This document shows, piece by piece, positions 1 through 64,000 of a stretch of DNA of 64,000 nt. Every line of letters begins with the position of its first letter. The first letter of the stretch is position 1. The position numbers were made by a program, and so were the translations under genes. A model generated the notes under the pieces. That model saw only the letters and a list, made by a program, of their open reading frames with translations. It had not been told where the DNA came from and ran no database searches. Origin of the DNA: Arcobacteraceae bacterium. GTDB taxonomy: Bacteria; Campylobacterota; Campylobacteria; Campylobacterales; Arcobacteraceae. The stretch is taken from positions 608,001 through 672,000 of the forward strand of contig OY759974.1 of NCBI GenBank assembly GCA_963662945.1. Reading direction: 5' to 3'.

Positions 1-720
1 TACGTTATCTGCAGCTCCAATAATATCACTAAAAACAATACCAATCTCACCTTGTCCTTGTGCAACTTCATGGTGTCCAAGAACAACTTCTAAACCAACC
101 TCTTCAAGAACTTGCATCATCTCTGCTCTTAAATCTACCATAGAATCTGTTGGTTGTACTGGGAAGTATCCACCTTTTGTTCTTGGTCTATGTCCCATAT
201 TTCCCATTTCATAATCTACATTATCAGCCCATTCACCCTCTGTAGAATCAATTCTATATCCTGATTCATTGATAGAATCTTTAAACTGAACACTGTCAAA
301 AATAAAGAATTCATTTTCTGGACCAAAATATGCTGCATCAGCTATACCTAAATCTTCTGCATGTTTTAATGCTTTTTTAGCAATACTTCTTGGACATTTT
401 GCGTATAATTCATTTTTATAAATATCATATACATCACAAATTACTATAATTGTTGCATCAGCCGTAAAAGGATCTAAAAATGCTGTTGGAACATCTGGTT
501 TTAATAACATATCTGATTTATTAATTGGCTGCCATGCATCAATACTAGAACCATCAAATGGTAGTCCATTTTCAAGTTGACTTGCACTTACTGCACTCAT
601 TCTATATGAAATATGATGCCAAGCACCTTTAATATCTGTAAATCTAAAATCAACGAATTCTACTTCATTCTCTTCACAATATTTAAAAAATTCTTCTGTG
701 TTATTCACAAATTTACCCAT
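1..720 (-). CDS. glnA: Glutamine synthetase type I, 5' part (runs off the window; absent from ORF track)
   Basis: Manual translation [36 protein letters not shown]...PFDGSSI...[11 protein letters not shown]...[20 protein letters not shown] upstream. Confidence 0.97.
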
Positions 721-875
721 ATACTTAACTCCTGTATTATTTTTATACCATTTTAGCTGATTATATCAAAAAGTTACGTTAATTTTTGTACATAAAACAT
801 ACAAAATACTATTTTTACATTAAAATTGTATAATACCAAAAACAATCTAATAATTTTTAAGATAGAAGGAGTTTT

Positions 876-1547
876 ATGACACAAAATCAAGCAGTAAAAA
901 ACTTAGATGACATAATAACGAAAATAGAATTTTCGAGACTTCAAGTAAGTGATCATCATATTGTACAACTTGTTGCAATTAGTAAATATTCAACAGCCCA
1001 AGATATACAAACCCTTTATGAAGCAGGTCAGCGAGCTTTTGGAGAAAACAAAGTACAAGATTTAAAAGAGAAGCAAGAGATATTAAAAGACTTACCAATT
1101 GCATGGCATTTCGTGGGAAGTTTACAAAAAAATAAAATCAATAATCTTATAGATTGTAATCCAACTTTAATGCACTCTCTTGATAGTCTAGATTTGGCAC
1201 AAGAATTAGACAAAAAATTAAAAGCAAAAAATAAAACAATGAGATGTTTACTTCAAATAAACTCTGCTTACGAAGATACAAAATCAGGAGTTGATCCAAA
1301 AGAAGCAATTGCTATTTATAATGAAATTCAAGAAAAATACACAAATATAAAACTTGTTGGGGTTATGAGTATTGGTGCTCATAGTGAAAAGAAAGAAGAG
1401 ATATTAAAAAGCTTTCAAACTACAAAAAATATCTTTGATCAATGCCCTGATGCAACAATATGTTCAATGGGTATGAGTGGAGATTTTGAACTTGCTATTG
1501 CAAATGGAAGCAATATGATACGAGTCGGAAGTGCTTTATTTAAATAA
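876..1547 (+). CDS. yggS: YggS/PROSC family PLP homeostasis protein
   Basis: LVAISKY, FGENKVQD, WHFVGSLQKNK, SMGMSGDFELAI and IRVGSALF motifs. Confidence 0.95.
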   Translation: MTQNQAVKNLDDIITKIEFSRLQVSDHHIVQLVAISKYSTAQDIQTLYEAGQRAFGENKVQDLKEKQEILKDLPIAWHFVGSLQKNKINNLIDCNPTLMHSLDSLDLAQELDKKLKAKNKTMRCLLQINSAYEDTKSGVDPKEAIAIYNEIQEKYTNIKLVGVMSIGAHSEKKEEILKSFQTTKNIFDQCPDATICSMGMSGDFELAIANGSNMIRVGSALFK

Positions 1548-1553
1548 CACTTC

Positions 1554-1967
1554 TTATTCTTTCACTGTTTCTAAACCTTTGTCAATCCAACCGTAATTAA
1601 TTCCACCATCTAATTCTTGCACGTATTTATATCCAAGTTGTAATCCTAATAATTCACCTACCGCTTTCGTTCTATTTGCATGGGCACACACAAGGATAAA
1701 AGGTTGTTCTTTTGAAGTCACTATTTTAGTAAACTTATCCATCCACACATTAATATCATATCTACCTTGTCCATCAAAAAAAGTAAGTTTATGACTACCT
1801 TTTATTATACCAAATCGTTCCCACTCATCTGGTCGTCTTATATCTATCACCACAATACCATTTTTTATGGCTTCTTGTACTTGCGTTGTTTTTAATGTTG
1901 TAAAACCAGCCATTAATGTTTCTGCCATCAATAACACTCCTAATATAATTATTTTTAATCTACTCAT
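1554..1967 (-). CDS. Rhodanese-like domain protein, probably exported
   Basis: VIDIRRPDEW...GIIKGS, LVCAHANRT and LDGGINYGW motifs; signal-like N-terminus; start moved to ATG at 1967 (MSRLK). Confidence 0.8.
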   Translation of the reverse strand: MSRLKIIILGVLLMAETLMAGFTTLKTTQVQEAIKNGIVVIDIRRPDEWERFGIIKGSHKLTFFDGQGRYDINVWMDKFTKIVTSKEQPFILVCAHANRTKAVGELLGLQLGYKYVQELDGGINYGWIDKGLETVKE

Positions 1968-3168
1968 TTCGTAATACATCCAATACGTCTATTTGTGTTG
2001 CTTTTTTTGATGGATAATAAGATGATAAAAACACTATTATCATACTTCCAACAACTATAGAAATAAAGTCTACAATATCTAATACTAAAGGTAATTTTGT
2101 TGTTCCATACACATCAGCAGGAAGGGAAATAATATCAAAATTTTCAAGTAAATATATTCCACTAAAACCTAACATAATTCCAAGTATAATACCAGTATAT
2201 CCAATAATTACACCCAGTCGTAAAAAAATATGTTTTACCTCTTTTTCACTTGCACCCAGTGATAAAAGTAAAGCTATCTCTTTTCGTCTACTCATAACAG
2301 TCATTAAAAGAGAACTAATAATATTTAATGATGCGATTAAAATAATCAGCATTAAAACAACAAAAAGAGCTTTTTTTTCCATTTCCATTGCTGCAAAAAA
2401 ATTCCCATTTTGTTGCCACCAACCAATTACACCCACTCCAAAACTAGGTAACTCTTTTTTAATAAGTTCTATGTCTTTAAATGGATTATCACTATAAATA
2501 TGTATTCCATCATAGTATGTATCACTTTTTTTCAATAAAGTTCTCAAAGCATCAATAGAAGTATACATATAAGCTTTATCATAAGCTGTTAGCCCAGATT
2601 TGAACTCACCACTATAAACAAATCTTTTCATTTTTGGCATCATTGAAAAGCCACTTGGATTAATAGTAGTAAAATATAAAGTAACCTTTTGTTCATCATA
2701 AAGATACAAACTATCTTTGATCCCTTGCCCAACAATAAGATGATATTTCCCTAAATTAGTTAATTTATCTGCTGTTTGTTTATAAATTTTATTTATTGAT
2801 GATTCTTTATCTTTATCAACACCAAAAATAACACCACCACCCATAGATTCATCACTTTGTACCATAACCTGAGAAGTAAGATATGGTGAAAATTTTAAAT
2901 TTGGGAATTTTTTTTCTAATTGTTGCAGTAGTTCTTCATTTACAGTACCTTCGATTTGAGGATAAATACTTAACGGATAATTCATCGTAAAAAGTTTATC
3001 TTTAAACTCTTTTGCTGTTCCATTCATAATAGCCATTGCAACTATAAGTACCATTACTCCAACACTTACACCAACAAATGCCAAAATGGCACTTATAGAG
3101 ATAAATGGATTTTTTTTATCAAATTTAAGATACTTTCTTATTATAAAATTAATTAATTTTGTATTCAA
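1960..3168 (-). CDS. lolC: Lipoprotein-releasing ABC transporter permease LolC/E (LolF-type)
   Basis: FtsX/LolE-type TM pattern; NIISSLLMTVMSRRKEIALLLSLGAS; SYYPSKKA; lies downstream of secA. Confidence 0.9.
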   Translation of the reverse strand: MNTKLINFIIRKYLKFDKKNPFISISAILAFVGVSVGVMVLIVAMAIMNGTAKEFKDKLFTMNYPLSIYPQIEGTVNEELLQQLEKKFPNLKFSPYLTSQVMVQSDESMGGGVIFGVDKDKESSINKIYKQTADKLTNLGKYHLIVGQGIKDSLYLYDEQKVTLYFTTINPSGFSMMPKMKRFVYSGEFKSGLTAYDKAYMYTSIDALRTLLKKSDTYYDGIHIYSDNPFKDIELIKKELPSFGVGVIGWWQQNGNFFAAMEMEKKALFVVLMLIILIASLNIISSLLMTVMSRRKEIALLLSLGASEKEVKHIFLRLGVIIGYTGIILGIMLGFSGIYLLENFDIISLPADVYGTTKLPLVLDIVDFISIVVGSMIIVFLSSYYPSKKATQIDVLDVLRNE

Positions 3169-3177
3169 GTATTTTAC

Positions 3178-5796
3178 CTAATTTCTTGCCAAAAGTCCTT
3201 TTTTAGGACCACTTTGTCCACAACATTGTTTATATTTTTTTCCACTTCCACAAGGACAAGGAGAATTTCTAGGAATTTTCTTTTCTGTCGTTGTTTGTTG
3301 TTCTTCATTATTTAAAGAGATATCGTCAATTGTATGTTCCATCTCTTCTCTTAATTTTTCAATAGCTTCTCTTTCTCTTTCCATCTCTGCTTCATCTCTT
3401 AATTGAACAGAAAATAGTATTCGAATAATTTCAAATTTAATAGAACTGATTAATTCTAAGAACATATTATATGATTCTTTTTTATACTCAACAAGTGGAT
3501 CTTTTTGGTTATAACCTCTAAGCCCAATACCTGTTTTTAATGTATCCATTGAGTATAAGTGTTCTCTATATGCTTTATCTAAAACTTGAAGATAAAGTAT
3601 TCTTTCAATCTCACTTCTTTGTTCTGGTGCAGGTGCAGACATTTTTTGTTCATAAATATCTTTTAATATTTTCACTAATTTTTCATACATTTCATCAAAA
3701 TCATTTGATTCGATATCTGCTTTTGTAATGTCAACATTTAAATCTTCTTTGATTTTAAGGACAACATTTTCATAGTTAAAATCTTCAATCATAACACTAT
3801 GACTTACATCTTTCGCATTTTCAATAGTAACAGCTACAAATTCACCAATATTTTCATCTATTTTACTTGCAATATCATAATCTTCATTTAAAAGATTATT
3901 TCTAAAACTATAGATAACTTTTCTTTGTTCATTTGCTACATCATCATATTCAAGTAGATGTTTTCTTGATTCAAAGTGCATTGACTCAACTTTTTTCTGT
4001 GCGTTTTCAACTGCTCTTGTAACCATACCAGACTCAATATGTTCACCCTCTTCAAGTCCAAGTCTACTCATAACTCCAGCAATTTTGTCACTTCCAAAAA
4101 TTCGTAAAAGATTATCTTCTAAACTTAAATAAAATTGTGACTCACCAACATCCCCTTGTCTTCCAGCACGACCTCGAAGCTGATTATCAATTCTTCTACT
4201 TTCATGTCTCTCTGTTCCAATGATAACTAATCCACCAAGTTCTAAACACTCTTGTGGCAATTTAATATCAACTCCACGTCCAGCCATATTTGTTGCAATA
4301 GTTACAGCACCTTTTAGTCCTGCATCCTCAACAATTTTTCCCTCTTTTTCATGTTGTTTTGCATTTAAAACTGTATGTGGGATTTTCTCTTTTTTCAACA
4401 ACTCATGAAGTTTTTCTGATTTTTCAATACTTGCCGTTCCAACTAAAATCGGTTGGCCTGTTTTATGAATCTCTTTTATTCTATTACAAACAGCAATAAA
4501 CTTTTCTCTTTCTGTTTTATAAATAAGGTCATTTTTATCGATTCTTTTAATAGGAACATTTGTAGGAATTGACACAACATCTAAATTATAAATCTCAGCA
4601 AACTCTGTCGCTTCTGTTTGTGCAGTTCCTGTCATACCAGCTAACTTATCATACATTCTAAAATAGTTTTGGAAAGTAATATCCGCTAAGGTTTGAGATT
4701 CTTCTTTAATTTCAACACCCTCTTTTGCTTCCAATGCTTGATGTAATCCATCGCTAAATCTTCTACCTTCACTTAAACGTCCAGTAAACTCATCAACAAT
4801 TACTACTTCACCATTTTGAACTACATAATCAACATCTTTTTCAAATAAATTATTTGCTTTTAAAGCTTGGTCAAGATTGTGAGAAAGTGAAGCATGTTCT
4901 AGTGAGTAAAGATTATCAACCCCAAATAACTCTTGTGCTTTTTCAATACCAGCTTCAGTTAAAAGTACCACTTTATTTTTTTCATCTACTGTATAATCTC
5001 CAGTAACTTCATCTGACTCACTTGGATTTTTAGCCTCTTTTCTTTCACCTTTTTCTAGTTTTAAAGCTATTTGATGTGATCTTACATAATCAGAATTTTT
5101 ATGACTTGTAGGACCTGAAATAATTAAAGGTGTTCTTGCTTCATCAATTAAAATTGAATCCACCTCATCCACTATAACAAAATTATATTCTCTTTGTACT
5201 TGCTCTTCAAGTGAGTAGTGCATATTATCTCGTAAAAAATCAAATCCAAATTCATTATTTGTACCATAAGTGATATCTGCATTATATTGTTCTTTTCGCT
5301 CACCATCACTCCCAATAGCTGCAGTTAACGCACCAACACTAAATCCTAAAAAATTATATAAAGGCTCTAATTCTTTTGCATCTCTACTAGCTAAATAATC
5401 ATTTACAGTTACAACATGTACACCTTTTCCACTTAAAGCATTTAATGCAACTGCAAGTGTACCAACAAGAGTTTTTCCCTCTCCAGTTTTCATTTCTGCA
5501 ATTCTTCCATCATGTAAAACCATACCACCGATAAGTTGTACATCATAATGTCTCATACCTAAAACTCTTTTACTTGCTTCTCTTGTGATTGCAAAACTAT
5601 CTACTAGTACTTCATTTAAAGTTTTTGTATTATTTTGAACTTCTGTTTTTAGTTCGTTAAATCTTTGTTGTAATTCTTCATTTGAAAGTGCAGAGTAAGA
5701 CTCTTCTAAAGCATTAATAAGCTCTACTCTTTTTCTATACTTTTTAACCTCTTTATCATTTCGTGTACCAAATATTTTTGAAAAGATATTTAACAT
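3178..5796 (-). CDS. secA: Preprotein translocase ATPase SecA
   Basis: [39 protein letters not shown] and C-terminal [13 protein letters not shown]. Confidence 0.99.
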
Positions 5797-6210
5797 CTAT
5801 AGTGTTCCTTGTTGTATTTTTGTAAGTAAAATCGCTTAAGACGATATATGCTATGATTTGAAGCCCTTATTTTATCTAAAGGTTTGTTATGAAGTTATTA
5901 AGCCAGTGAAGTTTCACATGACATAATAATTTCTAAATATGCAGCATTTTATGGTTTACACACTTTTGCTACTTAAACTATATTGACAAATATTTAAATT
6001 GTAAAGACATTACATCGTACAAAACTAGTACAATTGAGTTTTATTCTCTATTCGCAAAAGATGCTAAAAATAAAACTATAATATTTTGAGATTTTCTGAA
6101 TATAGCGGTGGTCGAGGAGATGTTTGAACTCTTTTCTAAAATCAACAAACCCCTTAACTAAAGGGAATAAAATTAAAAAAATTCGCTCATAACTAACTGA
6201 AAACTATAAA

Positions 6211-6230
6211 TGTAGAACAATTGTTCTACA
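6211..6230. repeat. Perfect 20-bp palindrome TGTAGAACAATTGTTCTACA
   Basis: Read directly from the sequence; function unknown. Confidence 0.9.
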
Positions 6231-6354
6231 ATTTATCTCCATCTATAAGTCAATAAGACACTACTTATATGTCTACGTTCTCAAAAAGTTTGATAATTCA
6301 TCATTATTTCCTTATAATATCATATCGTAATAATTCTATATATAAATTATTATG

Positions 6355-6396
6355 TTGACTTACATCAAACTAAAAATATTAATTATAAGATAGGAT
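6355..6396 (+). promoter_or_regulatory. Crp/Fnr (Nss-type) box TTGACTTACATCAA plus -10 TAGGAT; probable autoregulation of the crp/fnr gene
   Basis: Box 6355-6368, 22-nt spacer, TAGGAT 6391-6396. Confidence 0.75.
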
Positions 6397-6402
6397 ATTA
6401 TT

Positions 6403-7065
6403 ATGACAAATATGACAGAAACTATTAAAAAAATTAACCTTTTTGCACATTTAGATGATGAGTCTTTAGAGAAATTAGCTTCGATATCTTACTTGTCAAA
6501 ATTTGATAAAGATGCTATTTTATACTATGAATCAGATTCAATAGATAAAATACTTTTTTTAATCACTGGACTTATAAAAGTGTATAAAATAGACAAATAT
6601 GATAATGAGATATTTTTATATTATATCTACCCAAACAGTATGATATCAGAGTTATCAAATCTCAATCATAATAAAATTAGGTGCTTCTCAAATACGGAAT
6701 TTGTAGAGGACAGTTTAATGCTTTCAATAGATTATAAAAAGTTTAAAGAGTTTTTTTTACTAGATAATGAACTTGCGTTAAAATTTATAGAAGAGATTAT
6801 ATACAAAAACCAACAATTACAATGTATTGTCAACCGCGAATTAGTATTTGATGCTACTTCAAAAGTTGCCTTTATGTTAGTCAATGACTTGGATATGTTT
6901 AATCAACTTAAACGAAATCAAGTAGCTTTAATGTTACATATTCAACCAGAAACCCTCTCCCGAGTTTTAAACAGACTTATGAGAAATAAAACAATAAATA
7001 TAGATAAAGGAAATGTAATCATCGAAAATATCGAAGAGTTACAAAGTATCTATTTAGGAGTATAA
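6403..7065 (+). CDS. Crp/Fnr family transcriptional regulator (Nss/Dnr-like, no Fnr-type Cys cluster)
   Basis: cNMP-like N-terminal domain (LFAHLDDESL...GLIKVYK) and HTH QVALMLHIQPETLSRVL. Confidence 0.92.
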   Translation: MTNMTETIKKINLFAHLDDESLEKLASISYLSKFDKDAILYYESDSIDKILFLITGLIKVYKIDKYDNEIFLYYIYPNSMISELSNLNHNKIRCFSNTEFVEDSLMLSIDYKKFKEFFLLDNELALKFIEEIIYKNQQLQCIVNRELVFDATSKVAFMLVNDLDMFNQLKRNQVALMLHIQPETLSRVLNRLMRNKTINIDKGNVIIENIEELQSIYLGV

Positions 7066-7067
7066 AC

Positions 7068-8057
7068 GTGAAAAATATTAGTGTAAGTCAAAAAATAAAA
7101 GTATTAGCATCTCTTTTAATAATAACTGTTTTTTCAGTTATTAGTATAACCATATATTTAAATCAAAAAAATGTAAAAGATGCCACTATTGTCAACCTTG
7201 CTGGTAAACAAAGAATGCTAACTCAAAAAATCACAAAAAATATTTTTTATCTTCATCAATATAAGACAAATAATTTTTCAGAACTTGACAATGCAATTTC
7301 AGAGTTTAACCATGGACTCAGAACATTAAAAGATGGAAATAAACTTTTGGGTATAGCACCTGCCCCAACGCAGGATATTAGTAACCAAATAGCAAAAGTG
7401 ATCATTTTGTGGGATAGTTTCGAAAAAAATACCAACAATTTTAAAGTAGCTTTAATGAACAATGATATTAATCAGCTAAATGCAATTTTAAAATATATTA
7501 ATTCATCAAATAATAAATTACTTGAAGAGGTAGACACTATTGTAACTCTCTATACAAAACATATTGAACAAAAAACAGATTTTATTAAAAATTTTCAATA
7601 TCTTTCATTTTCTTTTTTATTTGTTTTTACACTTTATGCACTTATTCAACTAAGACAAATAGAAGCACATGCAAGAGAATTTATAGAAAAATCTAAAAAA
7701 ATAAGTTCTAATGATTTAGAAAATATTGAACTTTTAGATATGAATGGAGAGAGTGAATTTGTTGAGATGGCAGATAGTTTCAACTGCTTTATCAATAAAG
7801 TCTCAAGTGCTATGGACTCTTCACAAATTGCACTAGAACAATCAAAACTAGCTTCTGCTAAGCTTGAAAGTCTTACTAATGAATTTAGTGATATTATTAA
7901 AGAACTTGAAAATAGACCAGAGATATCAAGACAGCTGGACAAAAGTGAAGATATTGTTATAGAGTCAACAGAAGATTTAATGAAGTCTACAAAAAAACTA
8001 CAAAATTTAAAAGATGAACTAGATAAGTTACTTACAAACTGCAAGTCCAATATATAG
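7068..8057 (+). CDS. Membrane protein with NarX/PilJ-type periplasmic sensor, HAMP-like segment and short coiled coil; no recognisable output domain
   Basis: TM1, P-box-like VNLAGKQRMLTQKI, TM2 (FSFLFVFTLYALI), ESEFVEMADSFN; GTG start. Confidence 0.75.
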   Translation: MKNISVSQKIKVLASLLIITVFSVISITIYLNQKNVKDATIVNLAGKQRMLTQKITKNIFYLHQYKTNNFSELDNAISEFNHGLRTLKDGNKLLGIAPAPTQDISNQIAKVIILWDSFEKNTNNFKVALMNNDINQLNAILKYINSSNNKLLEEVDTIVTLYTKHIEQKTDFIKNFQYLSFSFLFVFTLYALIQLRQIEAHAREFIEKSKKISSNDLENIELLDMNGESEFVEMADSFNCFINKVSSAMDSSQIALEQSKLASAKLESLTNEFSDIIKELENRPEISRQLDKSEDIVIESTEDLMKSTKKLQNLKDELDKLLTNCKSNI

Positions 8058-8062
8058 CTAAA

Positions 8063-8506
8063 TTAGCTATATATTACTCGTCGTATATTCTCTTTATCAA
8101 TATTTCTATAATTATCATAAAGTTTTTGAAATTTTAATTTATCCTCATATGAAATAGGCACCCGTATAGATTTGTATTCTACTAGTTTATCATCTTTATA
8201 CACACCGCTAATTGTGGCATGAACCCAATAGTATCCCGTGTCTTTTCGTAAGTTTTTTACTACACCTGTCCATTGTTGTTGATTTTGAAGTTTATTCCAC
8301 ATCTCTTTATAAGCCCGTTTGGGCATATCTGGATGACGAACGATACTATGCGGCTGTCCAATGAGTTCCTCGACACTATATCCAGAAATTTGTGCAAAAG
8401 TTTCATTCGCATAAGTTATGACACCTTTTAAATCAGTTCTTGAAATGATAAGCTCATCTTTTGGAACTATAGTTTCTATCAAAAATTCACTTTGATTATA
8501 TTCCAT
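8063..8506 (-). CDS. Stand-alone Aer/CetB-like PAS domain protein
   Basis: IISRTDLKGVITYANETF...[13 protein letters not shown]...GVVKNLRKDTGYYWV. Confidence 0.88.
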   Translation of the reverse strand: MEYNQSEFLIETIVPKDELIISRTDLKGVITYANETFAQISGYSVEELIGQPHSIVRHPDMPKRAYKEMWNKLQNQQQWTGVVKNLRKDTGYYWVHATISGVYKDDKLVEYKSIRVPISYEDKLKFQKLYDNYRNIDKENIRRVIYS

Positions 8507-8533
8507 AATATTTTCCTTTGTACTTTTAGCTAC

Positions 8534-8917
8534 TTAATCTACTCTATCAAAATCAGCAGCAAATCCTTCTAAATCTTTTTTCTTCAAATCACCTCTATAG
8601 ATAACATTATCTAAATCTATAGTATCATCATTTAACATTTTTGGTACGGCATCTGCATTGTCTAATATTTCCATATGTTCATTTAGTTCATCTTCACTAT
8701 ATGCCATTTGCATATCTGCTGCTATTACATGAGGTATAGCTTCTATAACTCTTAGTTTCTCTAACTCCTCTTTTACACCATTTCCCTCAATAGTGATAAT
8801 AATTCGCCCCTTTTCATCATGCATATGATAATCACATACTTCACAACTTTTTAAACTTTCTACAACCTCATCTAAATACTTTGGTACCGTTTGTACTACT
8901 ATACTTGAAATATTCAT
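8534..8917 (-). CDS. napD: NapD chaperone
   Basis: MNISSIVVQT...KGRIIITIEG; position in nap operon. Confidence 0.9.
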   Translation of the reverse strand: MNISSIVVQTVPKYLDEVVESLKSCEVCDYHMHDEKGRIIITIEGNGVKEELEKLRVIEAIPHVIAADMQMAYSEDELNEHMEILDNADAVPKMLNDDTIDLDNVIYRGDLKKKDLEGFAADFDRVD

Positions 8918-8927
8918 TATTAACTCC

Positions 8928-9899
8928 TTAATTTAATATATAATAATTTATTGTTTGACTATCACTACTTACAAATAGCTCTTTATCATTTATAAATAGT
9001 ATTTGTGTAAGTGTCGCCTCTTGGGCACTTAAATTATATAAATACTTTTGTGTTTTTATATCAAATACTAAAACCTCATTTTGTTCATTATAAGCTATTG
9101 CACCTAAAGTTGCATTTGGACTTAAAGCACAGGCATACAATAAAAAACTAAAATCTAAACTATACACACTATTTTTTCCATATACTACTGCTTTTCTATC
9201 TTGTCCTGCTGTTAAAATCAACCCTTTTTTAAAATCCAGCTGATACACTCTATCAAGATTTAAAGCTTTTGGTGCATGTAATACTTGTCCGTTTTGAACA
9301 TTTAAAATTCTTACTATTCCACTTTCATCTGTATGAGAAAATTGTTTTTTGTCTTCACTTACCATAAAATGTGAAAATGAAGAAGGACTCACCTGAATAA
9401 GATAAATTTGTTTTTTATTTTTTATATCATAAAGCCCCACTTGATTACTTAGCAAACCAAATAAAACTAAATCAGGTGCAACAAAGGCGGCTTTTTGTAT
9501 AAACATTTTTTTATCTATACCAATCACTTTTTCTAGTTTTTCCTTTTCATATACAAAGATATTTCTATAGCCTTTCATACCTTGTGAAACTATTAATATT
9601 TTATTATCAATAAGATCAATAGAATATATTTTTGCAGCTATAGTATCTCCCATAAAATCTTTTATATCAGGTATCTTAATAGTTTTTATTTTTTCATTTG
9701 AAGTAATATCAAAAACCTCAACACTCCCATTGTCTGTTCCAGCATAAAGTTTTCCATCTTGAAAAACCATACTTTGTACAGTACCTGTTGCTTTAAATAC
9801 CTTTGCAGGAGATAGATTTTGTACTGCAAAAAGATTTAAGCTGAACAGTAAAAATATGAATAATAAGTTTTTAGCCATTTGGATTGAACCCACTTTCAT
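8928..9899 (-). CDS. napL: NapL WD40/beta-propeller periplasmic protein
   Basis: Signal peptide, beta-propeller-like repeats, position before napD as in Campylobacterota napAGHBFLD. Confidence 0.82.
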   Translation of the reverse strand: MKVGSIQMAKNLLFIFLLFSLNLFAVQNLSPAKVFKATGTVQSMVFQDGKLYAGTDNGSVEVFDITSNEKIKTIKIPDIKDFMGDTIAAKIYSIDLIDNKILIVSQGMKGYRNIFVYEKEKLEKVIGIDKKMFIQKAAFVAPDLVLFGLLSNQVGLYDIKNKKQIYLIQVSPSSFSHFMVSEDKKQFSHTDESGIVRILNVQNGQVLHAPKALNLDRVYQLDFKKGLILTAGQDRKAVVYGKNSVYSLDFSFLLYACALSPNATLGAIAYNEQNEVLVFDIKTQKYLYNLSAQEATLTQILFINDKELFVSSDSQTINYYILN

Positions 9900-10191
9900 C
9901 TTGATTTTGTTGACTGATTTGCTCTATCTCATTTTGATATTCTTTTTGCAGTTCTTCCATTTTATTACTTAAATCTTGATAGTTTTTTGGAGAAAGAGTT
10001 TTTGATTTAGTCCATATAACTTCTATGTCAGCTGCATATTTACTACCAAGTTCTTCAATATTTTTTTTGTATTGCTCTAAATCTTTACAGACTACTGTTG
10101 TTTCTTCTAAAGTATCAGTTAATTCAATAAACCAATTCCCAAAAACATCTTCATCCACATATGATATAAATTTAACTGCCATTTTTTTCAT
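9871..10191 (-). CDS. Hypothetical acidic protein between napF and napL
   Basis: Open frame overlapping both neighbours; no recognised motif. Confidence 0.65.
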   Translation of the reverse strand: MKKMAVKFISYVDEDVFGNWFIELTDTLEETTVVCKDLEQYKKNIEELGSKYAADIEVIWTKSKTLSPKNYQDLSNKMEELQKEYQNEIEQISQQNQDESGFNPNG

Positions 10192-10666
10192 CCTTTATTA
10201 GTATAGCGTCCGTTGGACATACATTAATACAAAAACCACAAGAGGTACATTTATCATTTAAGATACTTGGTTTGTATATACCTAAAAATTCTATTGCATC
10301 TTCCATACAAGGATCTTTACAACTAAAACACATTGTTCCATGCCAACTCATACATTTAAGTATATCTATTTCTACTGTTTGTTGAATATTTTTTTTATAT
10401 TCAATTTTTAAAACTTCATGTGGACATGCCACAGCACAAGCATCACAATAAGTACATCCACCAAGCTTAAAATCTAATTTTGGTGTTTTATCTTCTTGCA
10501 TTACTATAATTTTCTCTTCACAAAAAGTGCTACAAATACCATCGCATTCTACACACTCTTTAAGAAAGGAATCTTCTTCTTGAAAATATGGTGGCCTTAT
10601 AATTATCTCTTTTTTTTCTTTTGATTTAGAAGAAAAAAGAGAACCAAAAAGTTCTCTTCTATCCAA
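10172..10666 (-). CDS. napF: Ferredoxin-type protein NapF
   Basis: MDRRELF, IRPPY and multiple Cys-rich ferredoxin motifs. Confidence 0.9.
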   Translation of the reverse strand: MDRRELFGSLFSSKSKEKKEIIIRPPYFQEEDSFLKECVECDGICSTFCEEKIIVMQEDKTPKLDFKLGGCTYCDACAVACPHEVLKIEYKKNIQQTVEIDILKCMSWHGTMCFSCKDPCMEDAIEFLGIYKPSILNDKCTSCGFCINVCPTDAILIKDEKNGS

Positions 10667-10668
10667 GG

Positions 10669-11304
10669 TTATTCCCCCATTATTGTATCTAAACCTTCAG
10701 TAAGTTTAGAACCATTCCAACTTGATTTTGAAGCACCATCTTTACTTGTAAATTCTGGACTAAATGTGTTTTCTACAAGTTGTCCCTCACTTTGTGGTGC
10801 ATGACATTGGCTACAGTTAAATCTCGCATTTACAAGTGTATCTTTTTCTTGTATTGCAATCTCATTTTTCATATTATCAATACTTTTTTCAAACTTTTTC
10901 CCATCAAATTTATGATGTGGTCTAAAATTTGTAAAGTGAGATTTTGGAATTGGTGTTGCATTCATCCCAACAGCAACTTCTGGCATATGACACCCCACAC
11001 ACTGATTGTTTTCGATTGTAATTGGTAACATACCCTCTGTATCATGTGGTATCATAGGTGGTGCATCTTGAAATGCTCTTGCTATCTTTTTACCACTTCC
11101 CGCATACTCTTTACTATATTTTGTCTCTTCAGGTTTTACAACATTTTCGCTATATAAATCTACTTTTCGTAAACCTAAAGATTCTTCACTTACTAATTTA
11201 GCTGGTTTTACCTCTGTAGCTTTTTCTGGTGCACTATTACATCCAGTAAAAAACAAAACAGACCCAGTAACCACACTTAGACTAATTTTTATCATTGTTT
11301 TCAT
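10669..11304 (-). CDS. napB: Periplasmic nitrate reductase diheme cytochrome c subunit
   Basis: RAFQDAPPMIPH, CVGCH, ARFNCSQCHAPQ. Confidence 0.95.
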   Translation of the reverse strand: MKTMIKISLSVVTGSVLFFTGCNSAPEKATEVKPAKLVSEESLGLRKVDLYSENVVKPEETKYSKEYAGSGKKIARAFQDAPPMIPHDTEGMLPITIENNQCVGCHMPEVAVGMNATPIPKSHFTNFRPHHKFDGKKFEKSIDNMKNEIAIQEKDTLVNARFNCSQCHAPQSEGQLVENTFSPEFTSKDGASKSSWNGSKLTEGLDTIMGE

Positions 11305-12121
11305 AACTCATCTCCTTAGTTTTTTGACTTATTAAATCTCTTATTGAGAAATTCAAAGCATCATCATCACAAACCTCTATACATCTTGCACAATTTGTAC
11401 ATTCACCACTCAAAACCTGTTCACTTGATTTTCCAACCATAAATAACACTTGACTTTCAGGACAAACTTCTTTACACTTCATACACAATGTACACTTTTC
11501 TTCTTCATGCTTTACTCGAATCAAACTAAATTGCCCAATCAAAGAGTAAAATCCACCCAATGGACAAATATGTCCACACCAACCATTTTTTAAAACAAAA
11601 AGGTCAAATAAGAATATAACTACAATAGCAGCCCATCCAAAACCCATTCCAAAAACAATACCTCTATGTACCATCGATATAGGAGAGATAAATTCAAAAG
11701 CAGTCACTCCAAAACCTACAGAGATAACAAGACTCAAAGCTATAACCCAATATCTCATACTTCTAGTAGCAGGTTGTCTTTTTTGTATTTGATTAAACCC
11801 TAATTTTCTACGTAAATAATTTGCACCATCTGTAATAATATTTACAGGACAAACCCAAGAACAAAAGGCACGACCACCAACAAGTCCATAGAATAAAACT
11901 GCAACTAAGGCACCTATAAATACATTGGATGCTATTAATGCACCTGCTGCAAACATTTGTAACACTGCATAAGGGTCACTCATAGGAATCGTATCTAATA
12001 TTAAAGAACTACTTAAATTTCCTACTATAAAATCCCAACCCCATGCATTTGCACCAAAATATAAAACCATCAAACCTATTTGAGAGATTCGTCTCAAGAT
12101 GAGATATTTATTTTTAATCAT
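11282..12121 (-). CDS. napH: Quinol dehydrogenase membrane subunit NapH
   Basis: GRAFCSWVCP, GWCGHICPLG and two 4Fe-4S motifs. Confidence 0.95.
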   Translation of the reverse strand: MIKNKYLILRRISQIGLMVLYFGANAWGWDFIVGNLSSSLILDTIPMSDPYAVLQMFAAGALIASNVFIGALVAVLFYGLVGGRAFCSWVCPVNIITDGANYLRRKLGFNQIQKRQPATRSMRYWVIALSLVISVGFGVTAFEFISPISMVHRGIVFGMGFGWAAIVVIFLFDLFVLKNGWCGHICPLGGFYSLIGQFSLIRVKHEEEKCTLCMKCKEVCPESQVLFMVGKSSEQVLSGECTNCARCIEVCDDDALNFSIRDLISQKTKEMSYENNDKN

Positions 12122-12917
12122 CTAAAAGCCCTCCCATATCATTTAATGAATCCACAGCTTTTTCTTTACTAAGCTCTGTTTTTGTTGTTTGACTTGTAGC
12201 ATTTTCAAGCCTTTTCTCATCATTTTTATCCCAACCTTTGATATAGTAATCTCCAGCTTTACCTAAAGCTATATCTCTTGGTAGTACAAAAATAGATGCT
12301 TTTTCAGTTACACAAGCCCTTTCACATAAACCACAACCTGTACAAAAATCACTATCTACAACAGGTTTTAAAAATGCATGTTTACCAGTTCTTTCATTTT
12401 TTTCATATTCTATTTTTATAGCCACATCTAACAATGGACATGCTCTATAACAAGCATCACACTGAATACCCCAAAAAGCTATACAGTTTTTAGTATCAAT
12501 AACAGCGATTCCCATATCTGCCATATTAATATCAAGTTGCCCATCAGATTTACTTACCTTTTTTATATCTAAAGCATCTGTGGGACAAACAGGCACACAC
12601 GGTATATCTGTACACATATAACAAGGAACTTCCCTTGGTGTAAAATACGGAGTACCTATTGGTTTATTATCTCCAGGTGCTGCTAATTTTAATGTATCAA
12701 ATGGACACGCTTCTACACACATTCCACATTTAATACAAGTTGCAAGAAAATCTTCCTCTTCTAAGGCTCCAGGGGGACGAAGCACGAATGAACTTGCTGT
12801 TACCTCATCAACATAAGCACTCCAAACTAAGCCACCTAAAGCAGCTAATCCTGTAGCTCTAGCTATCGTTAAAAAGAATTTTCTTCGATCAGTCATTGTA
12901 TCTTTCATAATCTTCAC
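12114..12917 (-). CDS. napG: Quinol dehydrogenase periplasmic ferredoxin NapG
   Basis: Tat-like DRRKFF, LRPPGA, CIKCGMCVEACP. Confidence 0.95.
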   Translation of the reverse strand: MKIMKDTMTDRRKFFLTIARATGLAALGGLVWSAYVDEVTASSFVLRPPGALEEEDFLATCIKCGMCVEACPFDTLKLAAPGDNKPIGTPYFTPREVPCYMCTDIPCVPVCPTDALDIKKVSKSDGQLDINMADMGIAVIDTKNCIAFWGIQCDACYRACPLLDVAIKIEYEKNERTGKHAFLKPVVDSDFCTGCGLCERACVTEKASIFVLPRDIALGKAGDYYIKGWDKNDEKRLENATSQTTKTELSKEKAVDSLNDMGGLLDD

Positions 12918-12930
12918 TTCTTGTTTTTAA

Positions 12931-12958
12931 AAGTAATTAGTCTAAAGACTAACTACTT
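12931..12958 (-). terminator. Hairpin between napA and napG (attenuator or mRNA stabiliser)
   Basis: Minus strand AAGTAGTTAGTCT-TT-AGACTAATTACTT followed by TT. Confidence 0.55.
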
Positions 12959-12964
12959 AAATAT

Positions 12965-15781
12965 TTATGCTTGGTAAATTTTTACAGCACACTTTTTAAA
13001 GTCAGTTTGTTTTGACTGTGGACAAGTTGCATCAAGACAAACTTTATTGATAAATACTTTTTCATCAAACCATGGTACGAATACAAGTCCTCGTGAAGGT
13101 CGATTTCTACCTCTAGTTTCAACTCTCGCTTTTACTTTTCCTCTTCTAGATTCTACCCAACAAAGACCACCTTGTTTGAGTCCTTTTGCAGCTGCATCTT
13201 CTGGGTGTATATAACATAAAGCTTCTGGAACAGCTCTATAAAGTTCAGGAACTCTCATTGTCATAGTACCACTATGCCAGTGTTCTAGTACTCTCCCTGT
13301 ACATAACCAAGTATCGTACTCACTATCTGGTATTTCTGGTGGATCCATATATGGTCTTGCAAATATTTTAGCTTTATTTGTTAACGCTTTTTTGTTTTTA
13401 TCTTTTACACCATTTAAGTCACCATAAGGTAATGCTTTGGCTAACTTACCATAAAATGCAAACTCTGTATGTCCCGTCTCTTTTCCATATTTTTTAGCAT
13501 AAGGGTCATATTTTGCATTAAATCTCCATTGAGTCTCTTTTCCATCAACAACTGGCCATTTAAGTCCTCTTACCCTATGATAAGTATCAAAGTCTGCTAA
13601 ATCATGAGCATGTCCTCTACCAAACCATGCGTATTCTTCAAATAAGTACTTTTGGATAAAGAATCCATACCCTTTCCAAGCTTTACCGTCTGATCCTAAA
13701 ACATTTCTACTATCTCCAAAACCTTCAGTATTATCATAGCCTTTTTGGATAGGATCATTTTGATCTAGTTTATAACTTCTAGCTTCATCATTTGCAAAAA
13801 GGATATCAAACATTGTTGTATCTTCATTGTATCCCATTGCCTTTGCTTTTTCAATAATATTTGGTAATGCTTCTTTTCTTGGACCACTTGGTGCATAAGA
13901 ACCCCAAACATCTTTAACAGTAAACCTTTTTGACAATTCAACCCATTGCCAAGTATCAGACATAGCATCACCTACTGGTAAAACTTGTTGTCTCCAATGT
14001 TGTGTTCTTCTTTCCGCATTTCCATATGCTCCCCATTTTTCATAAATCATTGCAGATGGTAAAATAAGGTCACTAACTTTTGCAGAAATACCAGGATATC
14101 CATCAGATGTTACGATAAAATTATCCATCTCACGTGCAGCTTTAATCCAGTGTTTTGCTGATGCTGTATCTTGATAAGGATTACATACATTTACCCAAGC
14201 AAACTTAATAAGTCCATCTTCAATATCTCTATGGATTCTCATTATATCTTGAGTTCCAACAGGATTAATTGTACCCTCTGGTACTTTCCATCTATCTTCA
14301 GTGATTTTTCTATGTTTTGGATTTGCTACCATCATATCAGCAGGCAATCTATGACAGAACGTACCAACCTCTCTAGCAGTTCCACAAGCAGATGGTTGTC
14401 CCGTAAGTGAGAATGCACCACTTCCTGGTTTTGCTTGTTTATTCAATAAGAAGTGAACATTGTACGAAAGTGTATTTACCCATGTACCTCTTGTATGTTG
14501 GTTCATACCCATTGTCCAGAAACTTACAACTTTTCTGTCTTTTTCAATATAATATGAAGCTAATGTTTTAAGTTTTTTCTTAAACTCTTCAATATCTTCA
14601 TCAGGATTTCCTTTAGATATTTTTGCTACATAATCAAGTGTATAAGGAGCAAGAAATTTTTTATACTCTTCAAAAGAAATTTCCCAGTGAGCTAAACCTG
14701 CTGGTTTATTCTCCATTACATCACCCTCTTTATATCCAAAAGGCTCTAATGCTGGTGCTTCAGTAGCTGAAACTACTTTTTTCATCTCTTTTGAAATAGT
14801 CTCCATCTCTTTTGCTGTATATTTTCCATCTTTAAGAGCTTGTTCTCCATCTCTTCTCATACCATACCCTGTATTTACAGGTTGTGAACAGAAAATCATA
14901 TGTTTGTTTACAAAGTCCCAATCAATAGACTCTGGATGATTATACACTATCTCATGTGCGATATAGTTCCAAAGTGCCAAGTCAGTATTTGGTGTAAAAA
15001 TAATCTCGATATCAGCAAGGTCTGAAGTCCTATGTCTATATGTAGAGATATTTACAACTTTTACTCTATCTGGATCAGATAGTTTTCTATCCGTAACCCT
15101 AGACCATAAAATCGGATGCATCTCTGCCATATTTGAACCCCATGATACAACTGTATCAGTAATCTCAATATCATCATAACAACCACTTGGTTCGTCAATA
15201 CCAAAAGTTTGATAAAATCCAACAACCGCAGATGCCATACAGTGTCTTGCATTTGGATCAAAAGCATTTGATCTAAATCCACCTTTCATCATTTTTTGAG
15301 CTGCATATCCTTCCATAACAGTATATTGCCCACTTGCAAATACACCAACACCCTCTGGTCCACTCGCTTTAAGTGCTTTTTTAATGTGAATTTCCATCTC
15401 ATCAAATGCTCTTTTCCAAGATACAGGTGCAAATTTTCCATTTTTATCAAACTCACCTTTTGCATTTACTCTTAAAAGTGGTGTTTTAAGTCTATCAGCC
15501 CCATACATGATTTTTGCATTAAAGTATCCTTTAATACAATTAAGCCCTCTGTTAACAGGTGCAGCTGGGTCACCCTTTACTGCTACTATCTTACCCTCTT
15601 TTGTAGCCATCATAATTCCACAACCTGTACCACAAAATCTACAAGCTGCTTTATCCCAACGCCAACCAGCTTCAGCCGTGTTTGCAGCAGCGCTTAAATT
15701 ACTTGGTACACTCATACCAACAGCAGCAGCAGCTGAAGCAGCAGCTGAACTTTTTAGAAAGTCTCTTCTTGAAAGTGCCAT
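12965..15781 (-). CDS. napA: Periplasmic nitrate reductase catalytic subunit
   Basis: Tat signal [38 protein letters not shown]. Confidence 0.99.
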
Positions 15782-15819
15782 GTTTTCTCCTTTTTATATG
15801 TTTGTCCTTAAACAATAAA

Positions 15820-15861
15820 AGTTTAACACTATAAATAATTAATTATCTTGACCTTAGTCAA
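15820..15861 (-). promoter_or_regulatory. napA promoter: box TTGACCTTAGTCAA plus -10 TAAACT
   Basis: Box 15848-15861, 22-nt spacer, -10 at 15820-15825 on minus strand. Confidence 0.85.
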
Positions 15862-15959
15862 TTATATTAATTATTAAACCTAAACAACTAAATTTTATTG
15901 TAACAACTCTCAACTTAAGATTTTAATTTTTTAAAATTATAATTTAACAATAAATATAT

Positions 15960-16001
15960 TTGATGTAAGTCATACTTTTTTTGATTTTATTTTTATAGAA
16001 T
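15960..16001 (+). promoter_or_regulatory. Box TTGATGTAAGTCAT plus -10 TAGAAT, upstream of candidate sRNA 1
   Basis: Box 15960-15973, 22-nt spacer, TAGAAT 15996-16001; no ORF downstream. Confidence 0.75.
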
Positions 16002-16006
16002 TTCGT

Positions 16007-16076
16007 AAATTAAAAACCGCTTGTTTTTTACGGACCCTCCTAAAGTCATAAAGTTTCTTTCGGTTTTTAGTTTTTT
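16007..16076 (+). ncRNA. Candidate small RNA, copy 1 (terminal stem, CUCCUAAAGU loop)
   Basis: 13-bp stem 16007-16019/16061-16073 with U tail; homologous to 17529-17618; own promoter. Confidence 0.6.
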
Positions 16077-16165
16077 GCATATTGAACTTAAATATAATTT
16101 TATTAAGTTAAGCACTTTTATTTATTAGTGTGTGATACCTATAATAAAAAAACTTTTTTAAGAAT

Positions 16166-16603
16166 TTAATTAAGTATCCCAGCACCATCAATAGCAGTGC
16201 TTCTATCTTGGGCATACACTCTTTCACCCTTGATAATATCATATTTCCATATAGGAGCACTAGCTTTAAAGTCTTCTACAAACTCATCAATAAGCTCTAG
16301 TGCAACTCTTCTTTTTGGGCTACATACTGCTGCTATATAGGAGCTTGTATGATTTGGAACATCACCTCGACTATGAGCCATCAGTACTATTGCATTTTTC
16401 TCTTTTGCTTTTATCTGCCAAGATTCAAACCAAGAGTTTAAGATAGGCTCATAGATATCAAAACTCAAACCATCAATTCCATCTTCATCTCGAACTACTC
16501 CAACAAAAGTGATAATTGCTCCAAAATTAGAAAGTCTAAAATTGTTATACCACTTGTTTGTTATTTTTTCTACCTCTAAGCTACCATCATATAACTCTAA
16601 CAA
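16166..16603 (-). CDS. moaE: Molybdopterin synthase catalytic subunit
   Basis: FGAIITFVGVVR and FKASAPIWKY. Confidence 0.92.
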   Translation of the reverse strand: MLELYDGSLEVEKITNKWYNNFRLSNFGAIITFVGVVRDEDGIDGLSFDIYEPILNSWFESWQIKAKEKNAIVLMAHSRGDVPNHTSSYIAAVCSPKRRVALELIDEFVEDFKASAPIWKYDIIKGERVYAQDRSTAIDGAGILN

Positions 16604-16636
16604 AATTATTCCTTTTTAAATTTTAATTTTATACCT

Positions 16637-16710
16637 GAGTTTTTTATGCTAAAGCATATAAAAAAACTCCTCCTAAGTTAAAAAAGCAAAGCAGTTTGCT
16701 TTTTCTTAAC
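16637..16710. other. Double-hairpin element between moaD and moaE, related in sequence to the candidate sRNA loops
   Basis: Hairpins 16637-16669 and 16677-16710 joined by CTCCTAA. Confidence 0.6.
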
Positions 16711-16712
16711 AC

Positions 16713-16934
16713 TTATCCGCCACATACAGGAGGAAGTAAAGATACTTTATCTCCATCTTTGAGTATTTTATTTTTATCTTTTACTAAAGTGTCATTTACT
16801 GCAACTGCACTATTGTTTAACCAGCTTTTTAAATTTTCATCTTGTTTTAAAATTTCACTTAATTCATTAAGGTTTTGTATATCAACACTTATTGGTTTTT
16901 TATTGATTGGTCCTAAAAATTCTATTGTTACCAT
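16713..16934 (-). CDS. moaD: Molybdopterin synthase sulfur carrier
   Basis: AVAVND...[16 protein letters not shown] with C-terminal GG. Confidence 0.93.
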
Positions 16935-17422
16935 AATCTATCCTCCTTCTCTCTATTAAAATCTCCAGATTTTCCACCACTTTTATGTTCAAGTTGTAGA
17001 TTTGATATTATCATACCTTTATCTATTGCTTTTACCATATCATAAATAGTAAGTAATCCTATAGATACTCCTGTTAGTGCTTCCATCTCTACACCTGTTT
17101 GTCCTTTAAGTTTTGCTGTAACTGTTAGTTTAAATCCTGGCAACTCATCTAATTGTTCTACATCACAATTAATACCTGTTAGTAGTAGTGGATGGCACAT
17201 AGGAATAAGTTCAGGTGTTTTTTTTGTTCCCATAATTGCTGCAACTACTGCTGTTTGTATTACAGGTCCTTTTTTATTTTGATTTGATATTACATTTTGA
17301 AATGCAACATTGCTCATAGATATAATTCCACTTGCAACAGCAACTCTTGTAGTATCCTCTTTAGAAGAAACATCTACCATTTTGGGTCGATGGTTTTGGT
17401 CTAAATGTGTTAAGTTATTCAT
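16928..17422 (-). CDS. moaC: Cyclic pyranopterin monophosphate synthase
   Basis: [38 protein letters not shown]. Confidence 0.97.
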
Positions 17423-17480
17423 TGTTTTATCTTTCCTATTTTTTAAAACTAATCACAAAGTAAAATATTTATAATTCTCT

Positions 17481-17522
17481 TTGATGTAAGTCATAGCATT
17501 GAATATAATTTATTTATATAAT
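17481..17522 (+). promoter_or_regulatory. Box TTGATGTAAGTCAT plus -10 TATAAT, upstream of candidate sRNA 2
   Basis: Box 17481-17494 (identical to 15960 and 40439), 22-nt spacer, TATAAT 17517-17522. Confidence 0.78.
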
Positions 17523-17528
17523 GTTACT

Positions 17529-17618
17529 AGTAAATTAAAAACCGATTATTGTTCAATATCCTTGTCTCCTAAAGTTAAAGCAAAGAAGTTACAATATTTA
17601 ATTGGTTTTTAATTTCTA
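17529..17618 (+). ncRNA. Candidate small RNA, copy 2
   Basis: 17-bp stem 17532-17548/17599-17615, loop contains CTCCTAAAGT; homologous to 16007-16076. Confidence 0.62.
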
Positions 17619-17624
17619 AGGATA

Positions 17625-17951
17625 TTATTGGTATTCTATAACAGTATAAAAAATATTATCTTCTAAAAAGCACTCTTTTACTGTATAGCCATCTTTTAAC
17701 TTTAAAAATGGTTTTAAAGAGTTATTTGAAGAGACTACTAAGCGATCATTGTTTTGCAATAATGTTTGTCCAATTTGGATATTGTGTAAGATCTCTTCTC
17801 TTTGAAGATATATTCCCTCAAAACAATAATGTATACCATCTTCTTGTTTTACTTTATAAAAATCTACTGTTGTCTCAGGAAGTATAGATTTATTTGTATC
17901 TTCTACTACTCCGCCACTACATAGACAAGCTCCTGTTCCACAACTTTCCAT
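17625..17951 (-). CDS. Hypothetical protein with Cys-rich N-terminus; distant paralog of 35774..36115
   Basis: MESCGTGACLCSGG; TVDFYK...DG..Y.F shared with the 35774 protein; AAGGA RBS. Confidence 0.7.
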   Translation of the reverse strand: MESCGTGACLCSGGVVEDTNKSILPETTVDFYKVKQEDGIHYCFEGIYLQREEILHNIQIGQTLLQNNDRLVVSSNNSLKPFLKLKDGYTVKECFLEDNIFYTVIEYQ

Positions 17952-17980
17952 TTTTTATCCTTTTTTGTTAATTTTGAATA

Positions 17981-18022
17981 ATTTTAGCTTTTTTAGTATG
18001 ATTTTAAATTGACCCATATCAA
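17981..18022 (-). promoter_or_regulatory. Box TTGACCCATATCAA plus -10 TAAAAT
   Basis: Box 18009-18022, 22-nt spacer, -10 17981-17986 on minus strand. Confidence 0.85.
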
Positions 18023-18035
18023 AAATTTTTACTAT

Positions 18036-18374
18036 CTATTTTGATTCATAAAGATAAGTTGCAATTTTTTCTAAAGTATCTTTGTCGTACCCAAGCTCTG
18101 GCATAATCTCATATTTTTCTATCATATCCTGCATAATTGAGCCTTCATGAAAAGGTTTATAAACCCAATTCACCATATAATTTACAAACTCTTTTTTCTC
18201 TCCAAAAGCTTCGTGGTATCTCTGTTTTATCATTTTTAAAGAGGGTGCTGAGATATTTTTTGTTTCATGATGACAAGTGATACAGTTACCATACAAAAGT
18301 AATCTTCCATAGGAATCTGCATAACCCAAGCTTGTACTGAATAGTAGTATTAAAACTAAATGTATTGTTTTCAT
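18036..18374 (-). CDS. Monoheme c-type cytochrome
   Basis: Signal peptide, CITCH, distal MP motif. Confidence 0.85.
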   Translation of the reverse strand: MKTIHLVLILLFSTSLGYADSYGRLLLYGNCITCHHETKNISAPSLKMIKQRYHEAFGEKKEFVNYMVNWVYKPFHEGSIMQDMIEKYEIMPELGYDKDTLEKIATYLYESK

Positions 18375-18409
18375 AATATATCTTTCTCTTATTATTTTTA
18401 TTATTTATT

Positions 18410-18479
18410 ATAATATCTTAAATATAATTATTTGTAATTGACATATATCAAAAAAAAATCCATTTTTTTTCTATAAAAT
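18410..18479. promoter_or_regulatory. Bidirectional promoter with one central box TTGACATATATCAA
   Basis: Box 18438-18451; TAAAAT 18474-18479 (+) and TATTAT 18410-18415 (-), each 22 nt away. Confidence 0.8.
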
Positions 18480-18485
18480 TAACCT

Positions 18486-19097
18486 ATGAAAAAAATAAAT
18501 AGTATCAGTAATACAAGAATAAAACCAAAACTTCTAAGGGAACAAAAAACAGAAGCACTATTAGTTTTTATTCGAACTACCTTAGAGCAAATCAACTATC
18601 AAGAAAACTGTATAGAACTAGGCTCTTTGGAAGATAGAAACTATATTCAAAAAACTTTACAAGAACTACTTGAAAATCTTCAAAAATATGTTGTCAATTC
18701 TTCCTATCTTCAATACCTTATAGACAATAGTCATACAAGTAAGAAGCTTTCTATACTACTTATTACAGAAATGCCTCTTATTACTTATTATAGTGATCTT
18801 TCAAGAGTTATGAAACACAAACTACTAAGTGGAACAAGATGGATACCGCAGCTCATAGTGATAGCACTGTTAAGTGAATGGATACTAGAAGAGGAAAAAT
18901 CTATGCATCTTTACCCTTTTTTACAAAATATTGACTATCTAGATTTAATAGAAAGATATGATAAAATAAAGCAAAGTGAAACATCAAAAAATAAAACAAC
19001 AATTATGAAAATGTATAAACTATCTACACTTTTAATCCAAAAACTCAAACTTTCATCGTATAAGATAAAAAAATCTAAAAAAAAGAAAAAAAGATAA
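18486..19097 (+). CDS. Hypothetical protein with poly-Lys C-terminus
   Basis: 203-aa ORF behind a box-dependent promoter; no motif recognised. Confidence 0.7.
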   Translation: MKKINSISNTRIKPKLLREQKTEALLVFIRTTLEQINYQENCIELGSLEDRNYIQKTLQELLENLQKYVVNSSYLQYLIDNSHTSKKLSILLITEMPLITYYSDLSRVMKHKLLSGTRWIPQLIVIALLSEWILEEEKSMHLYPFLQNIDYLDLIERYDKIKQSETSKNKTTIMKMYKLSTLLIQKLKLSSYKIKKSKKKKKR

Positions 19098-19127
19098 CTA
19101 CCACCAATGAATAGAGATTTATATAAT

Positions 19128-19169
19128 TTGACAAAGGTCAAAGATTTAAATTTTAATTTAGTATAAAAT
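19128..19169 (+). promoter_or_regulatory. Box TTGACAAAGGTCAA plus -10 TAAAAT
   Basis: Box 19128-19141, 22-nt spacer, TAAAAT 19164-19169. Confidence 0.87.
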
Positions 19170-19195
19170 TAGACAAATTAAAAAAAGGAAAGAAA

Positions 19196-19489
19196 ATGAA
19201 AAAAATAATTTCAATTGGTTTATTATTAGGGTTTGCTTCAACTATGGCATTAGCAGATGGAGCAACAGTATATAAAAAATGTGTTGCATGTCATGGGGCA
19301 AATGGGGAAAAAGTTGCTTTGGGAAAAAGCAAAATTATCAAAGATATGACAAAGGCTGATATAGAAAGCTCACTTTTAGGATATAAAAATGGAACATACG
19401 GTGGTGCTATGAAAGGTCTTATGGCTGGACAAGTAAAATCATTAAGTGTTGCTGATATTAAAGATATTGCAAATTTAATAGGAAAATAA
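19196..19489 (+). CDS. Cytochrome c553-like monoheme cytochrome
   Basis: Signal peptide, CVACHGANG, YGGAMKGLM. Confidence 0.92.
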   Translation: MKKIISIGLLLGFASTMALADGATVYKKCVACHGANGEKVALGKSKIIKDMTKADIESSLLGYKNGTYGGAMKGLMAGQVKSLSVADIKDIANLIGK

Positions 19490-19510
19490 CTCCTATTTAT
19501 TCACGTCTCA

Positions 19511-19563
19511 CATCTTCTAAAGTTGTATTTTTAAATGTGTTAAAATATACTCTTTAGAAGATG
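19511..19563 (+). terminator. Long hairpin after the cytochrome c553 gene
   Basis: CATCTTCTAAAG (19511-19522) pairs with CTTTAGAAGATG (19552-19563), with further inner pairing. Confidence 0.55.
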
Positions 19564-19568
19564 CCTAC

Positions 19569-19612
19569 TTGAGTTGTAACTCAATCTGTACTTTATTCTT
19601 TTAAGATATAAT
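19569..19612 (+). promoter_or_regulatory. Palindrome TTGAGTTGTAACTCAA (N8 variant) plus -10 TATAAT
   Basis: Palindrome 19569-19584, 22-nt spacer, TATAAT 19607-19612. Confidence 0.6.
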
Positions 19613-19638
19613 CAACTATAAAGTTAGGAGTTATTCTA

Positions 19639-21918
19639 GTGTTCCAAAATTTTTCTATAAAACAATCTTATACACTAATATTTATCATCCTTATTTTTTG
19701 GGCAAGTATAGCATACTATACAATGAATACTCTTATTAATTCGCAAAGTTACTATGCAAAACTTATAAACTTAAGTGGTAAACAAAGAATGCTTTCACAG
19801 AAAAGTGCTTTTCTAGCTTCAAAATATATCCAGCAATCATCTAAAGATTATTTAATATTAATCGAAGAAACTATTAAAGAACTAGAACAAAATCACTTTT
19901 ATATCACAGAAAATCTTTCACAAGAAGCACAAAATTTTTACTTTAAAGAACCTGTAAAGTTAGACACTAAAGTTACAAGCTATATAAACTTGCTCAAACA
20001 GTTTCACTCAAATGCGACATCTACTTTGGAAATAGCTATCTTTGAAAATTCCCAAACACTTCTGATGCATTTGGATAAAGCTGTAGCCATATTTCAAAAA
20101 GAAAGTGAAACAAAAACAAAAAATCTTCAACAAAGAGAGTTCCTAATATTTTTAGGAACTATTCTTACTATTTTGATAGAAGCACATTTTTTTGCACGGC
20201 CTGTTATTGAAAAAATGAAACTTAAATTTCAAGATTTTTATGACAAATTAAAACAAAAAGACAACCTTATAGACTTACAAACAAAGTTTTTCCAAAATGC
20301 TCATGAGGGTATAGTAATAACAAATAAAGATAACAATATCATTGATTTAAACAAAGCTTTTGAAACTGTCACAGGATTTACTAAAAATGAGCTTTTAGGA
20401 AAAAATCCCTCTATTTTAAAATCAGGGGAACACAATGAAGATTTTTATAATACCATGTGGAAAAGTCTCAATGAAAAAGGATACTATAGAGGGGAAGTAA
20501 TCAATAGAAAGAAAAATGGAGAAAAATATGTACAAAATGTATCTATCTTTGCCCTTAATGATGAAAACCAAAATCTTTTAAACTACTTTGCTTTGGTTTC
20601 AGACATCACAGAAAGCTATCTAACACAAAAACAACTCTATAGTCTTGCCAATTACGATACACTAACTAATATTTACAATCGCCACTCTTTTTATGAAAAA
20701 TTAAAACTTTTTATAGATGAGCACAAAAGAAATGGTAAAAAATTTGCATTAATATATATAGATTTAGATGATTTTAAAAATATAAACGATACTTTAGGGC
20801 ATGATTATGGCGATATCTATCTTGTAAAATTTACACAAATTTTACAAGAGGCAATAAGAAAAAATGATATTATAGCAAGAATTGGTGGTGATGAGTTTAT
20901 GGTTATACTCAATGGTTTAGAATCAAGCGAATCTGTACCTCATTTTTTTAAAAGACTATTCTCTTACATACAAAATCCTATTATGATGAAAGGCCTCACA
21001 CATGATATTAAAGCTAGCTTTGGTATTAGTGTATTTCCAGATGATGGAACAAATTCACATCAATTAGTCAAATATGCAGACCTTGCCTTGTATGAATCAA
21101 AAAAAAATGGAAAGAATCAATACACTTTTTATAATATTGATTTTGAACAAAAGCTTTTAGAGGAACTACAACTAGAAAAAGATATTCAAAAAGGACTTCA
21201 AAACAATGAATTTATATTGTTTATGCAGCCAAAAGTTGATTTAAAAAGTGGTAAAACTGCAGGGGTTGAGATGTTAATACGATGGGAAAAAAATGGAAAA
21301 CTTATTTTCCCTGATAACTTTATCCCATTTTGTGAAAAAAGTGATTTAATCGTAGATATTGGAAATGAAGTCTTTAATCAAGTTATTTCAGTCATGAAAA
21401 GATGGGACAAAATTGAAAAATTGAAAAATCTTAATATCTCTTTTAATCTTTCTGCAAAACAAATTCAAAATCAACAGTTTAAAGAAAAAATCTTAGAAAA
21501 TAAAGATTTTTTACTTTCTAAAAAATCTATTTTAATTGCAGAGATTACAGAACACTCTATTGTAGAAGACTTTGAAAATATGCAAAATTTTTTAGGGTTT
21601 TTAAAAGAGTGCAATATTAAAATTGCTCTTGATGATTTTGGTACAGGATATTCATCTTTACAGTATCTCAAAGTTTTACCTATTGATTATCTAAAAATTG
21701 ATAAGGAGTTTACTTTTAATATTTTAAAAAATCCAAAAGATAAAGCTATAACCAAAACGATTATAGACCTTGCGAAAAATCTTGAACTTGAAATTATCGT
21801 AGAAGGGGTTGAAACAAACGAACATGTAGAGTTTTTTGTGCAAAATAACTGTAAATATGCCCAAGGGTATTTCTACTCAAAGGCTATTCCAGTTCAAGAA
21901 TTAGAAACAAAAATTTGA
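19639..21918 (+). CDS. NarX-like sensor / PAS / GGDEF / EAL c-di-GMP enzyme
   Basis: INLSGKQRMLSQK P-box, PAS (LLGKNPSILKSG), ARIGGDEF, EML...DDFGTGYSSL. Confidence 0.92.
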   Translation: MFQNFSIKQSYTLIFIILIFWASIAYYTMNTLINSQSYYAKLINLSGKQRMLSQKSAFLASKYIQQSSKDYLILIEETIKELEQNHFYITENLSQEAQNFYFKEPVKLDTKVTSYINLLKQFHSNATSTLEIAIFENSQTLLMHLDKAVAIFQKESETKTKNLQQREFLIFLGTILTILIEAHFFARPVIEKMKLKFQDFYDKLKQKDNLIDLQTKFFQNAHEGIVITNKDNNIIDLNKAFETVTGFTKNELLGKNPSILKSGEHNEDFYNTMWKSLNEKGYYRGEVINRKKNGEKYVQNVSIFALNDENQNLLNYFALVSDITESYLTQKQLYSLANYDTLTNIYNRHSFYEKLKLFIDEHKRNGKKFALIYIDLDDFKNINDTLGHDYGDIYLVKFTQILQEAIRKNDIIARIGGDEFMVILNGLESSESVPHFFKRLFSYIQNPIMMKGLTHDIKASFGISVFPDDGTNSHQLVKYADLALYESKKNGKNQYTFYNIDFEQKLLEELQLEKDIQKGLQNNEFILFMQPKVDLKSGKTAGVEMLIRWEKNGKLIFPDNFIPFCEKSDLIVDIGNEVFNQVISVMKRWDKIEKLKNLNISFNLSAKQIQNQQFKEKILENKDFLLSKKSILIAEITEHSIVEDFENMQNFLGFLKECNIKIALDDFGTGYSSLQYLKVLPIDYLKIDKEFTFNILKNPKDKAITKTIIDLAKNLELEIIVEGVETNEHVEFFVQNNCKYAQGYFYSKAIPVQELETKI

Positions 21919-21931
21919 TAAATAAAGATTT

Positions 21932-21959
21932 AAAGCCTCAATGAATTTTGAGGCTTTTT
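21932..21959. terminator. Bidirectional rho-independent terminator
   Basis: AAAGCCTCAA-6 nt-TTGAGGCTTT between convergent genes. Confidence 0.8.
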
Positions 21960-21975
21960 GATAAATGTGCTTGTA

Positions 21976-24204
21976 TTAAAACTTTTTACTAGAAGATTCT
22001 TCTACAATAGTTTGAGCTATTGAAGCTACTTGATTAGCCACACTTGATGTTTGATTGGCAATAGCAGCATTTTGTTGGGTTTGTCTATCTATGGAGTTAA
22101 CAGCATCATTAATTTGTTCAATTCCAGCTCTTTGCTCTTTACTAGCAGATTCTACACTTTTTATTATCTCTATGGTTTGAGTAATATTCACATTGAGATT
22201 TTCATATCCTTGTATCATCTCATTTGAAATATTTTTTCCATCATGTGCTTTTTGGAGTGCATTATCAACAAGTACTTTAATCTCATGAGCAGCTTCAGCA
22301 CTTCTTGAAGCTAGATTTCTAACCTCTTGTGCTACTACAGCGAATCCTTTCCCAGCTTCTCCAGCAGTTGCGGCCTCTACTGCTGCATTGAGACTTAATA
22401 TATTGGTTTGGAAAGCTATCTGATCAATTATCCCTATTGCTTCATCAATAGATTTTACCTGTAAATCAATCTCATCCATAGCTTTTGTAGTATCTTTTGC
22501 TAAGTTTGCTCCTTTTGTAGAAGCTTCTGTAACACTATTAGCCAAATTTGCCATTTGAATAATATTATTCGTAGTATTTGAGATATTTGAAGTTATCTCT
22601 TCAAGTGCTGCTGCTGTTTCTTCCAAAGATGCAGCTGATTGATTTGAATTGTGACTAAGGGTATTAACATCTTCTAAAAGTTTGTCACTACTGTTTTGAA
22701 GAGTATTGCCATTTTTTATATTTTGAGTAAGCATACCCACTATAGAGTCTCTTAAGCTATTAATTCCCTCTATTAGCTCTTTGTATTCCCCTGTCATTTT
22801 TGTATCAAGAGTAATTGTTTGACGATAATCATACGATGCATATTGACTCAACACTTTCAAAATATCTTGAAACACTTTTTGTTGTGTATCCATCGTTTGA
22901 TTAACAATATTAACAAATGTTTGTACTTGTGGACTTGAAGCTGGATTTTGAATTCTAAAAGAAAGATCTCCATCTTGCATTTTATTTAATGTTAATATAG
23001 TTTCTCCAGCACACAACATGTCTAGTTCTGTTGCTTCATTCACTACAAGAACATTTTGGTTTATCATCTTAGCAAGTGTACAAAATTCATCTTTTCCCTC
23101 AAGATTTATAGGGTCAAACTCATTATTTTTTCTTTCCAAATAGGAAACAAATCCTAACACTCCACCATAAATCTCTTTGGTGGATGAAGTGATATTCAAA
23201 TAGATAAAATGAGCAAGTGCATTTACAATAAGCACTAAAATGCTTAACAAAATTGTAAAAAAGTAAAAATTTGAATTTTTATTTTCTAATTCGGTAGAAG
23301 CAGTATCAAGTAAAATGTTTCCCAAAGAATCGTCAACTTTTTTAAGTAAATTTATCTTTTGAGTCATAAGATCAAACCAATACACAGCATCAGTAGAAAA
23401 TTGCTTATTCAATATTTCATCCTCTACTGCTTGAATTTTTTGAAAAAGATTCTTATCAATATTAGTTTGAAAAATATTTTTATTTACACTATCACCCAAT
23501 GATATAAATTGGTTCAAATAATTTTCTTGCAATACTTTAAGTGAAATAAACTTTTGAATTAAATTTTCATTCTTACTTACAAGAATTGTTGCACCTACAG
23601 CTCTTTGGATACCTGCCTTCTCTTTGGACATCAAAAAACTATAATATGCTAATATATCTCTTGAAAGTTTTGGAGATTGCATTTCATTTGCAGTTGAAGG
23701 TAAAATACTCAATAAGCCATTATTTATAGAGGTATAATAACCCAATGCCTCATTTAAAGAGCTTTGGAAGTTTGAAATTTTCTTTCTCATATTTTGTAAA
23801 GATTTCAGTTTTTGCTCTACATTAGAGATAGTTTCTTGAGTACTTTGATGAAAGATATCTTTAGAAAGTGAATTGTAAAATTTTTCAAATTCTTCTAATT
23901 TAGTGTTTGTAAGGGCTCTTTGAGATTGAAGTGATTCTGCAAATTTTTTTCCATCACTTCCTATAAATCCAGCAGTCAATCCTCTCTCTTTTTGAGTTTC
24001 ATGAATAAGAAGAGATATCTTTGATGATAGTTGCATAAAGTAAGTAATCTTTTCATACTCTTTTTTCTCTTGATAAACTTCCTTTACATACAATAAACTT
24101 AGTAAAACCATAATTGTTATGGGAATAAAAACCAAAAGAATTAATTTTGTACGAACATTGAAACTTCTTAAAAATATTGGATAATAGTGAATCAAATTTT
24201 TCAT
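21976..24204 (-). CDS. Methyl-accepting chemotaxis protein with NIT (nitrate/nitrite) sensor domain
   Basis: IHETQKERG and [12 protein letters not shown] motifs; [34 protein letters not shown]. Confidence 0.93.
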
Positions 24205-24623
24205 ACTTTCATCTCCTCTTGTCTCATTTTCTTATATAGAATTTCATATTTTTCCACCTCTTTTCTTGAAGCTCTTCTTCTACAAGAGATATATCCCCTA
24301 CCTCCGTTTGATGAAGTAAAAGGAAAAACTGTAGCAAATACCCAATAATATTTTCCATCCTTTGTTTTGTTTTTCACAAAACCTCTCCACCTCTTGTTAC
24401 TTTGTACCGCTTTCCACAAATCTTCAAAAGCTGCTTTTGGCATATCTGGATGTCGCACAATATTATGAGGCTTGCCGATAAGTTCTTCAAGGCTATACCC
24501 AGCAAAATGGCAAAACTCATCATTTGCAAATAAAATAATCCCTCTTTCATCTGTCTCTGATACTAGAAAAGATTTATCATCTAAAATTAATTCATTACCT
24601 TGAATATCCATAATAAACTCCAT
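24201..24623 (-). CDS. Stand-alone Aer/CetB-like PAS protein (start may be ATG at 24611)
   Basis: LVSETDERG...ANDEF...[13 protein letters not shown]...YYWV; ATGA overlap with the MCP gene. Confidence 0.88.
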
Positions 24624-24639
24624 ATTATATAGTAAAAAT

Positions 24640-24681
24640 AGGTTATCATATTTGAAGAGATTTTTTTTTGATATAAGTCAA
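24640..24681 (-). promoter_or_regulatory. Box TTGATATAAGTCAA plus extended -10 TGA-TAACCT
   Basis: Box 24668-24681, 22-nt spacer, -10 24640-24645 on minus strand. Confidence 0.82.
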
Positions 24682-24712
24682 TAATTTTATAATTTATTTT
24701 TATACAAAAAAT

Positions 24713-24955
24713 TTAGTAATAATTTAAAGCTATAAAAAGTATCACTACAACCAACCAAAGTATAGGAATAATACGATACTTCAATGATACAGCTTTTAAA
24801 CCCATAAAATGTTCAATCACTAGATAAGCTTTTATGAAAGTAGTAATAAGTAGTATTGCTACAAAAAAATCACTTACTATCTCAAACCAACCCAAAACAA
24901 ATGCAAAAGTGGAAAATAGTAGTAATACTATCCAAATTTTTGTGATTTTGTCCAT
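24713..24955 (-). CDS. NorF-like / cytochrome oxidase subunit IV family membrane protein
   Basis: Three TM segments, IKAYLVIEHFMGL; follows norE; start moved to MDKITK. Confidence 0.7.
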   Translation of the reverse strand: MDKITKIWIVLLLFSTFAFVLGWFEIVSDFFVAILLITTFIKAYLVIEHFMGLKAVSLKYRIIPILWLVVVILFIALNYY

Positions 24956-24966
24956 ACTATAATCAC

Positions 24967-25548
24967 TTACCTTATGATATAAAGCAATGGAAATAAAACA
25001 ATCCAAAGTAAATCAACCATATGCCAATAAGAAGCTCCAGATTCTAACCCTCTATGCTCTTGTGTGGTATAAAGACCCGCTTTTGTATTGATATACAAAT
25101 TGTACAAAATAATCATCCCTAAAATCACATGCAAAAAATGAAACACCGTCAAGATAAAATAAAACATAAAAAAAGTATTGGTGCTTAAGTTAATTCCACT
25201 AGCATATTTATCACTTAACTCAAAAAGCTTTATCACTAAAAAAATAGCTCCGCTCCCCATAGCTGTCAAAAGATAATAAGAAGCTTTTTGGAAAACCTCT
25301 TGGGTATTTATTGTTTTGATTTTGTTAACTGCCTTCACCACAAAATAGCTACTAGAGATAAGCAAAACAGTATTGACAAACCCAAACCTTTGATCTAATA
25401 AAAGCTGTGAACTATTAAAAATCTCAAGCTCTTTTTGTCTTGAAAAGGCAAAGCCTATAAAAAATAGTCCAAAGGTCAGTAGCTCAATATAGATAATAAT
25501 CCATACACCAAAATCGCCAGGTGGGTAAAGTAGTTTTTCTTTTTTCAT
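24967..25548 (-). CDS. norE: NorE (cytochrome c oxidase subunit III family)
   Basis: WIIIYIELLTF, NTVLLISSS, FHFLHV, YWHMVDLLW; divergent from norC. Confidence 0.85.
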   Translation of the reverse strand: MKKEKLLYPPGDFGVWIIIYIELLTFGLFFIGFAFSRQKELEIFNSSQLLLDQRFGFVNTVLLISSSYFVVKAVNKIKTINTQEVFQKASYYLLTAMGSGAIFLVIKLFELSDKYASGINLSTNTFFMFYFILTVFHFLHVILGMIILYNLYINTKAGLYTTQEHRGLESGASYWHMVDLLWIVLFPLLYIIR

Positions 25549-25576
25549 AGTGAAAGTTTATAGGAAGTTTTATTAA

Positions 25577-25643
25577 ATACTACTTTAAAGTAGAATTAAA
25601 AATAAATAAGCTATAGTTTCATATACTACTTTAAAGTAGAATT
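25577..25643. promoter_or_regulatory. Two identical 21-bp operators ATACTACTTTAAAGTAGAATT (core palindrome CTACTTTAAAGTAG)
   Basis: Copies at 25577-25597 and 25623-25643 flanking -10 TATAGT (25612-25617). Confidence 0.85.
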
Positions 25644-25660
25644 TATAAAAGGGGTTATTT

Positions 25661-27486
<1,826 letters not shown>

Positions 27487-27489
27487 ATT

Positions 27490-29286
27490 ATGCTTAGCTA
27501 TTTTTTGGAGTTTGAAGAGAGTATCGGGAAAGCTTGGGATAAAATTTTGAAAAAAAAAGTTCATAAGTTTTATGAAGAGCAACGGGTAAACCTTGCAGAG
27601 ATCTCCAAAAATCTTACCATTTTTCATCACCTTTTAGGTGGTGAAAAAGCTAAAGATATAAAAGCTACAGATAAAAGAATACTTCAAACCAAAAGAACGA
27701 TACTAGAAAAAATCTCTTTTTTAGGATATGAGTTTTATCTTCCATGGCAAGATGAAAAATCTTTGTATTTGCCACCCTCATTTGCCTATTTTCCAAAAAA
27801 AGAGGATAATGAGATGTTGTATTATTGGCTTGTAGCTATGATGAGTCAAATTGATTGTCAAGATTCAAATATGATAGAGCAAAATATCAATATAAGTGAA
27901 AAGTTGCAAAAACACTACGCTGGATTTGAACAGTTTTATGCTTACGCAAAAGAATTTTTAAGTACGCAGTTTGAACAATTAGATTTTATTAAGTCTTTAG
28001 AAAAGATAGATTATAAAGATTTAATAAAACACTATCCAAACCCTTTATGGGTCTATCCTACTCCTTTTTCAAAACAGAATAACCATAAACAGACAAGCGA
28101 AGAGGAAGAGCTACAAAGGGGAAACGACAAAGAAAAAAAAGATTCATTGGAAATGAAAAAGAAAGCTAATCAAACAACTCAAAAAAATGAAACAGATGGT
28201 TTTTTGGCTTTTTTACCAGAATCTTTGATGAGTATTTTTGAACAAGTCAATGTTGATAGGATGGAAGATGATAGTTTTGATGAAAATGCTTTGTATCATG
28301 CCCAAGATTTAGATGAGATTACTATTGGGAAAAAAGAGGCGAATCTTTCTTCAAGAATAAAATTAGATTTGGATTTAGTTCCAGATACAAAAGAGATATA
28401 TCCATTAGGTAAAGGGCATTTTATCGATGAGTGGGATTATAGAAAAGAGAGCTATCTTAAAAATTATGTGTGTATCAAACCACAAGTTACTATCAATGTT
28501 ACCCCTATAGAACTTCCCATAAGACTTAAAAAAGAGGTGCAAAAAATCCAAAGAGCCTTGGATATATTAGCTCTTGATAGAATCAAAAATGATAGATTAC
28601 CTTATGGGGATGAGCTGAATATTGATACTTGGATAGATTACAAAGGGCATCAGAACAAATCACTACACCATCAAAACTTTTACACCTCATTTGAGAAAAA
28701 AACAAGAGATATGGCGACACTTATTTTGGCAGATGTTTCACTCTCTACTGAGGGTGGTATCACTCAAGAGTTGCGAATAATCGATGTCATCAAAGATGGT
28801 TTGATGGTGTTTAGCCAAGCTTTGGAAAAACTGCAAGATAGATTTGCTATCTATTCTTTTTCATCATTGCAAAACAAAAAAGTTTATTTTACTATTATCA
28901 AAAACTTTAAAGACAAATACAATGACCTTATCCGTGGACGAATTGATGCTATGCAACCATTTTATTATACAAGATTGGGTGCAGCTATTAGAGAGTCCTC
29001 TAAGATTTTAGAAAAGCAACCCGCAAGCAATAAGCTACTTCTTATAATAAGTGATGGAAAACCAAATGATGAAGATAGATATGATGGAAGATATGGCTTA
29101 GAAGATACAAAAAAAGCAATAGAAGAGGTGAAGAAAAAAGGGATTACCCCTTTTTGTATCACTATTGACCAAGAAGCGAAAGATTACTTACCATTTTTAT
29201 TTGGGAAAAAAGGTTTTGCTATAGTTAAAGATGGAAAAAACCTACCAAAAGTAATACCAGAGATTTATATAAACTTAACAAAGTAA
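27490..29286 (+). CDS. norD: NorD VWA-domain cNOR activation protein
   Basis: DEWDY, LADVSLST, YTRLGAAIR, ISDGKPND. Confidence 0.93.
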   Translation: MLSYFLEFEESIGKAWDKILKKKVHKFYEEQRVNLAEISKNLTIFHHLLGGEKAKDIKATDKRILQTKRTILEKISFLGYEFYLPWQDEKSLYLPPSFAYFPKKEDNEMLYYWLVAMMSQIDCQDSNMIEQNINISEKLQKHYAGFEQFYAYAKEFLSTQFEQLDFIKSLEKIDYKDLIKHYPNPLWVYPTPFSKQNNHKQTSEEEELQRGNDKEKKDSLEMKKKANQTTQKNETDGFLAFLPESLMSIFEQVNVDRMEDDSFDENALYHAQDLDEITIGKKEANLSSRIKLDLDLVPDTKEIYPLGKGHFIDEWDYRKESYLKNYVCIKPQVTINVTPIELPIRLKKEVQKIQRALDILALDRIKNDRLPYGDELNIDTWIDYKGHQNKSLHHQNFYTSFEKKTRDMATLILADVSLSTEGGITQELRIIDVIKDGLMVFSQALEKLQDRFAIYSFSSLQNKKVYFTIIKNFKDKYNDLIRGRIDAMQPFYYTRLGAAIRESSKILEKQPASNKLLLIISDGKPNDEDRYDGRYGLEDTKKAIEEVKKKGITPFCITIDQEAKDYLPFLFGKKGFAIVKDGKNLPKVIPEIYINLTK

Positions 29287-29297
29287 AGGAAAAAAAA

Positions 29298-30074
29298 ATG
29301 GAAAATATATATTATAAACCCCAATCAAATGAAGTGGAACTTTTTGAAGCATCAGCTCATATGAATTTACCAGTTCTTATCAAAGGTCCTACAGGATGTG
29401 GAAAAACAAGATTTATAGAGTATATGGGACAAAAGCTACAAAGAGAAGTTTACACGGTGGTATGTCATGATGATTTAAGTGTAGCAGATTTGGTGGGACG
29501 ACACCTAATAGATGAAAATGGCACTTTTTGGCAAGACGGTCCACTTACAAAAGCTGTACGCAATGGAGGAATTTGTTATCTTGATGAGATAGTGGAAGCT
29601 AGAAAAGACACTACTGTTGTATTGCATTCACTAGCAGATTATAGAAGAATTTTACCCATTGATAGAACTGGTGAACTTATAGTTGCACATCCTGATTTTA
29701 TGTTGGTAGTTTCTTATAACCCTGGGTATCAAAATCTGCTAAAAGGTATGAAACCAAGTACAAAACAAAGATTTATAGCTTTAGAGTTTAACTATCCAAA
29801 AGAGGATATTGAAAAAGAGATTGTAATTAAAGAGAGTGGAGTTGATGAAAATATAGCCTCAAAATTAGTTAAAATAGCAATAGAAATCAGAAATCTTGAT
29901 GATGTAGAGCTAGGTGAAGCTGTATCAACAAGACTTTTAGTATATGCAGCCAAACTTATAGTGCAAGGATTTAACCCTTATGAAGCATGTGTACATTCTA
30001 TTATCTATTCACTCACTGATGAAGATGATCTTATAGAAGTACTTCAAAAGCTTGTAAAATTGTATTTTGTATAA
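29298..30074 (+). CDS. norQ: NorQ MoxR-type AAA+ ATPase
   Basis: KGPTGCGKTRF, WQDGPLT, SYNPGYQ, KPSTKQRF, STRLL. Confidence 0.96.
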   Translation: MENIYYKPQSNEVELFEASAHMNLPVLIKGPTGCGKTRFIEYMGQKLQREVYTVVCHDDLSVADLVGRHLIDENGTFWQDGPLTKAVRNGGICYLDEIVEARKDTTVVLHSLADYRRILPIDRTGELIVAHPDFMLVVSYNPGYQNLLKGMKPSTKQRFIALEFNYPKEDIEKEIVIKESGVDENIASKLVKIAIEIRNLDDVELGEAVSTRLLVYAAKLIVQGFNPYEACVHSIIYSLTDEDDLIEVLQKLVKLYFV

Positions 30075-30122
30075 AATTAAATAAGAGTTTTGATAGAATA
30101 ATAAAAAAGTTCAAGGATAAAG

Positions 30123-30518
30123 ATGATACTCTCTACTACTTCACAATATGCTATTAAAGTTTTGATATATATGTCGCAAGATACTTCAAAGCTTTATTCA
30201 GTCAAAGAGCTTTCAAAAATTCTTGAAATACCCTATAAATATCTTTCAAAGATTATGACAAATCTTTCAAAAAAAGAGTTAATTTTAGCTATTCAAGGAA
30301 GATACGGTGGATTTAAACTCTCAAAACAAAAAGAGGATATAAAACTCAAAGATATCCTCAAAGCACTTGAGGATGAGAGTTTTAAAGAGTGTATTTTAGG
30401 AGGAAGAATTTGTGATGGAACCGACAAATGTGGACTTCATGATAGCTGGATAAAACCAAAACAAACAATCCAAAAAAACTTTTTGGAACTGAACCTTGGG
30501 GAGTTAAAAGAAAACTAA
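30123..30518 (+). CDS. Rrf2 family transcriptional regulator with three Cys (Fe-S type)
   Basis: YLSKIMTNL...QGRYGGFKL; CILGGRICDGTDKCGLH. Confidence 0.92.
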   Translation: MILSTTSQYAIKVLIYMSQDTSKLYSVKELSKILEIPYKYLSKIMTNLSKKELILAIQGRYGGFKLSKQKEDIKLKDILKALEDESFKECILGGRICDGTDKCGLHDSWIKPKQTIQKNFLELNLGELKEN

Positions 30519-30530
30519 AAAATTTTTATA

Positions 30531-31022
30531 TTATATAAGAAACCTTTTATCAGACCTTGCATAACTTACCTCTTCATAAGACTTTTTCATCCAACCTGAT
30601 TTTGAGGGAGTAATTATTTTATCAAAATTTTCAATATAAGGCTTAATATCAAGTAGCGGTGTACCGTTAAGTACATCAATCCCTTTTACGATTACGATAT
30701 TTTGCTTCACAGTTAGAAGTTCGACAATTGAAAGTCCAATACTATTTGGATGCATAGGAGTTCTTGTAGCAAATACTCCTCTTTTTGTATTTGTATGGTC
30801 GTTAAAAGGAATCACCTCAAGTTCATAGTCTTGAACTTTATGAAAATAGTACATAAGGTACACATGAGAAAAACCATCCAAATCTTTTAGTCCCTTTTCA
30901 TACTCTTTTTTAAAGACAATTTTTCCTATAGATGCATCAGCCCCACAAGGTTGCACAGGCATATTTTCCAAAAATTCAAAAGGGGTATGTATTGTAGCTA
31001 AACTATTCAGTTGAAATTTCAT
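30531..31022 (-). CDS. tsaA: TsaA/TrmO-like SAM-binding protein
   Basis: GLKDLDGFSH, RGVFATRTPMHPNSIGLS, GIDVLNGTPLLDIKPY. Confidence 0.88.
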   Translation of the reverse strand: MKFQLNSLATIHTPFEFLENMPVQPCGADASIGKIVFKKEYEKGLKDLDGFSHVYLMYYFHKVQDYELEVIPFNDHTNTKRGVFATRTPMHPNSIGLSIVELLTVKQNIVIVKGIDVLNGTPLLDIKPYIENFDKIITPSKSGWMKKSYEEVSYARSDKRFLI

Positions 31023-31037
31023 AGTACAAGCTTCACT

Positions 31038-32213
31038 TTATCCATCAATTCGTAAAATAGTTTTACCGTATCGGATACTCCAACCAAGAAATAAAACAAT
31101 CCATAAAATGATACTTAAATGGAAAAAACCCATAAAAAAGTTATACTCACTTAAATATAAAAGAGACCCCAATATTCGTGAAACAATAACAACTTGCAAT
31201 AGTACAAAAAGAGCTATTGTAAATTTATCTGCAACTATTTTTTGTGCAGGTACAGCATGACCCATAATAACACGACTACCAAAACCAATCAAAAGATTAA
31301 GAACAAACCCCAAAGCAAAAATATGTAAAGAAAGCTTCATAGTATAAATTTCTAATACAGCTTCTAAAAAATAAACCACAACGCCTAAATAGAACCAAAA
31401 AAATGAAACTACTAAAATAGAGATAATTGCAGGGGTTTTGCTGTAAATATTAAGATTAAATATTATGTATCCAAAAAATCCAAGAGCTATGAGTGCTATA
31501 ACTTTTGAAAAAAATATCAACTCAAACTGCAATACTATCCCTATAAAAAAAAGTAAAATTAAAGAAAACTCTAAAGTAAACTTTGGTTTTTGCCACTTTG
31601 GTTTTTGGGTATAAAGAGCGTAAAAATTAGGTACCATTTTTAAAGCGACTAAAAAAACTGTACTTAAAAGGTACCCATAAAATATCAAAATAGATAAATC
31701 TTTTTTAAAAGCAATCTCACATATAAGTATCCATGAAGCTACAAAAAGTAATAAAGTTAAAAGATAACTCTCTTTTTTATCTATACTGTATCCCTTTAAG
31801 ATTATATTATGAAATAAGATTACAGTAAGCAAAAGAGTCGTAACAGTTATTAATTTACCTAAAAAAACAAAATCAAATAATACTAAAATGACTCCTATTT
31901 GATACAAGACCCATAAGGGTAAGTATCTTTGTTTTCGTATCACTTGAGATGTAGAATATTTAGGAATAACTGTAATTAAAAATCCCAAAAAGGCATTGGT
32001 AAATACTCCAAACAACAATCCAAAACTATGCAAGATAGAAAAATTGACCTCTTTACCTATAAAACTTAAAAAAGTTCCTATCATCGTATAAAAAGCAAAA
32101 AAAAGTGTAGAGGCAAAAAAAAGTTGATGGGGTTGATCGCTAAATCGTTCAAACCAACTTTTTTTCACTAAAGGTTGAGAACTAAACTGTGAAAATTGCA
32201 TAATAAGCTCCAT
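31038..32213 (-). CDS. nnrS: NnrS family membrane protein (start may be ATG at 32201)
   Basis: QPHQLFF, GFLITVIPKY, LHIFALG, SRVIMGH. Confidence 0.85.
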   Translation of the reverse strand: MELIMQFSQFSSQPLVKKSWFERFSDQPHQLFFASTLFFAFYTMIGTFLSFIGKEVNFSILHSFGLLFGVFTNAFLGFLITVIPKYSTSQVIRKQRYLPLWVLYQIGVILVLFDFVFLGKLITVTTLLLTVILFHNIILKGYSIDKKESYLLTLLLFVASWILICEIAFKKDLSILIFYGYLLSTVFLVALKMVPNFYALYTQKPKWQKPKFTLEFSLILLFFIGIVLQFELIFFSKVIALIALGFFGYIIFNLNIYSKTPAIISILVVSFFWFYLGVVVYFLEAVLEIYTMKLSLHIFALGFVLNLLIGFGSRVIMGHAVPAQKIVADKFTIALFVLLQVVIVSRILGSLLYLSEYNFFMGFFHLSIILWIVLFLGWSIRYGKTILRIDG

Positions 32214-32232
32214 TTATTTTTAACTAGGAGTA

Positions 32233-32274
32233 ATTCTATCTTATTTGAAAATATTTTAAATTGACTTGGGTCAA
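32233..32274 (-). promoter_or_regulatory. Box TTGACTTGGGTCAA plus -10 TAGAAT (nnrS)
   Basis: Box 32261-32274, 22-nt spacer, -10 32233-32238 on minus strand. Confidence 0.87.
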
Positions 32275-32299
32275 TCTAAAAAAATTTCTTGCAAGCACC

Positions 32300-33484
32300 T
32301 TAAAATAGTAAAAATGGCTCTTGTAAATAAAACCCTTGAAGATAATCGATTCTTAACTCTTGGCATATTTTACAAATTGGTTCATTATGAACATATTCCG
32401 CTACACAGGAAGCTTGAAGCTCTTTTGCCATAGAGATGATGTTTTTTACAAGTATCTTTGAATCACTACTTGTATCAAGATTTTTGATAAGAGTTCCGTC
32501 TATTTTGATGATTTCAGGCTTGAGTTTGAGGATATTTTCCATACTTGAAAACCCGCTTCCAAAATCATCTATTGCTATTTTTGCTCCATACTTTCTCATC
32601 CAAGCTGCAAAGTTTTCTACAATAGAAAAGTCATCAATAAACTCACTTTCAACTATCTCAAAAATCACTCTATTTGGTTTTGGAAAGTTTTCCATCAACT
32701 CGTCTAAAAGTTTTATAACTTTTGGATTTGAAAGGTCTTCATAATCAAGATTGATACTAAATTCATAAGCGTTGTTTCTCATCAAATCAAATACTTTTTT
32801 GATCATAATAACGGTAAGTTTTTCGTATATTTTGATATCTTTTGCGGTTTTTAAATAAGGAAAAATTGAAAAATACTGATTGGTCTGTTTTTTATAGAGT
32901 CTCATAAGCGACTCATATTTTGAGATTTGAAGAGTTTTTGTATCAAATATAGGCTGAAAAAACGGTACTACATTATCATTTGCGACACAATCTCGAATAA
33001 AGACGATATCTTCAAGAAGTTTTGCTTGTTCGTTTTTTGAATAAGTAACGGTCAAGATATCAAGATTGATATCAATTATCTTATCAACTGAACTTAAAAA
33101 CTCTAGCTTATTTTCTCGTATCAAAACATCTTTTAAAAATCTTCTTACATAGCTAAAAGCAGCATTGACATAGTGATGGGGAAGCCCTATTTTTACATGC
33201 ACTTCACTGATGGTATTGAGTTTTTCAAAATATTTGTCGTCATATTTTCCGCTAAAAAGATTTAAGTACCACTTCCCTATTTCACTTTTGTGTTTATCAT
33301 GTACGGCATCGCTATTGATAAATTTTTTGGCATATTCAAAGTTGAAAATAAAACGATAAAATCCATCTAAAAACTCTTTTGAGTAGTTTGAAAAAAGTTC
33401 TGAAACTTTTTCAAGATTGAAAATATCTTCATTTGTAAAATCGTAATTTTGTACTATTTTCTTATAGTGGGTGTTGTTTGTCAT
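32300..33484 (-). CDS. Globin-coupled (protoglobin-like) EAL phosphodiesterase
   Basis: ISEVHVKIGLPHHYV globin segment; ESLMR, DDFGSGFSS, IKIDG, VAEYV. Confidence 0.85.
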   Translation of the reverse strand: MTNNTHYKKIVQNYDFTNEDIFNLEKVSELFSNYSKEFLDGFYRFIFNFEYAKKFINSDAVHDKHKSEIGKWYLNLFSGKYDDKYFEKLNTISEVHVKIGLPHHYVNAAFSYVRRFLKDVLIRENKLEFLSSVDKIIDINLDILTVTYSKNEQAKLLEDIVFIRDCVANDNVVPFFQPIFDTKTLQISKYESLMRLYKKQTNQYFSIFPYLKTAKDIKIYEKLTVIMIKKVFDLMRNNAYEFSINLDYEDLSNPKVIKLLDELMENFPKPNRVIFEIVESEFIDDFSIVENFAAWMRKYGAKIAIDDFGSGFSSMENILKLKPEIIKIDGTLIKNLDTSSDSKILVKNIISMAKELQASCVAEYVHNEPICKICQELRIDYLQGFYLQEPFLLF

Positions 33485-33968
33485 TTTTTATCCCTAAAGT
33501 TATTTTTTCCATACTAAAAGCTACAACATACAAAATCAAAGCACCGCTTAACACAGGGGATAAAAGATAAAAAAATCCTAATTGATGAATCTGTTCGCTT
33601 CCAACTACTGCAATCAACGCCGTTGCACCTCCTGGTGGATGCAATGTGTCGGTACTTTGCATAAGTAAGATTGCAAAAGAAACCGCAAAAGCACTGCAAA
33701 GTACAATGTCAAAAGATAGAAGCTTAAAAGAAATCACCCCTGCAAAGCCACTTAAGAGATGCCCAAAAATCAAATTTTTTCCTTTTGAAAGAGGGGAATG
33801 AGTTGCAGCATAAAGCAACACGGCACTTGCCCCAAAGGAGCCTATCATCAGAACCAAATCTTTGTCGTTTAAAAAGTTTTGATGAAAATAAGCGACTGTT
33901 ACAATGCCTAAAAAAGAGCTAATAAATGAAAAAATCAAAACTACACTCCGTAAATAAAAATCCACCAT
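33462..33968 (-). CDS. HPP family membrane protein
   Basis: IGSFGASAVLLY...SPLS, LHPPGGATAL. Confidence 0.93.
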   Translation of the reverse strand: MVDFYLRSVVLIFSFISSFLGIVTVAYFHQNFLNDKDLVLMIGSFGASAVLLYAATHSPLSKGKNLIFGHLLSGFAGVISFKLLSFDIVLCSAFAVSFAILLMQSTDTLHPPGGATALIAVVGSEQIHQLGFFYLLSPVLSGALILYVVAFSMEKITLGIKNDKQHPL

Positions 33969-34013
33969 AAATTAATACTGAAAAAATATGCAATAGTTTT
34001 ATAGTAATAAATA

Positions 34014-34220
34014 TCATTTTTTACCTATACTTATAATTATCGGATTTTTATAAGACTCAAACCAATCTTTTAATATTAATACAATTGATATAAATGCCAA
34101 AACATCAATAATAATATTTGACTCTAATTGGAGAGAAAAATAATGAATTACAAAATAGACAACAATAGGATATTTGATAAAATAAAAAAAGATTATCAAA
34201 CTCCCGTATAATTTTTTCAA
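34014..34220 (-). CDS. Small hypothetical membrane protein
   Basis: 68-aa hydrophobic ORF tightly packed in the operon. Confidence 0.5.
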   Translation of the reverse strand: MKKLYGSLIIFFYFIKYPIVVYFVIHYFSLQLESNIIIDVLAFISIVLILKDWFESYKNPIIISIGKK

Positions 34221-34222
34221 TT

Positions 34223-34528
34223 TTAAAATCCTCCAAGTTTAGCTTTTACTTCATCTGTAGCCATAGTGATATTCCAAGCAGGTTCCCACACTAAGTTCAC
34301 ACTTGCTTTTTCTACTTTTGGTAACTCCCTCAAAACCGCTTCTTCCACCCACTGGATAATCATCTGATGCAATGGACATGCTTTGGTACTTAATGTCATA
34401 GTGACTACCACTTCCATATTTTCACCACAAACTGCATCATAAATAAGCCCCATCTCTACTAGATTGAATCCCACTTCTGGGTCATTGACTGTTGAGACGG
34501 CTTTGAAAATCTCTTCTTTGCTATACAT
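34223..34528 (-). CDS. SufT/PaaD-like (DUF59) metal-sulfur cluster assembly factor
   Basis: VNDPEVGFNLVEMGLIY, MTLSTKACP, VWEPAW. Confidence 0.92.
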   Translation of the reverse strand: MYSKEEIFKAVSTVNDPEVGFNLVEMGLIYDAVCGENMEVVVTMTLSTKACPLHQMIIQWVEEAVLRELPKVEKASVNLVWEPAWNITMATDEVKAKLGGF

Positions 34529-34531
34529 AAT

Positions 34532-35764
34532 TTATCCCTTAAAATTTATCATAAAAACTATATCTTTGACTAAAAAAATAGTCCCAATAACCAAAAAACT
34601 CACTCCACTGAAAAATAGAGTTTGCATTTGTAATAAAAGGGCTACCCCAACTATACTAAAACCAACTGTACTAAATAAAAACTGCATATTTGCACTTCTT
34701 ACAGGTACCATATCGGCTAACATCGGTACTTTTCTCTTCCCAACATAAGGGGAAAATCTCTCATACCACACTAAAAAAGGGATGATTTTATACAAATGTC
34801 CACTTATCATAAAACTAATAAATCCAAATCCAAACCATCCAAGTGTCAAAAGTAAACTTTGTGAACTATTGTATAAATGCATTCCAGCTAACACAATAGT
34901 TATAACAAAAAATACAAAAGATGCCACAATACTTTTAAAATAGATATCTTTTTCACTTCGCACTTTTGTTTTATGTATGATAGCTATTTGCAATCCATAC
35001 AAAAGTATTGCTAAAAGTGTAGCGATATATCCTAGCTGTTGTATCTCTTGAACATTTATCAATGCTCCAACTCCTACACACACTACACCACAAGATAAGA
35101 TACCTAAAGAGAGTTTTACCCATTTCCACGAGAAAGAGTGACTGAGCCAAAACATAGGTAAAAGCACTAAACTCATCCCCATGATACTGATCCCAACATA
35201 CCCAACAAATACAAAATAGATATGGGTGGTTAAAAATCTATTCAAATCAACCACTACCATTCCACTATACCCAAGTGCTAAGATAATACCTACAACCAAT
35301 CCTAAGAGTAAAAAAAAATTTGCAATGATGACCGATAGTGTGACAAAACTCAGTTGTTTGAGTTTGAGTAAAGTTAAAAAAGTCTCTACTAAAAATATCC
35401 CAAAAGAGATAAATGCTACCACTCCACCAAATGGAAGAACTATAGGATACTTTACAAATCCCACTACCATCAAAATAGTCCCTAGCAAAAGAAGAGGATA
35501 AATCGCATAATAAAGCTCCACTGCAAAATGCTCCACTTCAAAAACCACAGGAACTAGTTGAGCCATCGCACCAAATATCACCATCATCACAAACCCTAAC
35601 AAAAATAGATGTACCCATGAAAGCACTTTGCTATCAAGAGTGGTAAGTGTTTGGATATCAAACCAAAAAAGAGTTATGATAGAGACTACAAAAACAAAAA
35701 CCCCTATAATAAAAAAAGGGGCTATAAGTTTAAAAGGTGGGGCGAAATTGGTAGAGATTTTCAT
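34532..35764 (-). CDS. Multi-pass membrane protein with TM His residues
   Basis: About 12 TM segments; WVHLFLLGF...GAMAQLVP, HIYFVFVG, GHLYKIIPF. Confidence 0.75.
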   Translation of the reverse strand: MKISTNFAPPFKLIAPFFIIGVFVFVVSIITLFWFDIQTLTTLDSKVLSWVHLFLLGFVMMVIFGAMAQLVPVVFEVEHFAVELYYAIYPLLLLGTILMVVGFVKYPIVLPFGGVVAFISFGIFLVETFLTLLKLKQLSFVTLSVIIANFFLLLGLVVGIILALGYSGMVVVDLNRFLTTHIYFVFVGYVGISIMGMSLVLLPMFWLSHSFSWKWVKLSLGILSCGVVCVGVGALINVQEIQQLGYIATLLAILLYGLQIAIIHKTKVRSEKDIYFKSIVASFVFFVITIVLAGMHLYNSSQSLLLTLGWFGFGFISFMISGHLYKIIPFLVWYERFSPYVGKRKVPMLADMVPVRSANMQFLFSTVGFSIVGVALLLQMQTLFFSGVSFLVIGTIFLVKDIVFMINFKG

Positions 35765-35773
35765 CTTTAAGCC

Positions 35774-36115
35774 TTAGTGAGTACACTTTCCACCACTGCA
35801 ACTATTTTGAGAAAAATCTGTTATATTTTTACCATCTTGTTTTTTGGTAAAAGTGATTTTTGCTTTTCCATCTTCTGTAGTTTCTTCTACAAAATCAAAA
35901 TCAGCTTCAATCTTTGGGAATAATCCCCCTGGAGATTTGTGATTGATCATCACAAGGCAAGAGTTCTCATCTAGTAGTTGAAGTCCTGCCATTGCGTTTA
36001 CCATAGGATGTGGTGGTTCACACGAACTTGTATCAAAAAAGTAGATTGTCAAACCATCTTGCACCTCTTTAAAAAAATCTACTGTTGCCCCTAATGCTTC
36101 TATTTTTTCCATCAT
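35774..36115 (-). CDS. TusA/DUF2249-like small protein with Cys-rich tail
   Basis: FDTSSCEPPHPMVNAM...MINHKSPGGL; C-terminal SCSGGKCTH. Confidence 0.72.
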   Translation of the reverse strand: MMEKIEALGATVDFFKEVQDGLTIYFFDTSSCEPPHPMVNAMAGLQLLDENSCLVMINHKSPGGLFPKIEADFDFVEETTEDGKAKITFTKKQDGKNITDFSQNSCSGGKCTH

Positions 36116-36142
36116 TGTATCCTTTTACAATTTAATAGAAGA

Positions 36143-36212
36143 AGTATAACGATTTTGAGAGGTATTATCATTGACTTATATCAACAAATATTTTATAAAA
36201 TTTGCTTACAAT
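36143..36212. promoter_or_regulatory. Bidirectional promoter with one central box TTGACTTATATCAA
   Basis: Box 36171-36184; TATACT 36143-36148 (-) and TACAAT 36207-36212 (+), each 22 nt away. Confidence 0.87.
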
Positions 36213-36238
36213 CTCGTTAAAAAAAATCACAAAGGTAT

Positions 36239-36904
36239 TTGATGAATCCATATATTTATTCATTGCAAATAGGAAAAGTGCAAAAGCTTGATGGTTGGGA
36301 AACAGGGTCTTTTAAAGATGAAGTTGAAGAGATAGAAGTTTTTAATAATGGAATCAAAAATGATGAAGTATCCGATACAAAAAATCATGGTGGAACTCAA
36401 AAAGCAGTGTTTGCTAATAGTTTACATAACTATCCACAGTGGCAAGAATTTCTAGGTCTTTTTTCACTTCCAAAAGGCTCATTAGGTGAAAATTTGACTA
36501 TTTCAGGACTTAATGAAACCAACGTATATTTAGGAGATATTCATAAAATTGGTGAAGTGATTCTTCAAGTAGTACAACCTAGAAAACCTTGCTGGAAAAT
36601 ATCAAAAAAACACAAAAATAACAATTTTACAAAATTTATTTATGATACTGGCCGTACGGGATGGTATTATAGTGTTTTAGAAGCTGGACAAATATCCAAA
36701 GGAGATAAAATACAAGTTTCTCATAACAATGGGGAAAAAATCTCTATCATGGAAGCTAATCAGGCTTTTAAAAATTTTAAAACAAGTCAAACAACTCTTA
36801 AAAGAATACTAGAGATTCCAAATATTAGTGAAGATTATAAAAAAAGTATCCAAAAACGACTTGAAGATAGGTATGATTTAGGGTTTATGCAGTTGCCTCA
36901 ATAA
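36239..36904 (+). CDS. MOSC domain protein (YiiM-like)
   Basis: NHGGTQKAV, GENLTISG, QPRKPCWK, TGRTGWYYSVL. Confidence 0.93.
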   Translation: MMNPYIYSLQIGKVQKLDGWETGSFKDEVEEIEVFNNGIKNDEVSDTKNHGGTQKAVFANSLHNYPQWQEFLGLFSLPKGSLGENLTISGLNETNVYLGDIHKIGEVILQVVQPRKPCWKISKKHKNNNFTKFIYDTGRTGWYYSVLEAGQISKGDKIQVSHNNGEKISIMEANQAFKNFKTSQTTLKRILEIPNISEDYKKSIQKRLEDRYDLGFMQLPQ

Positions 36905-38300
36905 CTATCTCAAAAGAGGCTCCATTAGAAATATTTTTGGCATTTAGTTGTGCAGAAAAATTTTTCTCTAAAATTGTTTTTGCCATATAAAGTCCAATAC
37001 CAGAGCCTCCTGTATCGTGTTTGGTAGAAAAGTAGGGATTAAATATTTTATTGATAATTTTTGGATCAATTCCTCCTGCATTATCTAATACTTTTACAAC
37101 AATGTTATTTTTTTGTTGTAAGAGTTCTATTATAATTTGTCCACTGTTTTTTTCTTGTTTTTTATTTTGAATGTTGTTTGCTATTTGTTCGATAGCATTG
37201 TTTACAAGTGTTAAAATTACTTGTTTAAACTGCCCTTCAAACCCTAAAAGAGTGATTTTCTCTTTTTGATTGTCAAAACGAATATTTATAGTATGTCGAT
37301 ATAAAGAGGTTTTTTCTATTTTTATCACCTCTTGGATTGCTTGAGTTACATCAAAAATTTTTTTATCTGTATCAAGTTTGTAGAAATTTTTAAAATCTTC
37401 AATGGTTTGGTGCATATGTTTGATAAGCTTAAAACATTCACTAAGGTCATCAGTTATTTGCTCTTTTGATATTCTATCTTCGCTAACATCTGTTTGTATA
37501 GTATCAAGTTGAAGGGAGAGAATCGTAAGAGGTTGTTTCCATTGATGAGAGATATCACTTAGCATCTCACCCATCTCAGCCATTTTTGATTGCTGGATAA
37601 GTGTCTGTTCTTGTTCTCTTATTGTATCTATCTGTTTTTTTACTTTTTTATCTAAGCTTTTATTAAGAAGTTTGAGTTCATTGTGTTTTTTATATACCTC
37701 AATTAACGCAGGACGAAAAATAAAAAAACCTTCAAGGATTATAGTTGAAATAGAGATAAGCAATATAATTGTTTCATAAAGTAAAAGAGAATTCATCCTT
37801 TTGTTTACCATATTTTCATAATAATAAGTGCTCTGCTCATACAAAGAAAACAAATGTTGGCAGATGGTTTGTATATCTTCTTTTTGTTGAAACTTATCTT
37901 TATAAAGGCGTAATGACTCTACAATACCATCTTTTTTCAAAAAAATATTTTTTAAAAAAGTATCTTGATAGCTTATAGAAGTTTTATCTTGTAATTTTTC
38001 CAAAAGATATTGATTGTTTTTTTCTAAAGCTTCAAAAGTTATTTGAACCTTACTATCTAAATCTATACTATTTTGATAGTAATAGGTAAGAACTCGTTGA
38101 GTAAGCATCCTTTGTTTTCCAGATTTATTGATAAGCTCTGCTCCATCTTTTTGAGTAGAGATAATATCAGTAATCACAACATAGGCACTTATAACCATTG
38201 CCATGAGTATGACTATTGCTAAAAAATGATTTCTTAAAAGATTTTTTTCTAAAGTGTCACCTCTTGAAAATATTTTATAAATTAAAAAGTTAGTTTTCAT
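36885..38300 (-). CDS. Sensor histidine kinase with NarX-like periplasmic domain
   Basis: INKSGKQRMLTQR, ISHQWKQPL, DNAGGI, GSGIGLY. Confidence 0.92.
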   Translation of the reverse strand: MKTNFLIYKIFSRGDTLEKNLLRNHFLAIVILMAMVISAYVVITDIISTQKDGAELINKSGKQRMLTQRVLTYYYQNSIDLDSKVQITFEALEKNNQYLLEKLQDKTSISYQDTFLKNIFLKKDGIVESLRLYKDKFQQKEDIQTICQHLFSLYEQSTYYYENMVNKRMNSLLLYETIILLISISTIILEGFFIFRPALIEVYKKHNELKLLNKSLDKKVKKQIDTIREQEQTLIQQSKMAEMGEMLSDISHQWKQPLTILSLQLDTIQTDVSEDRISKEQITDDLSECFKLIKHMHQTIEDFKNFYKLDTDKKIFDVTQAIQEVIKIEKTSLYRHTINIRFDNQKEKITLLGFEGQFKQVILTLVNNAIEQIANNIQNKKQEKNSGQIIIELLQQKNNIVVKVLDNAGGIDPKIINKIFNPYFSTKHDTGGSGIGLYMAKTILEKNFSAQLNAKNISNGASFEIVIEATA

Positions 38301-39315
38301 GATATTTCCTAAAAATTTCTAAAATTTCATCAAATGATTCTGTAAAAATTTCTACTAAATTTGGGTCAAATTTCATCCCTTTTTGTTCTTGTATAAAACT
38401 AACCGTTTTTTCTATACTCCAAGCTTTTTTATAACATCTATTATAAGTTAGAGCATCAAATACATCACACAAAGATACAATTCGCCCCTCTAATGGAATT
38501 TCTTTTCCTCGTAATCCGCAAGGATAGCCACTTCCATCCCAATTTTCATGATGGGTATAAGCGATATTTGCTGCCATTTGTAAAAGTTCTGTTTGTGAAT
38601 TTTTGAGTATCTCATATCCTTTGGTTGTATGGGTTTTGATATGTTCAAACTCTTCATCGCTGAGTTTTTCAGGTTTATTAAGAATATTGTCATCAATAGC
38701 TATTTTCCCTAGATCATGAAGTACAGAGGAGGTTTTAAGCATAGAGAGTTTATGTGAATTAAATGATAGCTTTTTTGCTAACACTTCACTGTAAAGGGCT
38801 ACTCTTTTTACATGCAAACTTGTCTCTTTAGAACGATTTTCCACTACATTTCCAAGCATACATATTATACTCTCTTGCATTTGTCTTATCTCTTCATTTT
38901 GTTTGAGTTTTTTAGCATCTCTAGCGTTAGTAATATTGTTTGAATAATGCTCTAAAGTTTCTAAAAGCATATCTATTCGATAAGGTTTTGGGATAAATTT
39001 ATCAATATTTTCATTGATAGCTTCCATAAGGTAATTAATATCATTAGAAGCAGAAAGTAAAATGGTAACTATATCTTTTTTTAAAAGTTTTGCACTTTTA
39101 CAAAGCTCAATCCCGTTAAGATGTGGCATTCGAATATCACTAATGATAATATCTATTTTTTCATAATTATTATTGATATATTCAAAAGCCTCTTGTGAAT
39201 CATTGAATGTAATAAACTCTTTACAATGCCTTTGAAGATTGCGTTTGAGATTATAAGTTATAGCTTCTTCATCATCAACAGCTATGATAAAAAGTTGATT
39301 TAGATTCATTTTCAC
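38290..39315 (-). CDS. Response regulator with HD-GYP phosphodiesterase domain
   Basis: REC (VDDE, SDIRMP); LHDLGKI, HHENWDGSGYP. Confidence 0.94.
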   Translation of the reverse strand: MKMNLNQLFIIAVDDEEAITYNLKRNLQRHCKEFITFNDSQEAFEYINNNYEKIDIIISDIRMPHLNGIELCKSAKLLKKDIVTILLSASNDINYLMEAINENIDKFIPKPYRIDMLLETLEHYSNNITNARDAKKLKQNEEIRQMQESIICMLGNVVENRSKETSLHVKRVALYSEVLAKKLSFNSHKLSMLKTSSVLHDLGKIAIDDNILNKPEKLSDEEFEHIKTHTTKGYEILKNSQTELLQMAANIAYTHHENWDGSGYPCGLRGKEIPLEGRIVSLCDVFDALTYNRCYKKAWSIEKTVSFIQEQKGMKFDPNLVEIFTESFDEILEIFRKYHEN

Positions 39316-39364
39316 TCCTGTTTATACGTTTTAAGCAATAAAGCACATTGAATAAAATATAAAA

Positions 39365-40345
39365 TCATCCACCTGTAAAATAAAAAGCTCTACTTGAAAC
39401 TTCAGAAGTTGTATCCACATTATTATTTGTATTATGTGACCATTTGTTTTTTTCTGGTTTGTTTTTTACTACTGTTTTTAAAACCTCTTCTAGTTTTTTA
39501 TCTGATTTTATAGCACTTTTGATATTGAGTGAATCTTCATAGTACAAGCACGGTATTAAATCTCCCTCTGCACTTAGTCGTATACGATTACAAGTTTTGC
39601 AAAAACTATCATCATAAGGTTCTATAATACCAAAAACAAAACCACTCTCATCTTTATAAAGTTTTGCTGCTGAGTTTTCTTTTGTTTGAACTTCACTTAT
39701 AGAGTGTTTTTTTGCTATTTGTGCCAAAATATCTCTGCTTGGTAGAGTTTTTAAAACACCATTTGCATTTTCATTTTCCATATATTCTATAAATCGTATC
39801 TGAACACCTTTTTGTTTTGCATATTCGTACAGTGACACTATCTCGTGATCATTGATATCTTTCATCATAACCGTATTAAGTTTTACAATCATCCCCTCAT
39901 CCAGTGCTGTTTCTATTCCCTCTTGTACATTTTGTAGTGCATCTTTTTTTGTAAGATACCAAAAAGTTTCTTTCTCCAGTGAATCTAATGATATATTCAC
40001 TCTTTTTAACCCTGCATCTTTTAGCTTTTTTGCCTGTGATTTGAGTAAAAAACCATTTGTAGTCAATGCTAAATCAATATCATTTTTATAATTATAAATC
40101 ATCTTAATGAACTTGTCTAAATCATCCCTTACTAGTGGTTCTCCACCTGTAATTCGTATTTTTTTTATTCCATTATCAATAGATATTTTTATAAACTTAA
40201 ACATCTCTTCATATGAAAGCAACTGTTCCCTTGGTGTCCATTCAAAAGGTTTTTCAGGCATACAATACTGACATCGAAAATTACATCTTTGTGTAACAGA
40301 AACTCTTAAGTAATCAACTTTTCTATCATAATTATCAACTAACAT
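39365..40345 (-). CDS. moaA: GTP 3',8-cyclase
   Basis: YLRVSVTQRCNFRCQYCM, CKTCNRIRL, C-terminal GG; start moved to MLVDNYDR (RBS AAGGAA). Confidence 0.97.
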   Translation of the reverse strand: MLVDNYDRKVDYLRVSVTQRCNFRCQYCMPEKPFEWTPREQLLSYEEMFKFIKISIDNGIKKIRITGGEPLVRDDLDKFIKMIYNYKNDIDLALTTNGFLLKSQAKKLKDAGLKRVNISLDSLEKETFWYLTKKDALQNVQEGIETALDEGMIVKLNTVMMKDINDHEIVSLYEYAKQKGVQIRFIEYMENENANGVLKTLPSRDILAQIAKKHSISEVQTKENSAAKLYKDESGFVFGIIEPYDDSFCKTCNRIRLSAEGDLIPCLYYEDSLNIKSAIKSDKKLEEVLKTVVKNKPEKNKWSHNTNNNVDTTSEVSSRAFYFTGG

Positions 40346-40365
40346 TTTTAATTCCTTATCTGAGT

Positions 40366-40407
40366 ATTCTATGATATTTAACTCTGTATTACATTGACTT
40401 AGGTCAA
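40366..40407 (-). promoter_or_regulatory. moaA promoter: box TTGACTTAGGTCAA plus -10 TAGAAT
   Basis: Box 40394-40407, 22-nt spacer, -10 40366-40371 on minus strand. Confidence 0.87.
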
Positions 40408-40438
40408 AAATTATTAGTTTCACAATTTGTATAACTAT

Positions 40439-40480
40439 TTGATGTAAGTCATATGTTTAATCTCTATTTCGATGTACAAT
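40439..40480 (+). promoter_or_regulatory. nrdD promoter: box TTGATGTAAGTCAT plus -10 TACAAT
   Basis: Box 40439-40452, 22-nt spacer, TACAAT 40475-40480. Confidence 0.83.
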
Positions 40481-40506
40481 TTTACAAATTACCATAAAGG
40501 GATAAT

Positions 40507-42606
40507 ATGAAATACATCATTAAAAGAGACGGTTCAAAAGAGATATTTCAAGACTATAAAATAGAAGATGCTATTAAAAAAGCTTTTAAAAGTGTCAATA
40601 TATCTTATAACAGAACTATCTTCACTAAAGTTATAGATACTACTGTGGAAAAAAACATTAAAACAGTTGAAGAGATTCAAGACTTAATAGAAAAAACACT
40701 TTTTCAGTATCAATATTTTGATGTAATGAAATCATTTATTACTTATAGGTTTTTACATAAAATGCAACGTGAACATATCTTAGGCCTTGATAAAGATACA
40801 ACTTTTGTCAACTCAAGTGCAAGTGTAGAGGAATATATACATAAAAATGACTGGAGAATAAAAGCAAATGCAAATACTGGCTACTCAAACTCAGGACTAG
40901 TAAATAATCTTGCAGGAAAAGTGATAGCAAACTATTGGCTAGACAAAGTTTATACAAAAGAGGAAGGTTATGCTCATAGAAATGGTGATATTCATATCCA
41001 TGATTTAGATTGTTTAACTGGATATTGTGCTGGTTGGAGTTTAAGACAACTTTTAAATGAAGGGTTTAATGGAGTTCGTGGAAGAGTTGAAAGTGATGCG
41101 CCAAAACATTTTCGTGAAGCTTTGGGACAGATGGCAAACTTTTTGGGAATACTTCAAAGTGAGTGGGCAGGTGCTCAAGCTTTTAGTTCTTTTGATACCT
41201 ATCTTGCTCCTTATATTTTTATGGATGATTTAAGTTATACAGAGATAAAAAAAGCTGTAAGAAGTTTTGTTTACAACCTCAATGTTCCCTCACGTTGGGG
41301 ACAATCTCCTTTTACAAATATCACAATAGACTGGACTGTACCAGATGATTTAAAAGATCAAATACCTACACGATATGATTTCCATCTTTTTAAAAATATC
41401 AATTCTCTTTCTTTAATAGAAAAAGCACATCAAAGAGGAATAAAAAATCTTGAAGATTTAACCTATAAAGATTTTAAACCAGAAATGAATCTAATCAATA
41501 AAGCATACTATGAGATTATGACAGAAGGTGACAAAACAGGACAACCATTTACTTTTCCGATTCCAACAGTAAATATCACTGAAGATTTTGACTGGTATGG
41601 GGAAAACGTCGACATACTCCTAGAAAATAGTGCAAAAATTGGCTCAAGTTATTTTCAAAACTTTATAGGAAGTCAATATATTGTAGATGAAAATGGAGTT
41701 AAAATAGAGAACCTGGAAGCATATAAACCGAATGCTGTACGAAGTATGTGTTGTAGATTGCAACTAGATTTAAGAGAACTTCTAAAAAGAGGAAATGGTC
41801 TGTTTGGCTCAGCTGAAATGACAGGAAGTATTGGAGTTGTTACTCTTAATATGGCAAGAGTTGGGTATCTCTATAAAAATAATAGAATAGAGTTTTTCCA
41901 ACAACTTGAAAGACTTTTAAATATAGCCTATGAAACTTTAGAGAAAAAAAGAGTTGTGATAAATAAACTCTTTTTAGATGGCTTATATCCTTATTCAAAA
42001 CGATATTTAAAAGGATTTAACAATCATTTTTCAACTATAGGAATTAATGGTCTTAATGAAATGATACGAAACTATAGTGATGATACAGATGATATAACTA
42101 CAGATTTTGGAGAAGAATTCTCTTTAGAAATTTTAGATTTTATACGGGGAAAAATCAAATCATTTCAAGAAAAAAGTGGCAACCTCTATAATCTTGAAGC
42201 AACTCCAGCGGAAGGGACAACTTATAGATTTGCAAAAGAGGATAAAAAAAGATATCCAGATATTTTACAAGCAGGATTTGAAGATAAAATATATTATACA
42301 AACTCTTCACAACTCCCAGTTGATTTTACACAAGATCCATTTGAGGCACTTTTAAAACAAGATAAATTTCAAACCAAATATACAGGAGGTACAGTATTGC
42401 ATCTATATATGAATGAAAGATTACATAGCGTTGATTCTACACGAGAGTTTTTAAAAACTGTAATGGAGAATTTTAGATTACCTTATATCACATTAACACC
42501 AATATTTTCAGTATGTCAAAAACATGGATATATCAATGGAGAGCATGAATATTGTCCAAAATGTGACGATGAGATATTACAAAACCACACAAAGGAAGCT
42601 TCATGA
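40507..42606 (+). CDS. nrdD: Anaerobic (class III) ribonucleoside-triphosphate reductase, large part lacking the glycyl-radical loop
   Basis: ATP cone (IIKRDGS), IHIHDL, SMCCRL, NLEATPAEG, ends after CQKHG...CPKC. Confidence 0.95.
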   Translation: MKYIIKRDGSKEIFQDYKIEDAIKKAFKSVNISYNRTIFTKVIDTTVEKNIKTVEEIQDLIEKTLFQYQYFDVMKSFITYRFLHKMQREHILGLDKDTTFVNSSASVEEYIHKNDWRIKANANTGYSNSGLVNNLAGKVIANYWLDKVYTKEEGYAHRNGDIHIHDLDCLTGYCAGWSLRQLLNEGFNGVRGRVESDAPKHFREALGQMANFLGILQSEWAGAQAFSSFDTYLAPYIFMDDLSYTEIKKAVRSFVYNLNVPSRWGQSPFTNITIDWTVPDDLKDQIPTRYDFHLFKNINSLSLIEKAHQRGIKNLEDLTYKDFKPEMNLINKAYYEIMTEGDKTGQPFTFPIPTVNITEDFDWYGENVDILLENSAKIGSSYFQNFIGSQYIVDENGVKIENLEAYKPNAVRSMCCRLQLDLRELLKRGNGLFGSAEMTGSIGVVTLNMARVGYLYKNNRIEFFQQLERLLNIAYETLEKKRVVINKLFLDGLYPYSKRYLKGFNNHFSTIGINGLNEMIRNYSDDTDDITTDFGEEFSLEILDFIRGKIKSFQEKSGNLYNLEATPAEGTTYRFAKEDKKRYPDILQAGFEDKIYYTNSSQLPVDFTQDPFEALLKQDKFQTKYTGGTVLHLYMNERLHSVDSTREFLKTVMENFRLPYITLTPIFSVCQKHGYINGEHEYCPKCDDEILQNHTKEAS

Positions 42607-42767
42607 ATGATAAAAAAATTTTAGAACAAAACAAAGAAAAAAGAACAAAATGTACTGTTTATACAAGAGTTATGGGCTATCATAGACCAGTTGAAAGTTT
42701 TAATGTAGGAAAATATGCAGAGCATAGAGAAAGAAAATATTTTGTGGAAAACAAAGAAAATATTTAA
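42603..42767 (+). CDS. Separate NrdD glycyl-radical domain, 54 aa (absent from ORF track)
   Basis: MNDKKILEQNKEKRTKCTVYTRVMGYHRPVESFNVGKYAEHRERKYFVENKENI; ATGA overlap with nrdD stop; AAGGAAG RBS. Confidence 0.9.
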   Translation: MNDKKILEQNKEKRTKCTVYTRVMGYHRPVESFNVGKYAEHRERKYFVENKENI

Positions 42768-43461
42768 CTCTCTTACACCTTTTACACTTTTAGACTTTAA
42801 CTCATATCCATCTGCTATACTTTGGTTTAGTGGTTGTAATATGAGATGTCCATTTTGTTACAATAAAGATATTGTAGAAAATAGAGGAGAATACTCTTTT
42901 AAAGACTTCAGAACATTTTTAAACATACGACAATCTCTTCTTCAAGGGATTGTTTTATGTGGTGGAGAGCCTACAATTCATCCAGAAATTATAGAGATTG
43001 CAAAAGCATTAAAACAGCTAAACTATAAAATCAAACTCGATACAAATGGACTTAATCCAACTGTAATCAAAAAACTAATAGAAGATAATCTTGTTGATTT
43101 TATAGCACTTGACTTTAAAGCACCAAAATCAAAATTTGCTCAAATCACGAAAACTACAGAAAGTCTTTTTCAAAACTTTCTAGATACTTTAGTACTACTT
43201 ATTAGAAGTAATCAAGATTTTGAGGTGCGAACAACTTTTCATGATACTCTTTTAACTACAAATGATATCTATGAGATTTTAAATATATTAGAAAAATACA
43301 ATTACTATAAAACCTACTACATCCAAAACTTTATGAATAGTACTCAAACAATAGGTAATATAACAAATAAAAATCGTATAAATCTTTCCAAAATTATAGA
43401 TGGTTCACTGTACAACTTTAAGATAGAATATAGAAACTTTGATTTAGGTCAAGGTAATTAA
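42715..43461 (+). CDS. nrdG: Class III RNR activating radical SAM enzyme (start uncertain)
   Basis: GCNMRCPFCYN, GGEPTI, KLDTNG, FEVRTT. Confidence 0.92.
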   Translation: MQSIEKENILWKTKKIFNSLTPFTLLDFNSYPSAILWFSGCNMRCPFCYNKDIVENRGEYSFKDFRTFLNIRQSLLQGIVLCGGEPTIHPEIIEIAKALKQLNYKIKLDTNGLNPTVIKKLIEDNLVDFIALDFKAPKSKFAQITKTTESLFQNFLDTLVLLIRSNQDFEVRTTFHDTLLTTNDIYEILNILEKYNYYKTYYIQNFMNSTQTIGNITNKNRINLSKIIDGSLYNFKIEYRNFDLGQGN

Positions 43462-43479
43462 TCTCAATTAAGATACACT
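43439..43479 (+). promoter_or_regulatory. moeA promoter: box TTGATTTAGGTCAA (inside nrdG 3' end) plus -10 TACACT
   Basis: Box 43439-43452, 21-nt spacer, TACACT 43474-43479. Confidence 0.72.
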
Positions 43480-43504
43480 TATCTTATATTTTACGGAGAT
43501 TAAA

Positions 43505-44722
43505 ATGGGAATTTGTATAAAAAAAGCTTTGGATATTATCTTAGCAAATGTAAAAAAGGTATCTTATGAGATATTACCTATAGAAGATGCAAAAGATAGA
43601 ATTAGTGCAGATACTATCTATGCTACACATAGTTTACCAACTTTCAATAACTCCGCAATGGATGGATATGGGGTAAAGCTCAAAAATACTAGTCAAAAAG
43701 TAAAAGTAATAGACACTATCCTAGCAGGAAATGATAAACAAACCAATATCAATGATGGTGAAGTTATTAAAATTATGACAGGAGCAAGAGTACCTTCAAG
43801 CATAGAAGCGGTTGTCCCTCAAGAATGTGTAGAAATCGTAGATGAAAATTATATTGTTTTACCACCAGATATAAAAAAGAATCAACATTTAAGATTTATA
43901 GGTGAAGATATTAATAAAGGGGAACTGTTATTAAGTGATGGAGATGAGATTAATTATGCTACAGTTACCATATTGGCATCGCAAGGTGTTACACATATCA
44001 AAGTATATAGACAACCAAAAATATCTGTTTTTACCAGTGGAGAAGAGTTAAAACTACACTATGAGAAAATAGAAGATTATCAGATATATAACTCCAATAC
44101 TCCAACACTACTTGCCCGTGCAAAAGAACTAGGTGCAGATGTAACATTTGTAGGTATGGCACAAGATACAATTGAGTCACTTAAAGAGATGATAGAAAAC
44201 TCTTTGTATGCAGATTTTATTATCACAAGTGGAGGTATTAGCGTAGGTGAAGCTGATTTTACACAAGAAGCTTTTGAACATTTTAATATGGAGATACTTT
44301 TTGATGGTATAACTATAAAACCGGGTAAACCTACTCTTTTTGGCAAAATTGGTAAAACTTATATATTAAATCTTCCAGGAAATCCATTAGCAGCTGCTTT
44401 AATCTTTGAAGCTTTTGGAAAAATTATTTTACAAAAACTTAGTGGAAATAAAAATATATATCATAACTATATTGAGACAAAAATATCAGAAGATTTAAAA
44501 AATAAAAAAGGGAGAACAACCATAATTCCAGGTTTTTTTAATGGAAGATATTTTACCCCTGCTCAAAAAAGACTCCCTGGAATGGTTGGTGTTTTACACA
44601 ATTGTAACAGTATGATTGTTTTAGGTAAAAACAATGAATATATTCAAAAAGAAAGTACAGTAAAAGTATTGCCAATAAATTGGAAGTTTTTTACAGATAC
44701 GCAACTAGATTTTTTTAATTAA
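43505..44722 (+). CDS. moeA: Molybdopterin molybdotransferase
   Basis: NSAMDGY, IMTGA, TSGGISVGEAD, IKPGKP, LPGNP. Confidence 0.96.
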   Translation: MGICIKKALDIILANVKKVSYEILPIEDAKDRISADTIYATHSLPTFNNSAMDGYGVKLKNTSQKVKVIDTILAGNDKQTNINDGEVIKIMTGARVPSSIEAVVPQECVEIVDENYIVLPPDIKKNQHLRFIGEDINKGELLLSDGDEINYATVTILASQGVTHIKVYRQPKISVFTSGEELKLHYEKIEDYQIYNSNTPTLLARAKELGADVTFVGMAQDTIESLKEMIENSLYADFIITSGGISVGEADFTQEAFEHFNMEILFDGITIKPGKPTLFGKIGKTYILNLPGNPLAAALIFEAFGKIILQKLSGNKNIYHNYIETKISEDLKNKKGRTTIIPGFFNGRYFTPAQKRLPGMVGVLHNCNSMIVLGKNNEYIQKESTVKVLPINWKFFTDTQLDFFN

Positions 44723-44762
44723 ACTATCTACAATAGTAAAATTGTTCCATATTTTGATGATA

Positions 44763-46286
44763 TTATCTATTTAGAGTTGATTTGTTAGTCTTAATTTCAA
44801 TTAAAAAACAAGCTCCTTTATATTTTTGTTCATTTAATTCAAATTCTTCATTGTAAACTTTTATATTAAATTTATGACGGTCATGTAATATCTTATAAGC
44901 CATAGTAAGACCTATTCCTGTACCAATTAATTGATGTTTTGTCGTAAAATATGGTTCAAATATTCTTTCTATTGCATCAGAATTAATACCTCCACCACTA
45001 TCTAATATTTTAAGTTCTAAAAATTCATCATTGTGTTTTTGAGTCGATATTACAATAAATCTAGTTGAATGTTGTTCTATATTTTCTTTTAGAGAATCTT
45101 TCGCGTTATTTAAAATATTAATTAAAGCTTGAATGAGTTCATTTTTATTTCCATAAATTACAATATCATCTTGCACATCACTTATCAATGTAATAAAACT
45201 ACTTTTTAAAGAAGCATCAATTAAGTTTATTGTCTCATTGATAACTTCTTTCATACTAATATTTGTACACTCTGTATCACCTTTGATAAAATTTCTAAAA
45301 TCATCTATTGTTTTTGAAAGGTAGGTAGTTTGTTGAACAATAAGATCCATCTCTGTTTTAAATTTTTCTTCATCTAATATGCCAAATTCATGTTCTAACT
45401 TTGCTCCACTTGCCGCTGTGGATATAATAGAAAGAGGTTGCCTCCATTGGTGTGCAATATTTCCTATCATTTGTCCCATAGAAACTAACCTTAACTCTTC
45501 TTCCCTTAACTTTAAAGAAGTTACATCTTTTGTTACAACTAAAAACCTTTTTTCATCTGGTAATAAAGAAACACTCATATTTGTTTTTATTCTCTGTTGG
45601 TTTTTAACTACACATGTTTTTTCAAAATTCTCTAAAGGAATTCCCTCCCTAACAGATTTTAATGCTGCTAAACTTTTTTGCCTATCCTCAGGTGCTGTAA
45701 GTTCTAAACAAGATTTTCCCAATAATTCTTCTTTTGTAAAACCTGTCATTTCTAAATATGCATCATTAAATTTTAAAAAATTTGATTCTAAATCTAAAAT
45801 AGCAATACCATCTTTGGAATATTGAAAAATTGTTTCAAACTCTTTTTTACTTTTTTCTAGTTCCGTCATTTTTGAATGTAAAATTTCAACATTGTCTGCC
45901 AATGATTTTTGTAGTTCATCAATTTTTAAATGTGTATACACTCTTCCTAGTAATTCTTCTTTAGAAAAAGGTTTAGAAATATAATCTACTGCACCACAAT
46001 TAAAACCTGTCGCTATACTTTGAGGATCATTTTTTGAAGTTAAAAAAATAAATGAAATATCTGCTGTATTTTTAGTATGAGTTAAATATTTTGCTACTTC
46101 ATATCCATTCATTTCTGGCATCATAACATCTAATAAAATTAAATTTGGCTTTTCTTTAGCAATCATTTCTAAAGCAATTTTTCCACTTGTTGCAATTCTA
46201 ATTTGATAGAGTTCTCCTAATATACCAGCCGCAATATTTATATTTATTGGTTCATCATCTACAATTAAGATACTTTTTTTATTCAT
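44763..46286 (-). CDS. REC-PAS-histidine kinase
   Basis: ILIVDDEP, LDVMMP, PAS, IAHQWRQPL, GTGIGL. Confidence 0.92.
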   Translation of the reverse strand: MNKKSILIVDDEPININIAAGILGELYQIRIATSGKIALEMIAKEKPNLILLDVMMPEMNGYEVAKYLTHTKNTADISFIFLTSKNDPQSIATGFNCGAVDYISKPFSKEELLGRVYTHLKIDELQKSLADNVEILHSKMTELEKSKKEFETIFQYSKDGIAILDLESNFLKFNDAYLEMTGFTKEELLGKSCLELTAPEDRQKSLAALKSVREGIPLENFEKTCVVKNQQRIKTNMSVSLLPDEKRFLVVTKDVTSLKLREEELRLVSMGQMIGNIAHQWRQPLSIISTAASGAKLEHEFGILDEEKFKTEMDLIVQQTTYLSKTIDDFRNFIKGDTECTNISMKEVINETINLIDASLKSSFITLISDVQDDIVIYGNKNELIQALINILNNAKDSLKENIEQHSTRFIVISTQKHNDEFLELKILDSGGGINSDAIERIFEPYFTTKHQLIGTGIGLTMAYKILHDRHKFNIKVYNEEFELNEQKYKGACFLIEIKTNKSTLNR

Positions 46287-49200
46287 TTTAAATCTTTTTC
46301 TATTCTTTTTAATATTATTATTGCATTTTTATAGTCGAAATGTAATAAATAATTTTCCAATTCCTGTGCTGTTTCTTCATTAATAAACATTTTAACTTGA
46401 TCTACTATATTGTGTACTTTCTCTTGAGATATGAAATTTCCTATCTCTATATCTTTTCCTAAATTATCAATAATATTTAATAATTCCTGTTTTGTATAAG
46501 TATACATTGCTGAACTATTTTTCAACTTTGGAACAATATTTCTCTTTATGGTGTCAAGTGCTGATTGCAAACTTTTTTTCAGTAATGGTACTAATTTTTC
46601 TTTATCACTTATTTTTTTACTTGTATAAATCTCTGAACTATATTTAAAAACATCCTGTAAAGATAAATTTCCACTAACCCCTTTTAAATTATGCATTAAG
46701 GAATCAAATTCATTGGAATGAATATCTAATGCTTCTATTTTTTCTATTATATCACTATTATTTTTTAAAAAATCTACCAACACTTCATAAGCTAATTCTT
46801 CATCATTATCAAGCCTATCAAAGAGTTCTTTTAAATCTATACTGGTAATATTTTCTTCAATATTTTTAGTTTTTTCTGTTTCAATAATAGTTAAATCAAT
46901 ATTCAAATACTCTATTAAAATACTTTTTAATTCTTCTAAATTAATAGGTTTTGCAAGATGTTGATTCATACCTTTATTCCGCGTTAATTGAAGTTCTTCT
47001 TTCATTACAGCAGCACTTAATGCTATAATAGGAACATCTTCATTAAACTCTCTTATTCTTGAACTTGCTTCATATCCATCCATAACTGGCATTTGTAAAT
47101 CCATAAAAATAATATCATAATTATTCTCTTTTGCCTTTTCAACAGCGATTTTACCATTGATTGCACAAGTTACTTCCAATCCAAAACTCTCTAAGTTCTT
47201 TTTTGCTACTAATTGATTTATCTCGTTATCTTCTACAAGAAGAACTTTTTTTGAAATCATAAGATTTCCTATATCTATACTTTTGTTCTCTTCCATTAAT
47301 TCTACATTTTGAGAATATTTAAATGAAAGTGTAAAACTAAATTCACTCCCTTTCCCTTCTTCACTTTTAAGTGTAATATCTCCACCCATAAGTTCAACAA
47401 GTTGTTTGGAAATCACGAGCCCTAAGCCTGTTCCCCCATATTCTCTTGTATTTGAAGCATCTGCTTGCGAAAATGATTGAAATAAACCTTTTTGTTTCTC
47501 ACTTGAAATACCAATTCCAGTATCATGAATAGAAAAATACACATCTACATACTCTGAATTTTTTGCCAGTACTTTTATATCTAGATAAACATACCCTTTT
47601 GGAGTAAACTTAATTGCATTACCCACTAGATTGGTTAACACTTGTTTAATTCTAAATTCATCTCCAATAAGTGCATATGGGAAATCATCTATATCATATT
47701 CAAGTACAATATTTTTCTCTTTTGCATTGTATCCAAATAAGTCATTTATGTATTCTGCAATTGAATGAATATAAAATGGCAACTCCTCTAAATCTAGCTT
47801 GTTTGCTTCTATTTTAGAATAATCTAAGATATCATTTATTATTCCTAACAATGTCTTTGAAGATATTATTGATTTTTTTAAATAATCTCTTTGCATATCA
47901 TCTAGTTTTGTTTCTAAAACTAAATTTGTCAATCCAATAATACCATTTAATGGTGTTCTTATTTCGTGACTCATATTTGCCAAAAATGCAGATTTTGTGC
48001 TCAATGCTTTTTCTGCAATCTCTTTTGCTACAATCAATTCTTTTTCTTTTTCTTTAATAAAAGTACTATTGTAATTTGTTCCATAAGCCTTCAAGGCCCT
48101 ACCATTTTCGTCATATTCCACAAAATAATCTACAATAAGATAAACAACCTTACCATCTTTTCTCATTACTTCATACTCAAAACGACCACTGAAAGAACTA
48201 CTATGTTTTTCTAATAAAGATAACTCTTCTTGAATAATGTTATAAGACTCTTTATTAGGTACAAATCTTTTTAAATACTCATCAAGATGAATAGTGTCAC
48301 CACCTTCATCTTCACTTTTTGTACCTAATATTTTAAATGATAATTCATCTAAATGCAGCATCATAGAGTTTAAATCTATTTCCCAAAATGACATTCCTGA
48401 TAAATCAGCAGATGACTCAATCTGGTGACTTCTTTTAACTAGTTGTTCCTCAATAATTCTTTGTTTTGTAATATCAATTCCAACGGTAATAATATACTTC
48501 ATTTTACCATTATCATCTTTTACAAGAGCATTTGACCACTCAAACATTCTTTCTTGATGAAATCGAGACACCCAAGCATTTTGAAAACTTTGAATAATAT
48601 TTCCTTTTTTAGCATTTTCAATAATATCCATAACCTTATCTTGTACTGCACCTGGGAGAAATCTTGCCCAAAAAAATGGTTTTTTTGAAATCTCTTCTTG
48701 AGTATATCCAACAAAATCAGTCCCATACTTATTTATACGTATCATTACACCATTATGATCTATGAGTGCAATAATAGCATTTGTCCTATCAAGAATGTTT
48801 TCTAAAAAGTTTTTCTCAAAAAGAAGTTCTTCATCTAATCTTTTTTTCTCTGTAATATCACTTTGAATTCCAATAAATCTTTGTAACTTATGATTTTCAT
48901 CAAATACAGGCGTCACAGATAGACGATTCCAAAAAGAAGTTCCATCCTTTTTATAATTTAAAATTTCACACTCAAATGGCACCTGATCGACTATATTCTT
49001 TTTAATAAATTCAATAGTTTCTTTATCTGTACCTTCTCCCTGTAGAAGTTTTGGATTTTGACCATAAATATACTTTTGTGTATAGCCTGTAAAGTTTTCA
49101 AATGCTTTGTTAGCGTAGATTACATTTATATTAGTGTCAGTAATTAATATACCTTGAGTAACTTTTTCTAATAATTTATCTTGAAGTAACAAAATTTCAT

Positions 49201-50194
49201 TTCTTCTTTTAATAAGCAATGCAATTAAAATACTACTTAGAAAACCTAAAATAACAACCAATGCAATAGTTCGACCTATTGCATTTATATCCGAAAAAGA
49301 TTCTAATGCTACAATTTCAAAAGTCCATTGGTGCCCATCTAAATCTAATCTCTTTACCATTTTCATAGAATCAAATAACTGTTCACCTTTATTTGAATTA
49401 AATAATAAATTTTTTTCATCTATTTTATGACCATCATATACTTTTAATTGTACTAATTTTAAAGATTCTTCCACTACACCTATCATAAAATCTTTTGTAC
49501 GAAAAGGTGCGTATACAAAACCTTGTATTGCATTAAAACGTTGTTTTGATGTATATAATGGCATATTTTGCTTATATAATGGTAAATACAGTAAAAAGCC
49601 AGACTGTTCATCTTCTCCATTTTCTTGTACGAGTCTGACTTTTCCACTAAGAGATAACAAACCTGTTTCTATAGCATTGTCCATAGCTTTTCTTCGGACT
49701 GATTCTGAATACATGTCATAACCAAAGGCTCTTTGATTTCTCCAGTCAAAAGGTTCAAGATAAATTATTGAAGTATAAAATTCTCTTTTTCCCATTGGGT
49801 ATAGTTTATATGTATCAAATCCTTCTGATTGAATATTTTTAGTATGTTCTTCAATCTCACTTTCTTGTAAAACTACACTGTATCCAACACCCTGAATTCC
49901 TGGGTAATACTTCTTTATTTGAAGTTCATCAATAAAATTTTTCCATTTTTTTCGACTAACATCACCATCAGATACTTTAAATAAAGCTCGACCTCCATAT
50001 AAAACTTCTCGATAAGTATCCATCCTATTTTTTATATGATAAATGATATCTCCAGCAATAAATTCAAATCGTAACTTTTCTTTTTCTTCATTTATTTTAA
50101 AACTATGGTAACCAATATATATACTCATAATAATACCAAACAAAAGTACCAAAAATGGTGCCCTATACATTATTTTGCCCATACTGTATTTCAA
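46283..50194 (-). CDS. CHASE-PAS hybrid histidine kinase with REC and Hpt domains
   Basis: CHASE (YLEPFDWRNQRAFGYDM), PAS repeats, MSHEIRTPLNG, MDLQMP, HNLKGVSGNL. Confidence 0.93.
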   Translation of the reverse strand: MKYSMGKIMYRAPFLVLLFGIIMSIYIGYHSFKINEEKEKLRFEFIAGDIIYHIKNRMDTYREVLYGGRALFKVSDGDVSRKKWKNFIDELQIKKYYPGIQGVGYSVVLQESEIEEHTKNIQSEGFDTYKLYPMGKREFYTSIIYLEPFDWRNQRAFGYDMYSESVRRKAMDNAIETGLLSLSGKVRLVQENGEDEQSGFLLYLPLYKQNMPLYTSKQRFNAIQGFVYAPFRTKDFMIGVVEESLKLVQLKVYDGHKIDEKNLLFNSNKGEQLFDSMKMVKRLDLDGHQWTFEIVALESFSDINAIGRTIALVVILGFLSSILIALLIKRRNEILLLQDKLLEKVTQGILITDTNINVIYANKAFENFTGYTQKYIYGQNPKLLQGEGTDKETIEFIKKNIVDQVPFECEILNYKKDGTSFWNRLSVTPVFDENHKLQRFIGIQSDITEKKRLDEELLFEKNFLENILDRTNAIIALIDHNGVMIRINKYGTDFVGYTQEEISKKPFFWARFLPGAVQDKVMDIIENAKKGNIIQSFQNAWVSRFHQERMFEWSNALVKDDNGKMKYIITVGIDITKQRIIEEQLVKRSHQIESSADLSGMSFWEIDLNSMMLHLDELSFKILGTKSEDEGGDTIHLDEYLKRFVPNKESYNIIQEELSLLEKHSSSFSGRFEYEVMRKDGKVVYLIVDYFVEYDENGRALKAYGTNYNSTFIKEKEKELIVAKEIAEKALSTKSAFLANMSHEIRTPLNGIIGLTNLVLETKLDDMQRDYLKKSIISSKTLLGIINDILDYSKIEANKLDLEELPFYIHSIAEYINDLFGYNAKEKNIVLEYDIDDFPYALIGDEFRIKQVLTNLVGNAIKFTPKGYVYLDIKVLAKNSEYVDVYFSIHDTGIGISSEKQKGLFQSFSQADASNTREYGGTGLGLVISKQLVELMGGDITLKSEEGKGSEFSFTLSFKYSQNVELMEENKSIDIGNLMISKKVLLVEDNEINQLVAKKNLESFGLEVTCAINGKIAVEKAKENNYDIIFMDLQMPVMDGYEASSRIREFNEDVPIIALSAAVMKEELQLTRNKGMNQHLAKPINLEELKSILIEYLNIDLTIIETEKTKNIEENITSIDLKELFDRLDNDEELAYEVLVDFLKNNSDIIEKIEALDIHSNEFDSLMHNLKGVSGNLSLQDVFKYSSEIYTSKKISDKEKLVPLLKKSLQSALDTIKRNIVPKLKNSSAMYTYTKQELLNIIDNLGKDIEIGNFISQEKVHNIVDQVKMFINEETAQELENYLLHFDYKNAIIILKRIEKDLK

Positions 50195-50362
50195 ATCTAT
50201 TATCCTTTGAATTATACTTTTTTTGTAAAAAAATATATAATAATATTATTATTGTATCATATGAGAACTTTATAGTTTCCATCTGAAGAAATTGATAATA
50301 ATCATTTAAAATCTAAGCAAATATAATGTAGAATGGTACAAAAATAAAGGAATATAATAAGA

Positions 50363-50881
50363 ATGAAATTCTTAATCATCGTACTCTGCTTCATTGTAAC
50401 ATCATACGCTAATAACTTAAAAGATATTAACAGTTTTGAAGCATCTTTTAAACAATCTATCATCAATAGTTCTAATAAAGAGATCATATATACAGGAAAA
50501 ATATATATTAAAAAACCTCTAAAAATTTTATGGCAATATAATGAACCAACAGAAAAATTTGTTTATATCACAAGTGACCAAGTAACTATTGTTGAACCAG
50601 AATTAGAACAAGTAATTATCTCAAAACTGGATAAAGAATTTAATATTTTGGAACTTTTGAATAATGCAACAAAAATTTCATCTTCTCAGTATCTTGCTAC
50701 TTTTAATAATATTCAATACAATCTAACTATCATAGATAATAAACTACAACAAATAAGCTATAAAGATATTATAGACAATGATATATTTATCACTTTTTCT
50801 CATGTTTTGCAAAATCAAATAATTCCAGATAAAATCTTCGCATTTCAAATCCCAAAAGAGTATGATATTATTAGAAAATAA
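50363..50881 (+). CDS. lolA: Outer-membrane lipoprotein chaperone LolA
   Basis: SFEASFKQ, IKKPLKILWQY, IVEPELEQV, FAFQIP. Confidence 0.88.
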   Translation: MKFLIIVLCFIVTSYANNLKDINSFEASFKQSIINSSNKEIIYTGKIYIKKPLKILWQYNEPTEKFVYITSDQVTIVEPELEQVIISKLDKEFNILELLNNATKISSSQYLATFNNIQYNLTIIDNKLQQISYKDIIDNDIFITFSHVLQNQIIPDKIFAFQIPKEYDIIRK

Positions 50882-50905
50882 GCTGTTTTTGATATAATAC
50901 TTTTC

Positions 50906-51231
50906 AAGGTACAATAAGCAATAGCTTGCAGATAATGTAAGAGGAAAGTCTGAGCTGCCGTGAAGTATGGTTCCATTTAACAAATGGCTAGGGAAACCTA
51001 AGGGATAGTGCAACAGAAAGTAAACTACCTATATTTATATAGGAAAAGGTGAAACGGTGAGGTAAGAGCTCACCAGTGTCTTAAGTAATTTAGACAGCTA
51101 TGTAAACCCAACCTGCAGCAAGAAGAGATGGTATAAGCTTCACATTTTTGGCTCTTCGCACGATTGGTTTTGTAAAAAATCAACTAGATAAATTATTGCT
51201 TACAACAAAACTCAGCTTACCGTTGTACCTT
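50906..51231 (+). ncRNA. rnpB: RNase P RNA (type A)
   Basis: GAGGAAAGTCTGAG, AGTGCAACAGAAA, GGTGAAACGG, ACAAAACTCAGCTTA; P1 AAGGTACAA/TTGTACCTT; TATAAT at 50893-50898. Confidence 0.96.
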
Positions 51232-51232
51232 T

Positions 51233-52960
51233 TTAATTTAACTGATGACTAAACTCTGGAACAATTTCTTTTAATTTACCTAATTTATCTTGTGTATTGA
51301 TAAGTTCTTCAATATCATTATTTAATTTTTCTATATCATAACTTGAACGTCCAGCAACAGTAATAGATTCATACTGTGTTTTTGCATCACTATCATTTAT
51401 AAGTAGCTCTTCATAAAGCTTTTCACCAGGTCTTAATCCTGTATATTCTATAGTTATATTATCTCTACCACTTAATTCTATCATCTTTTGGGCCAAATCT
51501 GCTATTTTAATTGGCTCACCCATATCAAGTATAAAAATTTCACCTTTTTCTCCTAAAGATGCAGCTTGTAACACTAACTCACATGCTTCAGGAATCAACA
51601 TAAAATATCTTGTAATATCTTTATGTGTTACAGTTATTGGTCCACCTGATTCAATTTGTGATTTAAACTTTGGTATCACACTTCCGCTACTTCCAAGAAC
51701 ATTTCCAAATCTTACAGCTACCATTTGTGTTTCTTTTGCATCTACATTTTGCAAATACAATTCACAAATACGTTTTGTTGTTCCCATAACATTTGTAGGA
51801 CGAACTGCCTTGTCTGTAGAGATTAATAAAAACTTCTCTACTTTAAACTTAATTGCACAGTCAATTGTATTTTTTGTTCCAATAATATTATTTACAATTG
51901 CTTCAGTGATATTATCTTCCACTAAAGGAACATGTTTATATGCTGCTGCATGTATTACTATATTTGGAGAGTATTTTTCGAATGTTTTTTCCAATAGTTC
52001 TTTATTAGATACGGATTGCATCACCATAATTGGATTATATTTTTCTAATTCTTGAGATATACTATACAAATTAAATTCACTATGATCAAGTAAAATCAAT
52101 TGTTTAGCTCCAAAATTGACACACTCTCTAGCTATCTGACTTCCAATACTTCCACCTGCACCTGTGATAAGTACCGTTTTATTTGCTATAAAACTTTTAA
52201 TTGCTGTTTTATCTAAATCTTTAGGATGTCTTGCCAATAAATCTTCAACAGAGATATCTTTTAATTGTACTGTAAAATCTTTATCTCTTAAAATTTCTGA
52301 TAAAGCAGGTAAAATTTGTACCTCTTTAAAAAATTCATGTAAATTATCATATGCATCTTTAATTTGAGATGTAGATGCACTAGGCATTGCTATAACCAAT
52401 AAATCATATTTTTGTTTATCGAGTTTTTGTTTTAACTGCATTGGAGAAAGAATACGAATACCATCTATACTTCTACCTTGAATAATCGTATCATCATCAC
52501 TAAAATACTTTACTTTATACTCTGTATTTCTAAACTCTTGTTCAAGTTTCATACCAGCTTTTCCAGCTCCGTAAACAACAACATTCTTTGTTTTTTCAAC
52601 GCGACTTCTGTTGATAATATAATAATAAACATACATAGTAAAATTTATTACAAAAATATATAAAAAAAGCTCACTAGCTAAAAATGCAAATCGTACTTCC
52701 CCATGATAATAAGGTGCATATAATAAAAAAGGAATAATATATACAAAACTTTTTAGCAAAAATGTTTTTTGCGTAGCTTTACTCCAAGAAAGAGAATAAT
52801 CCTTAAAAATTAAAAAAGAAGCAATCATACGCAAAACTATAACACTTAATACCAATTGTATATTAAATGCCGTATGAAATATAAAAAAAGTCCATCCAAA
52901 AGTAATAAAAGTAAATGCAATTATCACCAAAAAATTCAATATTCGTTTATCTAAAATCAT
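51233..52960 (-). CDS. pglF: PglF/CapD-like UDP-GlcNAc 4,6-dehydratase
   Basis: TGAGGSIGS, HAAAYKHVP, STDKAVRP, VRFGNVLGSSGSV, GLRPGEKLYEEL. Confidence 0.9.
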   Translation of the reverse strand: MILDKRILNFLVIIAFTFITFGWTFFIFHTAFNIQLVLSVIVLRMIASFLIFKDYSLSWSKATQKTFLLKSFVYIIPFLLYAPYYHGEVRFAFLASELFLYIFVINFTMYVYYYIINRSRVEKTKNVVVYGAGKAGMKLEQEFRNTEYKVKYFSDDDTIIQGRSIDGIRILSPMQLKQKLDKQKYDLLVIAMPSASTSQIKDAYDNLHEFFKEVQILPALSEILRDKDFTVQLKDISVEDLLARHPKDLDKTAIKSFIANKTVLITGAGGSIGSQIARECVNFGAKQLILLDHSEFNLYSISQELEKYNPIMVMQSVSNKELLEKTFEKYSPNIVIHAAAYKHVPLVEDNITEAIVNNIIGTKNTIDCAIKFKVEKFLLISTDKAVRPTNVMGTTKRICELYLQNVDAKETQMVAVRFGNVLGSSGSVIPKFKSQIESGGPITVTHKDITRYFMLIPEACELVLQAASLGEKGEIFILDMGEPIKIADLAQKMIELSGRDNITIEYTGLRPGEKLYEELLINDSDAKTQYESITVAGRSSYDIEKLNNDIEELINTQDKLGKLKEIVPEFSHQLN

Positions 52961-53919
52961 TTAAATTCTTTCTTCTTATCTATAAATTTTACAATAGAGT
53001 ATAATAACACAATAGTGATGAGAAAAACTAGAAAAATGTTACTGACATAATAAATCAATGTAAATAAAACTATATTCACAATAATCAAATTATTTGTAAC
53101 TTTATAATGACTCCACCCAGCTTGCGTAAGTCTTTGATATGCATGCTTTTTGTGTGCTTGAGAAAGTTTTTCTCCATTAAGCTTTCTTCTTACCAATGTT
53201 AAAGTAGCATCAAACCAAAATACGCTAAAAAGAACGATCCATACCCAAAAATTTGAAGCTTGTAGATTAGCATAATATATTGTAAATATAGCAATAGTAT
53301 AGCCTAATAATGTACTACCTACGTCCCCCATAAATATTTTTGCCCTATTCCAGTTCCAATACAAAAAACCTAACACAGATGAAGCTAATACAGCAAAATG
53401 TAAATCACCAAAAAGCAATAATCCAATTAAACTTAAAAATACAAATTCACTCCCTACATAACCATTGATTCCATCAATAAAATTTGTAAGATTTATATAC
53501 CAAACTATCATAAAAAAAGCAAAAATATTTGTTATAAATACATTTGAAATATCAAAAAAACCAAAACTAAGTAGATTTAGTCCACCTAAAACATATAATC
53601 CTAACATCGCTATCGCTGACTGTACAATAAGTCTGAGTTTTGCACTTAATTCATATATATCATCCAAAAAACTTATTATACTTATAATTATCCCCATCAT
53701 AAGTGCATAAAATAATGTCGAATCAATCTGCATAGTAAAATGTAGGTATAGAAGTCCTATAAACCAAGTAATAGCTATAGCTATTCCACCACCATGTGGG
53801 GTTGGAACTGTATGAGAACTTCGTTCATTCACCGTTGCTACAAGTGATTTTTTAATAGCATAGTTTTTTATAAAATATGTTAATATAAATGAAGTTATTA
53901 ATAAAAGTACATAAATCAT
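52957..53919 (-). CDS. MraY/WecA-family undecaprenyl-phosphate sugar-1-P transferase
   Basis: RSSHTVPTPHGGG, NFIDGING, KIFMGDVGS, HAYQRL. Confidence 0.92.
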   Translation of the reverse strand: MIYVLLLITSFILTYFIKNYAIKKSLVATVNERSSHTVPTPHGGGIAIAITWFIGLLYLHFTMQIDSTLFYALMMGIIISIISFLDDIYELSAKLRLIVQSAIAMLGLYVLGGLNLLSFGFFDISNVFITNIFAFFMIVWYINLTNFIDGINGYVGSEFVFLSLIGLLLFGDLHFAVLASSVLGFLYWNWNRAKIFMGDVGSTLLGYTIAIFTIYYANLQASNFWVWIVLFSVFWFDATLTLVRRKLNGEKLSQAHKKHAYQRLTQAGWSHYKVTNNLIIVNIVLFTLIYYVSNIFLVFLITIVLLYSIVKFIDKKKEFK

Positions 53920-53933
53920 TATCTTACTTTCTA

Positions 53934-55058
53934 TTAATTAACAGAATTCTTTTCATAAATAAACTCAACTAAAGCCTTAGATAAATCATTATCTATAAAA
54001 CTCTCTAATACCATTTTTTTTCCATTATATCCCATCTGTTTAATTAACAAATTATTCTCGATTATATTGCTATATTTATCTACCATATCTTCTATATTTT
54101 TTACTTGATGAAGTATACCAGTTTCATTATTTACAATTGCATCACTTAAACCATATATATTAGAACCAATCGTTGGTATTTCCATCGAAGCCGCCTCTAT
54201 AACTATAGTACCAAATCCTTCTCTATAGCTAGGTAAAACCAATACATCTGTCATATTCAATACTTCTTCTGGATTATTAATAAAAGTTAATTCAGCAATT
54301 ACCTTTGGATGATTTAACAACTCATTCATTTTATTTTTTAAAGTATCATCTTCAAGTGGTCCAATTAAAACCAGCTTTATATGATGATATTTTTTAAATA
54401 ATTGTAAAAACACCTCATTTAAATCTAAAATACCCTTATCCTTATTGATTCTTCCAAGAAACATAAAAACAATTTCATTTTCTTGAATATTATATTTTTT
54501 TCTCAACTCTTCTTTTAAGATATTATTTACTTTGAATTTTTCAATATCAACACCAGAAATTGATCCATTTTTTAAAACATAACCATCATTAGATTTTAAA
54601 ACACCTTCATCAATTAAGAATTGTTTTTGTGATTTACTATCTATAAGTACAGAAGTACTACATAGTACAATTATTTTATCCATAATTTTTAATAATTTTT
54701 TAAATAAACCTTTTTTAGTTGCCCACACTTGCCCTGTAAAAAAATGAATTCTTGTAGGTACTCCTAAAATACATGATGATAACATTGAAAGTAATCCTGA
54801 TTTTGGCATCAAAGATAAGACTAAATCATACTTCTCTTTTTTTAAAATACCATATAATTGAAACAATGATTTTATATCTTTTATAAGATTTATTTGTCGT
54901 TCTATTTTTATTCTAATTATTTTACAATCAGTTTTAATTTCAGCATCATCTCCAATAATAAGTGTCACATCATAGTATTTTCTTAAATACTGAATATGTT
55001 TTAACATAAATACATTTACACCATTTCCTGCGGTAGCTACGAGACAAAGTTTTTTCAT
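53934..55058 (-). CDS. Glycosyltransferase family 4 (GT-B)
   Basis: FLGRINKDKG, VLPSYREGFG...EA. Confidence 0.92.
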   Translation of the reverse strand: MKKLCLVATAGNGVNVFMLKHIQYLRKYYDVTLIIGDDAEIKTDCKIIRIKIERQINLIKDIKSLFQLYGILKKEKYDLVLSLMPKSGLLSMLSSCILGVPTRIHFFTGQVWATKKGLFKKLLKIMDKIIVLCSTSVLIDSKSQKQFLIDEGVLKSNDGYVLKNGSISGVDIEKFKVNNILKEELRKKYNIQENEIVFMFLGRINKDKGILDLNEVFLQLFKKYHHIKLVLIGPLEDDTLKNKMNELLNHPKVIAELTFINNPEEVLNMTDVLVLPSYREGFGTIVIEAASMEIPTIGSNIYGLSDAIVNNETGILHQVKNIEDMVDKYSNIIENNLLIKQMGYNGKKMVLESFIDNDLSKALVEFIYEKNSVN

Positions 55059-55060
55059 AT

Positions 55061-55894
55061 TTAATCACCCCGTTTTTTAGATAAAAGAAATAATTTATAT
55101 TTGACTAATCTAATTATATATTTAATTTGTGAAAAAACTAATGCAAGTAAAATTATTGGTTTATAGAACAATGATATTTCATCATACTTTAAAATTGAAA
55201 TAAAGCTTTTATTAACACCTTGTTGCATCATTTGTAAATTTCCACTTAAACAACTATTTTGAGAAAGATAATCATGTTTAAAAGTATATGTTAATGGTAA
55301 TAAAATTTTAATTGCATGGTTTTTATAAGTAATTTTTTTCCATAAGTTATAATCTTCAGCATACTTCATTGTTTCATCAAATCTATAATGTTTCAAACAT
55401 TTATCTATTACTACACTTGGCGTAGCAAAAGGAGTTTTAAAAAGAATTTTTGGCCAAGATATAATCGTATACGGAATATCTTGCATTGAGTATTGAATTT
55501 GTTTATTATTATCTAATTCTGTTTGTGTAATATTCTTATGTACTGTTCCACAAATTTTACTTCGTGTTTTTTGCATCATTGCAATTTGAATCTCTATTTT
55601 TTGTGGATGCCAATCATCATCCGAATCTAAAAAAGCTATGTAATCACCTGTTGATTTTTCTAAACCAATGTTTCTGCTATAAGAAGGTCCTTTATTGCTC
55701 TCATTTTTGAATAATACGACATTATCTAAGCTTTCTTTCTCTTTAAACATACAAAGAGTTTCATATGTATTATCTGTACTGCAATCATCTATGATAATTA
55801 CTTCATAAAAATTATTTAAATTTTTAATCTTTTCAAATAATTCATTCATAATACTACTATTGTTATAAACAGGTAAAACTACAGAAACTAACAT
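55061..55894 (-). CDS. Glycosyltransferase family 2
   Basis: VSVVLPVYN, IDDCSTD, AFLDSDD. Confidence 0.92.
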   Translation of the reverse strand: MLVSVVLPVYNNSSIMNELFEKIKNLNNFYEVIIIDDCSTDNTYETLCMFKEKESLDNVVLFKNESNKGPSYSRNIGLEKSTGDYIAFLDSDDDWHPQKIEIQIAMMQKTRSKICGTVHKNITQTELDNNKQIQYSMQDIPYTIISWPKILFKTPFATPSVVIDKCLKHYRFDETMKYAEDYNLWKKITYKNHAIKILLPLTYTFKHDYLSQNSCLSGNLQMMQQGVNKSFISILKYDEISLFYKPIILLALVFSQIKYIIRLVKYKLFLLSKKRGD

Positions 55895-56662
55895 TTATTT
55901 TAATTCCAAGTTTTTATTTTTTAATGATAAATAGTCATAAAATCCGCTAATTTTATATTGTAAATTTTCTATAGTATCAGTTGCTATAATTTCTATTCGT
56001 TTAATTGTTTGTAAATCTAAATTTACATTTGTATTTACTCCAATATTACTTGATGTAATAATTTTATACCCTAAATCATTAGCTATTTTTAATGTATCAG
56101 TATTATAACTTCCATGAGGATAACTCATATGAACAATTTCTTGACCAATTATCTTTTCTAATGTTAATTTACTTTGACTTAGTTCATAATATTGTTCATC
56201 ATAACTCAATGTTTCTAAATGAGGATGTTTAACACTATGAGTACCAAGAATGCATTTATCATATTTAGAAAATTCTTTTATATCATCTTCTGATAAATAA
56301 TCTTTTTCTCCAATAAAACCTGTCGTAATATAAAGTGTAAATGGTATATCATATTTTTTACATACTTCTAATGCAAATAGATTATCTTTATATCCATCAT
56401 CAAATGTTATGGATATTGTATTTCTATCTAAATTATTTTTATACTCAAAATCAATTGGAATAATTTCATAATTATTTTTTAAAAATTGAATATGCTCTAC
56501 AAACTTTTCTTTTGAAATAGAGATACCATAAGTATCATGACTTAATTCTGAGCCAATTGAATGATACAATATCACCCTATTACCAATAATATTGCAATAT
56601 CGTCTATATAAATTATAATATGTAAAACCAATTGCATTTTTGACAATTTGTTTTATACTCAT
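55895..56662 (-). CDS. Polysaccharide deacetylase (NodB homology)
   Basis: ITFDDGY, THSVKHP, SYPHG. Confidence 0.9.
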   Translation of the reverse strand: MSIKQIVKNAIGFTYYNLYRRYCNIIGNRVILYHSIGSELSHDTYGISISKEKFVEHIQFLKNNYEIIPIDFEYKNNLDRNTISITFDDGYKDNLFALEVCKKYDIPFTLYITTGFIGEKDYLSEDDIKEFSKYDKCILGTHSVKHPHLETLSYDEQYYELSQSKLTLEKIIGQEIVHMSYPHGSYNTDTLKIANDLGYKIITSSNIGVNTNVNLDLQTIKRIEIIATDTIENLQYKISGFYDYLSLKNKNLELK

Positions 56663-57627
56663 AAATATACCTTATTAATTAAAAAACTAATTAATTTAGA
56701 GTTTGACAATTCCCACTCACCTAGTTTTTCAACATTTTGTGCTCTTATACCATTTTTAAAACTATACACATTTGGATTATTTAAAGGATCTATACCTGTC
56801 ATATCATATTCTTGAATATTCATCTCTTTTGCTTTTTTAAATAATTCAAATAATAACATATATGATGTATAGTTTTTTCTTCCAGTTAAATCTGTAGTTG
56901 CCCAAAAATCTAATGCTTTATTTCCTGCATATAAAAATGCTCGTAATCCAACAATTTGATTCTCAATTGATGAAGTTGCAATGATAATATTATTTGATAA
57001 ATATTTTTTAATATATTTTAATTCTTCTAATGAAGGCAATGGCACATCTTTAATCATTTTAAATCTACTAAATAACTCAAAAATTTCTTGTTCATTATAT
57101 TTATTTAAACTCTGTACTTTTACTAATAAATTTTTACTCATACCTCGTTTAACATTTTTTCTAAAATTATTCGAACAAGCTTCTTGTAACTCTTCTATAG
57201 ATTTAGTTAAATCTACATATACAGTATAATCACTTGTAAGTTTTTTGGAAGTTTTTACCCAACCAGAAGAATATAAAGCAATAGATTCATCAAAATCTAA
57301 TTTATTTGTAAAACTACTTTTGATAAAGACATATTTAATTTGAAATTGTTTTTGTAAATATTCAATCAATTCATCTTTTTGAAAAGCAGTAATATCACCT
57401 GCAATACTCCCTACACACCAACCTAAAAAAATATTAAATTTGACTTTATAAGTAATCTGTAAATATGCAATATGACCATCTTTGTTAGCTTTGATTGAAG
57501 CTACTTTCCAACCCATATTTTGTTTATATTCACCCCATTCAAATAACTGATATGGATTATAATTTATATTTTTTATAATCTCTTTATTCCAAACTTCTTT
57601 ATCTGTAATTAACGTAAAATTTACCAT
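56659..57627 (-). CDS. FemAB/GNAT-like aminoacyl or acyl transferase
   Basis: YQLFEWGEYK, VDLTKSIEEL...RKNVKR, YDMTGI...VYSFKNG. Confidence 0.75.
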   Translation of the reverse strand: MVNFTLITDKEVWNKEIIKNINYNPYQLFEWGEYKQNMGWKVASIKANKDGHIAYLQITYKVKFNIFLGWCVGSIAGDITAFQKDELIEYLQKQFQIKYVFIKSSFTNKLDFDESIALYSSGWVKTSKKLTSDYTVYVDLTKSIEELQEACSNNFRKNVKRGMSKNLLVKVQSLNKYNEQEIFELFSRFKMIKDVPLPSLEELKYIKKYLSNNIIIATSSIENQIVGLRAFLYAGNKALDFWATTDLTGRKNYTSYMLLFELFKKAKEMNIQEYDMTGIDPLNNPNVYSFKNGIRAQNVEKLGEWELSNSKLISFLINKVYL

Positions 57628-58625
57628 AAAAACGGTACCACCTTAATATTTTTATAAAATACTGGACAATTATTAACAATATCATCTGGTAAATCAGGCC
57701 AAGGTAATATAAAAAAACCTTGTCTTAATAAAAATCGTTCAAAATCATTAGAGTTTCCATGATCAATGAAAGCAAATTCATAAGGTACCGACTCTTTATA
57801 ATATTTAAATATAGCTTCAATATTAAATTCTTTTGCCCATTGTTCTACTTGTAGATACAATTTTTGACGTCTTTTAATTTCAAGTTCTATATCAAGATTA
57901 ATTTTTTTATCCTTTAAAATTGGTGTCAGGTACCTATTCGAAGGTAATTCATATTCACTCTCTTTATCAGGAAGAGGAATTGTTGAGCCAGTTTTAACAT
58001 AGCGTAATACTCTTCTAAGTAATAATATAAATATACCTATATATTTGTGTACAATTTTTTGTTTTAGACTTAATTTTTGATAGTATCTTACATCTTCATC
58101 AGTTTGTTTAATATCAGCACTATCAAACTTAACTGTTTTTAAATCATCTCGATTTATTAATAAAGCTCCACCATTGGGCAAAAACATAGTTTTTCGGATA
58201 CTTAAAAGTCCAACATCTCCTCTTGTACCCAATAAATTACCTTGAGAATCTTTACTTAAAAATCCATGAGCATTATCTTCAATAATTAAAGAATTGTACT
58301 TCTTTTTGTATTCCCAAAAAGGTTCTAATTGATTTTCAAAACCAAAATAATTAACCATTATAATTGCATCACATTGTATATCTTCTAAGATAGGAAATAA
58401 GTTTTCATCACAATGATAAAAATAATATTTTAATCCTAATTTATTTATAGGAGCCAACATATCTCTACAAATAAAAGCTGGTAAATAAATACTCTTAATA
58501 TCCAACTTTAATAAAACTTCTAAGAATGCATAACGGGCATATGGATATAAATATATATTTGATTGAGTATATATATCTTTTATATTAATTTTTTCTTGAT
58601 AGTTTTGATTATAAAATGGAGTCAT
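57621..58625 (-). CDS. DegT/DnrJ-like PLP-dependent enzyme
   Basis: VNYFGF, IIEDNAHG, SIRKT...GGAL. Confidence 0.75.
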   Translation of the reverse strand: MTPFYNQNYQEKINIKDIYTQSNIYLYPYARYAFLEVLLKLDIKSIYLPAFICRDMLAPINKLGLKYYFYHCDENLFPILEDIQCDAIIMVNYFGFENQLEPFWEYKKKYNSLIIEDNAHGFLSKDSQGNLLGTRGDVGLLSIRKTMFLPNGGALLINRDDLKTVKFDSADIKQTDEDVRYYQKLSLKQKIVHKYIGIFILLLRRVLRYVKTGSTIPLPDKESEYELPSNRYLTPILKDKKINLDIELEIKRRQKLYLQVEQWAKEFNIEAIFKYYKESVPYEFAFIDHGNSNDFERFLLRQGFFILPWPDLPDDIVNNCPVFYKNIKVVPFLW

Positions 58626-58626
58626 G

Positions 58627-59595
58627 TTATTTTTTATGGTGTAACTCTATTAACATATCATTCCCAATATCTAAGGCATCAAATCTATTAAGAATTTTTT
58701 GAAAATAATATGCTTCATCAATTTTAATATCTGCAAATATATTATCTAAATTACTATTCTGCTCAGATAAAAACCTATACATTTGTGGATATGAAAATGT
58801 TTTAAAATAACCTATAGCCAAATCATTCTTTTCGGCATATTTTTCTATATCAGCCTTTTTAAAATGATATAAATGAATTGGTAACTCAACTGATTCAATT
58901 GCAATTTTATATAATAAACCATCCATATTGGGTACCATAATAATTGCAACTCCATTTTTTGATAAATGTTGTTTTATAAATTGAAAAAACTTTTGGGGAG
59001 AATGAACATGCTCTAAGGACCAATTCATTCTGATAATATCAAATTCCAAATCTATTGGCACATTATCAATAGATTTAAAACTCTTTATTCCCCCTTCTTC
59101 TAAATTTTTTCTTGCATCATCTGAAATCTCAACACCATACACATCAACAAATTGTTTATAATACATTAAAGAACCATTTTTACCCCAGAAATGTGCTGAT
59201 ACACCAGAACCACAACCAATATCTAATAAAGTATTTGCAGTTTTCAAATATTTTTTTACAGGGTCATCTACTTTTGGTTTCAGGTAAGTTACAAGTTTTC
59301 TATTAAAAAAAGGAACAAGTGAAAATAATTTTGCTATTGAAGAGTTAGCAATTTTATCAATTAACTCTAAAAGAAATAATTTCATTTTAGATTTAGAAGC
59401 ATGAAAATCATACTTTGTAGAATAATATGCACCTATTTCCTCTTCAGAAGGTCGTGGATTTGTAAACATTAGTTTACAATTTTCACATTCTACAACATCA
59501 AAATAATCGTCTGTTACATGATGATATATATCTGTTTGAGTAGTTGTTTTCTTGAAGTTTTCACAGCCACATAAATCACATTTCACTTTTTCCAT
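58627..59595 (-). CDS. Class I SAM-dependent methyltransferase with N-terminal Zn ribbon
   Basis: CDLC...CENC, LLDIGCGSG, LEHV, PIHLYHF. Confidence 0.88.
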   Translation of the reverse strand: MEKVKCDLCGCENFKKTTTQTDIYHHVTDDYFDVVECENCKLMFTNPRPSEEEIGAYYSTKYDFHASKSKMKLFLLELIDKIANSSIAKLFSLVPFFNRKLVTYLKPKVDDPVKKYLKTANTLLDIGCGSGVSAHFWGKNGSLMYYKQFVDVYGVEISDDARKNLEEGGIKSFKSIDNVPIDLEFDIIRMNWSLEHVHSPQKFFQFIKQHLSKNGVAIIMVPNMDGLLYKIAIESVELPIHLYHFKKADIEKYAEKNDLAIGYFKTFSYPQMYRFLSEQNSNLDNIFADIKIDEAYYFQKILNRFDALDIGNDMLIELHHKK

Positions 59596-59605
59596 ATTTA
59601 AAATC

Positions 59606-60526
59606 CTAGTATATATTTTTTATTAATTCTTTTAATTTTGTAAAGGTTTTATAAGTAATAAAAAAACTTATTAAAAATGTCAATAAGTATTTTCTATTCA
59701 TTGTTGATGCCTTACGTAAATATTCTCTTGTTTGTTGAATGTCCCCTTTACTCCAAAAACATAAAGCATACATATTATTTATTTTCGCTTTTAAAATGTT
59801 TATTTCATTAACATATTTGAAATTAAATCCATCAATACTTAATGACAAATCTTCTAACATAATTTCATACTCTTTAGGAAACGAGCAAAGATGTTTATCA
59901 GATTCACTACCATGTCCATATCTCCATTTTGCTAATGGCTTATCTATATATTGACATTTTGTATAATATGCTAACTTAATAAAAAACTCTGCATCACTAC
60001 TTACATTATATTTAGGATCAAAATAGATATGATTTTCATCCATTATCCTTTTTCGTACCATAACTGTTTCAAATGAGAAAAAATACCCCTGAAGTAGTTC
60101 TTTAAATATATATCCACTAGGCATTAAACTTTTATATGCCAAATAACTATTTTCGTGATTAAAACATATAGTATTTGAATACACTATACCTATATCATCA
60201 TTATCTATCATTATTTTGATTTGTTGTTCTAATTTTTCAGGCATCCACAAATCATCAGTATCTAAGACACAAAAATACTCACCCTGAATAAATTCTTTAG
60301 CATAAACTCTAGCATTACACAAATTCATATTATAGGGTGTTCGATAATATTTTATTTTAGAATCAAATTTTTCAACTATCTTTTTACTTTGATCTGTTGA
60401 ACAATTATCTATAAATATAATTTCCCAATTCGTATATGTTTGTAAATAAACACTTTTAATAGCTTCTTCTAAATATTCTTGACAATTATAACAATTCATT
60501 AAAATAGATACTAATGGCTTTTTCAT
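59606..60526 (-). CDS. Glycosyltransferase family 2
   Basis: VSILMNCYN, IDNCSTD, LDTDDLW. Confidence 0.9.
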   Translation of the reverse strand: MKKPLVSILMNCYNCQEYLEEAIKSVYLQTYTNWEIIFIDNCSTDQSKKIVEKFDSKIKYYRTPYNMNLCNARVYAKEFIQGEYFCVLDTDDLWMPEKLEQQIKIMIDNDDIGIVYSNTICFNHENSYLAYKSLMPSGYIFKELLQGYFFSFETVMVRKRIMDENHIYFDPKYNVSSDAEFFIKLAYYTKCQYIDKPLAKWRYGHGSESDKHLCSFPKEYEIMLEDLSLSIDGFNFKYVNEINILKAKINNMYALCFWSKGDIQQTREYLRKASTMNRKYLLTFLISFFITYKTFTKLKELIKNIY

Positions 60527-61386
60527 TCTACTTCTTTCTTTAATAAATTAATATATTTCTTTAATGAAACTTCCCAATCTCCCATAATATTTAATTTCAA
60601 TAAAGCCAATTTATAATTATATGCTGATTCATTATGAGAAACTGGTGCTATTCTTTTAAACATACCAGCTGGTGCAATTTTCACTTCACATTTTATATTA
60701 AAAAATTCAATAATTTTTTTTACATAATCATATCTTGATATATTTATTGCCTCATTGACACAATTATATATACCATATTGATGATTATCAATTAAAATTT
60801 CAATTTGGGCAATAAAATCATCAATATACGTCGGGTTTCCAATTTGTATATTATCTGAATAAATAATATCATTTTGTATTGCTTCTAAATATCGCTTAAA
60901 AACAAAATTTTTTTTATGATTTTTATTTCCTCCATATAACCAACCTGTTCTTAAAATTAAAAATTTATTTAAATGGTTTTGTACTATTTTTTCAGCTTCG
61001 AATTTAGATTGATGATGTATTGTTGTTGGTTTTACTTCATCAAATTCACTATATCTATTATCTTTATTCTTACCGTATATTCCAGTACTTGATATATAAA
61101 TAAATAAGATATCTTTATTAATACAATAATTTACTAAAGATTGTGTCATAAGAACATTAATACAATAAGCCTTGTCTGGATTTAATTCACACGATTCAAC
61201 ATCAGTATAGGCTGCTGTATGGATAATTATGTTAGGTTTTTCATGGTTTAATATACTATAAACTTGTTCATAGTTTGTCAAGTCAACTTCTCTACTGATT
61301 CCTATAATATTTTTATATTTTAAATTAGATATCAAGCTAGAACCCAGCATTCCATTTTTACCAGTAATTAAAATTTTACCACTCAT
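60523..61386 (-). CDS. RmlD-like NDP-4-keto-6-deoxyhexose reductase
   Basis: ILITGKNGMLG, HTAAYTDV, LRTGWLY; start moved to MSGKIL. Confidence 0.85.
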   Translation of the reverse strand: MSGKILITGKNGMLGSSLISNLKYKNIIGISREVDLTNYEQVYSILNHEKPNIIIHTAAYTDVESCELNPDKAYCINVLMTQSLVNYCINKDILFIYISSTGIYGKNKDNRYSEFDEVKPTTIHHQSKFEAEKIVQNHLNKFLILRTGWLYGGNKNHKKNFVFKRYLEAIQNDIIYSDNIQIGNPTYIDDFIAQIEILIDNHQYGIYNCVNEAINISRYDYVKKIIEFFNIKCEVKIAPAGMFKRIAPVSHNESAYNYKLALLKLNIMGDWEVSLKKYINLLKKEVE

Positions 61387-61783
61387 AATTAATTTTATCA
61401 AGCTCCATATTTTGTGATTCTGCTGGATCATGTTCTAAGTTAGCTAAATTTAAAAGCATATTATATTCTCCAATACCTCGAAATGCCATCCAAGCATTTG
61501 GTTTTACTGTCAATCGATTATAATTATTTTGTGATAAATTAATAGAAAAAAACTCTTGAGTATCTTCATCAAATACTACAAATTCTATTTCTCCAATAAC
61601 TACAACTAAATTTAAAGTCATTTGTGTATGTTTCTTCCAACCTTTTATCTCTTTTTTATTAATAGTTGAAAAATATGCTTCACCAAAACCATCAAATCCG
61701 TTATCACTTTTTTTCATCGCATGAAATACATCCCCTTTTGGATGATGAATTTGCTTTAATGGCGTAACTATTATTTTGTCCAA
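61376..61783 (-). CDS. RmlC-like cupin sugar epimerase
   Basis: GFGEAYFSTI, KGWKKH. Confidence 0.8.
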   Translation of the reverse strand: MDKIIVTPLKQIHHPKGDVFHAMKKSDNGFDGFGEAYFSTINKKEIKGWKKHTQMTLNLVVVIGEIEFVVFDEDTQEFFSINLSQNNYNRLTVKPNAWMAFRGIGEYNMLLNLANLEHDPAESQNMELDKINYEW

Positions 61784-62871
61784 ACTAAGCCTTTTTCTTT
61801 CGCTTTATTTTCATACTCCTCAATTTGCTCAATAGTTTTTTCAAATATATTCTTATTAGTTTTATAAAAATCATAATACCACTCACTGGTAAATCTAATA
61901 GTGTCTTTATACTCTAAATTAGCTTGCCATTTTAAATAAAACAATGCCTTATCGCAATTTAATTTCAAAAGACCTGCTTCATGGAAAGGAATATTACCAG
62001 TCACTTTATATGCATCTTGTACATTTGTAAAATTCCAGTATTTACTTAAGTCTATTAATAACTCTTCAACTGTATGATTCTGTTCAGCTCGTGGACCAAA
62101 ATTAAATGCTTCTCCATCTAAAGTATCATCTTCATATAAAACTTGTCCAAGATTAAGATAACCACTTAGAGGTTCTAATACATGTTGCCAAGGTCTCGTA
62201 GCTTTTGGCGCTCTTATCTCTACTATTTGCCCTTCACTCCATGCTTCCATACAATCAACAACAATTCTATCTGTAGCCCAATCTCCACCACCAATAACAT
62301 TTCCAGCACGTCCAATTGCTAATTTTACATTACAATTATCATTTTTAAAAAATGAATGGTAATAAGACTTTATAATAAGTTCTGCGGCCCCTTTACTTCC
62401 ACTATATATATCTTTTCCACCCATTTTATCATCTTCTTTATAACCCCATACTTGTTCAATATTATCATAAGCTTTATCACTAGTGATAATAATAGCAGTA
62501 CATTGATGATTTGAAACTTTTAAAGCCTCAAGAATATTTGCTGTTCCCATTACATTTGATGAAATTGTTTCAATAGGTTCACTATATGATGTTGAAACTA
62601 TTGGCTGTGCAGCTAAATGAAATAAAATTTCTGGTTTTTCAATTGAAATTATCTCTATCATTTTAGATAAATCTCTAATATCTTCCTGATAATGAACAAT
62701 TTGTTCTTCTAATTTCAACTCTTCAAACATTGAAGGTTGTGTTGGTATATCTTTTGAAATCCCTACAACTTTTGCACCTAATCTTAGTAACCATGAAGTT
62801 AACCAACTTCCTTTAAAGCCAGTATGTCCTGTAACTAAAACTTTTTTATCTTGATAAATATTATTAAACAT
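61771..62871 (-). CDS. rfbG: CDP-glucose 4,6-dehydratase
   Basis: VTGHTGFKGSWL, HLAAQP, RAGNVIGGGDW, RPWQHVLEPL; start moved to MFNNIY. Confidence 0.95.
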   Translation of the reverse strand: MFNNIYQDKKVLVTGHTGFKGSWLTSWLLRLGAKVVGISKDIPTQPSMFEELKLEEQIVHYQEDIRDLSKMIEIISIEKPEILFHLAAQPIVSTSYSEPIETISSNVMGTANILEALKVSNHQCTAIIITSDKAYDNIEQVWGYKEDDKMGGKDIYSGSKGAAELIIKSYYHSFFKNDNCNVKLAIGRAGNVIGGGDWATDRIVVDCMEAWSEGQIVEIRAPKATRPWQHVLEPLSGYLNLGQVLYEDDTLDGEAFNFGPRAEQNHTVEELLIDLSKYWNFTNVQDAYKVTGNIPFHEAGLLKLNCDKALFYLKWQANLEYKDTIRFTSEWYYDFYKTNKNIFEKTIEQIEEYENKAKEKGLVWTK

Positions 62872-63644
62872 TACCAAACCTTCCATGGTGCTTTGTTTGT
62901 TTCCCACATTTTTTGAAGTTGTTGCTTATCTCGTAACGTATCCATTGGTTTCCAAAATCCCTCATGTTTAAAGGTAAATATTTCATTCTCTTTTGCTAAA
63001 TTTTGTAATGGAGCCTGTTCAAATACTGTTAAGTCACCTTCAGTGATATAATCAAATACTTTAGGTTCGCATACAAAAAAACCTGCATTTATCCAACTTC
63101 CATCACCTTTTGGTTTTTCTTGAAATTCAATAACTTTATTATTTTGATCTACATGTAATGCCCCAAATCTTCCATCAGGTTGTGCAGATGTCATCGTTAC
63201 AGCTTTTCCATGAGATTTATGAAATTTTATTAATTCATCTATATTTATATCTGCAACACCATCACCATAAGTAAGCATAAAAGGTTCATTACCTATAAAG
63301 TTTTGTGCTCTTTTAATCCTTCCACCTGTCATACTATTTAGTCCAGTATCTAAAAGTGTCACTTTCCAAGGTTCACTTGAATTGTTATGAACTTTCATTG
63401 AACCATCTAACATATCAATTGTTACATCACTTTGATGTAAAAAATAATTTGCAAAATACTCTTTTATGTAATAACCTTTATAACCTAATAAAATAACAAA
63501 TTCATTAAAACCATATTTTGAATATAGCTTCATAATATGCCATAAAATAGGCTTACCACCAATTTCGACCATTGGTTTAGGTCTTATATCTGTTTCTTCA
63601 CTTAATCTTGTTCCAAATCCACCTGCTAAAAGTAATACTTTCAT
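62871..63644 (-). CDS. rfbF: Glucose-1-phosphate cytidylyltransferase
   Basis: LAGGFGTRLSEET...PKPMVEIGG, LTYGDG, GFWKPMDTLRD. Confidence 0.97.
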   Translation of the reverse strand: MKVLLLAGGFGTRLSEETDIRPKPMVEIGGKPILWHIMKLYSKYGFNEFVILLGYKGYYIKEYFANYFLHQSDVTIDMLDGSMKVHNNSSEPWKVTLLDTGLNSMTGGRIKRAQNFIGNEPFMLTYGDGVADINIDELIKFHKSHGKAVTMTSAQPDGRFGALHVDQNNKVIEFQEKPKGDGSWINAGFFVCEPKVFDYITEGDLTVFEQAPLQNLAKENEIFTFKHEGFWKPMDTLRDKQQLQKMWETNKAPWKVW

Positions 63645-63647
63645 ATT

Positions 63648-64000
63648 TTACCTATCTTTTCCAATCTCAAATACTTTCATTATATTTTGCTCTGTTGGTT
63701 CTATAAAATAGTTTTGTTTATACCATAAAGCAATTTCATTAATTTTTTTTATATTATTTACTCTAAATTTTAAAAGCTTATTATAGACTAAAGTTACATC
63801 ATCTTTGCTAAAAGCAATATCCCAAATTTCACCTTTACCATAATTTGAGAATGGATTCGCTGTTAAATTAGTTTCACTTGCAACTATAATAGCAGATAAA
63901 CCACAAGCTACTGCTTCTATTAACGTACCAGATGCACTACTAATTACTAAATTGGAATATTTAAATAAATCGTAAATATTTTCATTCATAATATTAATAT
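63648..64000 (-). CDS. 3' end of a probable GT-B-fold protein (frame open to window edge)
   Basis: LVISSASGTLIEAVACG; no stop between 63989 and 64000. Confidence 0.55.
   Translation of the reverse strand, partial: INIMNENIYDLFKYSNLVISSASGTLIEAVACGLSAIIVASETNLTANPFSNYGKGEIWDIAFSKDDVTLVYNKLLKFRVNNIKKINEIALWYKQNYFIEPTEQNIMKVFEIGKDR

Follow-up and report, generated by a model that had tools for sequence, protein, structure and literature searches.

Gene content of the nap locus and its boxes

The window analyzed here is a stretch of 64,000 nucleotides from an Arcobacteraceae genome (positions 608,001 to 672,000 of contig OY759974.1), and positions below are those of the window unless the genome is named. 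The interval 6355-43479 carries nap, moa/moe, nrdD, nnrS, cytochrome, and taxis genes together with a Crp/Fnr-family regulator gene. All 13 boxes that the original prediction had placed in this interval were found (13/13), forming 14 box/-10 pairs with exactly 22 nt between the box and a TANNNT hexamer and a single pair with 21 nt (43439, plus strand). The sequence TTGA-N6-TCAA is exact in 10/13 boxes, and 3/13 end in TCAT. The features are the following, boxes 18438 and 36171 being paired with a hexamer on both strands.

6355..6396, plus: box and TAGGAT hexamer upstream of the Crp/Fnr gene, an arrangement shared by G013, G009, and G006
6403..7065, plus: Crp/Fnr-family regulator with a cNMP-binding domain (PF00027), HTH_Crp_2 (PF13545), and a PETLSR helix
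7068..8057, plus: membrane protein with a PilJ/NarX-type sensor domain and without a kinase domain
15820..15861, minus: box 15848 and -10 of napAGHBF..LD (12965-15781 and downstream)
15960..16001, plus: box (TCAT-ending variant) and -10 of predicted sRNA-a
16007..16075, plus: predicted sRNA-a, a hairpin of about 68 nt with a closing stem and an anti-Shine-Dalgarno (anti-SD) seed at 16036-16046 (z -2.4)
17481..17522, plus: box (identical to that at 15960) and -10 of predicted sRNA-b
17529..17617, plus: predicted sRNA-b, a hairpin of about 88 nt with the seed CTCCTAAAG at 17566-17574 in the apical loop (z -4.1)
17981..18022, minus: box 18009 and -10 of a 108-aa gene (17625-17951) without a Pfam match
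18410..18479, both strands: bidirectional box 18438, serving a 112-aa c-type cytochrome gene (18036-18374) on the minus side and a 203-aa gene on the plus side
19128..19169, plus: box and -10 of a small c-type cytochrome gene (19196-19489)
24640..24681, minus: box 24668 and -10 of the genes for a PAS protein and a NIT-domain chemoreceptor (21976-24623)
32233..32274, minus: box 32261 and -10 of nnrS-trmO (30531-32213)
36143..36212, both strands: bidirectional box 36171, serving a MOSC gene (36239-36904) on the plus side and a six-gene run (32300-36115; DUF2249-like, 410-aa membrane protein, SufT-like, 68-aa, HPP, and globin-EAL genes) on the minus side
40366..40407, minus: box 40394 and -10 of moaA
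40439..40480, plus: box and -10 of nrdD-nrdG (40507-43461)
43439..43479, plus: box in the 3' end of nrdG, with the 21-nt spacer, and -10 of moeA (43505-44722)

The ATG lies exactly on the predicted +1 at two genes. At the Crp/Fnr gene (6403), the A of the ATG is the predicted +1 (leaderless) and TAGGAT is also readable as a Shine-Dalgarno sequence; at the 203-aa gene, the ATG at 18486 coincides with the predicted +1 and no Shine-Dalgarno sequence is seen. The claim that moa/moe belong to the regulon applies to moaA and moeA, whereas no direct box was found for moaC/D/E; transcription from box 18009 may possibly run through into moaC-moaD. The nor genes within the cluster have no box and appear to be under a neighboring Rrf2 protein (30123) instead, for which the norE/norC repeats are candidate sites.

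Enrichment, spacing, and conservation of the boxes

In a genome-wide enrichment scan of the kind proposed with the original prediction, the degenerate pattern had 15 matches within 6355-43479, where the 100 matches in the rest of the genome would lead one to expect 1.5. TANNNT was found at 22 nt on 14/30 box sides in the interval versus 8/200 outside, and each of the other spacings from 15 to 30 nt had it on 0-6 of 30 sides. Given an intergenic TANNNT frequency of 0.057, the probability of at least 14 of 26 sides is 2e-11, a value that is post hoc as both the pattern and the spacing were derived from the same window. Sites combining the box with a hexamer at 22 nt (box+22) number 20 in the genome, and 12 of them lie inside this 37-kb stretch (maximum in 20000 random placements, 6). 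No box with such a spacer had been noticed in the flanks; a small exception is the box at 60778, which has a 21-nt pair and lies within a glycan-region coding sequence.

The proposed class II geometry and Nss-type site both agree with published data. The box occupies -48 to -35 relative to the predicted starts, giving a center at -41.5. The excerpts of PMC11539149 on Nitrosophilus labii give 49 nt (napA), 48 nt (norE), and 48 nt (nosB) from the box start to the predicted start site, and a consensus with which the TTGA-N6-TCAA boxes agree. As the distance here equals those 48-49 nt, we regard the regulon as probably one of a known kind, namely an Nss/Dnr-type class II regulon.

Since the P values are post hoc, relatives provide the independent test of the box+22 rule. 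Direct boxes were confirmed at napA, moaA, moeA, nrdD, nnrS, the cytochrome genes, and the PAS/NIT chemoreceptor pair, as well as at the MOSC gene and three genes of unknown function, and most are kept before orthologues. The 22-nt pair was retained in relatives with shuffled gene order before napA (4/4), the small cytochrome gene c553 (6/6), moaA (5/5), the 108-aa gene (5/5), the DUF2249-like gene (5/5) and the MOSC gene (3/3) on the two sides of box 36171, nnrS (3/3), nrdD (2/2), and moeA (2/2; here with the 21-nt spacer). The PAS/NIT chemoreceptor genes have a direct box in G001 and lie behind another boxed gene in G020. The interval had been taken to hold the complete regulon, which proved too narrow: four more sites in promoter position were detected at genome positions 446222, 1701149, 2108055, and 2147115. 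The other 4/8 box+22 sites outside the interval (439816, 1284472, 1887519, and 2457835) fall within coding sequences, and we counted them as chance matches.

Two predicted sibling hairpin RNAs

The two gene-less promoters at 15960 and 17481 had been read as those of sRNAs, and this reading is plausible from sequence: predicted sRNA-a and sRNA-b each have their own box promoter and no coding frame. In sRNA-a, the ensemble leaves the seed only about half unpaired. The sRNA promoter with the 5' stem was found in 8/28 genomes of the genus (control, 0), and the same 8/28 were the only ones matched by covariance model R1, which was built from six sequences of those eight genomes. At the family level, box+22+CTCCT occurred in 58/167 genomes (control, 9) and the gene-less hairpin architecture in 46/167, belonging to seven genera (45 from the box+22+CTCCT scan plus G013). 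The 46 leave out six rows that fall within a single conserved 317-aa coding sequence (four of them checked, the other two assessed on their match text), four rows inside different coding sequences, and four rows of unclear status (G522, G186, G003, and a second G013 site). In genus g18, 9/13 stem pairs bear compensatory changes (0/500 shuffles); only 3/13 covary in the alignment of g1 and g19. The RNAs of g18, g24, g28, and g31 share the architecture of sRNA-a and sRNA-b, the likeness being one of architecture and not demonstrated sequence homology. A same-strand gene follows the hairpin in 12/13 g18 genomes and in G009, G006, G463, and G467, where the element could be a leader.

Neither hairpin matched Rfam at the gathering score or at E<=5; thus, no known riboswitch, the Moco type included, is supported, and membership in the FnrS or RoxS family was rejected. 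The idea of small minus-strand ORFs was also discarded, as no start codon consistently followed the SD-like motif across homologues. When a loose sRNA pattern was run across the whole collection, all that matched were unrelated phyla, by chance, and the 5' stem pattern alone, applied at the order level, matched mostly ordinary mRNA leaders. In the literature we found no Arcobacter sRNA of this kind described; the supplements of PMC6429828, a source available in part, may list an unnamed one from Arcobacter sp. L. Hfq was not found in the genome.

Predicted pairing with the ccoN leader

The loops of sRNA-a and sRNA-b ranked the ribosome site of ccoN (cbb3 oxidase) 4 and 3, respectively, among 2417 leaders, and 3 and 2 among the 261 with a strong Shine-Dalgarno sequence. 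With the seed fixed, shuffle tests of the ccoN pairing gave P = 0.010 and 0.030 for these two RNAs; six near-identical RNAs were excluded from the seed-fixed test. Cognate versus non-cognate ccoN pairing at the genus level gave 174/5040 permutations; two blocks of genera account for most of this signal, and kin are not independent. Leaders of this genome served as the background for the relatives. The near invariance of the ccoN leader in the genus makes covariation hard to test there.

We weighed the explanation that the regulon is real and the hairpins are broad anti-SD sRNAs, their main targets being other mRNAs and the good ccoN score reflecting only an unusually strong ribosome site. Consistent with it, the ccoN pairing was no better than shuffled past the seed in four of the seven sRNA types of the genus (G013, G009, G043, and G006; ranks 74-326 of 2417) and in 9/9 g18 RNAs, P<=0.05 was reached in only 6/30 other sRNAs, and other leaders equal ccoN in the combined ranking. 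On the other hand, the pairing of the two RNAs of the window outside the seed beats shuffles, the G015-type RNA has a second block of 14 nt with perfect complementarity, and the loops of g19 and g28 fit the ccoN leader of their own genus best or nearly best. We regard this explanation as a serious contender that is nevertheless somewhat doubtful.

Candidate regulators of the boxes

The best solved relative of the 6403 protein is DNR (PDB 3dkw), a distant sequence match (E 7e-6) to which the PETLSR helix was aligned. The N-terminal cysteine cluster of FNR is missing (the two cysteines are residues 94 and 141), which does not fit an oxygen-sensing 4Fe-4S FNR. The gene for the PilJ/NarX-type membrane protein adjoins the regulator gene in 10/10 relatives inspected, and its product is a candidate nitrate input. 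Among the 120 matches listed, there was no NssA, NssB, or NssC of Wolinella and no NssR of Campylobacter jejuni; "NssA-like" is a label that refers to the gene position beside nap. A second Crp/Fnr paralog (genome 443930-444565) is 31% identical to the 6403 protein.

The original prediction assigned every site, that of 6403 included, to the 6403 protein alone. The clustering of 12/20 box+22 sites next to 6403, an orthologue of at least 70% identity in 7/7 comparable genus genomes with the sRNA (eight in total, minus G043), and the ATG of 6403 at its predicted +1 agree with this view. However, the paralog carries the same PETLSR helix and is encoded by the last gene of a boxed operon, and in G013, G009, and G006 one bidirectional box is common to the paralog operon and the 6403 orthologue. 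Furthermore, the complete genome of G008 has no 6403 orthologue but retains box+22 at the napA, c553, hemerythrin-like, and TonB-receptor promoters; it encodes one Crp/Fnr HTH protein, only 31% identical to 6403 and without an adjacent sensor gene. Wolinella, according to the excerpts of PMC11539149, has three Nss proteins. The assignment to 6403 alone is not supported, and we judge it rather unlikely. Self-activation of 6403 is ambiguous because the TAGGAT hexamer (6391) doubles as a Shine-Dalgarno sequence, and only 3/7 orthologues have a direct box. As G008 illustrates, the division of labor between the paralogs is not readable from the boxes.

Other readings of the hairpins and boxes

The hairpins might instead be leftovers, either promoters with leader or terminator hairpins left behind once their genes were lost, or terminators acting in both directions where genes converge. 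The stems are rich in A/T with a run of U at the end, and a number of relatives carry this promoter and hairpin ahead of nnrS or a different regulon gene, as expected from this scenario. It fits poorly with a CTCCT loop that stays constant even where its stems have been exchanged or covary, with an element that many genomes have by itself ahead of a convergent gene and whose neighbors vary from genus to genus, and with its duplication in this genome together with the promoter; we therefore hold it to be improbable. Finally, it is most improbable that the boxes are repressor operators laid over normal promoters, or that AT-rich DNA matches the pattern by chance, since a single conserved 22-nt spacing on both strands at nitrate-/NO-induced genes is to be expected of activation and the enrichment rules out chance, even though the excerpts of PMC11539149 suggest negative nosZ regulation by the nap-linked Crp/Fnr protein and a box overlaps the ccoN promoter in some relatives.

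Proposed model and comparison with known systems

We consider it quite probable, taking the reading as a whole, that the 13 palindromes are class II Nss/Dnr-type sites and that the gene-less promoters yield sRNAs blocking the ribosome site of ccoN. Dimers of Nss/Dnr-type Crp/Fnr proteins, probably both 6403 and the 443930 paralog, would bind the boxes and activate transcription. The -35 element is missing from Campylobacterota sigma-70 promoters (PMC3847290), and the box at -41.5 would stand in for it. Nitrate may be signaled to 6403 via the adjacent PilJ/NarX-type membrane protein and NO to the 443930 paralog. The induced set would comprise nitrate reductase, its molybdenum cofactor, electron carriers, anaerobic ribonucleotide reductase, and nitrosative-stress genes. 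The hairpin sRNAs predicted from the gene-less promoters would repress ccoNOQP without Hfq by covering the ccoN ribosome site, and with less ccoNOQP, fewer electrons would pass from the bc1 complex and small cytochrome c to oxygen.

NssA/NssB/NssC of Wolinella succinogenes and the Crp/Fnr pair of N. labii, as presented in the excerpts of PMC11539149, share with the regulon here the TTGA-N6-TCAA site, the 48-49 nt distance, a regulator gene beside nap, and several paralogs on one site. In contrast to those systems, norE being boxed in N. labii, nor is unboxed here, a genome search for nirS, nirK, nrfA, and nosZ gave no match, and the regulon adds moa/moe, nrdD, bc1, taxis, and c-di-GMP genes as well as sRNAs, which those excerpts leave unmentioned. 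NssR of C. jejuni, of the same bacterial order, is likewise a Crp-family positive regulator of nitrosative-stress genes, but the excerpts of PMC4601167 and PMC8139620 describe a small globin regulon without nap or nrf sites, whereas nap is a core member here. DNR of Pseudomonas and beta-proteobacteria (PMC1274295, in excerpt; PDB 3dkw) has in common an FNR-box-like palindrome, nnrS membership, and the QPET.SR helix, and differs in being a distant sequence match and in the unboxed nor here.

FnrS of E. coli and RoxS of Bacillus are, in the excerpts of PMC8139620, sRNAs from an anaerobic/NO regulator that repress functions unneeded without oxygen; unlike them, and with no sequence match to them, the hairpins here are single and long, with an apical anti-SD loop, an Hfq-less host, and a predicted cbb3 target. 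CJnc230/FlmE of C. jejuni is also a Campylobacterota sRNA with an exposed anti-SD motif, but it is, in the excerpts of PMC11187230, RpoN-dependent, cut from the flgE transcript, composed of two stem-loops, and directed to flagellar targets.

An Nss/Dnr-type class II regulon is known, and the two predicted sibling hairpin RNAs with an anti-Shine-Dalgarno loop are new. What is known of nitrate/NO regulation in Campylobacterota comes from a handful of species, and the strict rule of box, 22 nt, and TANNNT offers a directly testable regulon map, linking the 108-aa, DUF2249-like, 410-aa membrane protein, and 112-aa cytochrome genes to nitrate/NO physiology. We tentatively propose, at slightly less than even confidence, that Arcobacteraceae possess a family-wide class of Hfq-independent, Nss-induced hairpin sRNAs, a counterpart of FnrS whose anti-SD loop stops cbb3 translation, with a direct ccoN operator instead in some lineages lacking the RNA. 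ncRNAs in the phylum are mostly species-specific (PMC3847290), and an sRNA architecture under one regulator in seven genera, aimed at a plausible respiratory target, would, if true, be an exception. It would also give the oxygen/nitrate switch of an Hfq-less lineage a further layer at the post-transcriptional level, and this respiratory switch would be conserved across genera.

Putative Nss boxes in the window

All 13 TTGA(C/T)-N4-(G/A)TCA(A/T) boxes, which are putative Nss/Dnr-type Crp/Fnr sites, lie at the coordinates given in the original prediction, and its spacing held as well: 22 nt separate the box from a TANNNT hexamer in 14 pairs and 21 nt in the pair at 43439. The window spans C1:608001–672000 of the genome (2.50 Mb, 29% G+C), which belongs with Arcobacteraceae, from which the named close homologues of the window proteins come. 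The degenerate pattern matched it 115 times, with TANNNT at 22 nt in 20 matches, 12 of them inside the window. In the region 6355–43479, 15 boxes were observed against 1.5 expected, and the hexamer was found at 22 nt on 14 of 30 box sides versus 8 of 200 outside; each other spacing from 15 to 30 nt gave 0–6 of 30. When 20 sites were placed randomly (20,000 trials), the largest cluster never exceeded 6. The pattern in these enrichment tests was derived from the window itself, and the relatives constitute the independent check.

The hexamer at -12 to -7 puts the box at -48 to -35, and the ATGs at 6403 and 18486 coincide with the predicted +1. The site and its geometry are already published, since the consulted part of PMC11539149 gives, for Nitrosophilus labii, 49, 48 and 48 nt from the box start to the predicted start site and the consensus TTGA-N6-TCAA. 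Sigma-70 promoters of C. jejuni lack a -35 element, according to an excerpt of PMC3847290. Just past the window, a high-scoring box (C1:674496) lies in the 3'-terminal part of a coding sequence, upstream of a gene of the glycan region, and lacks a -10 at 20–24 nt.

Conservation and gene content

Regions from seven relatives, in which the gene order is shuffled, were compared. The box with the 22-nt spacing preceded the orthologues of napA (4/4), the small cytochrome c gene (6/6), moaA (5/5), the 108-aa gene (5/5), the DUF2249-like gene (5/5), the MOSC gene (3/3), nnrS (3/3), nrdD (2/2) and moeA (2/2). The 112-aa cytochrome gene had a direct box in three of six relatives and was elsewhere the second gene behind a boxed gene, as was the 203-aa gene in all three relatives, none with a direct box.

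HMM searches of the window called napAGHBF..D, moaA/C/D/E, moeA, nrdDG and nnrS, norCBDQ- and norEF-like genes, an Rrf2 protein, a NIT chemoreceptor, PAS and GGDEF/EAL proteins, and globin-EAL, HPP, SufT-like and MOSC proteins. Since nirS, nrfA, nirK and nosZ had no match anywhere in the genome, the cluster serves the respiration of nitrate to nitrite and the handling of NO rather than full denitrification. The moaC, moaD and moaE genes at 16166–17422 are second copies; those at genome positions 1229116, 1168345 and 1168523 match the relatives' genes more closely. The RNase P RNA gene (RF00010) lies at 50906–51235.

No Nss box was found in the divergent norE/norC promoter (25549–25660), nor ahead of norE and norC in two of two relatives. 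This promoter carries the palindrome CTACTTTAAAGTAG twice (25580 and 25626); no further exact copy exists in the genome. The pair is kept in two relatives (G009 and G006), adjoining the Rrf2 gene. The palindromes are probably an Rrf2 operator, albeit unlike the NsrR consensus in the consulted part of PMC1274295.

Extent of the regulon and its regulators

The regulon had been regarded as complete within the window, but four sites in promoter position were found outside. The labels of the operons were assigned by reading the sequences, not by HMM calls.

Promoter-position boxes outside the window (genome coordinates)
446222, ahead of an operon ending in the second Crp/Fnr gene
1701149, ahead of a Rieske/cytochrome b/c1 operon
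2108055, ahead of a hemerythrin-like operon
2147115, ahead of a TonB receptor/ABC operon

Eight relatives also have the bc1 site, and seven have the hemerythrin-like one.

Assigning the sites to the Crp/Fnr protein encoded at 6403..7065 (+), as originally proposed, was not supported. The box does not identify its protein, because the paralog (genome 443930–444565; 31% identity) has the same PETLSR helix, one bidirectional box is common to the paralog operon and the 6403 orthologue in G013, G009 and G006, and the complete genome G008 retains the box and 22-nt spacing ahead of napA, the small cytochrome gene and others with a single Crp/Fnr HTH (31% identity to the 6403 protein, 38% to the paralog) and no adjoining sensor gene. 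In ten of ten relatives inspected, a PilJ/NarX-type sensor gene directly follows the 6403 orthologue. The 6403 protein does not have the cysteine cluster of FNR, and its nearest solved structure is DNR. The boxed promoters are very probably activated by one or both Nss-type proteins. Self-activation of the 6403 gene is ambiguous: its ATG falls on the predicted +1, but the TAGGAT at 6391 doubles as a well-spaced Shine-Dalgarno (SD) sequence.

The 606-nt intergenic stretch from secA to the regulator (5797–6402) holds no ORF of at least 60 aa; upstream of 6355, a decayed promoter and the SD/ATG of a lost divergent gene are seen (6290–6355). From 6290–6355 and genome 445567–446610, it appears that the cluster as a whole once lay between the paralog operon and the clpX-like genes and has since left, splitting the bidirectional box.

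Two predicted sRNAs and their distribution

The boxes at 15960 and 17481 have the same sequence, and neither drives an ORF. Behind them lie the predicted sRNA-a (~16007–16075) and sRNA-b (~17529–17617), with a common 5' stem arm, the seed CTCCTAAAG and a complementary 3' arm; both are predicted to form hairpins (folding z of -2.4 and -4.1, respectively). The nrdD promoter (40439–40495) shares the 14-nt box of both sRNA promoters and has a similar early transcribed stretch, suggesting a copied promoter.

Of 28 genus genomes, 8 carry the promoter together with the 5' arm; the box ends in TCAT in every case, and the neighbours vary. Box, 22-nt spacing and hexamer followed by CTCCT matched in 58 of 167 family genomes (control, 9). 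Gene-less hairpins with a CTCCT loop were found in 45 genomes plus G013, covering 7 genera; coding-sequence and unclear rows are excluded from the 45, and G013 comes from separate genus-level searches. At the order level, the pattern occurred in 16 of 36 family genomes versus 9 of 265 from outside the family. Among those nine, G342 has a similar-looking element: in this member of a different family, an Nss-box promoter precedes a long hairpin whose loop contains CCTCCT (L390).

The stems differ wholly from genus to genus. Both-side changes were found in 9 of 13 pairs in genus g18 (0 of 500 shuffles) and in 3 of 13 pairs in g1 (the genus studied here) plus g19. Sequence homology is evident only among the g1, g19 and one g30 RNAs; the others share a common architecture. 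Many hairpins lie ahead of a convergent gene, but in 12 of 13 cases in g18 and in four other cases the next gene is a regulon member on the same strand. The hairpins had no Rfam match, Hfq was not found in the genome, and the literature searches yielded no description of such an Arcobacteraceae sRNA. We consider the hairpins likely to be real sRNAs. They would work in the manner of FnrS or RoxS (PMC8139620), without belonging to either family.

In g24 (L246–L252), the sRNA is directly followed by another hairpin, whose loop contains TCCT and which is perhaps its tandem sibling. Between moaD and moaE (16625–16715), two strong hairpins (z -4.1) flank CTCCTCCTAAG, a third anti-SD-like motif, without an Nss box.

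ccoN as a candidate target

The leader of the cbb3 oxidase gene ccoN (TIGR00780; genome 1070616–1070648) has 11 nt, spanning the SD, that are perfectly complementary to the sRNA-a seed, plus a second block. For sRNA-a and sRNA-b, ccoN ranked 4 and 3 among 2417 leaders and 3 and 2 among 261 strong-SD leaders, with P of 0.010 and 0.030 against shuffles with the seed held fixed. For the G015-type RNA, ccoN came first and the second block was 14 nt long, and the g19 and g28 RNAs ranked it 1–6 of 261; the RNAs of G013, G009, G043 and G006 placed it only at 74–326 of 2417. None of nine g18 RNAs beat their shuffles, and P was at most 0.05 in only 6 of 30 other RNAs. The cognate-genus test, with background leaders from the genome of the window, gave 174 of 5040 permutations and was driven by two blocks of genera. 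We put the chance that ccoN is a directly repressed target at about even. Across the family, the 5' leader of ccoN shows strong conservation and has a small hairpin at its start (L160–L179, L262–L290).

In three genus genomes with no sRNA detected (G018, G001 and G022; L161, L163 and L172), 7 nt separate a perfect TTGA-N6-TCAA box from the ccoN -10 downstream of it, which would be a repressor-like position; G004, G008 and G042, likewise with no sRNA detected, have a one-mismatch box there. No such box was found in any of the 8 sRNA genomes. This hints that ccoN may be repressed by another route, a direct box, where the sRNA is undetected, albeit kinship confounds the comparison. What this analysis adds is the family-wide distribution of the predicted sRNAs, the covariation of their stems and the mixed outcome of the target tests.

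Follow-up and report, generated by a model that had tools for sequence, protein, structure and literature searches.

Two intergenic stretches of an Arcobacteraceae genome share one layout and raise the question of whether they encode a pair of small regulatory RNAs, and, if so, what would switch these RNAs on and what they would act upon. Both lie in a window of 64,000 nucleotides, which is the whole stretch of DNA that was analysed. Each copy has the box TTGATGTAAGTCAT and, exactly 22 nt further on, a −10 hexamer, followed by a closing stem and a loop with CUCCUAAAGU. A sequence-only reading had claimed this arrangement, with a stem of 13 bp in one copy and 17 bp in the other, and every detail was recovered when the sequence was re-read. 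We judge the balance to lean slightly towards a pair of regulator-activated, base-pairing sRNAs that are transcribed from the + strand by a class II promoter and form the repressive arm of the regulon; this reading is an in silico prediction. The in silico support covers the promoter architecture, the regulon, the conservation of the unit, a stem at the RNA level, and an exposed motif. RNA accumulation, the 3′ end, action in trans, and the targets are what we infer.

Promoter architecture and regulon

The two copies have the following promoter elements.

15960–15973, + strand: regulator box TTGATGTAAGTCAT of RNA copy 1, one of the 22 sites in the genome with box, 22 nt, and TAnnnT
15974–15995, + strand: 22-nt spacer of copy 1, as read in the sequence
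15996–16001, + strand: copy 1 −10 hexamer TAGAAT, separated from the box by 22 nt
17481–17494, + strand: regulator box TTGATGTAAGTCAT of RNA copy 2, the same box as in copy 1
17517–17522, + strand: copy 2 −10 hexamer TATAAT, separated from the box by 22 nt

The exact 14-mer box occurs four times in the 2,497,315-base genome. When one mismatch is allowed, the number rises to eight, versus two for a reversed control pattern. We then compared spacers of 14–30 nt across all 163 boxes of the genome. The box followed by 22 nt and TAnnnT was found 22 times in 2.5 Mb, versus 0–15 times at the other spacers. Fourteen of these 22 sites are inside the window and precede napA, nnrS, nrdD, moaA, and the gene of a CRP/FNR-type regulator, among others. 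An ORF of at least 60 aa begins within 260 nt downstream at 17 of the 22, including the five genes just named and a hemerythrin-like gene. With 22 nt in between, the box is centred at −41.5, the position for class II activation, and the spacing from box to −10 is kept in all 14 homologous loci. An FNR-type site near −41.5, as in the FnrS promoter, is thus predicted in silico upstream of the RNA (14-bp box, 14 loci). The sequence evidence supports the box as a genuine regulator site at class II spacing, common to about 20 promoters of nitrate, NO, and anaerobic genes.

Three neighbouring features bear on whom the two boxes serve and on what may bind them.

15848–15861, − strand: separate box TTGACTAAGGTCAA serving napA with 22-nt spacing, from the genome box scan
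18009–18022: box promoter of ORF108, from the genome box scan
6403–7065, + strand: candidate regulator of the CRP/FNR family, with cNMP-binding and HTH_Crp_2 domains and without an N-terminal Cys cluster

Separate boxes serve napA and ORF108. The box at 15960 is therefore superfluous as an account of napA transcription and is assigned to the + strand, where it appears to be dedicated to the RNA. The candidate regulator gene is itself preceded by a box at 6355–6368. Reading on the − strand after this box for a third RNA copy gave no hairpin of such kind. Orthologues of the regulator (at least 70% identity) are confined to the eight RNA-bearing genomes of the genus, and the genome encodes at least two CRP/FNR paralogues, any of which may bind the box.

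Stem, loop, and conservation of the predicted RNAs

The RNA parts of the two units are as follows.

16007–16079, + strand: predicted RNA copy 1, about 70 nt, covariance model 66.2 bits, E 1.8e-8, both ends putative
16007–16019, + strand: 5′ arm AAATTAAAAACCG of the 13-bp closing stem of copy 1
16061–16073, + strand: 3′ arm CGGTTTTTAGTTT of the same 13-bp stem
16037–16046, + strand: anti-SD-like loop motif CUCCUAAAGU (CTCCTAAAGT) of copy 1
17529–17620, + strand: predicted RNA copy 2, about 90 nt, 54.2 bits, E 3.9e-6, ends putative
17532–17548, + strand: 5′ arm of the 17-bp closing stem of copy 2
17599–17615, + strand: 3′ arm of the same 17-bp stem
17566–17575, + strand: loop motif CUCCUAAAGU (CTCCTAAAGT) of copy 2, within the 14-nt apical loop of the minimum-energy fold

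The ends of copy 1 were placed about 6–8 nt after the −10 and at the U run behind the stem, respectively. The exact 13-mer of the 5′ arm occurs nowhere in the genome except in the two copies, and these two are also all that an RNA-only covariance model retrieved from the whole genome at E < 0.01. A U-rich tail behind the stem was read in the homologous loci, and a consensus scan of 15780–17700 for canonical terminators found no site. Read-through is possible because the stem is A/U-rich, with three G-C pairs, and encloses a loop of 41–67 nt. The 16S rRNA tail of the genome reads GGAUCACCUCCUUUC, and its core is identical to the CUCCU/CCUCC motif of the loop. In copy 1, the CCUCC core has an unpaired probability of 0.74.

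The stems of the two copies differ at two pairs, U-G versus U-A and G-C versus G-U, just as the earlier reading had it. The folding z-scores on the + and − strands are −2.44 and −2.10 for copy 1, and −4.86 and −4.49 for copy 2; being near-equal, they do not pick the strand by folding energy alone. The assignment to the + strand nevertheless holds, owing to the dedicated promoter and to G-U pairs that all fit the + strand only. The claim that the elements contain no ORF stood in part: mechanical ORFs of 35–40 aa do overlap them, but these are unrelated between the copies, and one begins upstream of the −10. The next downstream gene is convergent at both window copies. Four sets of DNA contigs, which may include the window's own sample, span both elements without differences. 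The evidence supports the view that both units belong, as paralogues, to a single conserved family.

Covariance models located the unit, with box, spacing, stem, and loop, in four genera of Arcobacteraceae, represented by 13 genomes. The search across the family returned matches in 14 of 151 genomes, including G166, which was rejected on reading as a plain G+C hairpin. Eight of the 28 genomes of the source genus carry the unit, as do four of the 11 of a second genus; the source genome has two copies and each other carrier has one. This distribution is patchy, and most non-carriers in the genus are fragmented assemblies, while G008 is a single contig. Outside the Arcobacteraceae, the family covariance models were run on 140 genomes from 25 further families of the order and found no real match. 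A pattern scan with one genome per species returned 76 matches, seven of which have the box upstream and are exactly the Arcobacteraceae records; the other 69 come from unrelated phyla, are without the box, and were dismissed as chance. Among further matches inspected, those from a BLAST-type search of copy 1 against 41 relatives were mostly A/T-rich noise with G013 as the sole real one. One in G227 lies at a contig edge and is without CUCC, and a third match of model R2 in G000 is only the nrdD box promoter.

The stem alignment comprises 14 sequences (12 distinct) and 14 pairs. Across the 14 sequences, 96.4% of the stem cells are paired, compared with at most 68% in slid registers, and four stem pairs show changes in both partners. 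The stem has a covariation score of 0.180, versus 0.112 in shuffles, and none of 500 shuffles reaches 0.180. Seven cells in four columns are G-U or U-G, all of which would be A-C mismatches if the − strand were transcribed. A covariance model and covariation in relatives had been named among the checks on the sequence-only reading; stem and loop are conserved within the Arcobacteraceae, and compensatory changes are present. TCCT is invariant in the nine sequences of the source genus, and the loops of the other three genera have CUCCUCC or CCUCCUU. CUCCU/CCUCC (AUCCU in G013) is thereby kept in 14 of 14 sequences. The motif has an unpaired probability of 0.69–1.0 in 13 of the 14 folds, copy 2 being scored at another site. 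The C/U-rich anti-SD motif proposed earlier is thus a conserved unpaired feature of the loops in the 14 sequences. Between the copies, spacer and loop have diverged but the functional pieces have not. Nine to ten stem positions are the same in all four genera, and this invariance, which exceeds what pairing demands, could reflect a constraint at the DNA or protein level.

Proposed action and rival explanations

In the proposed mechanism, a CRP/FNR-family regulator of the NO- or nitrate-responsive kind would activate the class II promoter of each RNA gene. The candidate activator is the Nss/Dnr-like product of the gene at 6403–7065, which is without the Fe-S cysteine cluster. The first bases of the 5′ arm would be the start of the transcript, and the two RNA ends would pair into an A/U-rich stem of 13–17 bp running into a U-rich tail. 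This closing stem probably terminates transcription and protects the RNA from exonucleases. The large loop would expose CUCCU/CCUCC as a copy of the anti-Shine-Dalgarno core of 16S rRNA. Through this copy, the RNA could bind selected mRNAs at their Shine-Dalgarno regions and keep ribosomes off without the help of Hfq, so that the nitrate/NO regulon would gain a post-transcriptional, repressive arm. We put forward a bolder version only tentatively. It holds that the RNAs form an Hfq-independent family of "closed" sRNAs whose loop mimics the 16S tail and which, fired by an NO- or nitrate-responsive CRP/FNR regulator through the class II promoter architecture that they share with the respiratory genes, compete with ribosomes at the strongest Shine-Dalgarno sites (e.g. 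that of ccoN, the cbb3 oxidase gene), shutting aerobic functions while nap, nor, and nnrS switch on, and that the RNA doubles as the nnrS leader in some species. Such a closed family would, from the genomes searched so far, be found in Arcobacteraceae only.

A search of the 99.99% complete genome for Hfq (PF17209) gave no match, and the control search matched five named genomes. Our duplex scan covered the 2,373 AGGAG sites of the genome, of which 331 resemble translation starts. The start-like sites pair no better than the others (−10.8 versus −11.5 kcal/mol for copy 1, and −12.2 versus −12.9 kcal/mol for copy 2). The start region of ccoN has an exact match of 10–11 nt to the RNA loop. As a covarying target ccoN was rejected, because its start region is identical in six genomes while the loop flanks differ. 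One further site came up post hoc.

16668–16697, − strand: possible pairing site in the moaD–moaE intergenic mRNA, including AACUUAGGAGGAG, complementary to the loop of copy 2

The duplex of this spacer with the copy 2 loop has −25.2 kcal/mol; the background has a mean of −13.8 (sd 3.9), and its first percentile is −23.6. The best target candidates would be ccoN and the moaD–moaE spacer.

The neighbourhoods of the homologous loci suggest other roles for the unit. In five of the 14 loci (G009, G043, G006, G102, and G124, from two genera), nnrS starts 30–45 nt past the 3′ arm, leaving no room for a second box promoter in between; the identity of NnrS was checked for G009, G043, and G102 only. 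This linkage is missing from the sequence-only reading. A hemD-like gene follows within about 26 nt in G097, and the next co-oriented gene is about 240 nt away in G054. The downstream gene is convergent at the remaining seven loci, namely both window copies, G013, G011, G015, G020, and G137. The unit is near mobB in the G011 group, and some homologous loci are divergent from a regulator gene. The nnrS gene of the window has its own box promoter and a short leader that begins with CUCCU, with GGAG 18 nt later.

The position of five loci directly upstream of nnrS points to a possible leader role, at least at these loci. The unit would then be a 5′ leader or attenuator of nnrS whose hairpin tunes read-through, stability, or translation. 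The window copies would be orphaned leaders, which may still fire short RNAs or antisense transcripts, though without a trans function of their own. The hemD-like gene of G097 and the empty terminator scan are consistent with this reading, and the CUCCU and GGAG of the window nnrS leader hint at an anti-SD/SD pair in cis. However, the seven convergent loci have nothing co-oriented to lead, and the gene of G054 is distant. One would expect orphans to degenerate, but in the window copies and in the genomes with a convergent gene the box, spacing, −10, stem, and motif are all intact. Folds of the leader with the nnrS start gave no consistent pairing between CUCCU and the Shine-Dalgarno sequence; the closing stem won in four of five, and only in G009 did the 3′ arm pair in another way. 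Moreover, the nnrS Shine-Dalgarno sequences at the linked loci (AAAGG) fit the loop poorly. We consider the leader reading unlikely. Still less probable, in our judgment, is that the RNAs act mainly as cis-antisense to − strand transcripts, running from ORF108 into moaC at copy 2 and from moaE towards napA at copy 1, and, by duplex formation or convergent transcription, lower or uncouple the downstream Mo-cofactor genes. At 22-nt spacing moaC has no box of its own, the sole box that separates it from ORF108 points in the other direction, and ORF108 has the promoter at 18009–18022, so that moaCDE may be read through the complement of copy 2. The hairpin folds equally well on the − strand, and the complementarity between the moaD–moaE spacer and the copy 2 loop would also suit an antisense role. 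Against it, the family is conserved where no such through-transcript exists, at nnrS-linked loci and at loci transcribed divergently from the regulator gene. The G-U cells also speak against selection for a structure on the − strand, and perfect pairing would not need a conserved loop motif.

We see little room for an inverted repeat that acts at the DNA level or is selfish, as a bidirectional terminator, a protein-binding palindrome, or a MITE carrying a promoter. The near-invariance of the arms across four genera, and the location of both window copies between convergent units, would fit it. An A-tract, a hairpin, and a U-tract make up the layout of bidirectional terminators, which the order here resembles. 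A terminator is at odds with the five loci where a co-oriented gene follows, so that there is no convergent gene to terminate, and with the terminator scan and the stem, which is not compact and G+C-rich. A MITE is at odds with only one or two copies per genome, always linked to the box at fixed spacing, and with the divergence of spacer and loop around the conserved pieces, unlike recent transposition. The compensatory and G-U changes indicate selection for RNA pairing on one strand. The earlier reading had itself offered a cis element for napA or moaC, and this suggestion is weakened to the point where a − strand cis-regulatory RNA (e.g. a riboswitch) in the napA and moaC leaders seems hardly credible. 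In its favour are the adjoining molybdoenzyme and Mo-cofactor genes of the window copies and mobB in the G011 group. No Rfam family matched, that of Moco included, at E up to 10. The napA promoter at 15848–15861 lies on the napA side of the element, which places the element upstream of where napA transcription is predicted to start. Homologues are also found at a distance from Mo genes, adjoining nnrS or a regulator gene, where the opposite strand carries no Mo gene. Finally, the promoter and the G-U pairs, which turn into mismatches on the − strand, put the RNA opposite to napA and moaC.

Relation to known RNAs and meaning

No known family was expected for the units, and this expectation agrees with an Rfam cmscan of 15000–18500 at E up to 10, which returned four unrelated weak matches, none on the elements. 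A scan of the whole window at the gathering threshold gave RNase P only, and five homologous loci had no match at E up to 1. We found no description of this hairpin RNA in the literature searched. The analysis of Arcobacter sp. L in PMC6429828 leaves several genus-confined motifs unnamed, and the RNA could be among these. In the passages of PMC8139620 that we consulted, sRNAs of nitrate respiration are described for enterobacteria, Firmicutes, Pseudomonas, Paracoccus, and Rhodobacter, with none in Epsilonproteobacteria or in an Nss regulon. The same passages describe FnrS, whose promoter is activated by a CRP/FNR-family regulator at low oxygen and which represses mRNAs dispensable in anaerobiosis (PMC8139620). 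The Arcobacteraceae RNA as predicted and FnrS as known are alike in being the negative arm of the regulon of a CRP/FNR activator. FnrS depends on Hfq, whereas the Arcobacteraceae genome is without Hfq and the regulator is without the Fe-S cysteine cluster. The Arcobacteraceae RNA further differs from FnrS in lacking a sequence or structure match in Rfam at E up to 10, in having its 5′ and 3′ ends paired so that the molecule is closed, and in having targets that are candidates.

RoxS/RsaE uses C-rich motifs against Shine-Dalgarno sequences. NO induces it through a regulator of the nitrate-respiration network, and its many targets belong to carbon and energy metabolism (PMC8139620). Different from the Arcobacteraceae RNA with its CRP/FNR box, it is under two-component control (ResDE/SrrAB) and belongs to another phylum, and no Rfam match connects the two. 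CJnc190 of Campylobacter jejuni and RepG of Helicobacter pylori have no detectable homology to the unit (family models, 140 genomes, 25 families). CJnc190 matures through cleavage by RNase III, and no transcriptional regulator is known for it, whereas the Arcobacteraceae RNA has a clear promoter logic. AniS of Neisseria meningitidis depends on FNR. It is an anaerobically induced sRNA of an unrelated lineage with no similarity to the Arcobacteraceae RNA, and the part of PMC5449619 at hand lists it as a known Hfq-bound sRNA. As for the regulator, Nss of Wolinella succinogenes and NssR of C. jejuni belong to the CRP/FNR superfamily and switch on nap, nrf, nos, or NO-stress genes upon nitrate, NO, and N2O (PMC8139620). 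The window regulator at 6403–7065 has the same domain make-up.

Arcobacteraceae are abundant nitrate reducers and sulfur oxidisers of sediments and waste water. The RNA pair is unsurprising in kind and so far a prediction, and judged by sequence it looks like a new family of regulatory RNAs. About 20 promoters of one architecture make the regulon computable, and the loops offer a test case for the target specificity of anti-Shine-Dalgarno mimics. If the prediction is true, the Arcobacteraceae would have an independently arisen functional counterpart of FnrS, in a genome without Hfq.

Promoter layout and regulon of the two copies

Two predicted small RNAs on the + strand, copy 1 (16007..16079) and copy 2 (17529..17620), each follow a regulator box, a 22-nt spacer, and a -10 element. 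The layout proposed from the sequence alone is exact for both copies, as box, spacing, -10, stems, and loop 10-mer were all re-read at the positions assigned to them.

Features of the two copies and of neighboring promoters
15960-15973, +, copy 1 box TTGATGTAAGTCAT (sequence reading)
15996-16001, +, copy 1 -10 TAGAAT, 22 nt past the box
16007-16019, +, copy 1 5' arm AAATTAAAAACCG, five bases after the -10, partner of the 3' arm
16037-16046, +, copy 1 loop 10-mer CTCCTAAAGT, inside the 41-nt loop
16061-16073, +, copy 1 3' arm CGGTTTTTAGTTT, partner of the 5' arm
17481-17494, +, copy 2 box, identical to that of copy 1 (sequence reading)
17517-17522, +, copy 2 -10 TATAAT, 22 nt past the box
17532-17548 with 17599-17615, +, copy 2 stem of 17 bp (sequence reading)
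17566-17575, +, copy 2 loop 10-mer, same as in copy 1 (sequence reading)
15848-15861, napA box, with its own 22 nt and -10 (genome box search)
18009-18022, own box of the small Cys-rich ORF108 at 17625-17951 (genome box search)
32214-32299, -, nnrS promoter region with its own box (TTGACCCAAGTCAA), 22 nt, and TAGAAT

Sequence comparison reveals that the copies have diverged in the stretches separating the shared pieces. The genome (2.497 Mb, 28.9% G+C) has four exact occurrences of the box and eight when one mismatch is allowed, versus two for the reversed control; the 13-mer 5' arm occurs in copies 1 and 2 only. The shared layout exceeds chance. The claim that the elements contain no ORF holds in part: mechanical ORFs of 35-40 aa do overlap them, but are unrelated between the copies. 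Folding is about equal on both strands, and hence folding energy does not choose the strand.

A genome-wide search combined TTGAY-N4-RTCAW, a spacer of set length, and TAnnnT. Among 163 boxes, the 22-nt spacer yields 22 sites, while other spacers of 14-30 nt yield 0-15, the runner-up being 17 nt with 15 sites. Fourteen of the 22 sites fall in the window, and 17 have an ORF of 60 aa or longer within 260 nt downstream; the remaining five are the two RNA sites and three others. The box is a genuine promoter element and defines a regulon that, besides napA and ORF108, includes nnrS, moaA, nrdD, and genes for a MOSC protein, cytochromes c, a PAS protein, and a CRP/FNR-family regulator (6403-7065). 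A box centered at -41.5 is in the class II position. As napA and ORF108 possess their own boxes, the most plausible role for those at 15960 and 17481 is to serve the + strand.

Two other boxes, 18438-18451 (between divergent genes for 203-aa and 112-aa proteins) and 36171-36184 (between divergent genes for a MOSC protein and a 113-aa protein), are palindromic with a -10-like hexamer exactly 22 nt off on both sides, and look like bidirectional class II promoters. ORF108, on the - strand directly upstream of moaC, has the N-terminus MESCGTGACLCSGG and no Pfam or NCBIfam match, and is a Cys-rich regulon member. At a locus of a related genome (L137 in G124), the window 14-mer recurs in exact reverse complement as a second box, which lies ca. 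20 nt upstream of the RNA box and faces a divergent 470-aa gene.

RNA anatomy and distribution

Fourteen homologous sequences were aligned, including both copies, each with the box, a spacer of exactly 22 nt, and a -10. The distance from -10 to 5' arm is 5 nt in 11 sequences, 6 in G097, 9 in copy 2, and 11 in G054. The 14-pair stem is paired in 96.4% of 168 cells, and every slid register reaches at most 68%. Seven pairs are invariant, two vary one-sidedly, and four have changed on both sides; for instance, G013 has U-A for C-G, and G054 has C-G for A-U. At 0.180, the covariation score lies above the 0.112 of shuffles, and 0 of 500 shuffles attain it; since relatedness alone can lift sequences above shuffles when no structure exists, this supports a structure but does not prove it. 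All seven G-U/U-G cells, spread over four columns, can be tolerated on the promoter strand only, and reading the other strand would lower pairing to about 92% by arithmetic from these cells. A U-rich tail continues from the 3' arm.

The unpaired part (12-67 nt) is variable in sequence apart from one motif: CUCCUAAAGU in both copies, CUCCUAAAC, AUCCUAAAC, or CUCCUCAAC in close relatives, and CCUCCUUCUUU, CUCCUCCAAAAAU, CUCCUCCUUCUUA, or CUCUCCUCCUUUAUA in more distant ones. Since the 16S rRNA of the window's genome ends in GGAUCACCUCCUUUC, the loops copy the anti-Shine-Dalgarno core. All 14 RNAs have minimum-energy folds with paired ends and the motif within a loop, its unpaired probability being 0.69-1.0 in 13; for copy 2 the probability script scored another site, and the motif occupies the 14-nt apical loop of the minimum-energy fold.

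A first covariance model, covering box, promoter, and hairpin, located the unit in 8 of the 28 genomes of the genus, the window's included. A second, applied to 151 genomes of the family with E up to 0.05, matched 14. One match (G166) proved on reading to be an ordinary hairpin and was rejected, leaving 13 genomes in four genera. Within one of these genera, 4 of 11 genomes were positive, one newly so (G146, at a contig edge and left out of later analysis). The models were built from sequences later re-found. Only the additional genomes count as evidence, and E-values are rough. In the window's genome, an RNA-only model found copies 1 and 2 and nothing else; in a further 150 genomes of the order (140 from 25 other families) it found no real match. 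Of 76 matches to the exact pattern across one genome per prokaryote species, only seven have the box upstream, all of them in Arcobacteraceae bacterium records. As anticipated for a novel family, Rfam has no match to the window copies or five homologous loci. Elsewhere in the window, class A bacterial RNase P RNA lies at 50906-51235 (244 bits).

Candidate regulator, genomic settings, and rival readings

The regulator at 6403-7065 has cNMP-binding and HTH_Crp_2 domains and the recognition helix ETLSRVLNRL, and lacks an N-terminal cysteine cluster. An E--SR helix accompanies boxes with a half-site of the present kind. The regulator has orthologues of at least 70% identity in precisely those eight genomes of the genus that bear the RNA, and weaker relatives (50-67%) in seven others. 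Several CRP/FNR paralogues exist, hence it is only a candidate binder of the box. The gap of ca. 560 nt between secA and this gene (5797-6354) has no ORF of at least 60 aa in the gene call and no Rfam match at the gathering threshold. Its - strand carries a perfect 20-nt palindrome at 6211-6230 (TGTAGAACAATTGTTCTACA), a TTCCCTTTAGTTAAGGGG hairpin, and a CATCTCCTC stretch, and could encode another non-coding transcript.

The unit is divergent from napA at four loci (copy 1, G013, G009, and G006) and from a CRP/FNR regulator gene at four others (G011, G015, G020, and G097), where the ATG is ca. 40 nt from the box and a hemerythrin gene adjoins. At five loci in two genera (G009, G043, G006, G102, and G124) an NnrS gene, confirmed by Pfam at three, starts 30-45 nt downstream; in G097 a hemD-like gene with its own TATAAT follows. 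At seven loci, including both window copies, the next downstream gene is convergent. The single nnrS of the window's genome is 51% identical to the RNA-linked nnrS of G009. Its predicted short leader has CUCCU at the start and GGAG 18 nt later, just before the ATG, possibly a cis anti-SD/SD pair.

The five nnrS-linked loci, together with the failure to find a canonical terminator, favor a leader or attenuator of nnrS; seven orphan loci, however, are fully intact, and loop-to-SD pairing is not consistent. This role may coexist with that of an sRNA, termination releasing the sRNA and read-through expressing nnrS. Cis-antisense action is possible in the window's genome, where moaC lacks its own box promoter and may be transcribed through the complement of copy 2, but it cannot account for the family in other genomes. 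The reading as a DNA-level or mobile element is weakened by the unit's low copy number, by its constant linkage to the promoter, and by G-U evidence confined to one strand. The cis element for napA or moaC considered in the sequence-only reading, such as a - strand riboswitch, is likewise weakened by the napA box position and the complete lack of an Rfam match. A regulator-activated small RNA is the best-supported reading of the unit.

Proposed mechanism, possible targets, and standing of the family

In such an sRNA, the 5' and 3' ends, paired with each other, would protect the molecule, termination would rely on the U-rich 3' arm, and the loop would present the anti-Shine-Dalgarno mimic to mRNAs. 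Hfq was not found in the window's genome. The genome contains the exact complement ACUUUAGGAG 14 times, with the elements themselves accounting for two, versus twice for the reversed control. The top translation-start match for the loops (-21.6 and -18.9 kcal/mol) is ccoN, encoding cbb3 oxidase subunit I (TIGR00780, above cut-off). Its start region, ACUUUAGGAGGAGAUUGAUG at C1:1070616-1070635 (locus L143 of the window's genome, outside the window), has a double Shine-Dalgarno sequence and is shared unchanged by six genomes of the genus whose RNA loops differ. As a class, translation starts pair no better than other AGGAG sites.

The mRNA strand of the moaD-moaE spacer is complementary to ca. 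24 nt of the copy 2 loop, a match noticed post hoc, and the duplex reaches -25.2 kcal/mol, where the background has a mean of -13.8 and a first percentile of -23.6. This spacer (16604-16712, ca. 109 nt) has a terminator-like hairpin, a second small palindrome, and an SD-like AGGAGGAG followed by ATG-CTT-TAG only, with no gene behind. Its + strand resembles the copy 2 loop (CTCCT..AAGTTAAA..GCAAAG.AGTT). DNA contigs of co-occurring relatives have 21 other letters in place of 16592-16714, joining 16591 to 16715.

In the article text covered, literature searches returned no description of this RNA; a survey of Arcobacter sp. L leaves genus-confined motifs unnamed, in PDF supplements (PMC6429828). 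The sRNAs named in the relevant passages of a nitrate-respiration review, namely FnrS, NarS, SdsN, RprA, ArcZ, DicF, RyhB, RoxS, DenR, PaiI, and PcrZ, include none from Epsilonproteobacteria (PMC8139620). Of the sRNA family initially claimed, the promoter logic and RNA-level conservation are solid, while the RNA itself, with its ends, mode of action, and targets, remains predicted. A new sRNA family, familiar in kind, is a well-supported prediction.

Follow-up and report, generated by a model that had tools for sequence, protein, structure and literature searches.

The closest described systems to the locus reported here are the one-chain class III ribonucleotide reductases (RNRs), in which NrdD works with NrdG (NF006126/PRK08270, RNRdb subclass NrdDh; T. 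maritima structures 4COI/4U3E; N. bacilliformis NrdDh3), and the small radical-glycine proteins that serve formate lyases. As described in PMC4493059, the radical glycine of T. maritima NrdD is Gly621, and an MCCR motif together with a phenylalanine is the signature of group NrdDh4. In the available text of a June 2026 review, formate lyases are the sole glycyl-radical enzyme class with identified spare parts (PMC13450708), and the accessible part of a 2021 paper names it as an open possibility that further glycyl-radical enzymes have such parts (PMC8683613). All five PDB sequences that match the core protein of this locus are one chain. In the window (the whole 64,000-nucleotide stretch of Arcobacteraceae DNA analysed) lies what is best explained as a class III RNR encoded in two genes and cut just after the Zn ribbon, a 54-residue peptide being the likely second chain, obligate and bearing the glycyl radical (probability roughly 0.8).

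The core comprises an ATP-cone (residues 2–85) and a class III barrel of the PRK08270/NrdDh4 type; it scores 1,060 bits against NF006126 (cut-off 548), and its top fold matches are class III RNRs throughout. The active-site residues are present, namely Y173-C174 (equivalent to T. maritima Y124-C125), the MCCR motif at 414–417 (M414-C415-C416-R417) and F433 at the finger-loop position. Near the C terminus are C670-x2-H673 and C683-x2-C686, four residues that are invariant or nearly so in the alignment and that make the Zn ribbon a candidate metal site. The chain ends 13 residues past Cys686, with a helix predicted at 684–698, after the ribbon. The tail following the last Zn cysteine has the form D-x-x-[LIV]-[LIVF] in all 99 split-type cores, and fused relatives (n = 102) have a 6-residue link at this point. 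Pfam NRDD matches the core at profile positions 2–532 (535 bits); the radical glycine loop is missing from the barrel polypeptide and is found in the separate 54-residue open reading frame (ORF), which completes the profile at positions 532–562 of 562 (29.1 bits, cut-off 26.2).

Table 1 Features of the nrdD locus, with positions numbered within the window.
Feature	Position	Strand	Basis or remark
FNR/Crp-like palindrome TTGACTTAGGTCAA	40394..40407		~100 nt upstream of nrdD; common to divergent moaA
nrdD core, 699 aa, without Gly loop	40507..42606	+	profile matches, sequence, fold matches
Shine-Dalgarno-like AAGGA for the peptide ORF, within the nrdD 3' end	42591..42595	+	sequence
Glycyl-radical peptide ORF, 54 aa, ATGA overlap with nrdD	42603..42767	+	sequence, profile, alignment
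nrdG activase (radical SAM, TIGR02495 NrdG2), overlapping the peptide gene	42715..43461	+	profile match

The peptide carries the motif YTRVMGYHRPVESFNVGK..EH.ER, and the glycine-loop motif occurs once genome-wide in a six-frame regex search, within this ORF; the gene is present in a single copy in the source genome. Its Gly25 aligns with T. maritima NrdD Gly621 and with Gly580 of T4 NrdD. A helix (residues 3–9) and a strand (14–23) are predicted; modelled alone, the peptide has a mean pLDDT of 62, with residues 38–50 below 50, and searched alone it has no meaningful match in the PDB. It has no match to PF01228, the PFL-type Gly_radical domain, at E-values up to 0.1, and no PFL/GrcA-type domain was found in the source genome. 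Cellular peptides are conserved, with a pN/pS of 0.084 over 20 codons in 101 distinct sequences, a figure inflated towards conservation because the sequences were gathered by similarity. The AAGGA lies 12–8 nt ahead of the peptide ATG, and a Shine-Dalgarno word stands in this place at 66 of 104 related loci against a background of 8%. Adjoining is the cognate radical-SAM activase gene nrdG (184.6 bits with TIGR02495, cut-off 131.15), which overlaps the peptide ORF by 53 nt. A palindrome of this kind stands upstream of nrdD at 4 of the 34 Campylobacterota loci and at none of the 30 from Bacteroidota, with 15 of 834 background windows containing one, and such words number 204 in the source genome; the one here hints weakly at possible anaerobic control. 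Also encoded in the source genome is a large subunit of NrdA-like type, and the 357-aa protein next to it resembles NrdB.

An earlier note on this DNA had NrdD stopping at 42606 just past its Zn site, followed by a coupled ORF with its own ribosome-binding site, an ATGA overlap and the glycyl-radical motif; both descriptions hold at the positions in Table 1, the second by sequence and by the NRDD match. Its guess that the split is probably not unique is borne out by 80 related GTDB loci, of which 77 are split, none is fused and three are cut off. The note had named an indel together with fused relatives as grounds against the split, and in the close clade there is neither. Contigs (not raw reads) from runs X1, possibly the source sample, X4 and X5, a different study, span the junction without an indel; X7 covers it in pieces only. 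A single polypeptide made by frameshifting, read-through or splicing, or an assembly error or pseudogene, might be suspected from the 4-nt overlap in the source genome and from the many Campylobacterales in which both ORFs are in frame with one TAA between them. Across 104 loci, however, the spacing varies from 103 to 617 nt and all three frames are used (66, 23 and 15 loci), the gaps between the ORFs range from −58 to +303 nt, and in three loci (L002–L004) a gene intervenes. The peptide also has its own ribosome-binding site and ATG and is under purifying selection, and no Rfam model matches the junction at gathering score. These observations confirm that the split is real, neither an assembly error nor a frameshift, and the recoded-gene or error reading is largely refuted, with next to no probability left to it.

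The core and peptide are predicted to form a complex with a score of 0.89 in three runs, the best of three controls reaching 0.00; of 78 solved pairs, 51 attain the mark for this score, as do 2 of 108 mismatches, and split-gene halves can reach it through likeness to solved structures. At least 92% of contacts are shared between the runs, with a partner pLDDT of at least 82, and the predicted interface is large (~170 confident contacts). In the model, peptide strand 15–21 would pair with core strand 666–670 and with the Zn ribbon at 679–683, and the helices at the cut ends (core 684–698, peptide 3–9) would each pack on the opposite chain, replacing the lost covalent link. Added helices at both cut ends are conserved among split enzymes; many phage peptides lack the N-terminal one, so this clasp is not always needed. 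No confident contact from the peptide to C415/C416 or the finger loop appears in the model. Peptide Cys17 is invariant in 92 of 92 cellular sequences and is predicted to lie beside C670/C683; a role as a split-specific Zn ligand is unsupported, as several fused enzymes have a cysteine there and four candidate ligands are already present in the core.

We propose that NrdG installs the radical on Gly25 of the peptide, which would dock within the barrel, after which, as happens in the one-chain enzymes, the MCCR cysteine would receive the radical. The earlier note's idea of a radical subunit acting in trans is supported by the variable spacing, the split loci, the predicted complex and the Gly25 alignment, and it is very probable that the glycyl radical comes from the peptide in this way. 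The radical could instead reside on the core, with the HG glycine in the Zn site, here Gly674, as its position and the peptide as an accessory. Siedow et al. (1999) reportedly assigned the C. necator radical to Gly650 of the core, with G650A having the same phenotype as the deletion; in the C. necator H16 core (676 aa, 76.2 kDa), residue 650 is indeed the Zn-ribbon HG glycine, and Gly674 is invariant in alignment A2. The same C-x-x-H-G, however, is found in 118 of 119 fused relatives that have a normal glycine loop, and in alignments it falls on the Zn ribbon of 4COI, 8P23 and 1H78, whereas the known radical site is matched by Gly25 of the peptide. As the G650A mutation adjoins a Zn ligand at the predicted docking surface of the peptide, its position would explain the loss of function, and we consider a radical on the core very improbable.

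Copies of the peptide also occur in viral genomes, where 79 of 80 loci have no nrdD or nrdG nearby, and these stand-alone copies imply action in trans. The peptide gene neighbours holin or endolysin genes in 14–15 of 29 phage lineages, compared with 1 of 27 in the control. Phage peptides are under purifying selection (pN/pS of 0.18, 55 sequences), and a lone peptide so maintained requires that a docking site or an activase be free in the host. A search of annotated phage isolates gave no match to the peptide, and one targeted literature search found no description of such a phage–host interaction.

The 77 assessable close relatives, all split, span two phyla, and of 61 related genomes the same 28 contain both core and peptide; the lone extra core match (G032) belongs to a different subtype and is fused. 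Named split carriers belong to Campylobacterota, Bacteroidota, Cupriavidus, Ralstonia, Paracoccus and Bradyrhizobium; they are mostly oxygen-exposed, and the Bacteroidota among them are aerobic. In contrast, all 119 relatives of the fused query P0179 are fused, the named ones being mainly Desulfovibrionales and mostly sulfate reducers, a lifestyle contrast that is not independent because only two clades are compared. Full-length matches without stops occur in 15 Campylobacterales genomes, and the one excised (G089) proved to be fused and of a different subtype; fused class III enzymes thus occur in this order too. A further candidate for a fused enzyme, G091, was rejected, being split in frame. 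In two Campylobacterales (G156 and G257) a split-type peptide has been re-fused straight to the Zn site, without either terminal extension. The loop-less state changes 24 times on a 142-row tree, at least 11 of these forced by starred branches; this tree cannot separate fission from fusion, it leaves out 19 of 150 representatives as partial or unclassifiable (rows L037 and L049 are also excluded), and some of its loop-less representatives may be truncated, as they come without genomic context.

This distribution bears on why the chain was cut. Oxygen would cleave the peptide alone, so the 80-kDa body could in principle be revived by a fresh copy, and the split may have been selected for that reason, with 54 residues rather than 750 remade per oxygen hit. 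Such a purpose would add to the two-gene reading and not replace it. Pointing to it are the lifestyles of the split and fused carriers, the repeated changes on the tree, the NrdA-like and NrdB-resembling proteins of the source genome, and the cleavage by oxygen at the radical glycine described in PMC13450708. Against it are the two-clade basis of the contrast, the fused enzymes and re-fusions in Campylobacterales, the single peptide copy in the source genome and a promoter scan at chance level (17 sites, 19 expected), in which no separate promoter for the peptide stands out. A loop-less core, available without genomic context, also comes from Caldimicrobium, an anaerobe. The analogy with GrcA/YfiD is not exact either, because residues of PFL upstream of the cut are required for YfiD binding, as reported in PMC8683613. 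We regard selection for replaceability as plausible but less likely than not.

Alternatively, the cut may be a neutral fission, reversible and placed at a surface turn that tolerates it, with both chains assembling once and acting like a one-chain enzyme with no useful exchange. The repeated gains or losses on the tree, the re-fusions inside Campylobacterales, translational coupling suited to 1:1 synthesis and the large predicted interface would all fit this account, to which we give somewhat less than an even chance. It sits less easily with the absence of any fused enzyme among the 77 relatives from two phyla, with the conserved new helices at both ends and with the selection that maintains a lone peptide in phages. 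In its most extended form, the two-gene reading makes the peptide an exchangeable radical cartridge, the first outside formate lyases, renewing the radical without remaking the enzyme in oxygen-exposed bacteria. The cut would have been made and undone many times, and the peptide captured alone by the hosts' temperate phages, often inside a holin–endolysin cassette, to dock late in infection with the core or the activase of the host and so sustain dNTP supply or tie lysis to oxygen or DNA-precursor status. We offer this proposal as a conjecture, with the odds somewhat against it.

A literature search found no description of a split class III RNR, though subscription papers and supplements may mention one. 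The arrangement makes the spare-part question for glycyl-radical enzymes directly testable with three small genes in the tractable C. necator H16, which has the same split and in which NrdDG is reported to be essential for complete denitrification (PMC2864759). A free 54-residue natural substrate would ease structural work on activation by NrdG, the large gene product purified alone would be a dead enzyme, and the older assignment of the C. necator radical site may be corrected. The split also accounts for the many ~50-aa database entries that bear the name 'anaerobic ribonucleoside-triphosphate reductase'. A phage–host interaction is suggested by the phage copies that stand alone.

Compared with the one-chain enzymes, the locus has the same fold, ATP-cone, double-cysteine motif, Zn ribbon, glycine-loop sequence and adjacent NrdG2; it differs in that the loop and everything downstream form a separate gene product, with helices added at both cut ends. 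By analogy, the peptide resembles GrcA/YfiD of E. coli and Y06I of phage T4, described in PMC8683613 as small stand-alone radical-glycine proteins acting in trans, with phage-borne copies. GrcA, however, is a PFL cofactor of ~127 aa, whereas the present peptide has 54 residues, an RNR as its partner and no PF01228 match; and GrcA/YfiD is a spare for a full-length enzyme, whereas here the partner is encoded without the loop, which makes the peptide obligate rather than a spare, because the enzyme body is never encoded whole. The class II RNR NrdJa/NrdJb of Pseudomonas aeruginosa is likewise a natural two-gene RNR with its C-terminal part on a separate chain, as described in PMC5704485, but it is B12-dependent and its detached part is a cysteine-rich reducing domain, not a radical-storing loop. 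RNR coding in pieces is also reported for phage nrdA and nrdD genes interrupted by introns, inteins and homing endonucleases (Aeh1 nrdA-a/b, whose pieces are reported to be functional, the T4 nrdD intron, phage 949 and phiAS4; PMC3653736). Those breaks are sporadic mobile-element events, whereas the present junction contains no such element, lies at a fixed site and is conserved across phyla.

The locus holds a loop-less NrdD, referred to here as the core, followed by a short reading frame whose product, the peptide, bears the glycyl-radical loop. By profile search the core is a class III reductase (1060 bits with NF006126/PRK08270, cut-off 548), and the top-ranked fold-search matches of its predicted structure are solely class III RNRs. 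Along the 562 positions of Pfam NRDD the core spans 2–532 and the peptide, above the gathering score, 532–562; with this complementary coverage and the ATGA overlap, the separate 54-aa frame with a Gly-loop motif described in the earlier note was recovered at its coordinates. The genome encodes one core, one Gly-loop motif and one large subunit of the NrdA/NrdJ family, and a domain search of it found no PFL/GrcA-type domain. The window contains 15 exact copies of TTGA-N6-TCAA, and the whole genome 204. The FNR-like palindrome that starts at 40394 here recurs ahead of nrdD in 4 of 34 loci from Campylobacterota and in 0 of 30 from Bacteroidota, which hints faintly at anaerobic control of nrdD.

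Features of the split reductase locus and of related loci (L-numbers denote loci)
Feature	Position	Strand	Basis
nrdD core, 699 aa, NF006126/PRK08270 type, ATP-cone	40507-42606	+	profile search
peptide ORF, 54 aa, ATGA overlap with nrdD	42603-42767	+	Pfam NRDD 532-562
nrdG activase	42715-43461	+	TIGR02495 NrdG2 cut-off passed
FNR/Crp-like TTGA-N6-TCAA boxes	40394-40407, 40439-40452 (between moaA and nrdD), 43439-43452 (before moeA)		sequence match
split nrdDG of C. necator H16 pHG1	L189:1762-4838		studied experimentally
lysis-adjacent peptide copies	L113, L115, L116, L119, L131, L142, L145, L148, L149, L150, L151, L154, L159, L164, L172		at peptide match
lysis-adjacent copies, further entries	L196:2842-3031, L197		

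With a natural re-fusion bridging the alignment, the TRVMGY glycine of the peptide matches Gly621 of T. maritima and position 580 of T4, the radical sites according to sections of PMC4493059 and PMC2795772; judged by this alignment, the peptide is the chain that holds the radical site. An MCCR motif and Phe433 place the core in group NrdDh4, as that group is outlined in part of PMC4493059. A phylum-wide search gave an NRDD match in 135 of 251 genomes. Eight regions were excised: genomes G156 and G257 are re-fused, with a split-type peptide sequence joined directly to the Zn site of the core; G089 has a fused enzyme that belongs to a different subtype; the split layout is seen in G091, G280 and G211; and the remaining two regions hold additional copies in prophages. 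Both re-fusions (L194 in G156, L195 in G257) lie inside Campylobacterales and lack the two terminal helices, and the L195 frame is longer (922 codons), perhaps owing to an intein.

The junction is spanned without an indel by contigs (rather than raw reads) from three of four sequencing runs, one of which may be the source sample. Core and peptide occur together in the same 28 of 61 related genomes, a 29th having a distant fused enzyme; in all 28 peptide-bearing genomes the system is split, with a short peptide frame (51–72 codons) whose first ATG lies −58 to +303 nt from the core stop. At L191 and L002–L004 (three genomes, one genus), about 300 nt with an unrelated reading frame separate the nrdD stop from the peptide start. 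Most of the 80 GTDB loci come from Campylobacterota and Bacteroidota; the split is present in 77, a contig end truncates three, and no fused form occurs. The search of relatives that the earlier note had proposed, and the junction check made on contigs, both bear out the split in the close clade. Across 104 loci the halves are 103–617 nt apart and occupy all three relative frames (66, 23 and 15 loci), and recoding into one product is therefore excluded. An artefact is likewise rejected, given the indel-free contigs, the GTDB loci, the varied frames and spacing, and the conservation of the peptide (pN/pS 0.084, a figure inflated by ascertainment). A Shine–Dalgarno word precedes the peptide ATG at 66 of 104 loci, against a background of 8%.

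The small gene is present in RefSeq annotation without comment, and several of the 647 short proteins matching the peptide bear the name 'anaerobic ribonucleoside-triphosphate reductase'. Matches extend to 161 plasmid records, led by Ralstonia, Bradyrhizobium, Cupriavidus and Paracoccus, with the layout examined in the C. necator record. In records titled Akkermansia, Bifidobacterium and Limnohabitans (L082, L087 and L100) both sequences are Bacteroidota-like, and L100 groups with Bacteroidota rows on the tree, which suggests mis-binning or transfer.

Modelled by ESMFold2 with Zn, core residues 95–699 and the peptide score 0.89 over three runs, while the top-scoring of three controls reaches 0.00; contacts agree between runs to at least 92%, and partner pLDDT is at least 82. 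Of solved pairs, 51 of 78 attain the complex mark, as do 2 of 108 mismatches; the halves of a split gene may attain it by resembling one-chain structures already solved, and the score denotes fit rather than binding. In the model, peptide residues 15–21 pair with core 666–670 and 679–683, and core 686–694 and peptide 3–10, both predicted helical, also lie at the interface. After the last Zn cysteine, split tails carry D-x-x-hydrophobic-hydrophobic in 99 of 99 sequences, and peptide position 7 is Leu in 87 of 97. Fused relatives have a 6-residue link in place of the split tail, and both terminal extensions are gone from the two re-fusions. From model and sequences we infer that a non-covalent clasp, formed by the core tail helix and the peptide helix, would replace the covalent turn. 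The system is probably a two-chain enzyme with its radical supplied in trans (probability about 0.82).

That part of the earlier interpretation stands firmer than its purpose, a replaceable subunit suited to a microaerophile. Selection of the split as an oxygen cartridge would agree with glycyl-radical chemistry as treated in part of the 2026 review (PMC13450708) and with the named split carriers, and among relatives of one fused query, most of the named ones being sulfate reducers, 119 of 119 are fused. However, the oxygen contrast amounts to two clades compared, a loop-less core is present in Caldimicrobium and fused enzymes persist in Campylobacterales, leaving this purpose possible but doubtful.

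Among the 150 representatives taken at 50% identity, 73 stop past the Zn site, 58 include the loop, and the other 19 were set aside. On the core tree (142 rows, loop-less representatives taken without genomic context) the loop state needs 24 changes, of which starred branches force at least 11; shuffles need 45. This counts changes and not their direction. The window's protein belongs to a starred group made up of 13 loop-less rows. Fused NrdDh enzymes P0146, P0148, P0158, P0168, P0177, P0184, P0238 and P0242 carry, after the Gly loop, a CPxC-motif domain of glutaredoxin-like appearance that may serve as an internal reductant. The NrdD subclass representatives P0121–P0270 are mostly far longer than 700 aa with several match stretches each, suggesting frequent inteins.

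The peptide is also carried by phages. Neither nrdD core nor nrdG was found in the available flanks of 79 of 80 peptide-bearing viral loci (for 40 of the 79, each flank reaches 3 kb or more). When whole records were searched for 27 of 30 cluster representatives, the sole core match lay in a 6.8-kb fragment, and the three records at least 90% complete have the peptide only. All 48 distinct phage peptides (pN/pS 0.18) keep the radical glycine, which is part of the motif used for picking the sequences. In 15 of 29 orphan clusters (14 if E < 1e-5 is required) the peptide has a lysis gene, be it for a holin, endolysin, amidase or lysozyme, no more than two genes away, a few neighbours being left out of the scan and the L158 cluster judged via its member L164; these neighbours include several unrelated endolysin families. 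As a control, windows of four genes set 3.5 kb or more away within these loci contained a lysis gene in 1 of 27 cases; since phages tend to have a single lysis cassette, this control is biased towards a low figure. One orphan cluster has the peptide adjoining thymidylate synthase. In two Campylobacterales genomes with an NrdD operon, the prophage peptide lies behind a holin in one and between holin and endolysin in the other. The phage copy may give late-phase dNTP support, may be a decoy for host core or activase, or may mark a favoured insertion site. Reverse transcriptase genes (L132:5909-7177, L153:6723-7718), possibly of diversity-generating retroelements, occur in two phages, several genes upstream of the peptide.

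On its megaplasmid, C. necator H16 shows the same arrangement: a core of 676 aa, a 66-aa gene annotated nrdD and then nrdG. PMC2864759 reports that this strain cannot complete denitrification without NrdDG. A 1999 paper on this enzyme reportedly placed the radical at Gly650, which is the HG glycine of the Zn ribbon. Because 118 of 119 fused relatives keep this glycine alongside a normal Gly loop, we take that assignment, if it was indeed made, to reflect damage to the Zn ribbon and to the predicted docking surface.

Searches of an open-access library of papers found no description of the two-gene split. Formate lyases are the only glycyl-radical class with identified spare parts according to part of the 2026 review, where class III RNRs are set aside; a portion of the 2021 YfiD paper (PMC8683613) raises spare parts for other such enzymes as a possibility. 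The peptide would resemble GrcA/Y06I in its way of working and is not a member of that family: it lacks the PF01228 domain, its partner is an RNR and its role is probably obligate. By every tested feature but one the window's system is a class III RNR; the exception is the Gly loop, which lies in a separate chain.
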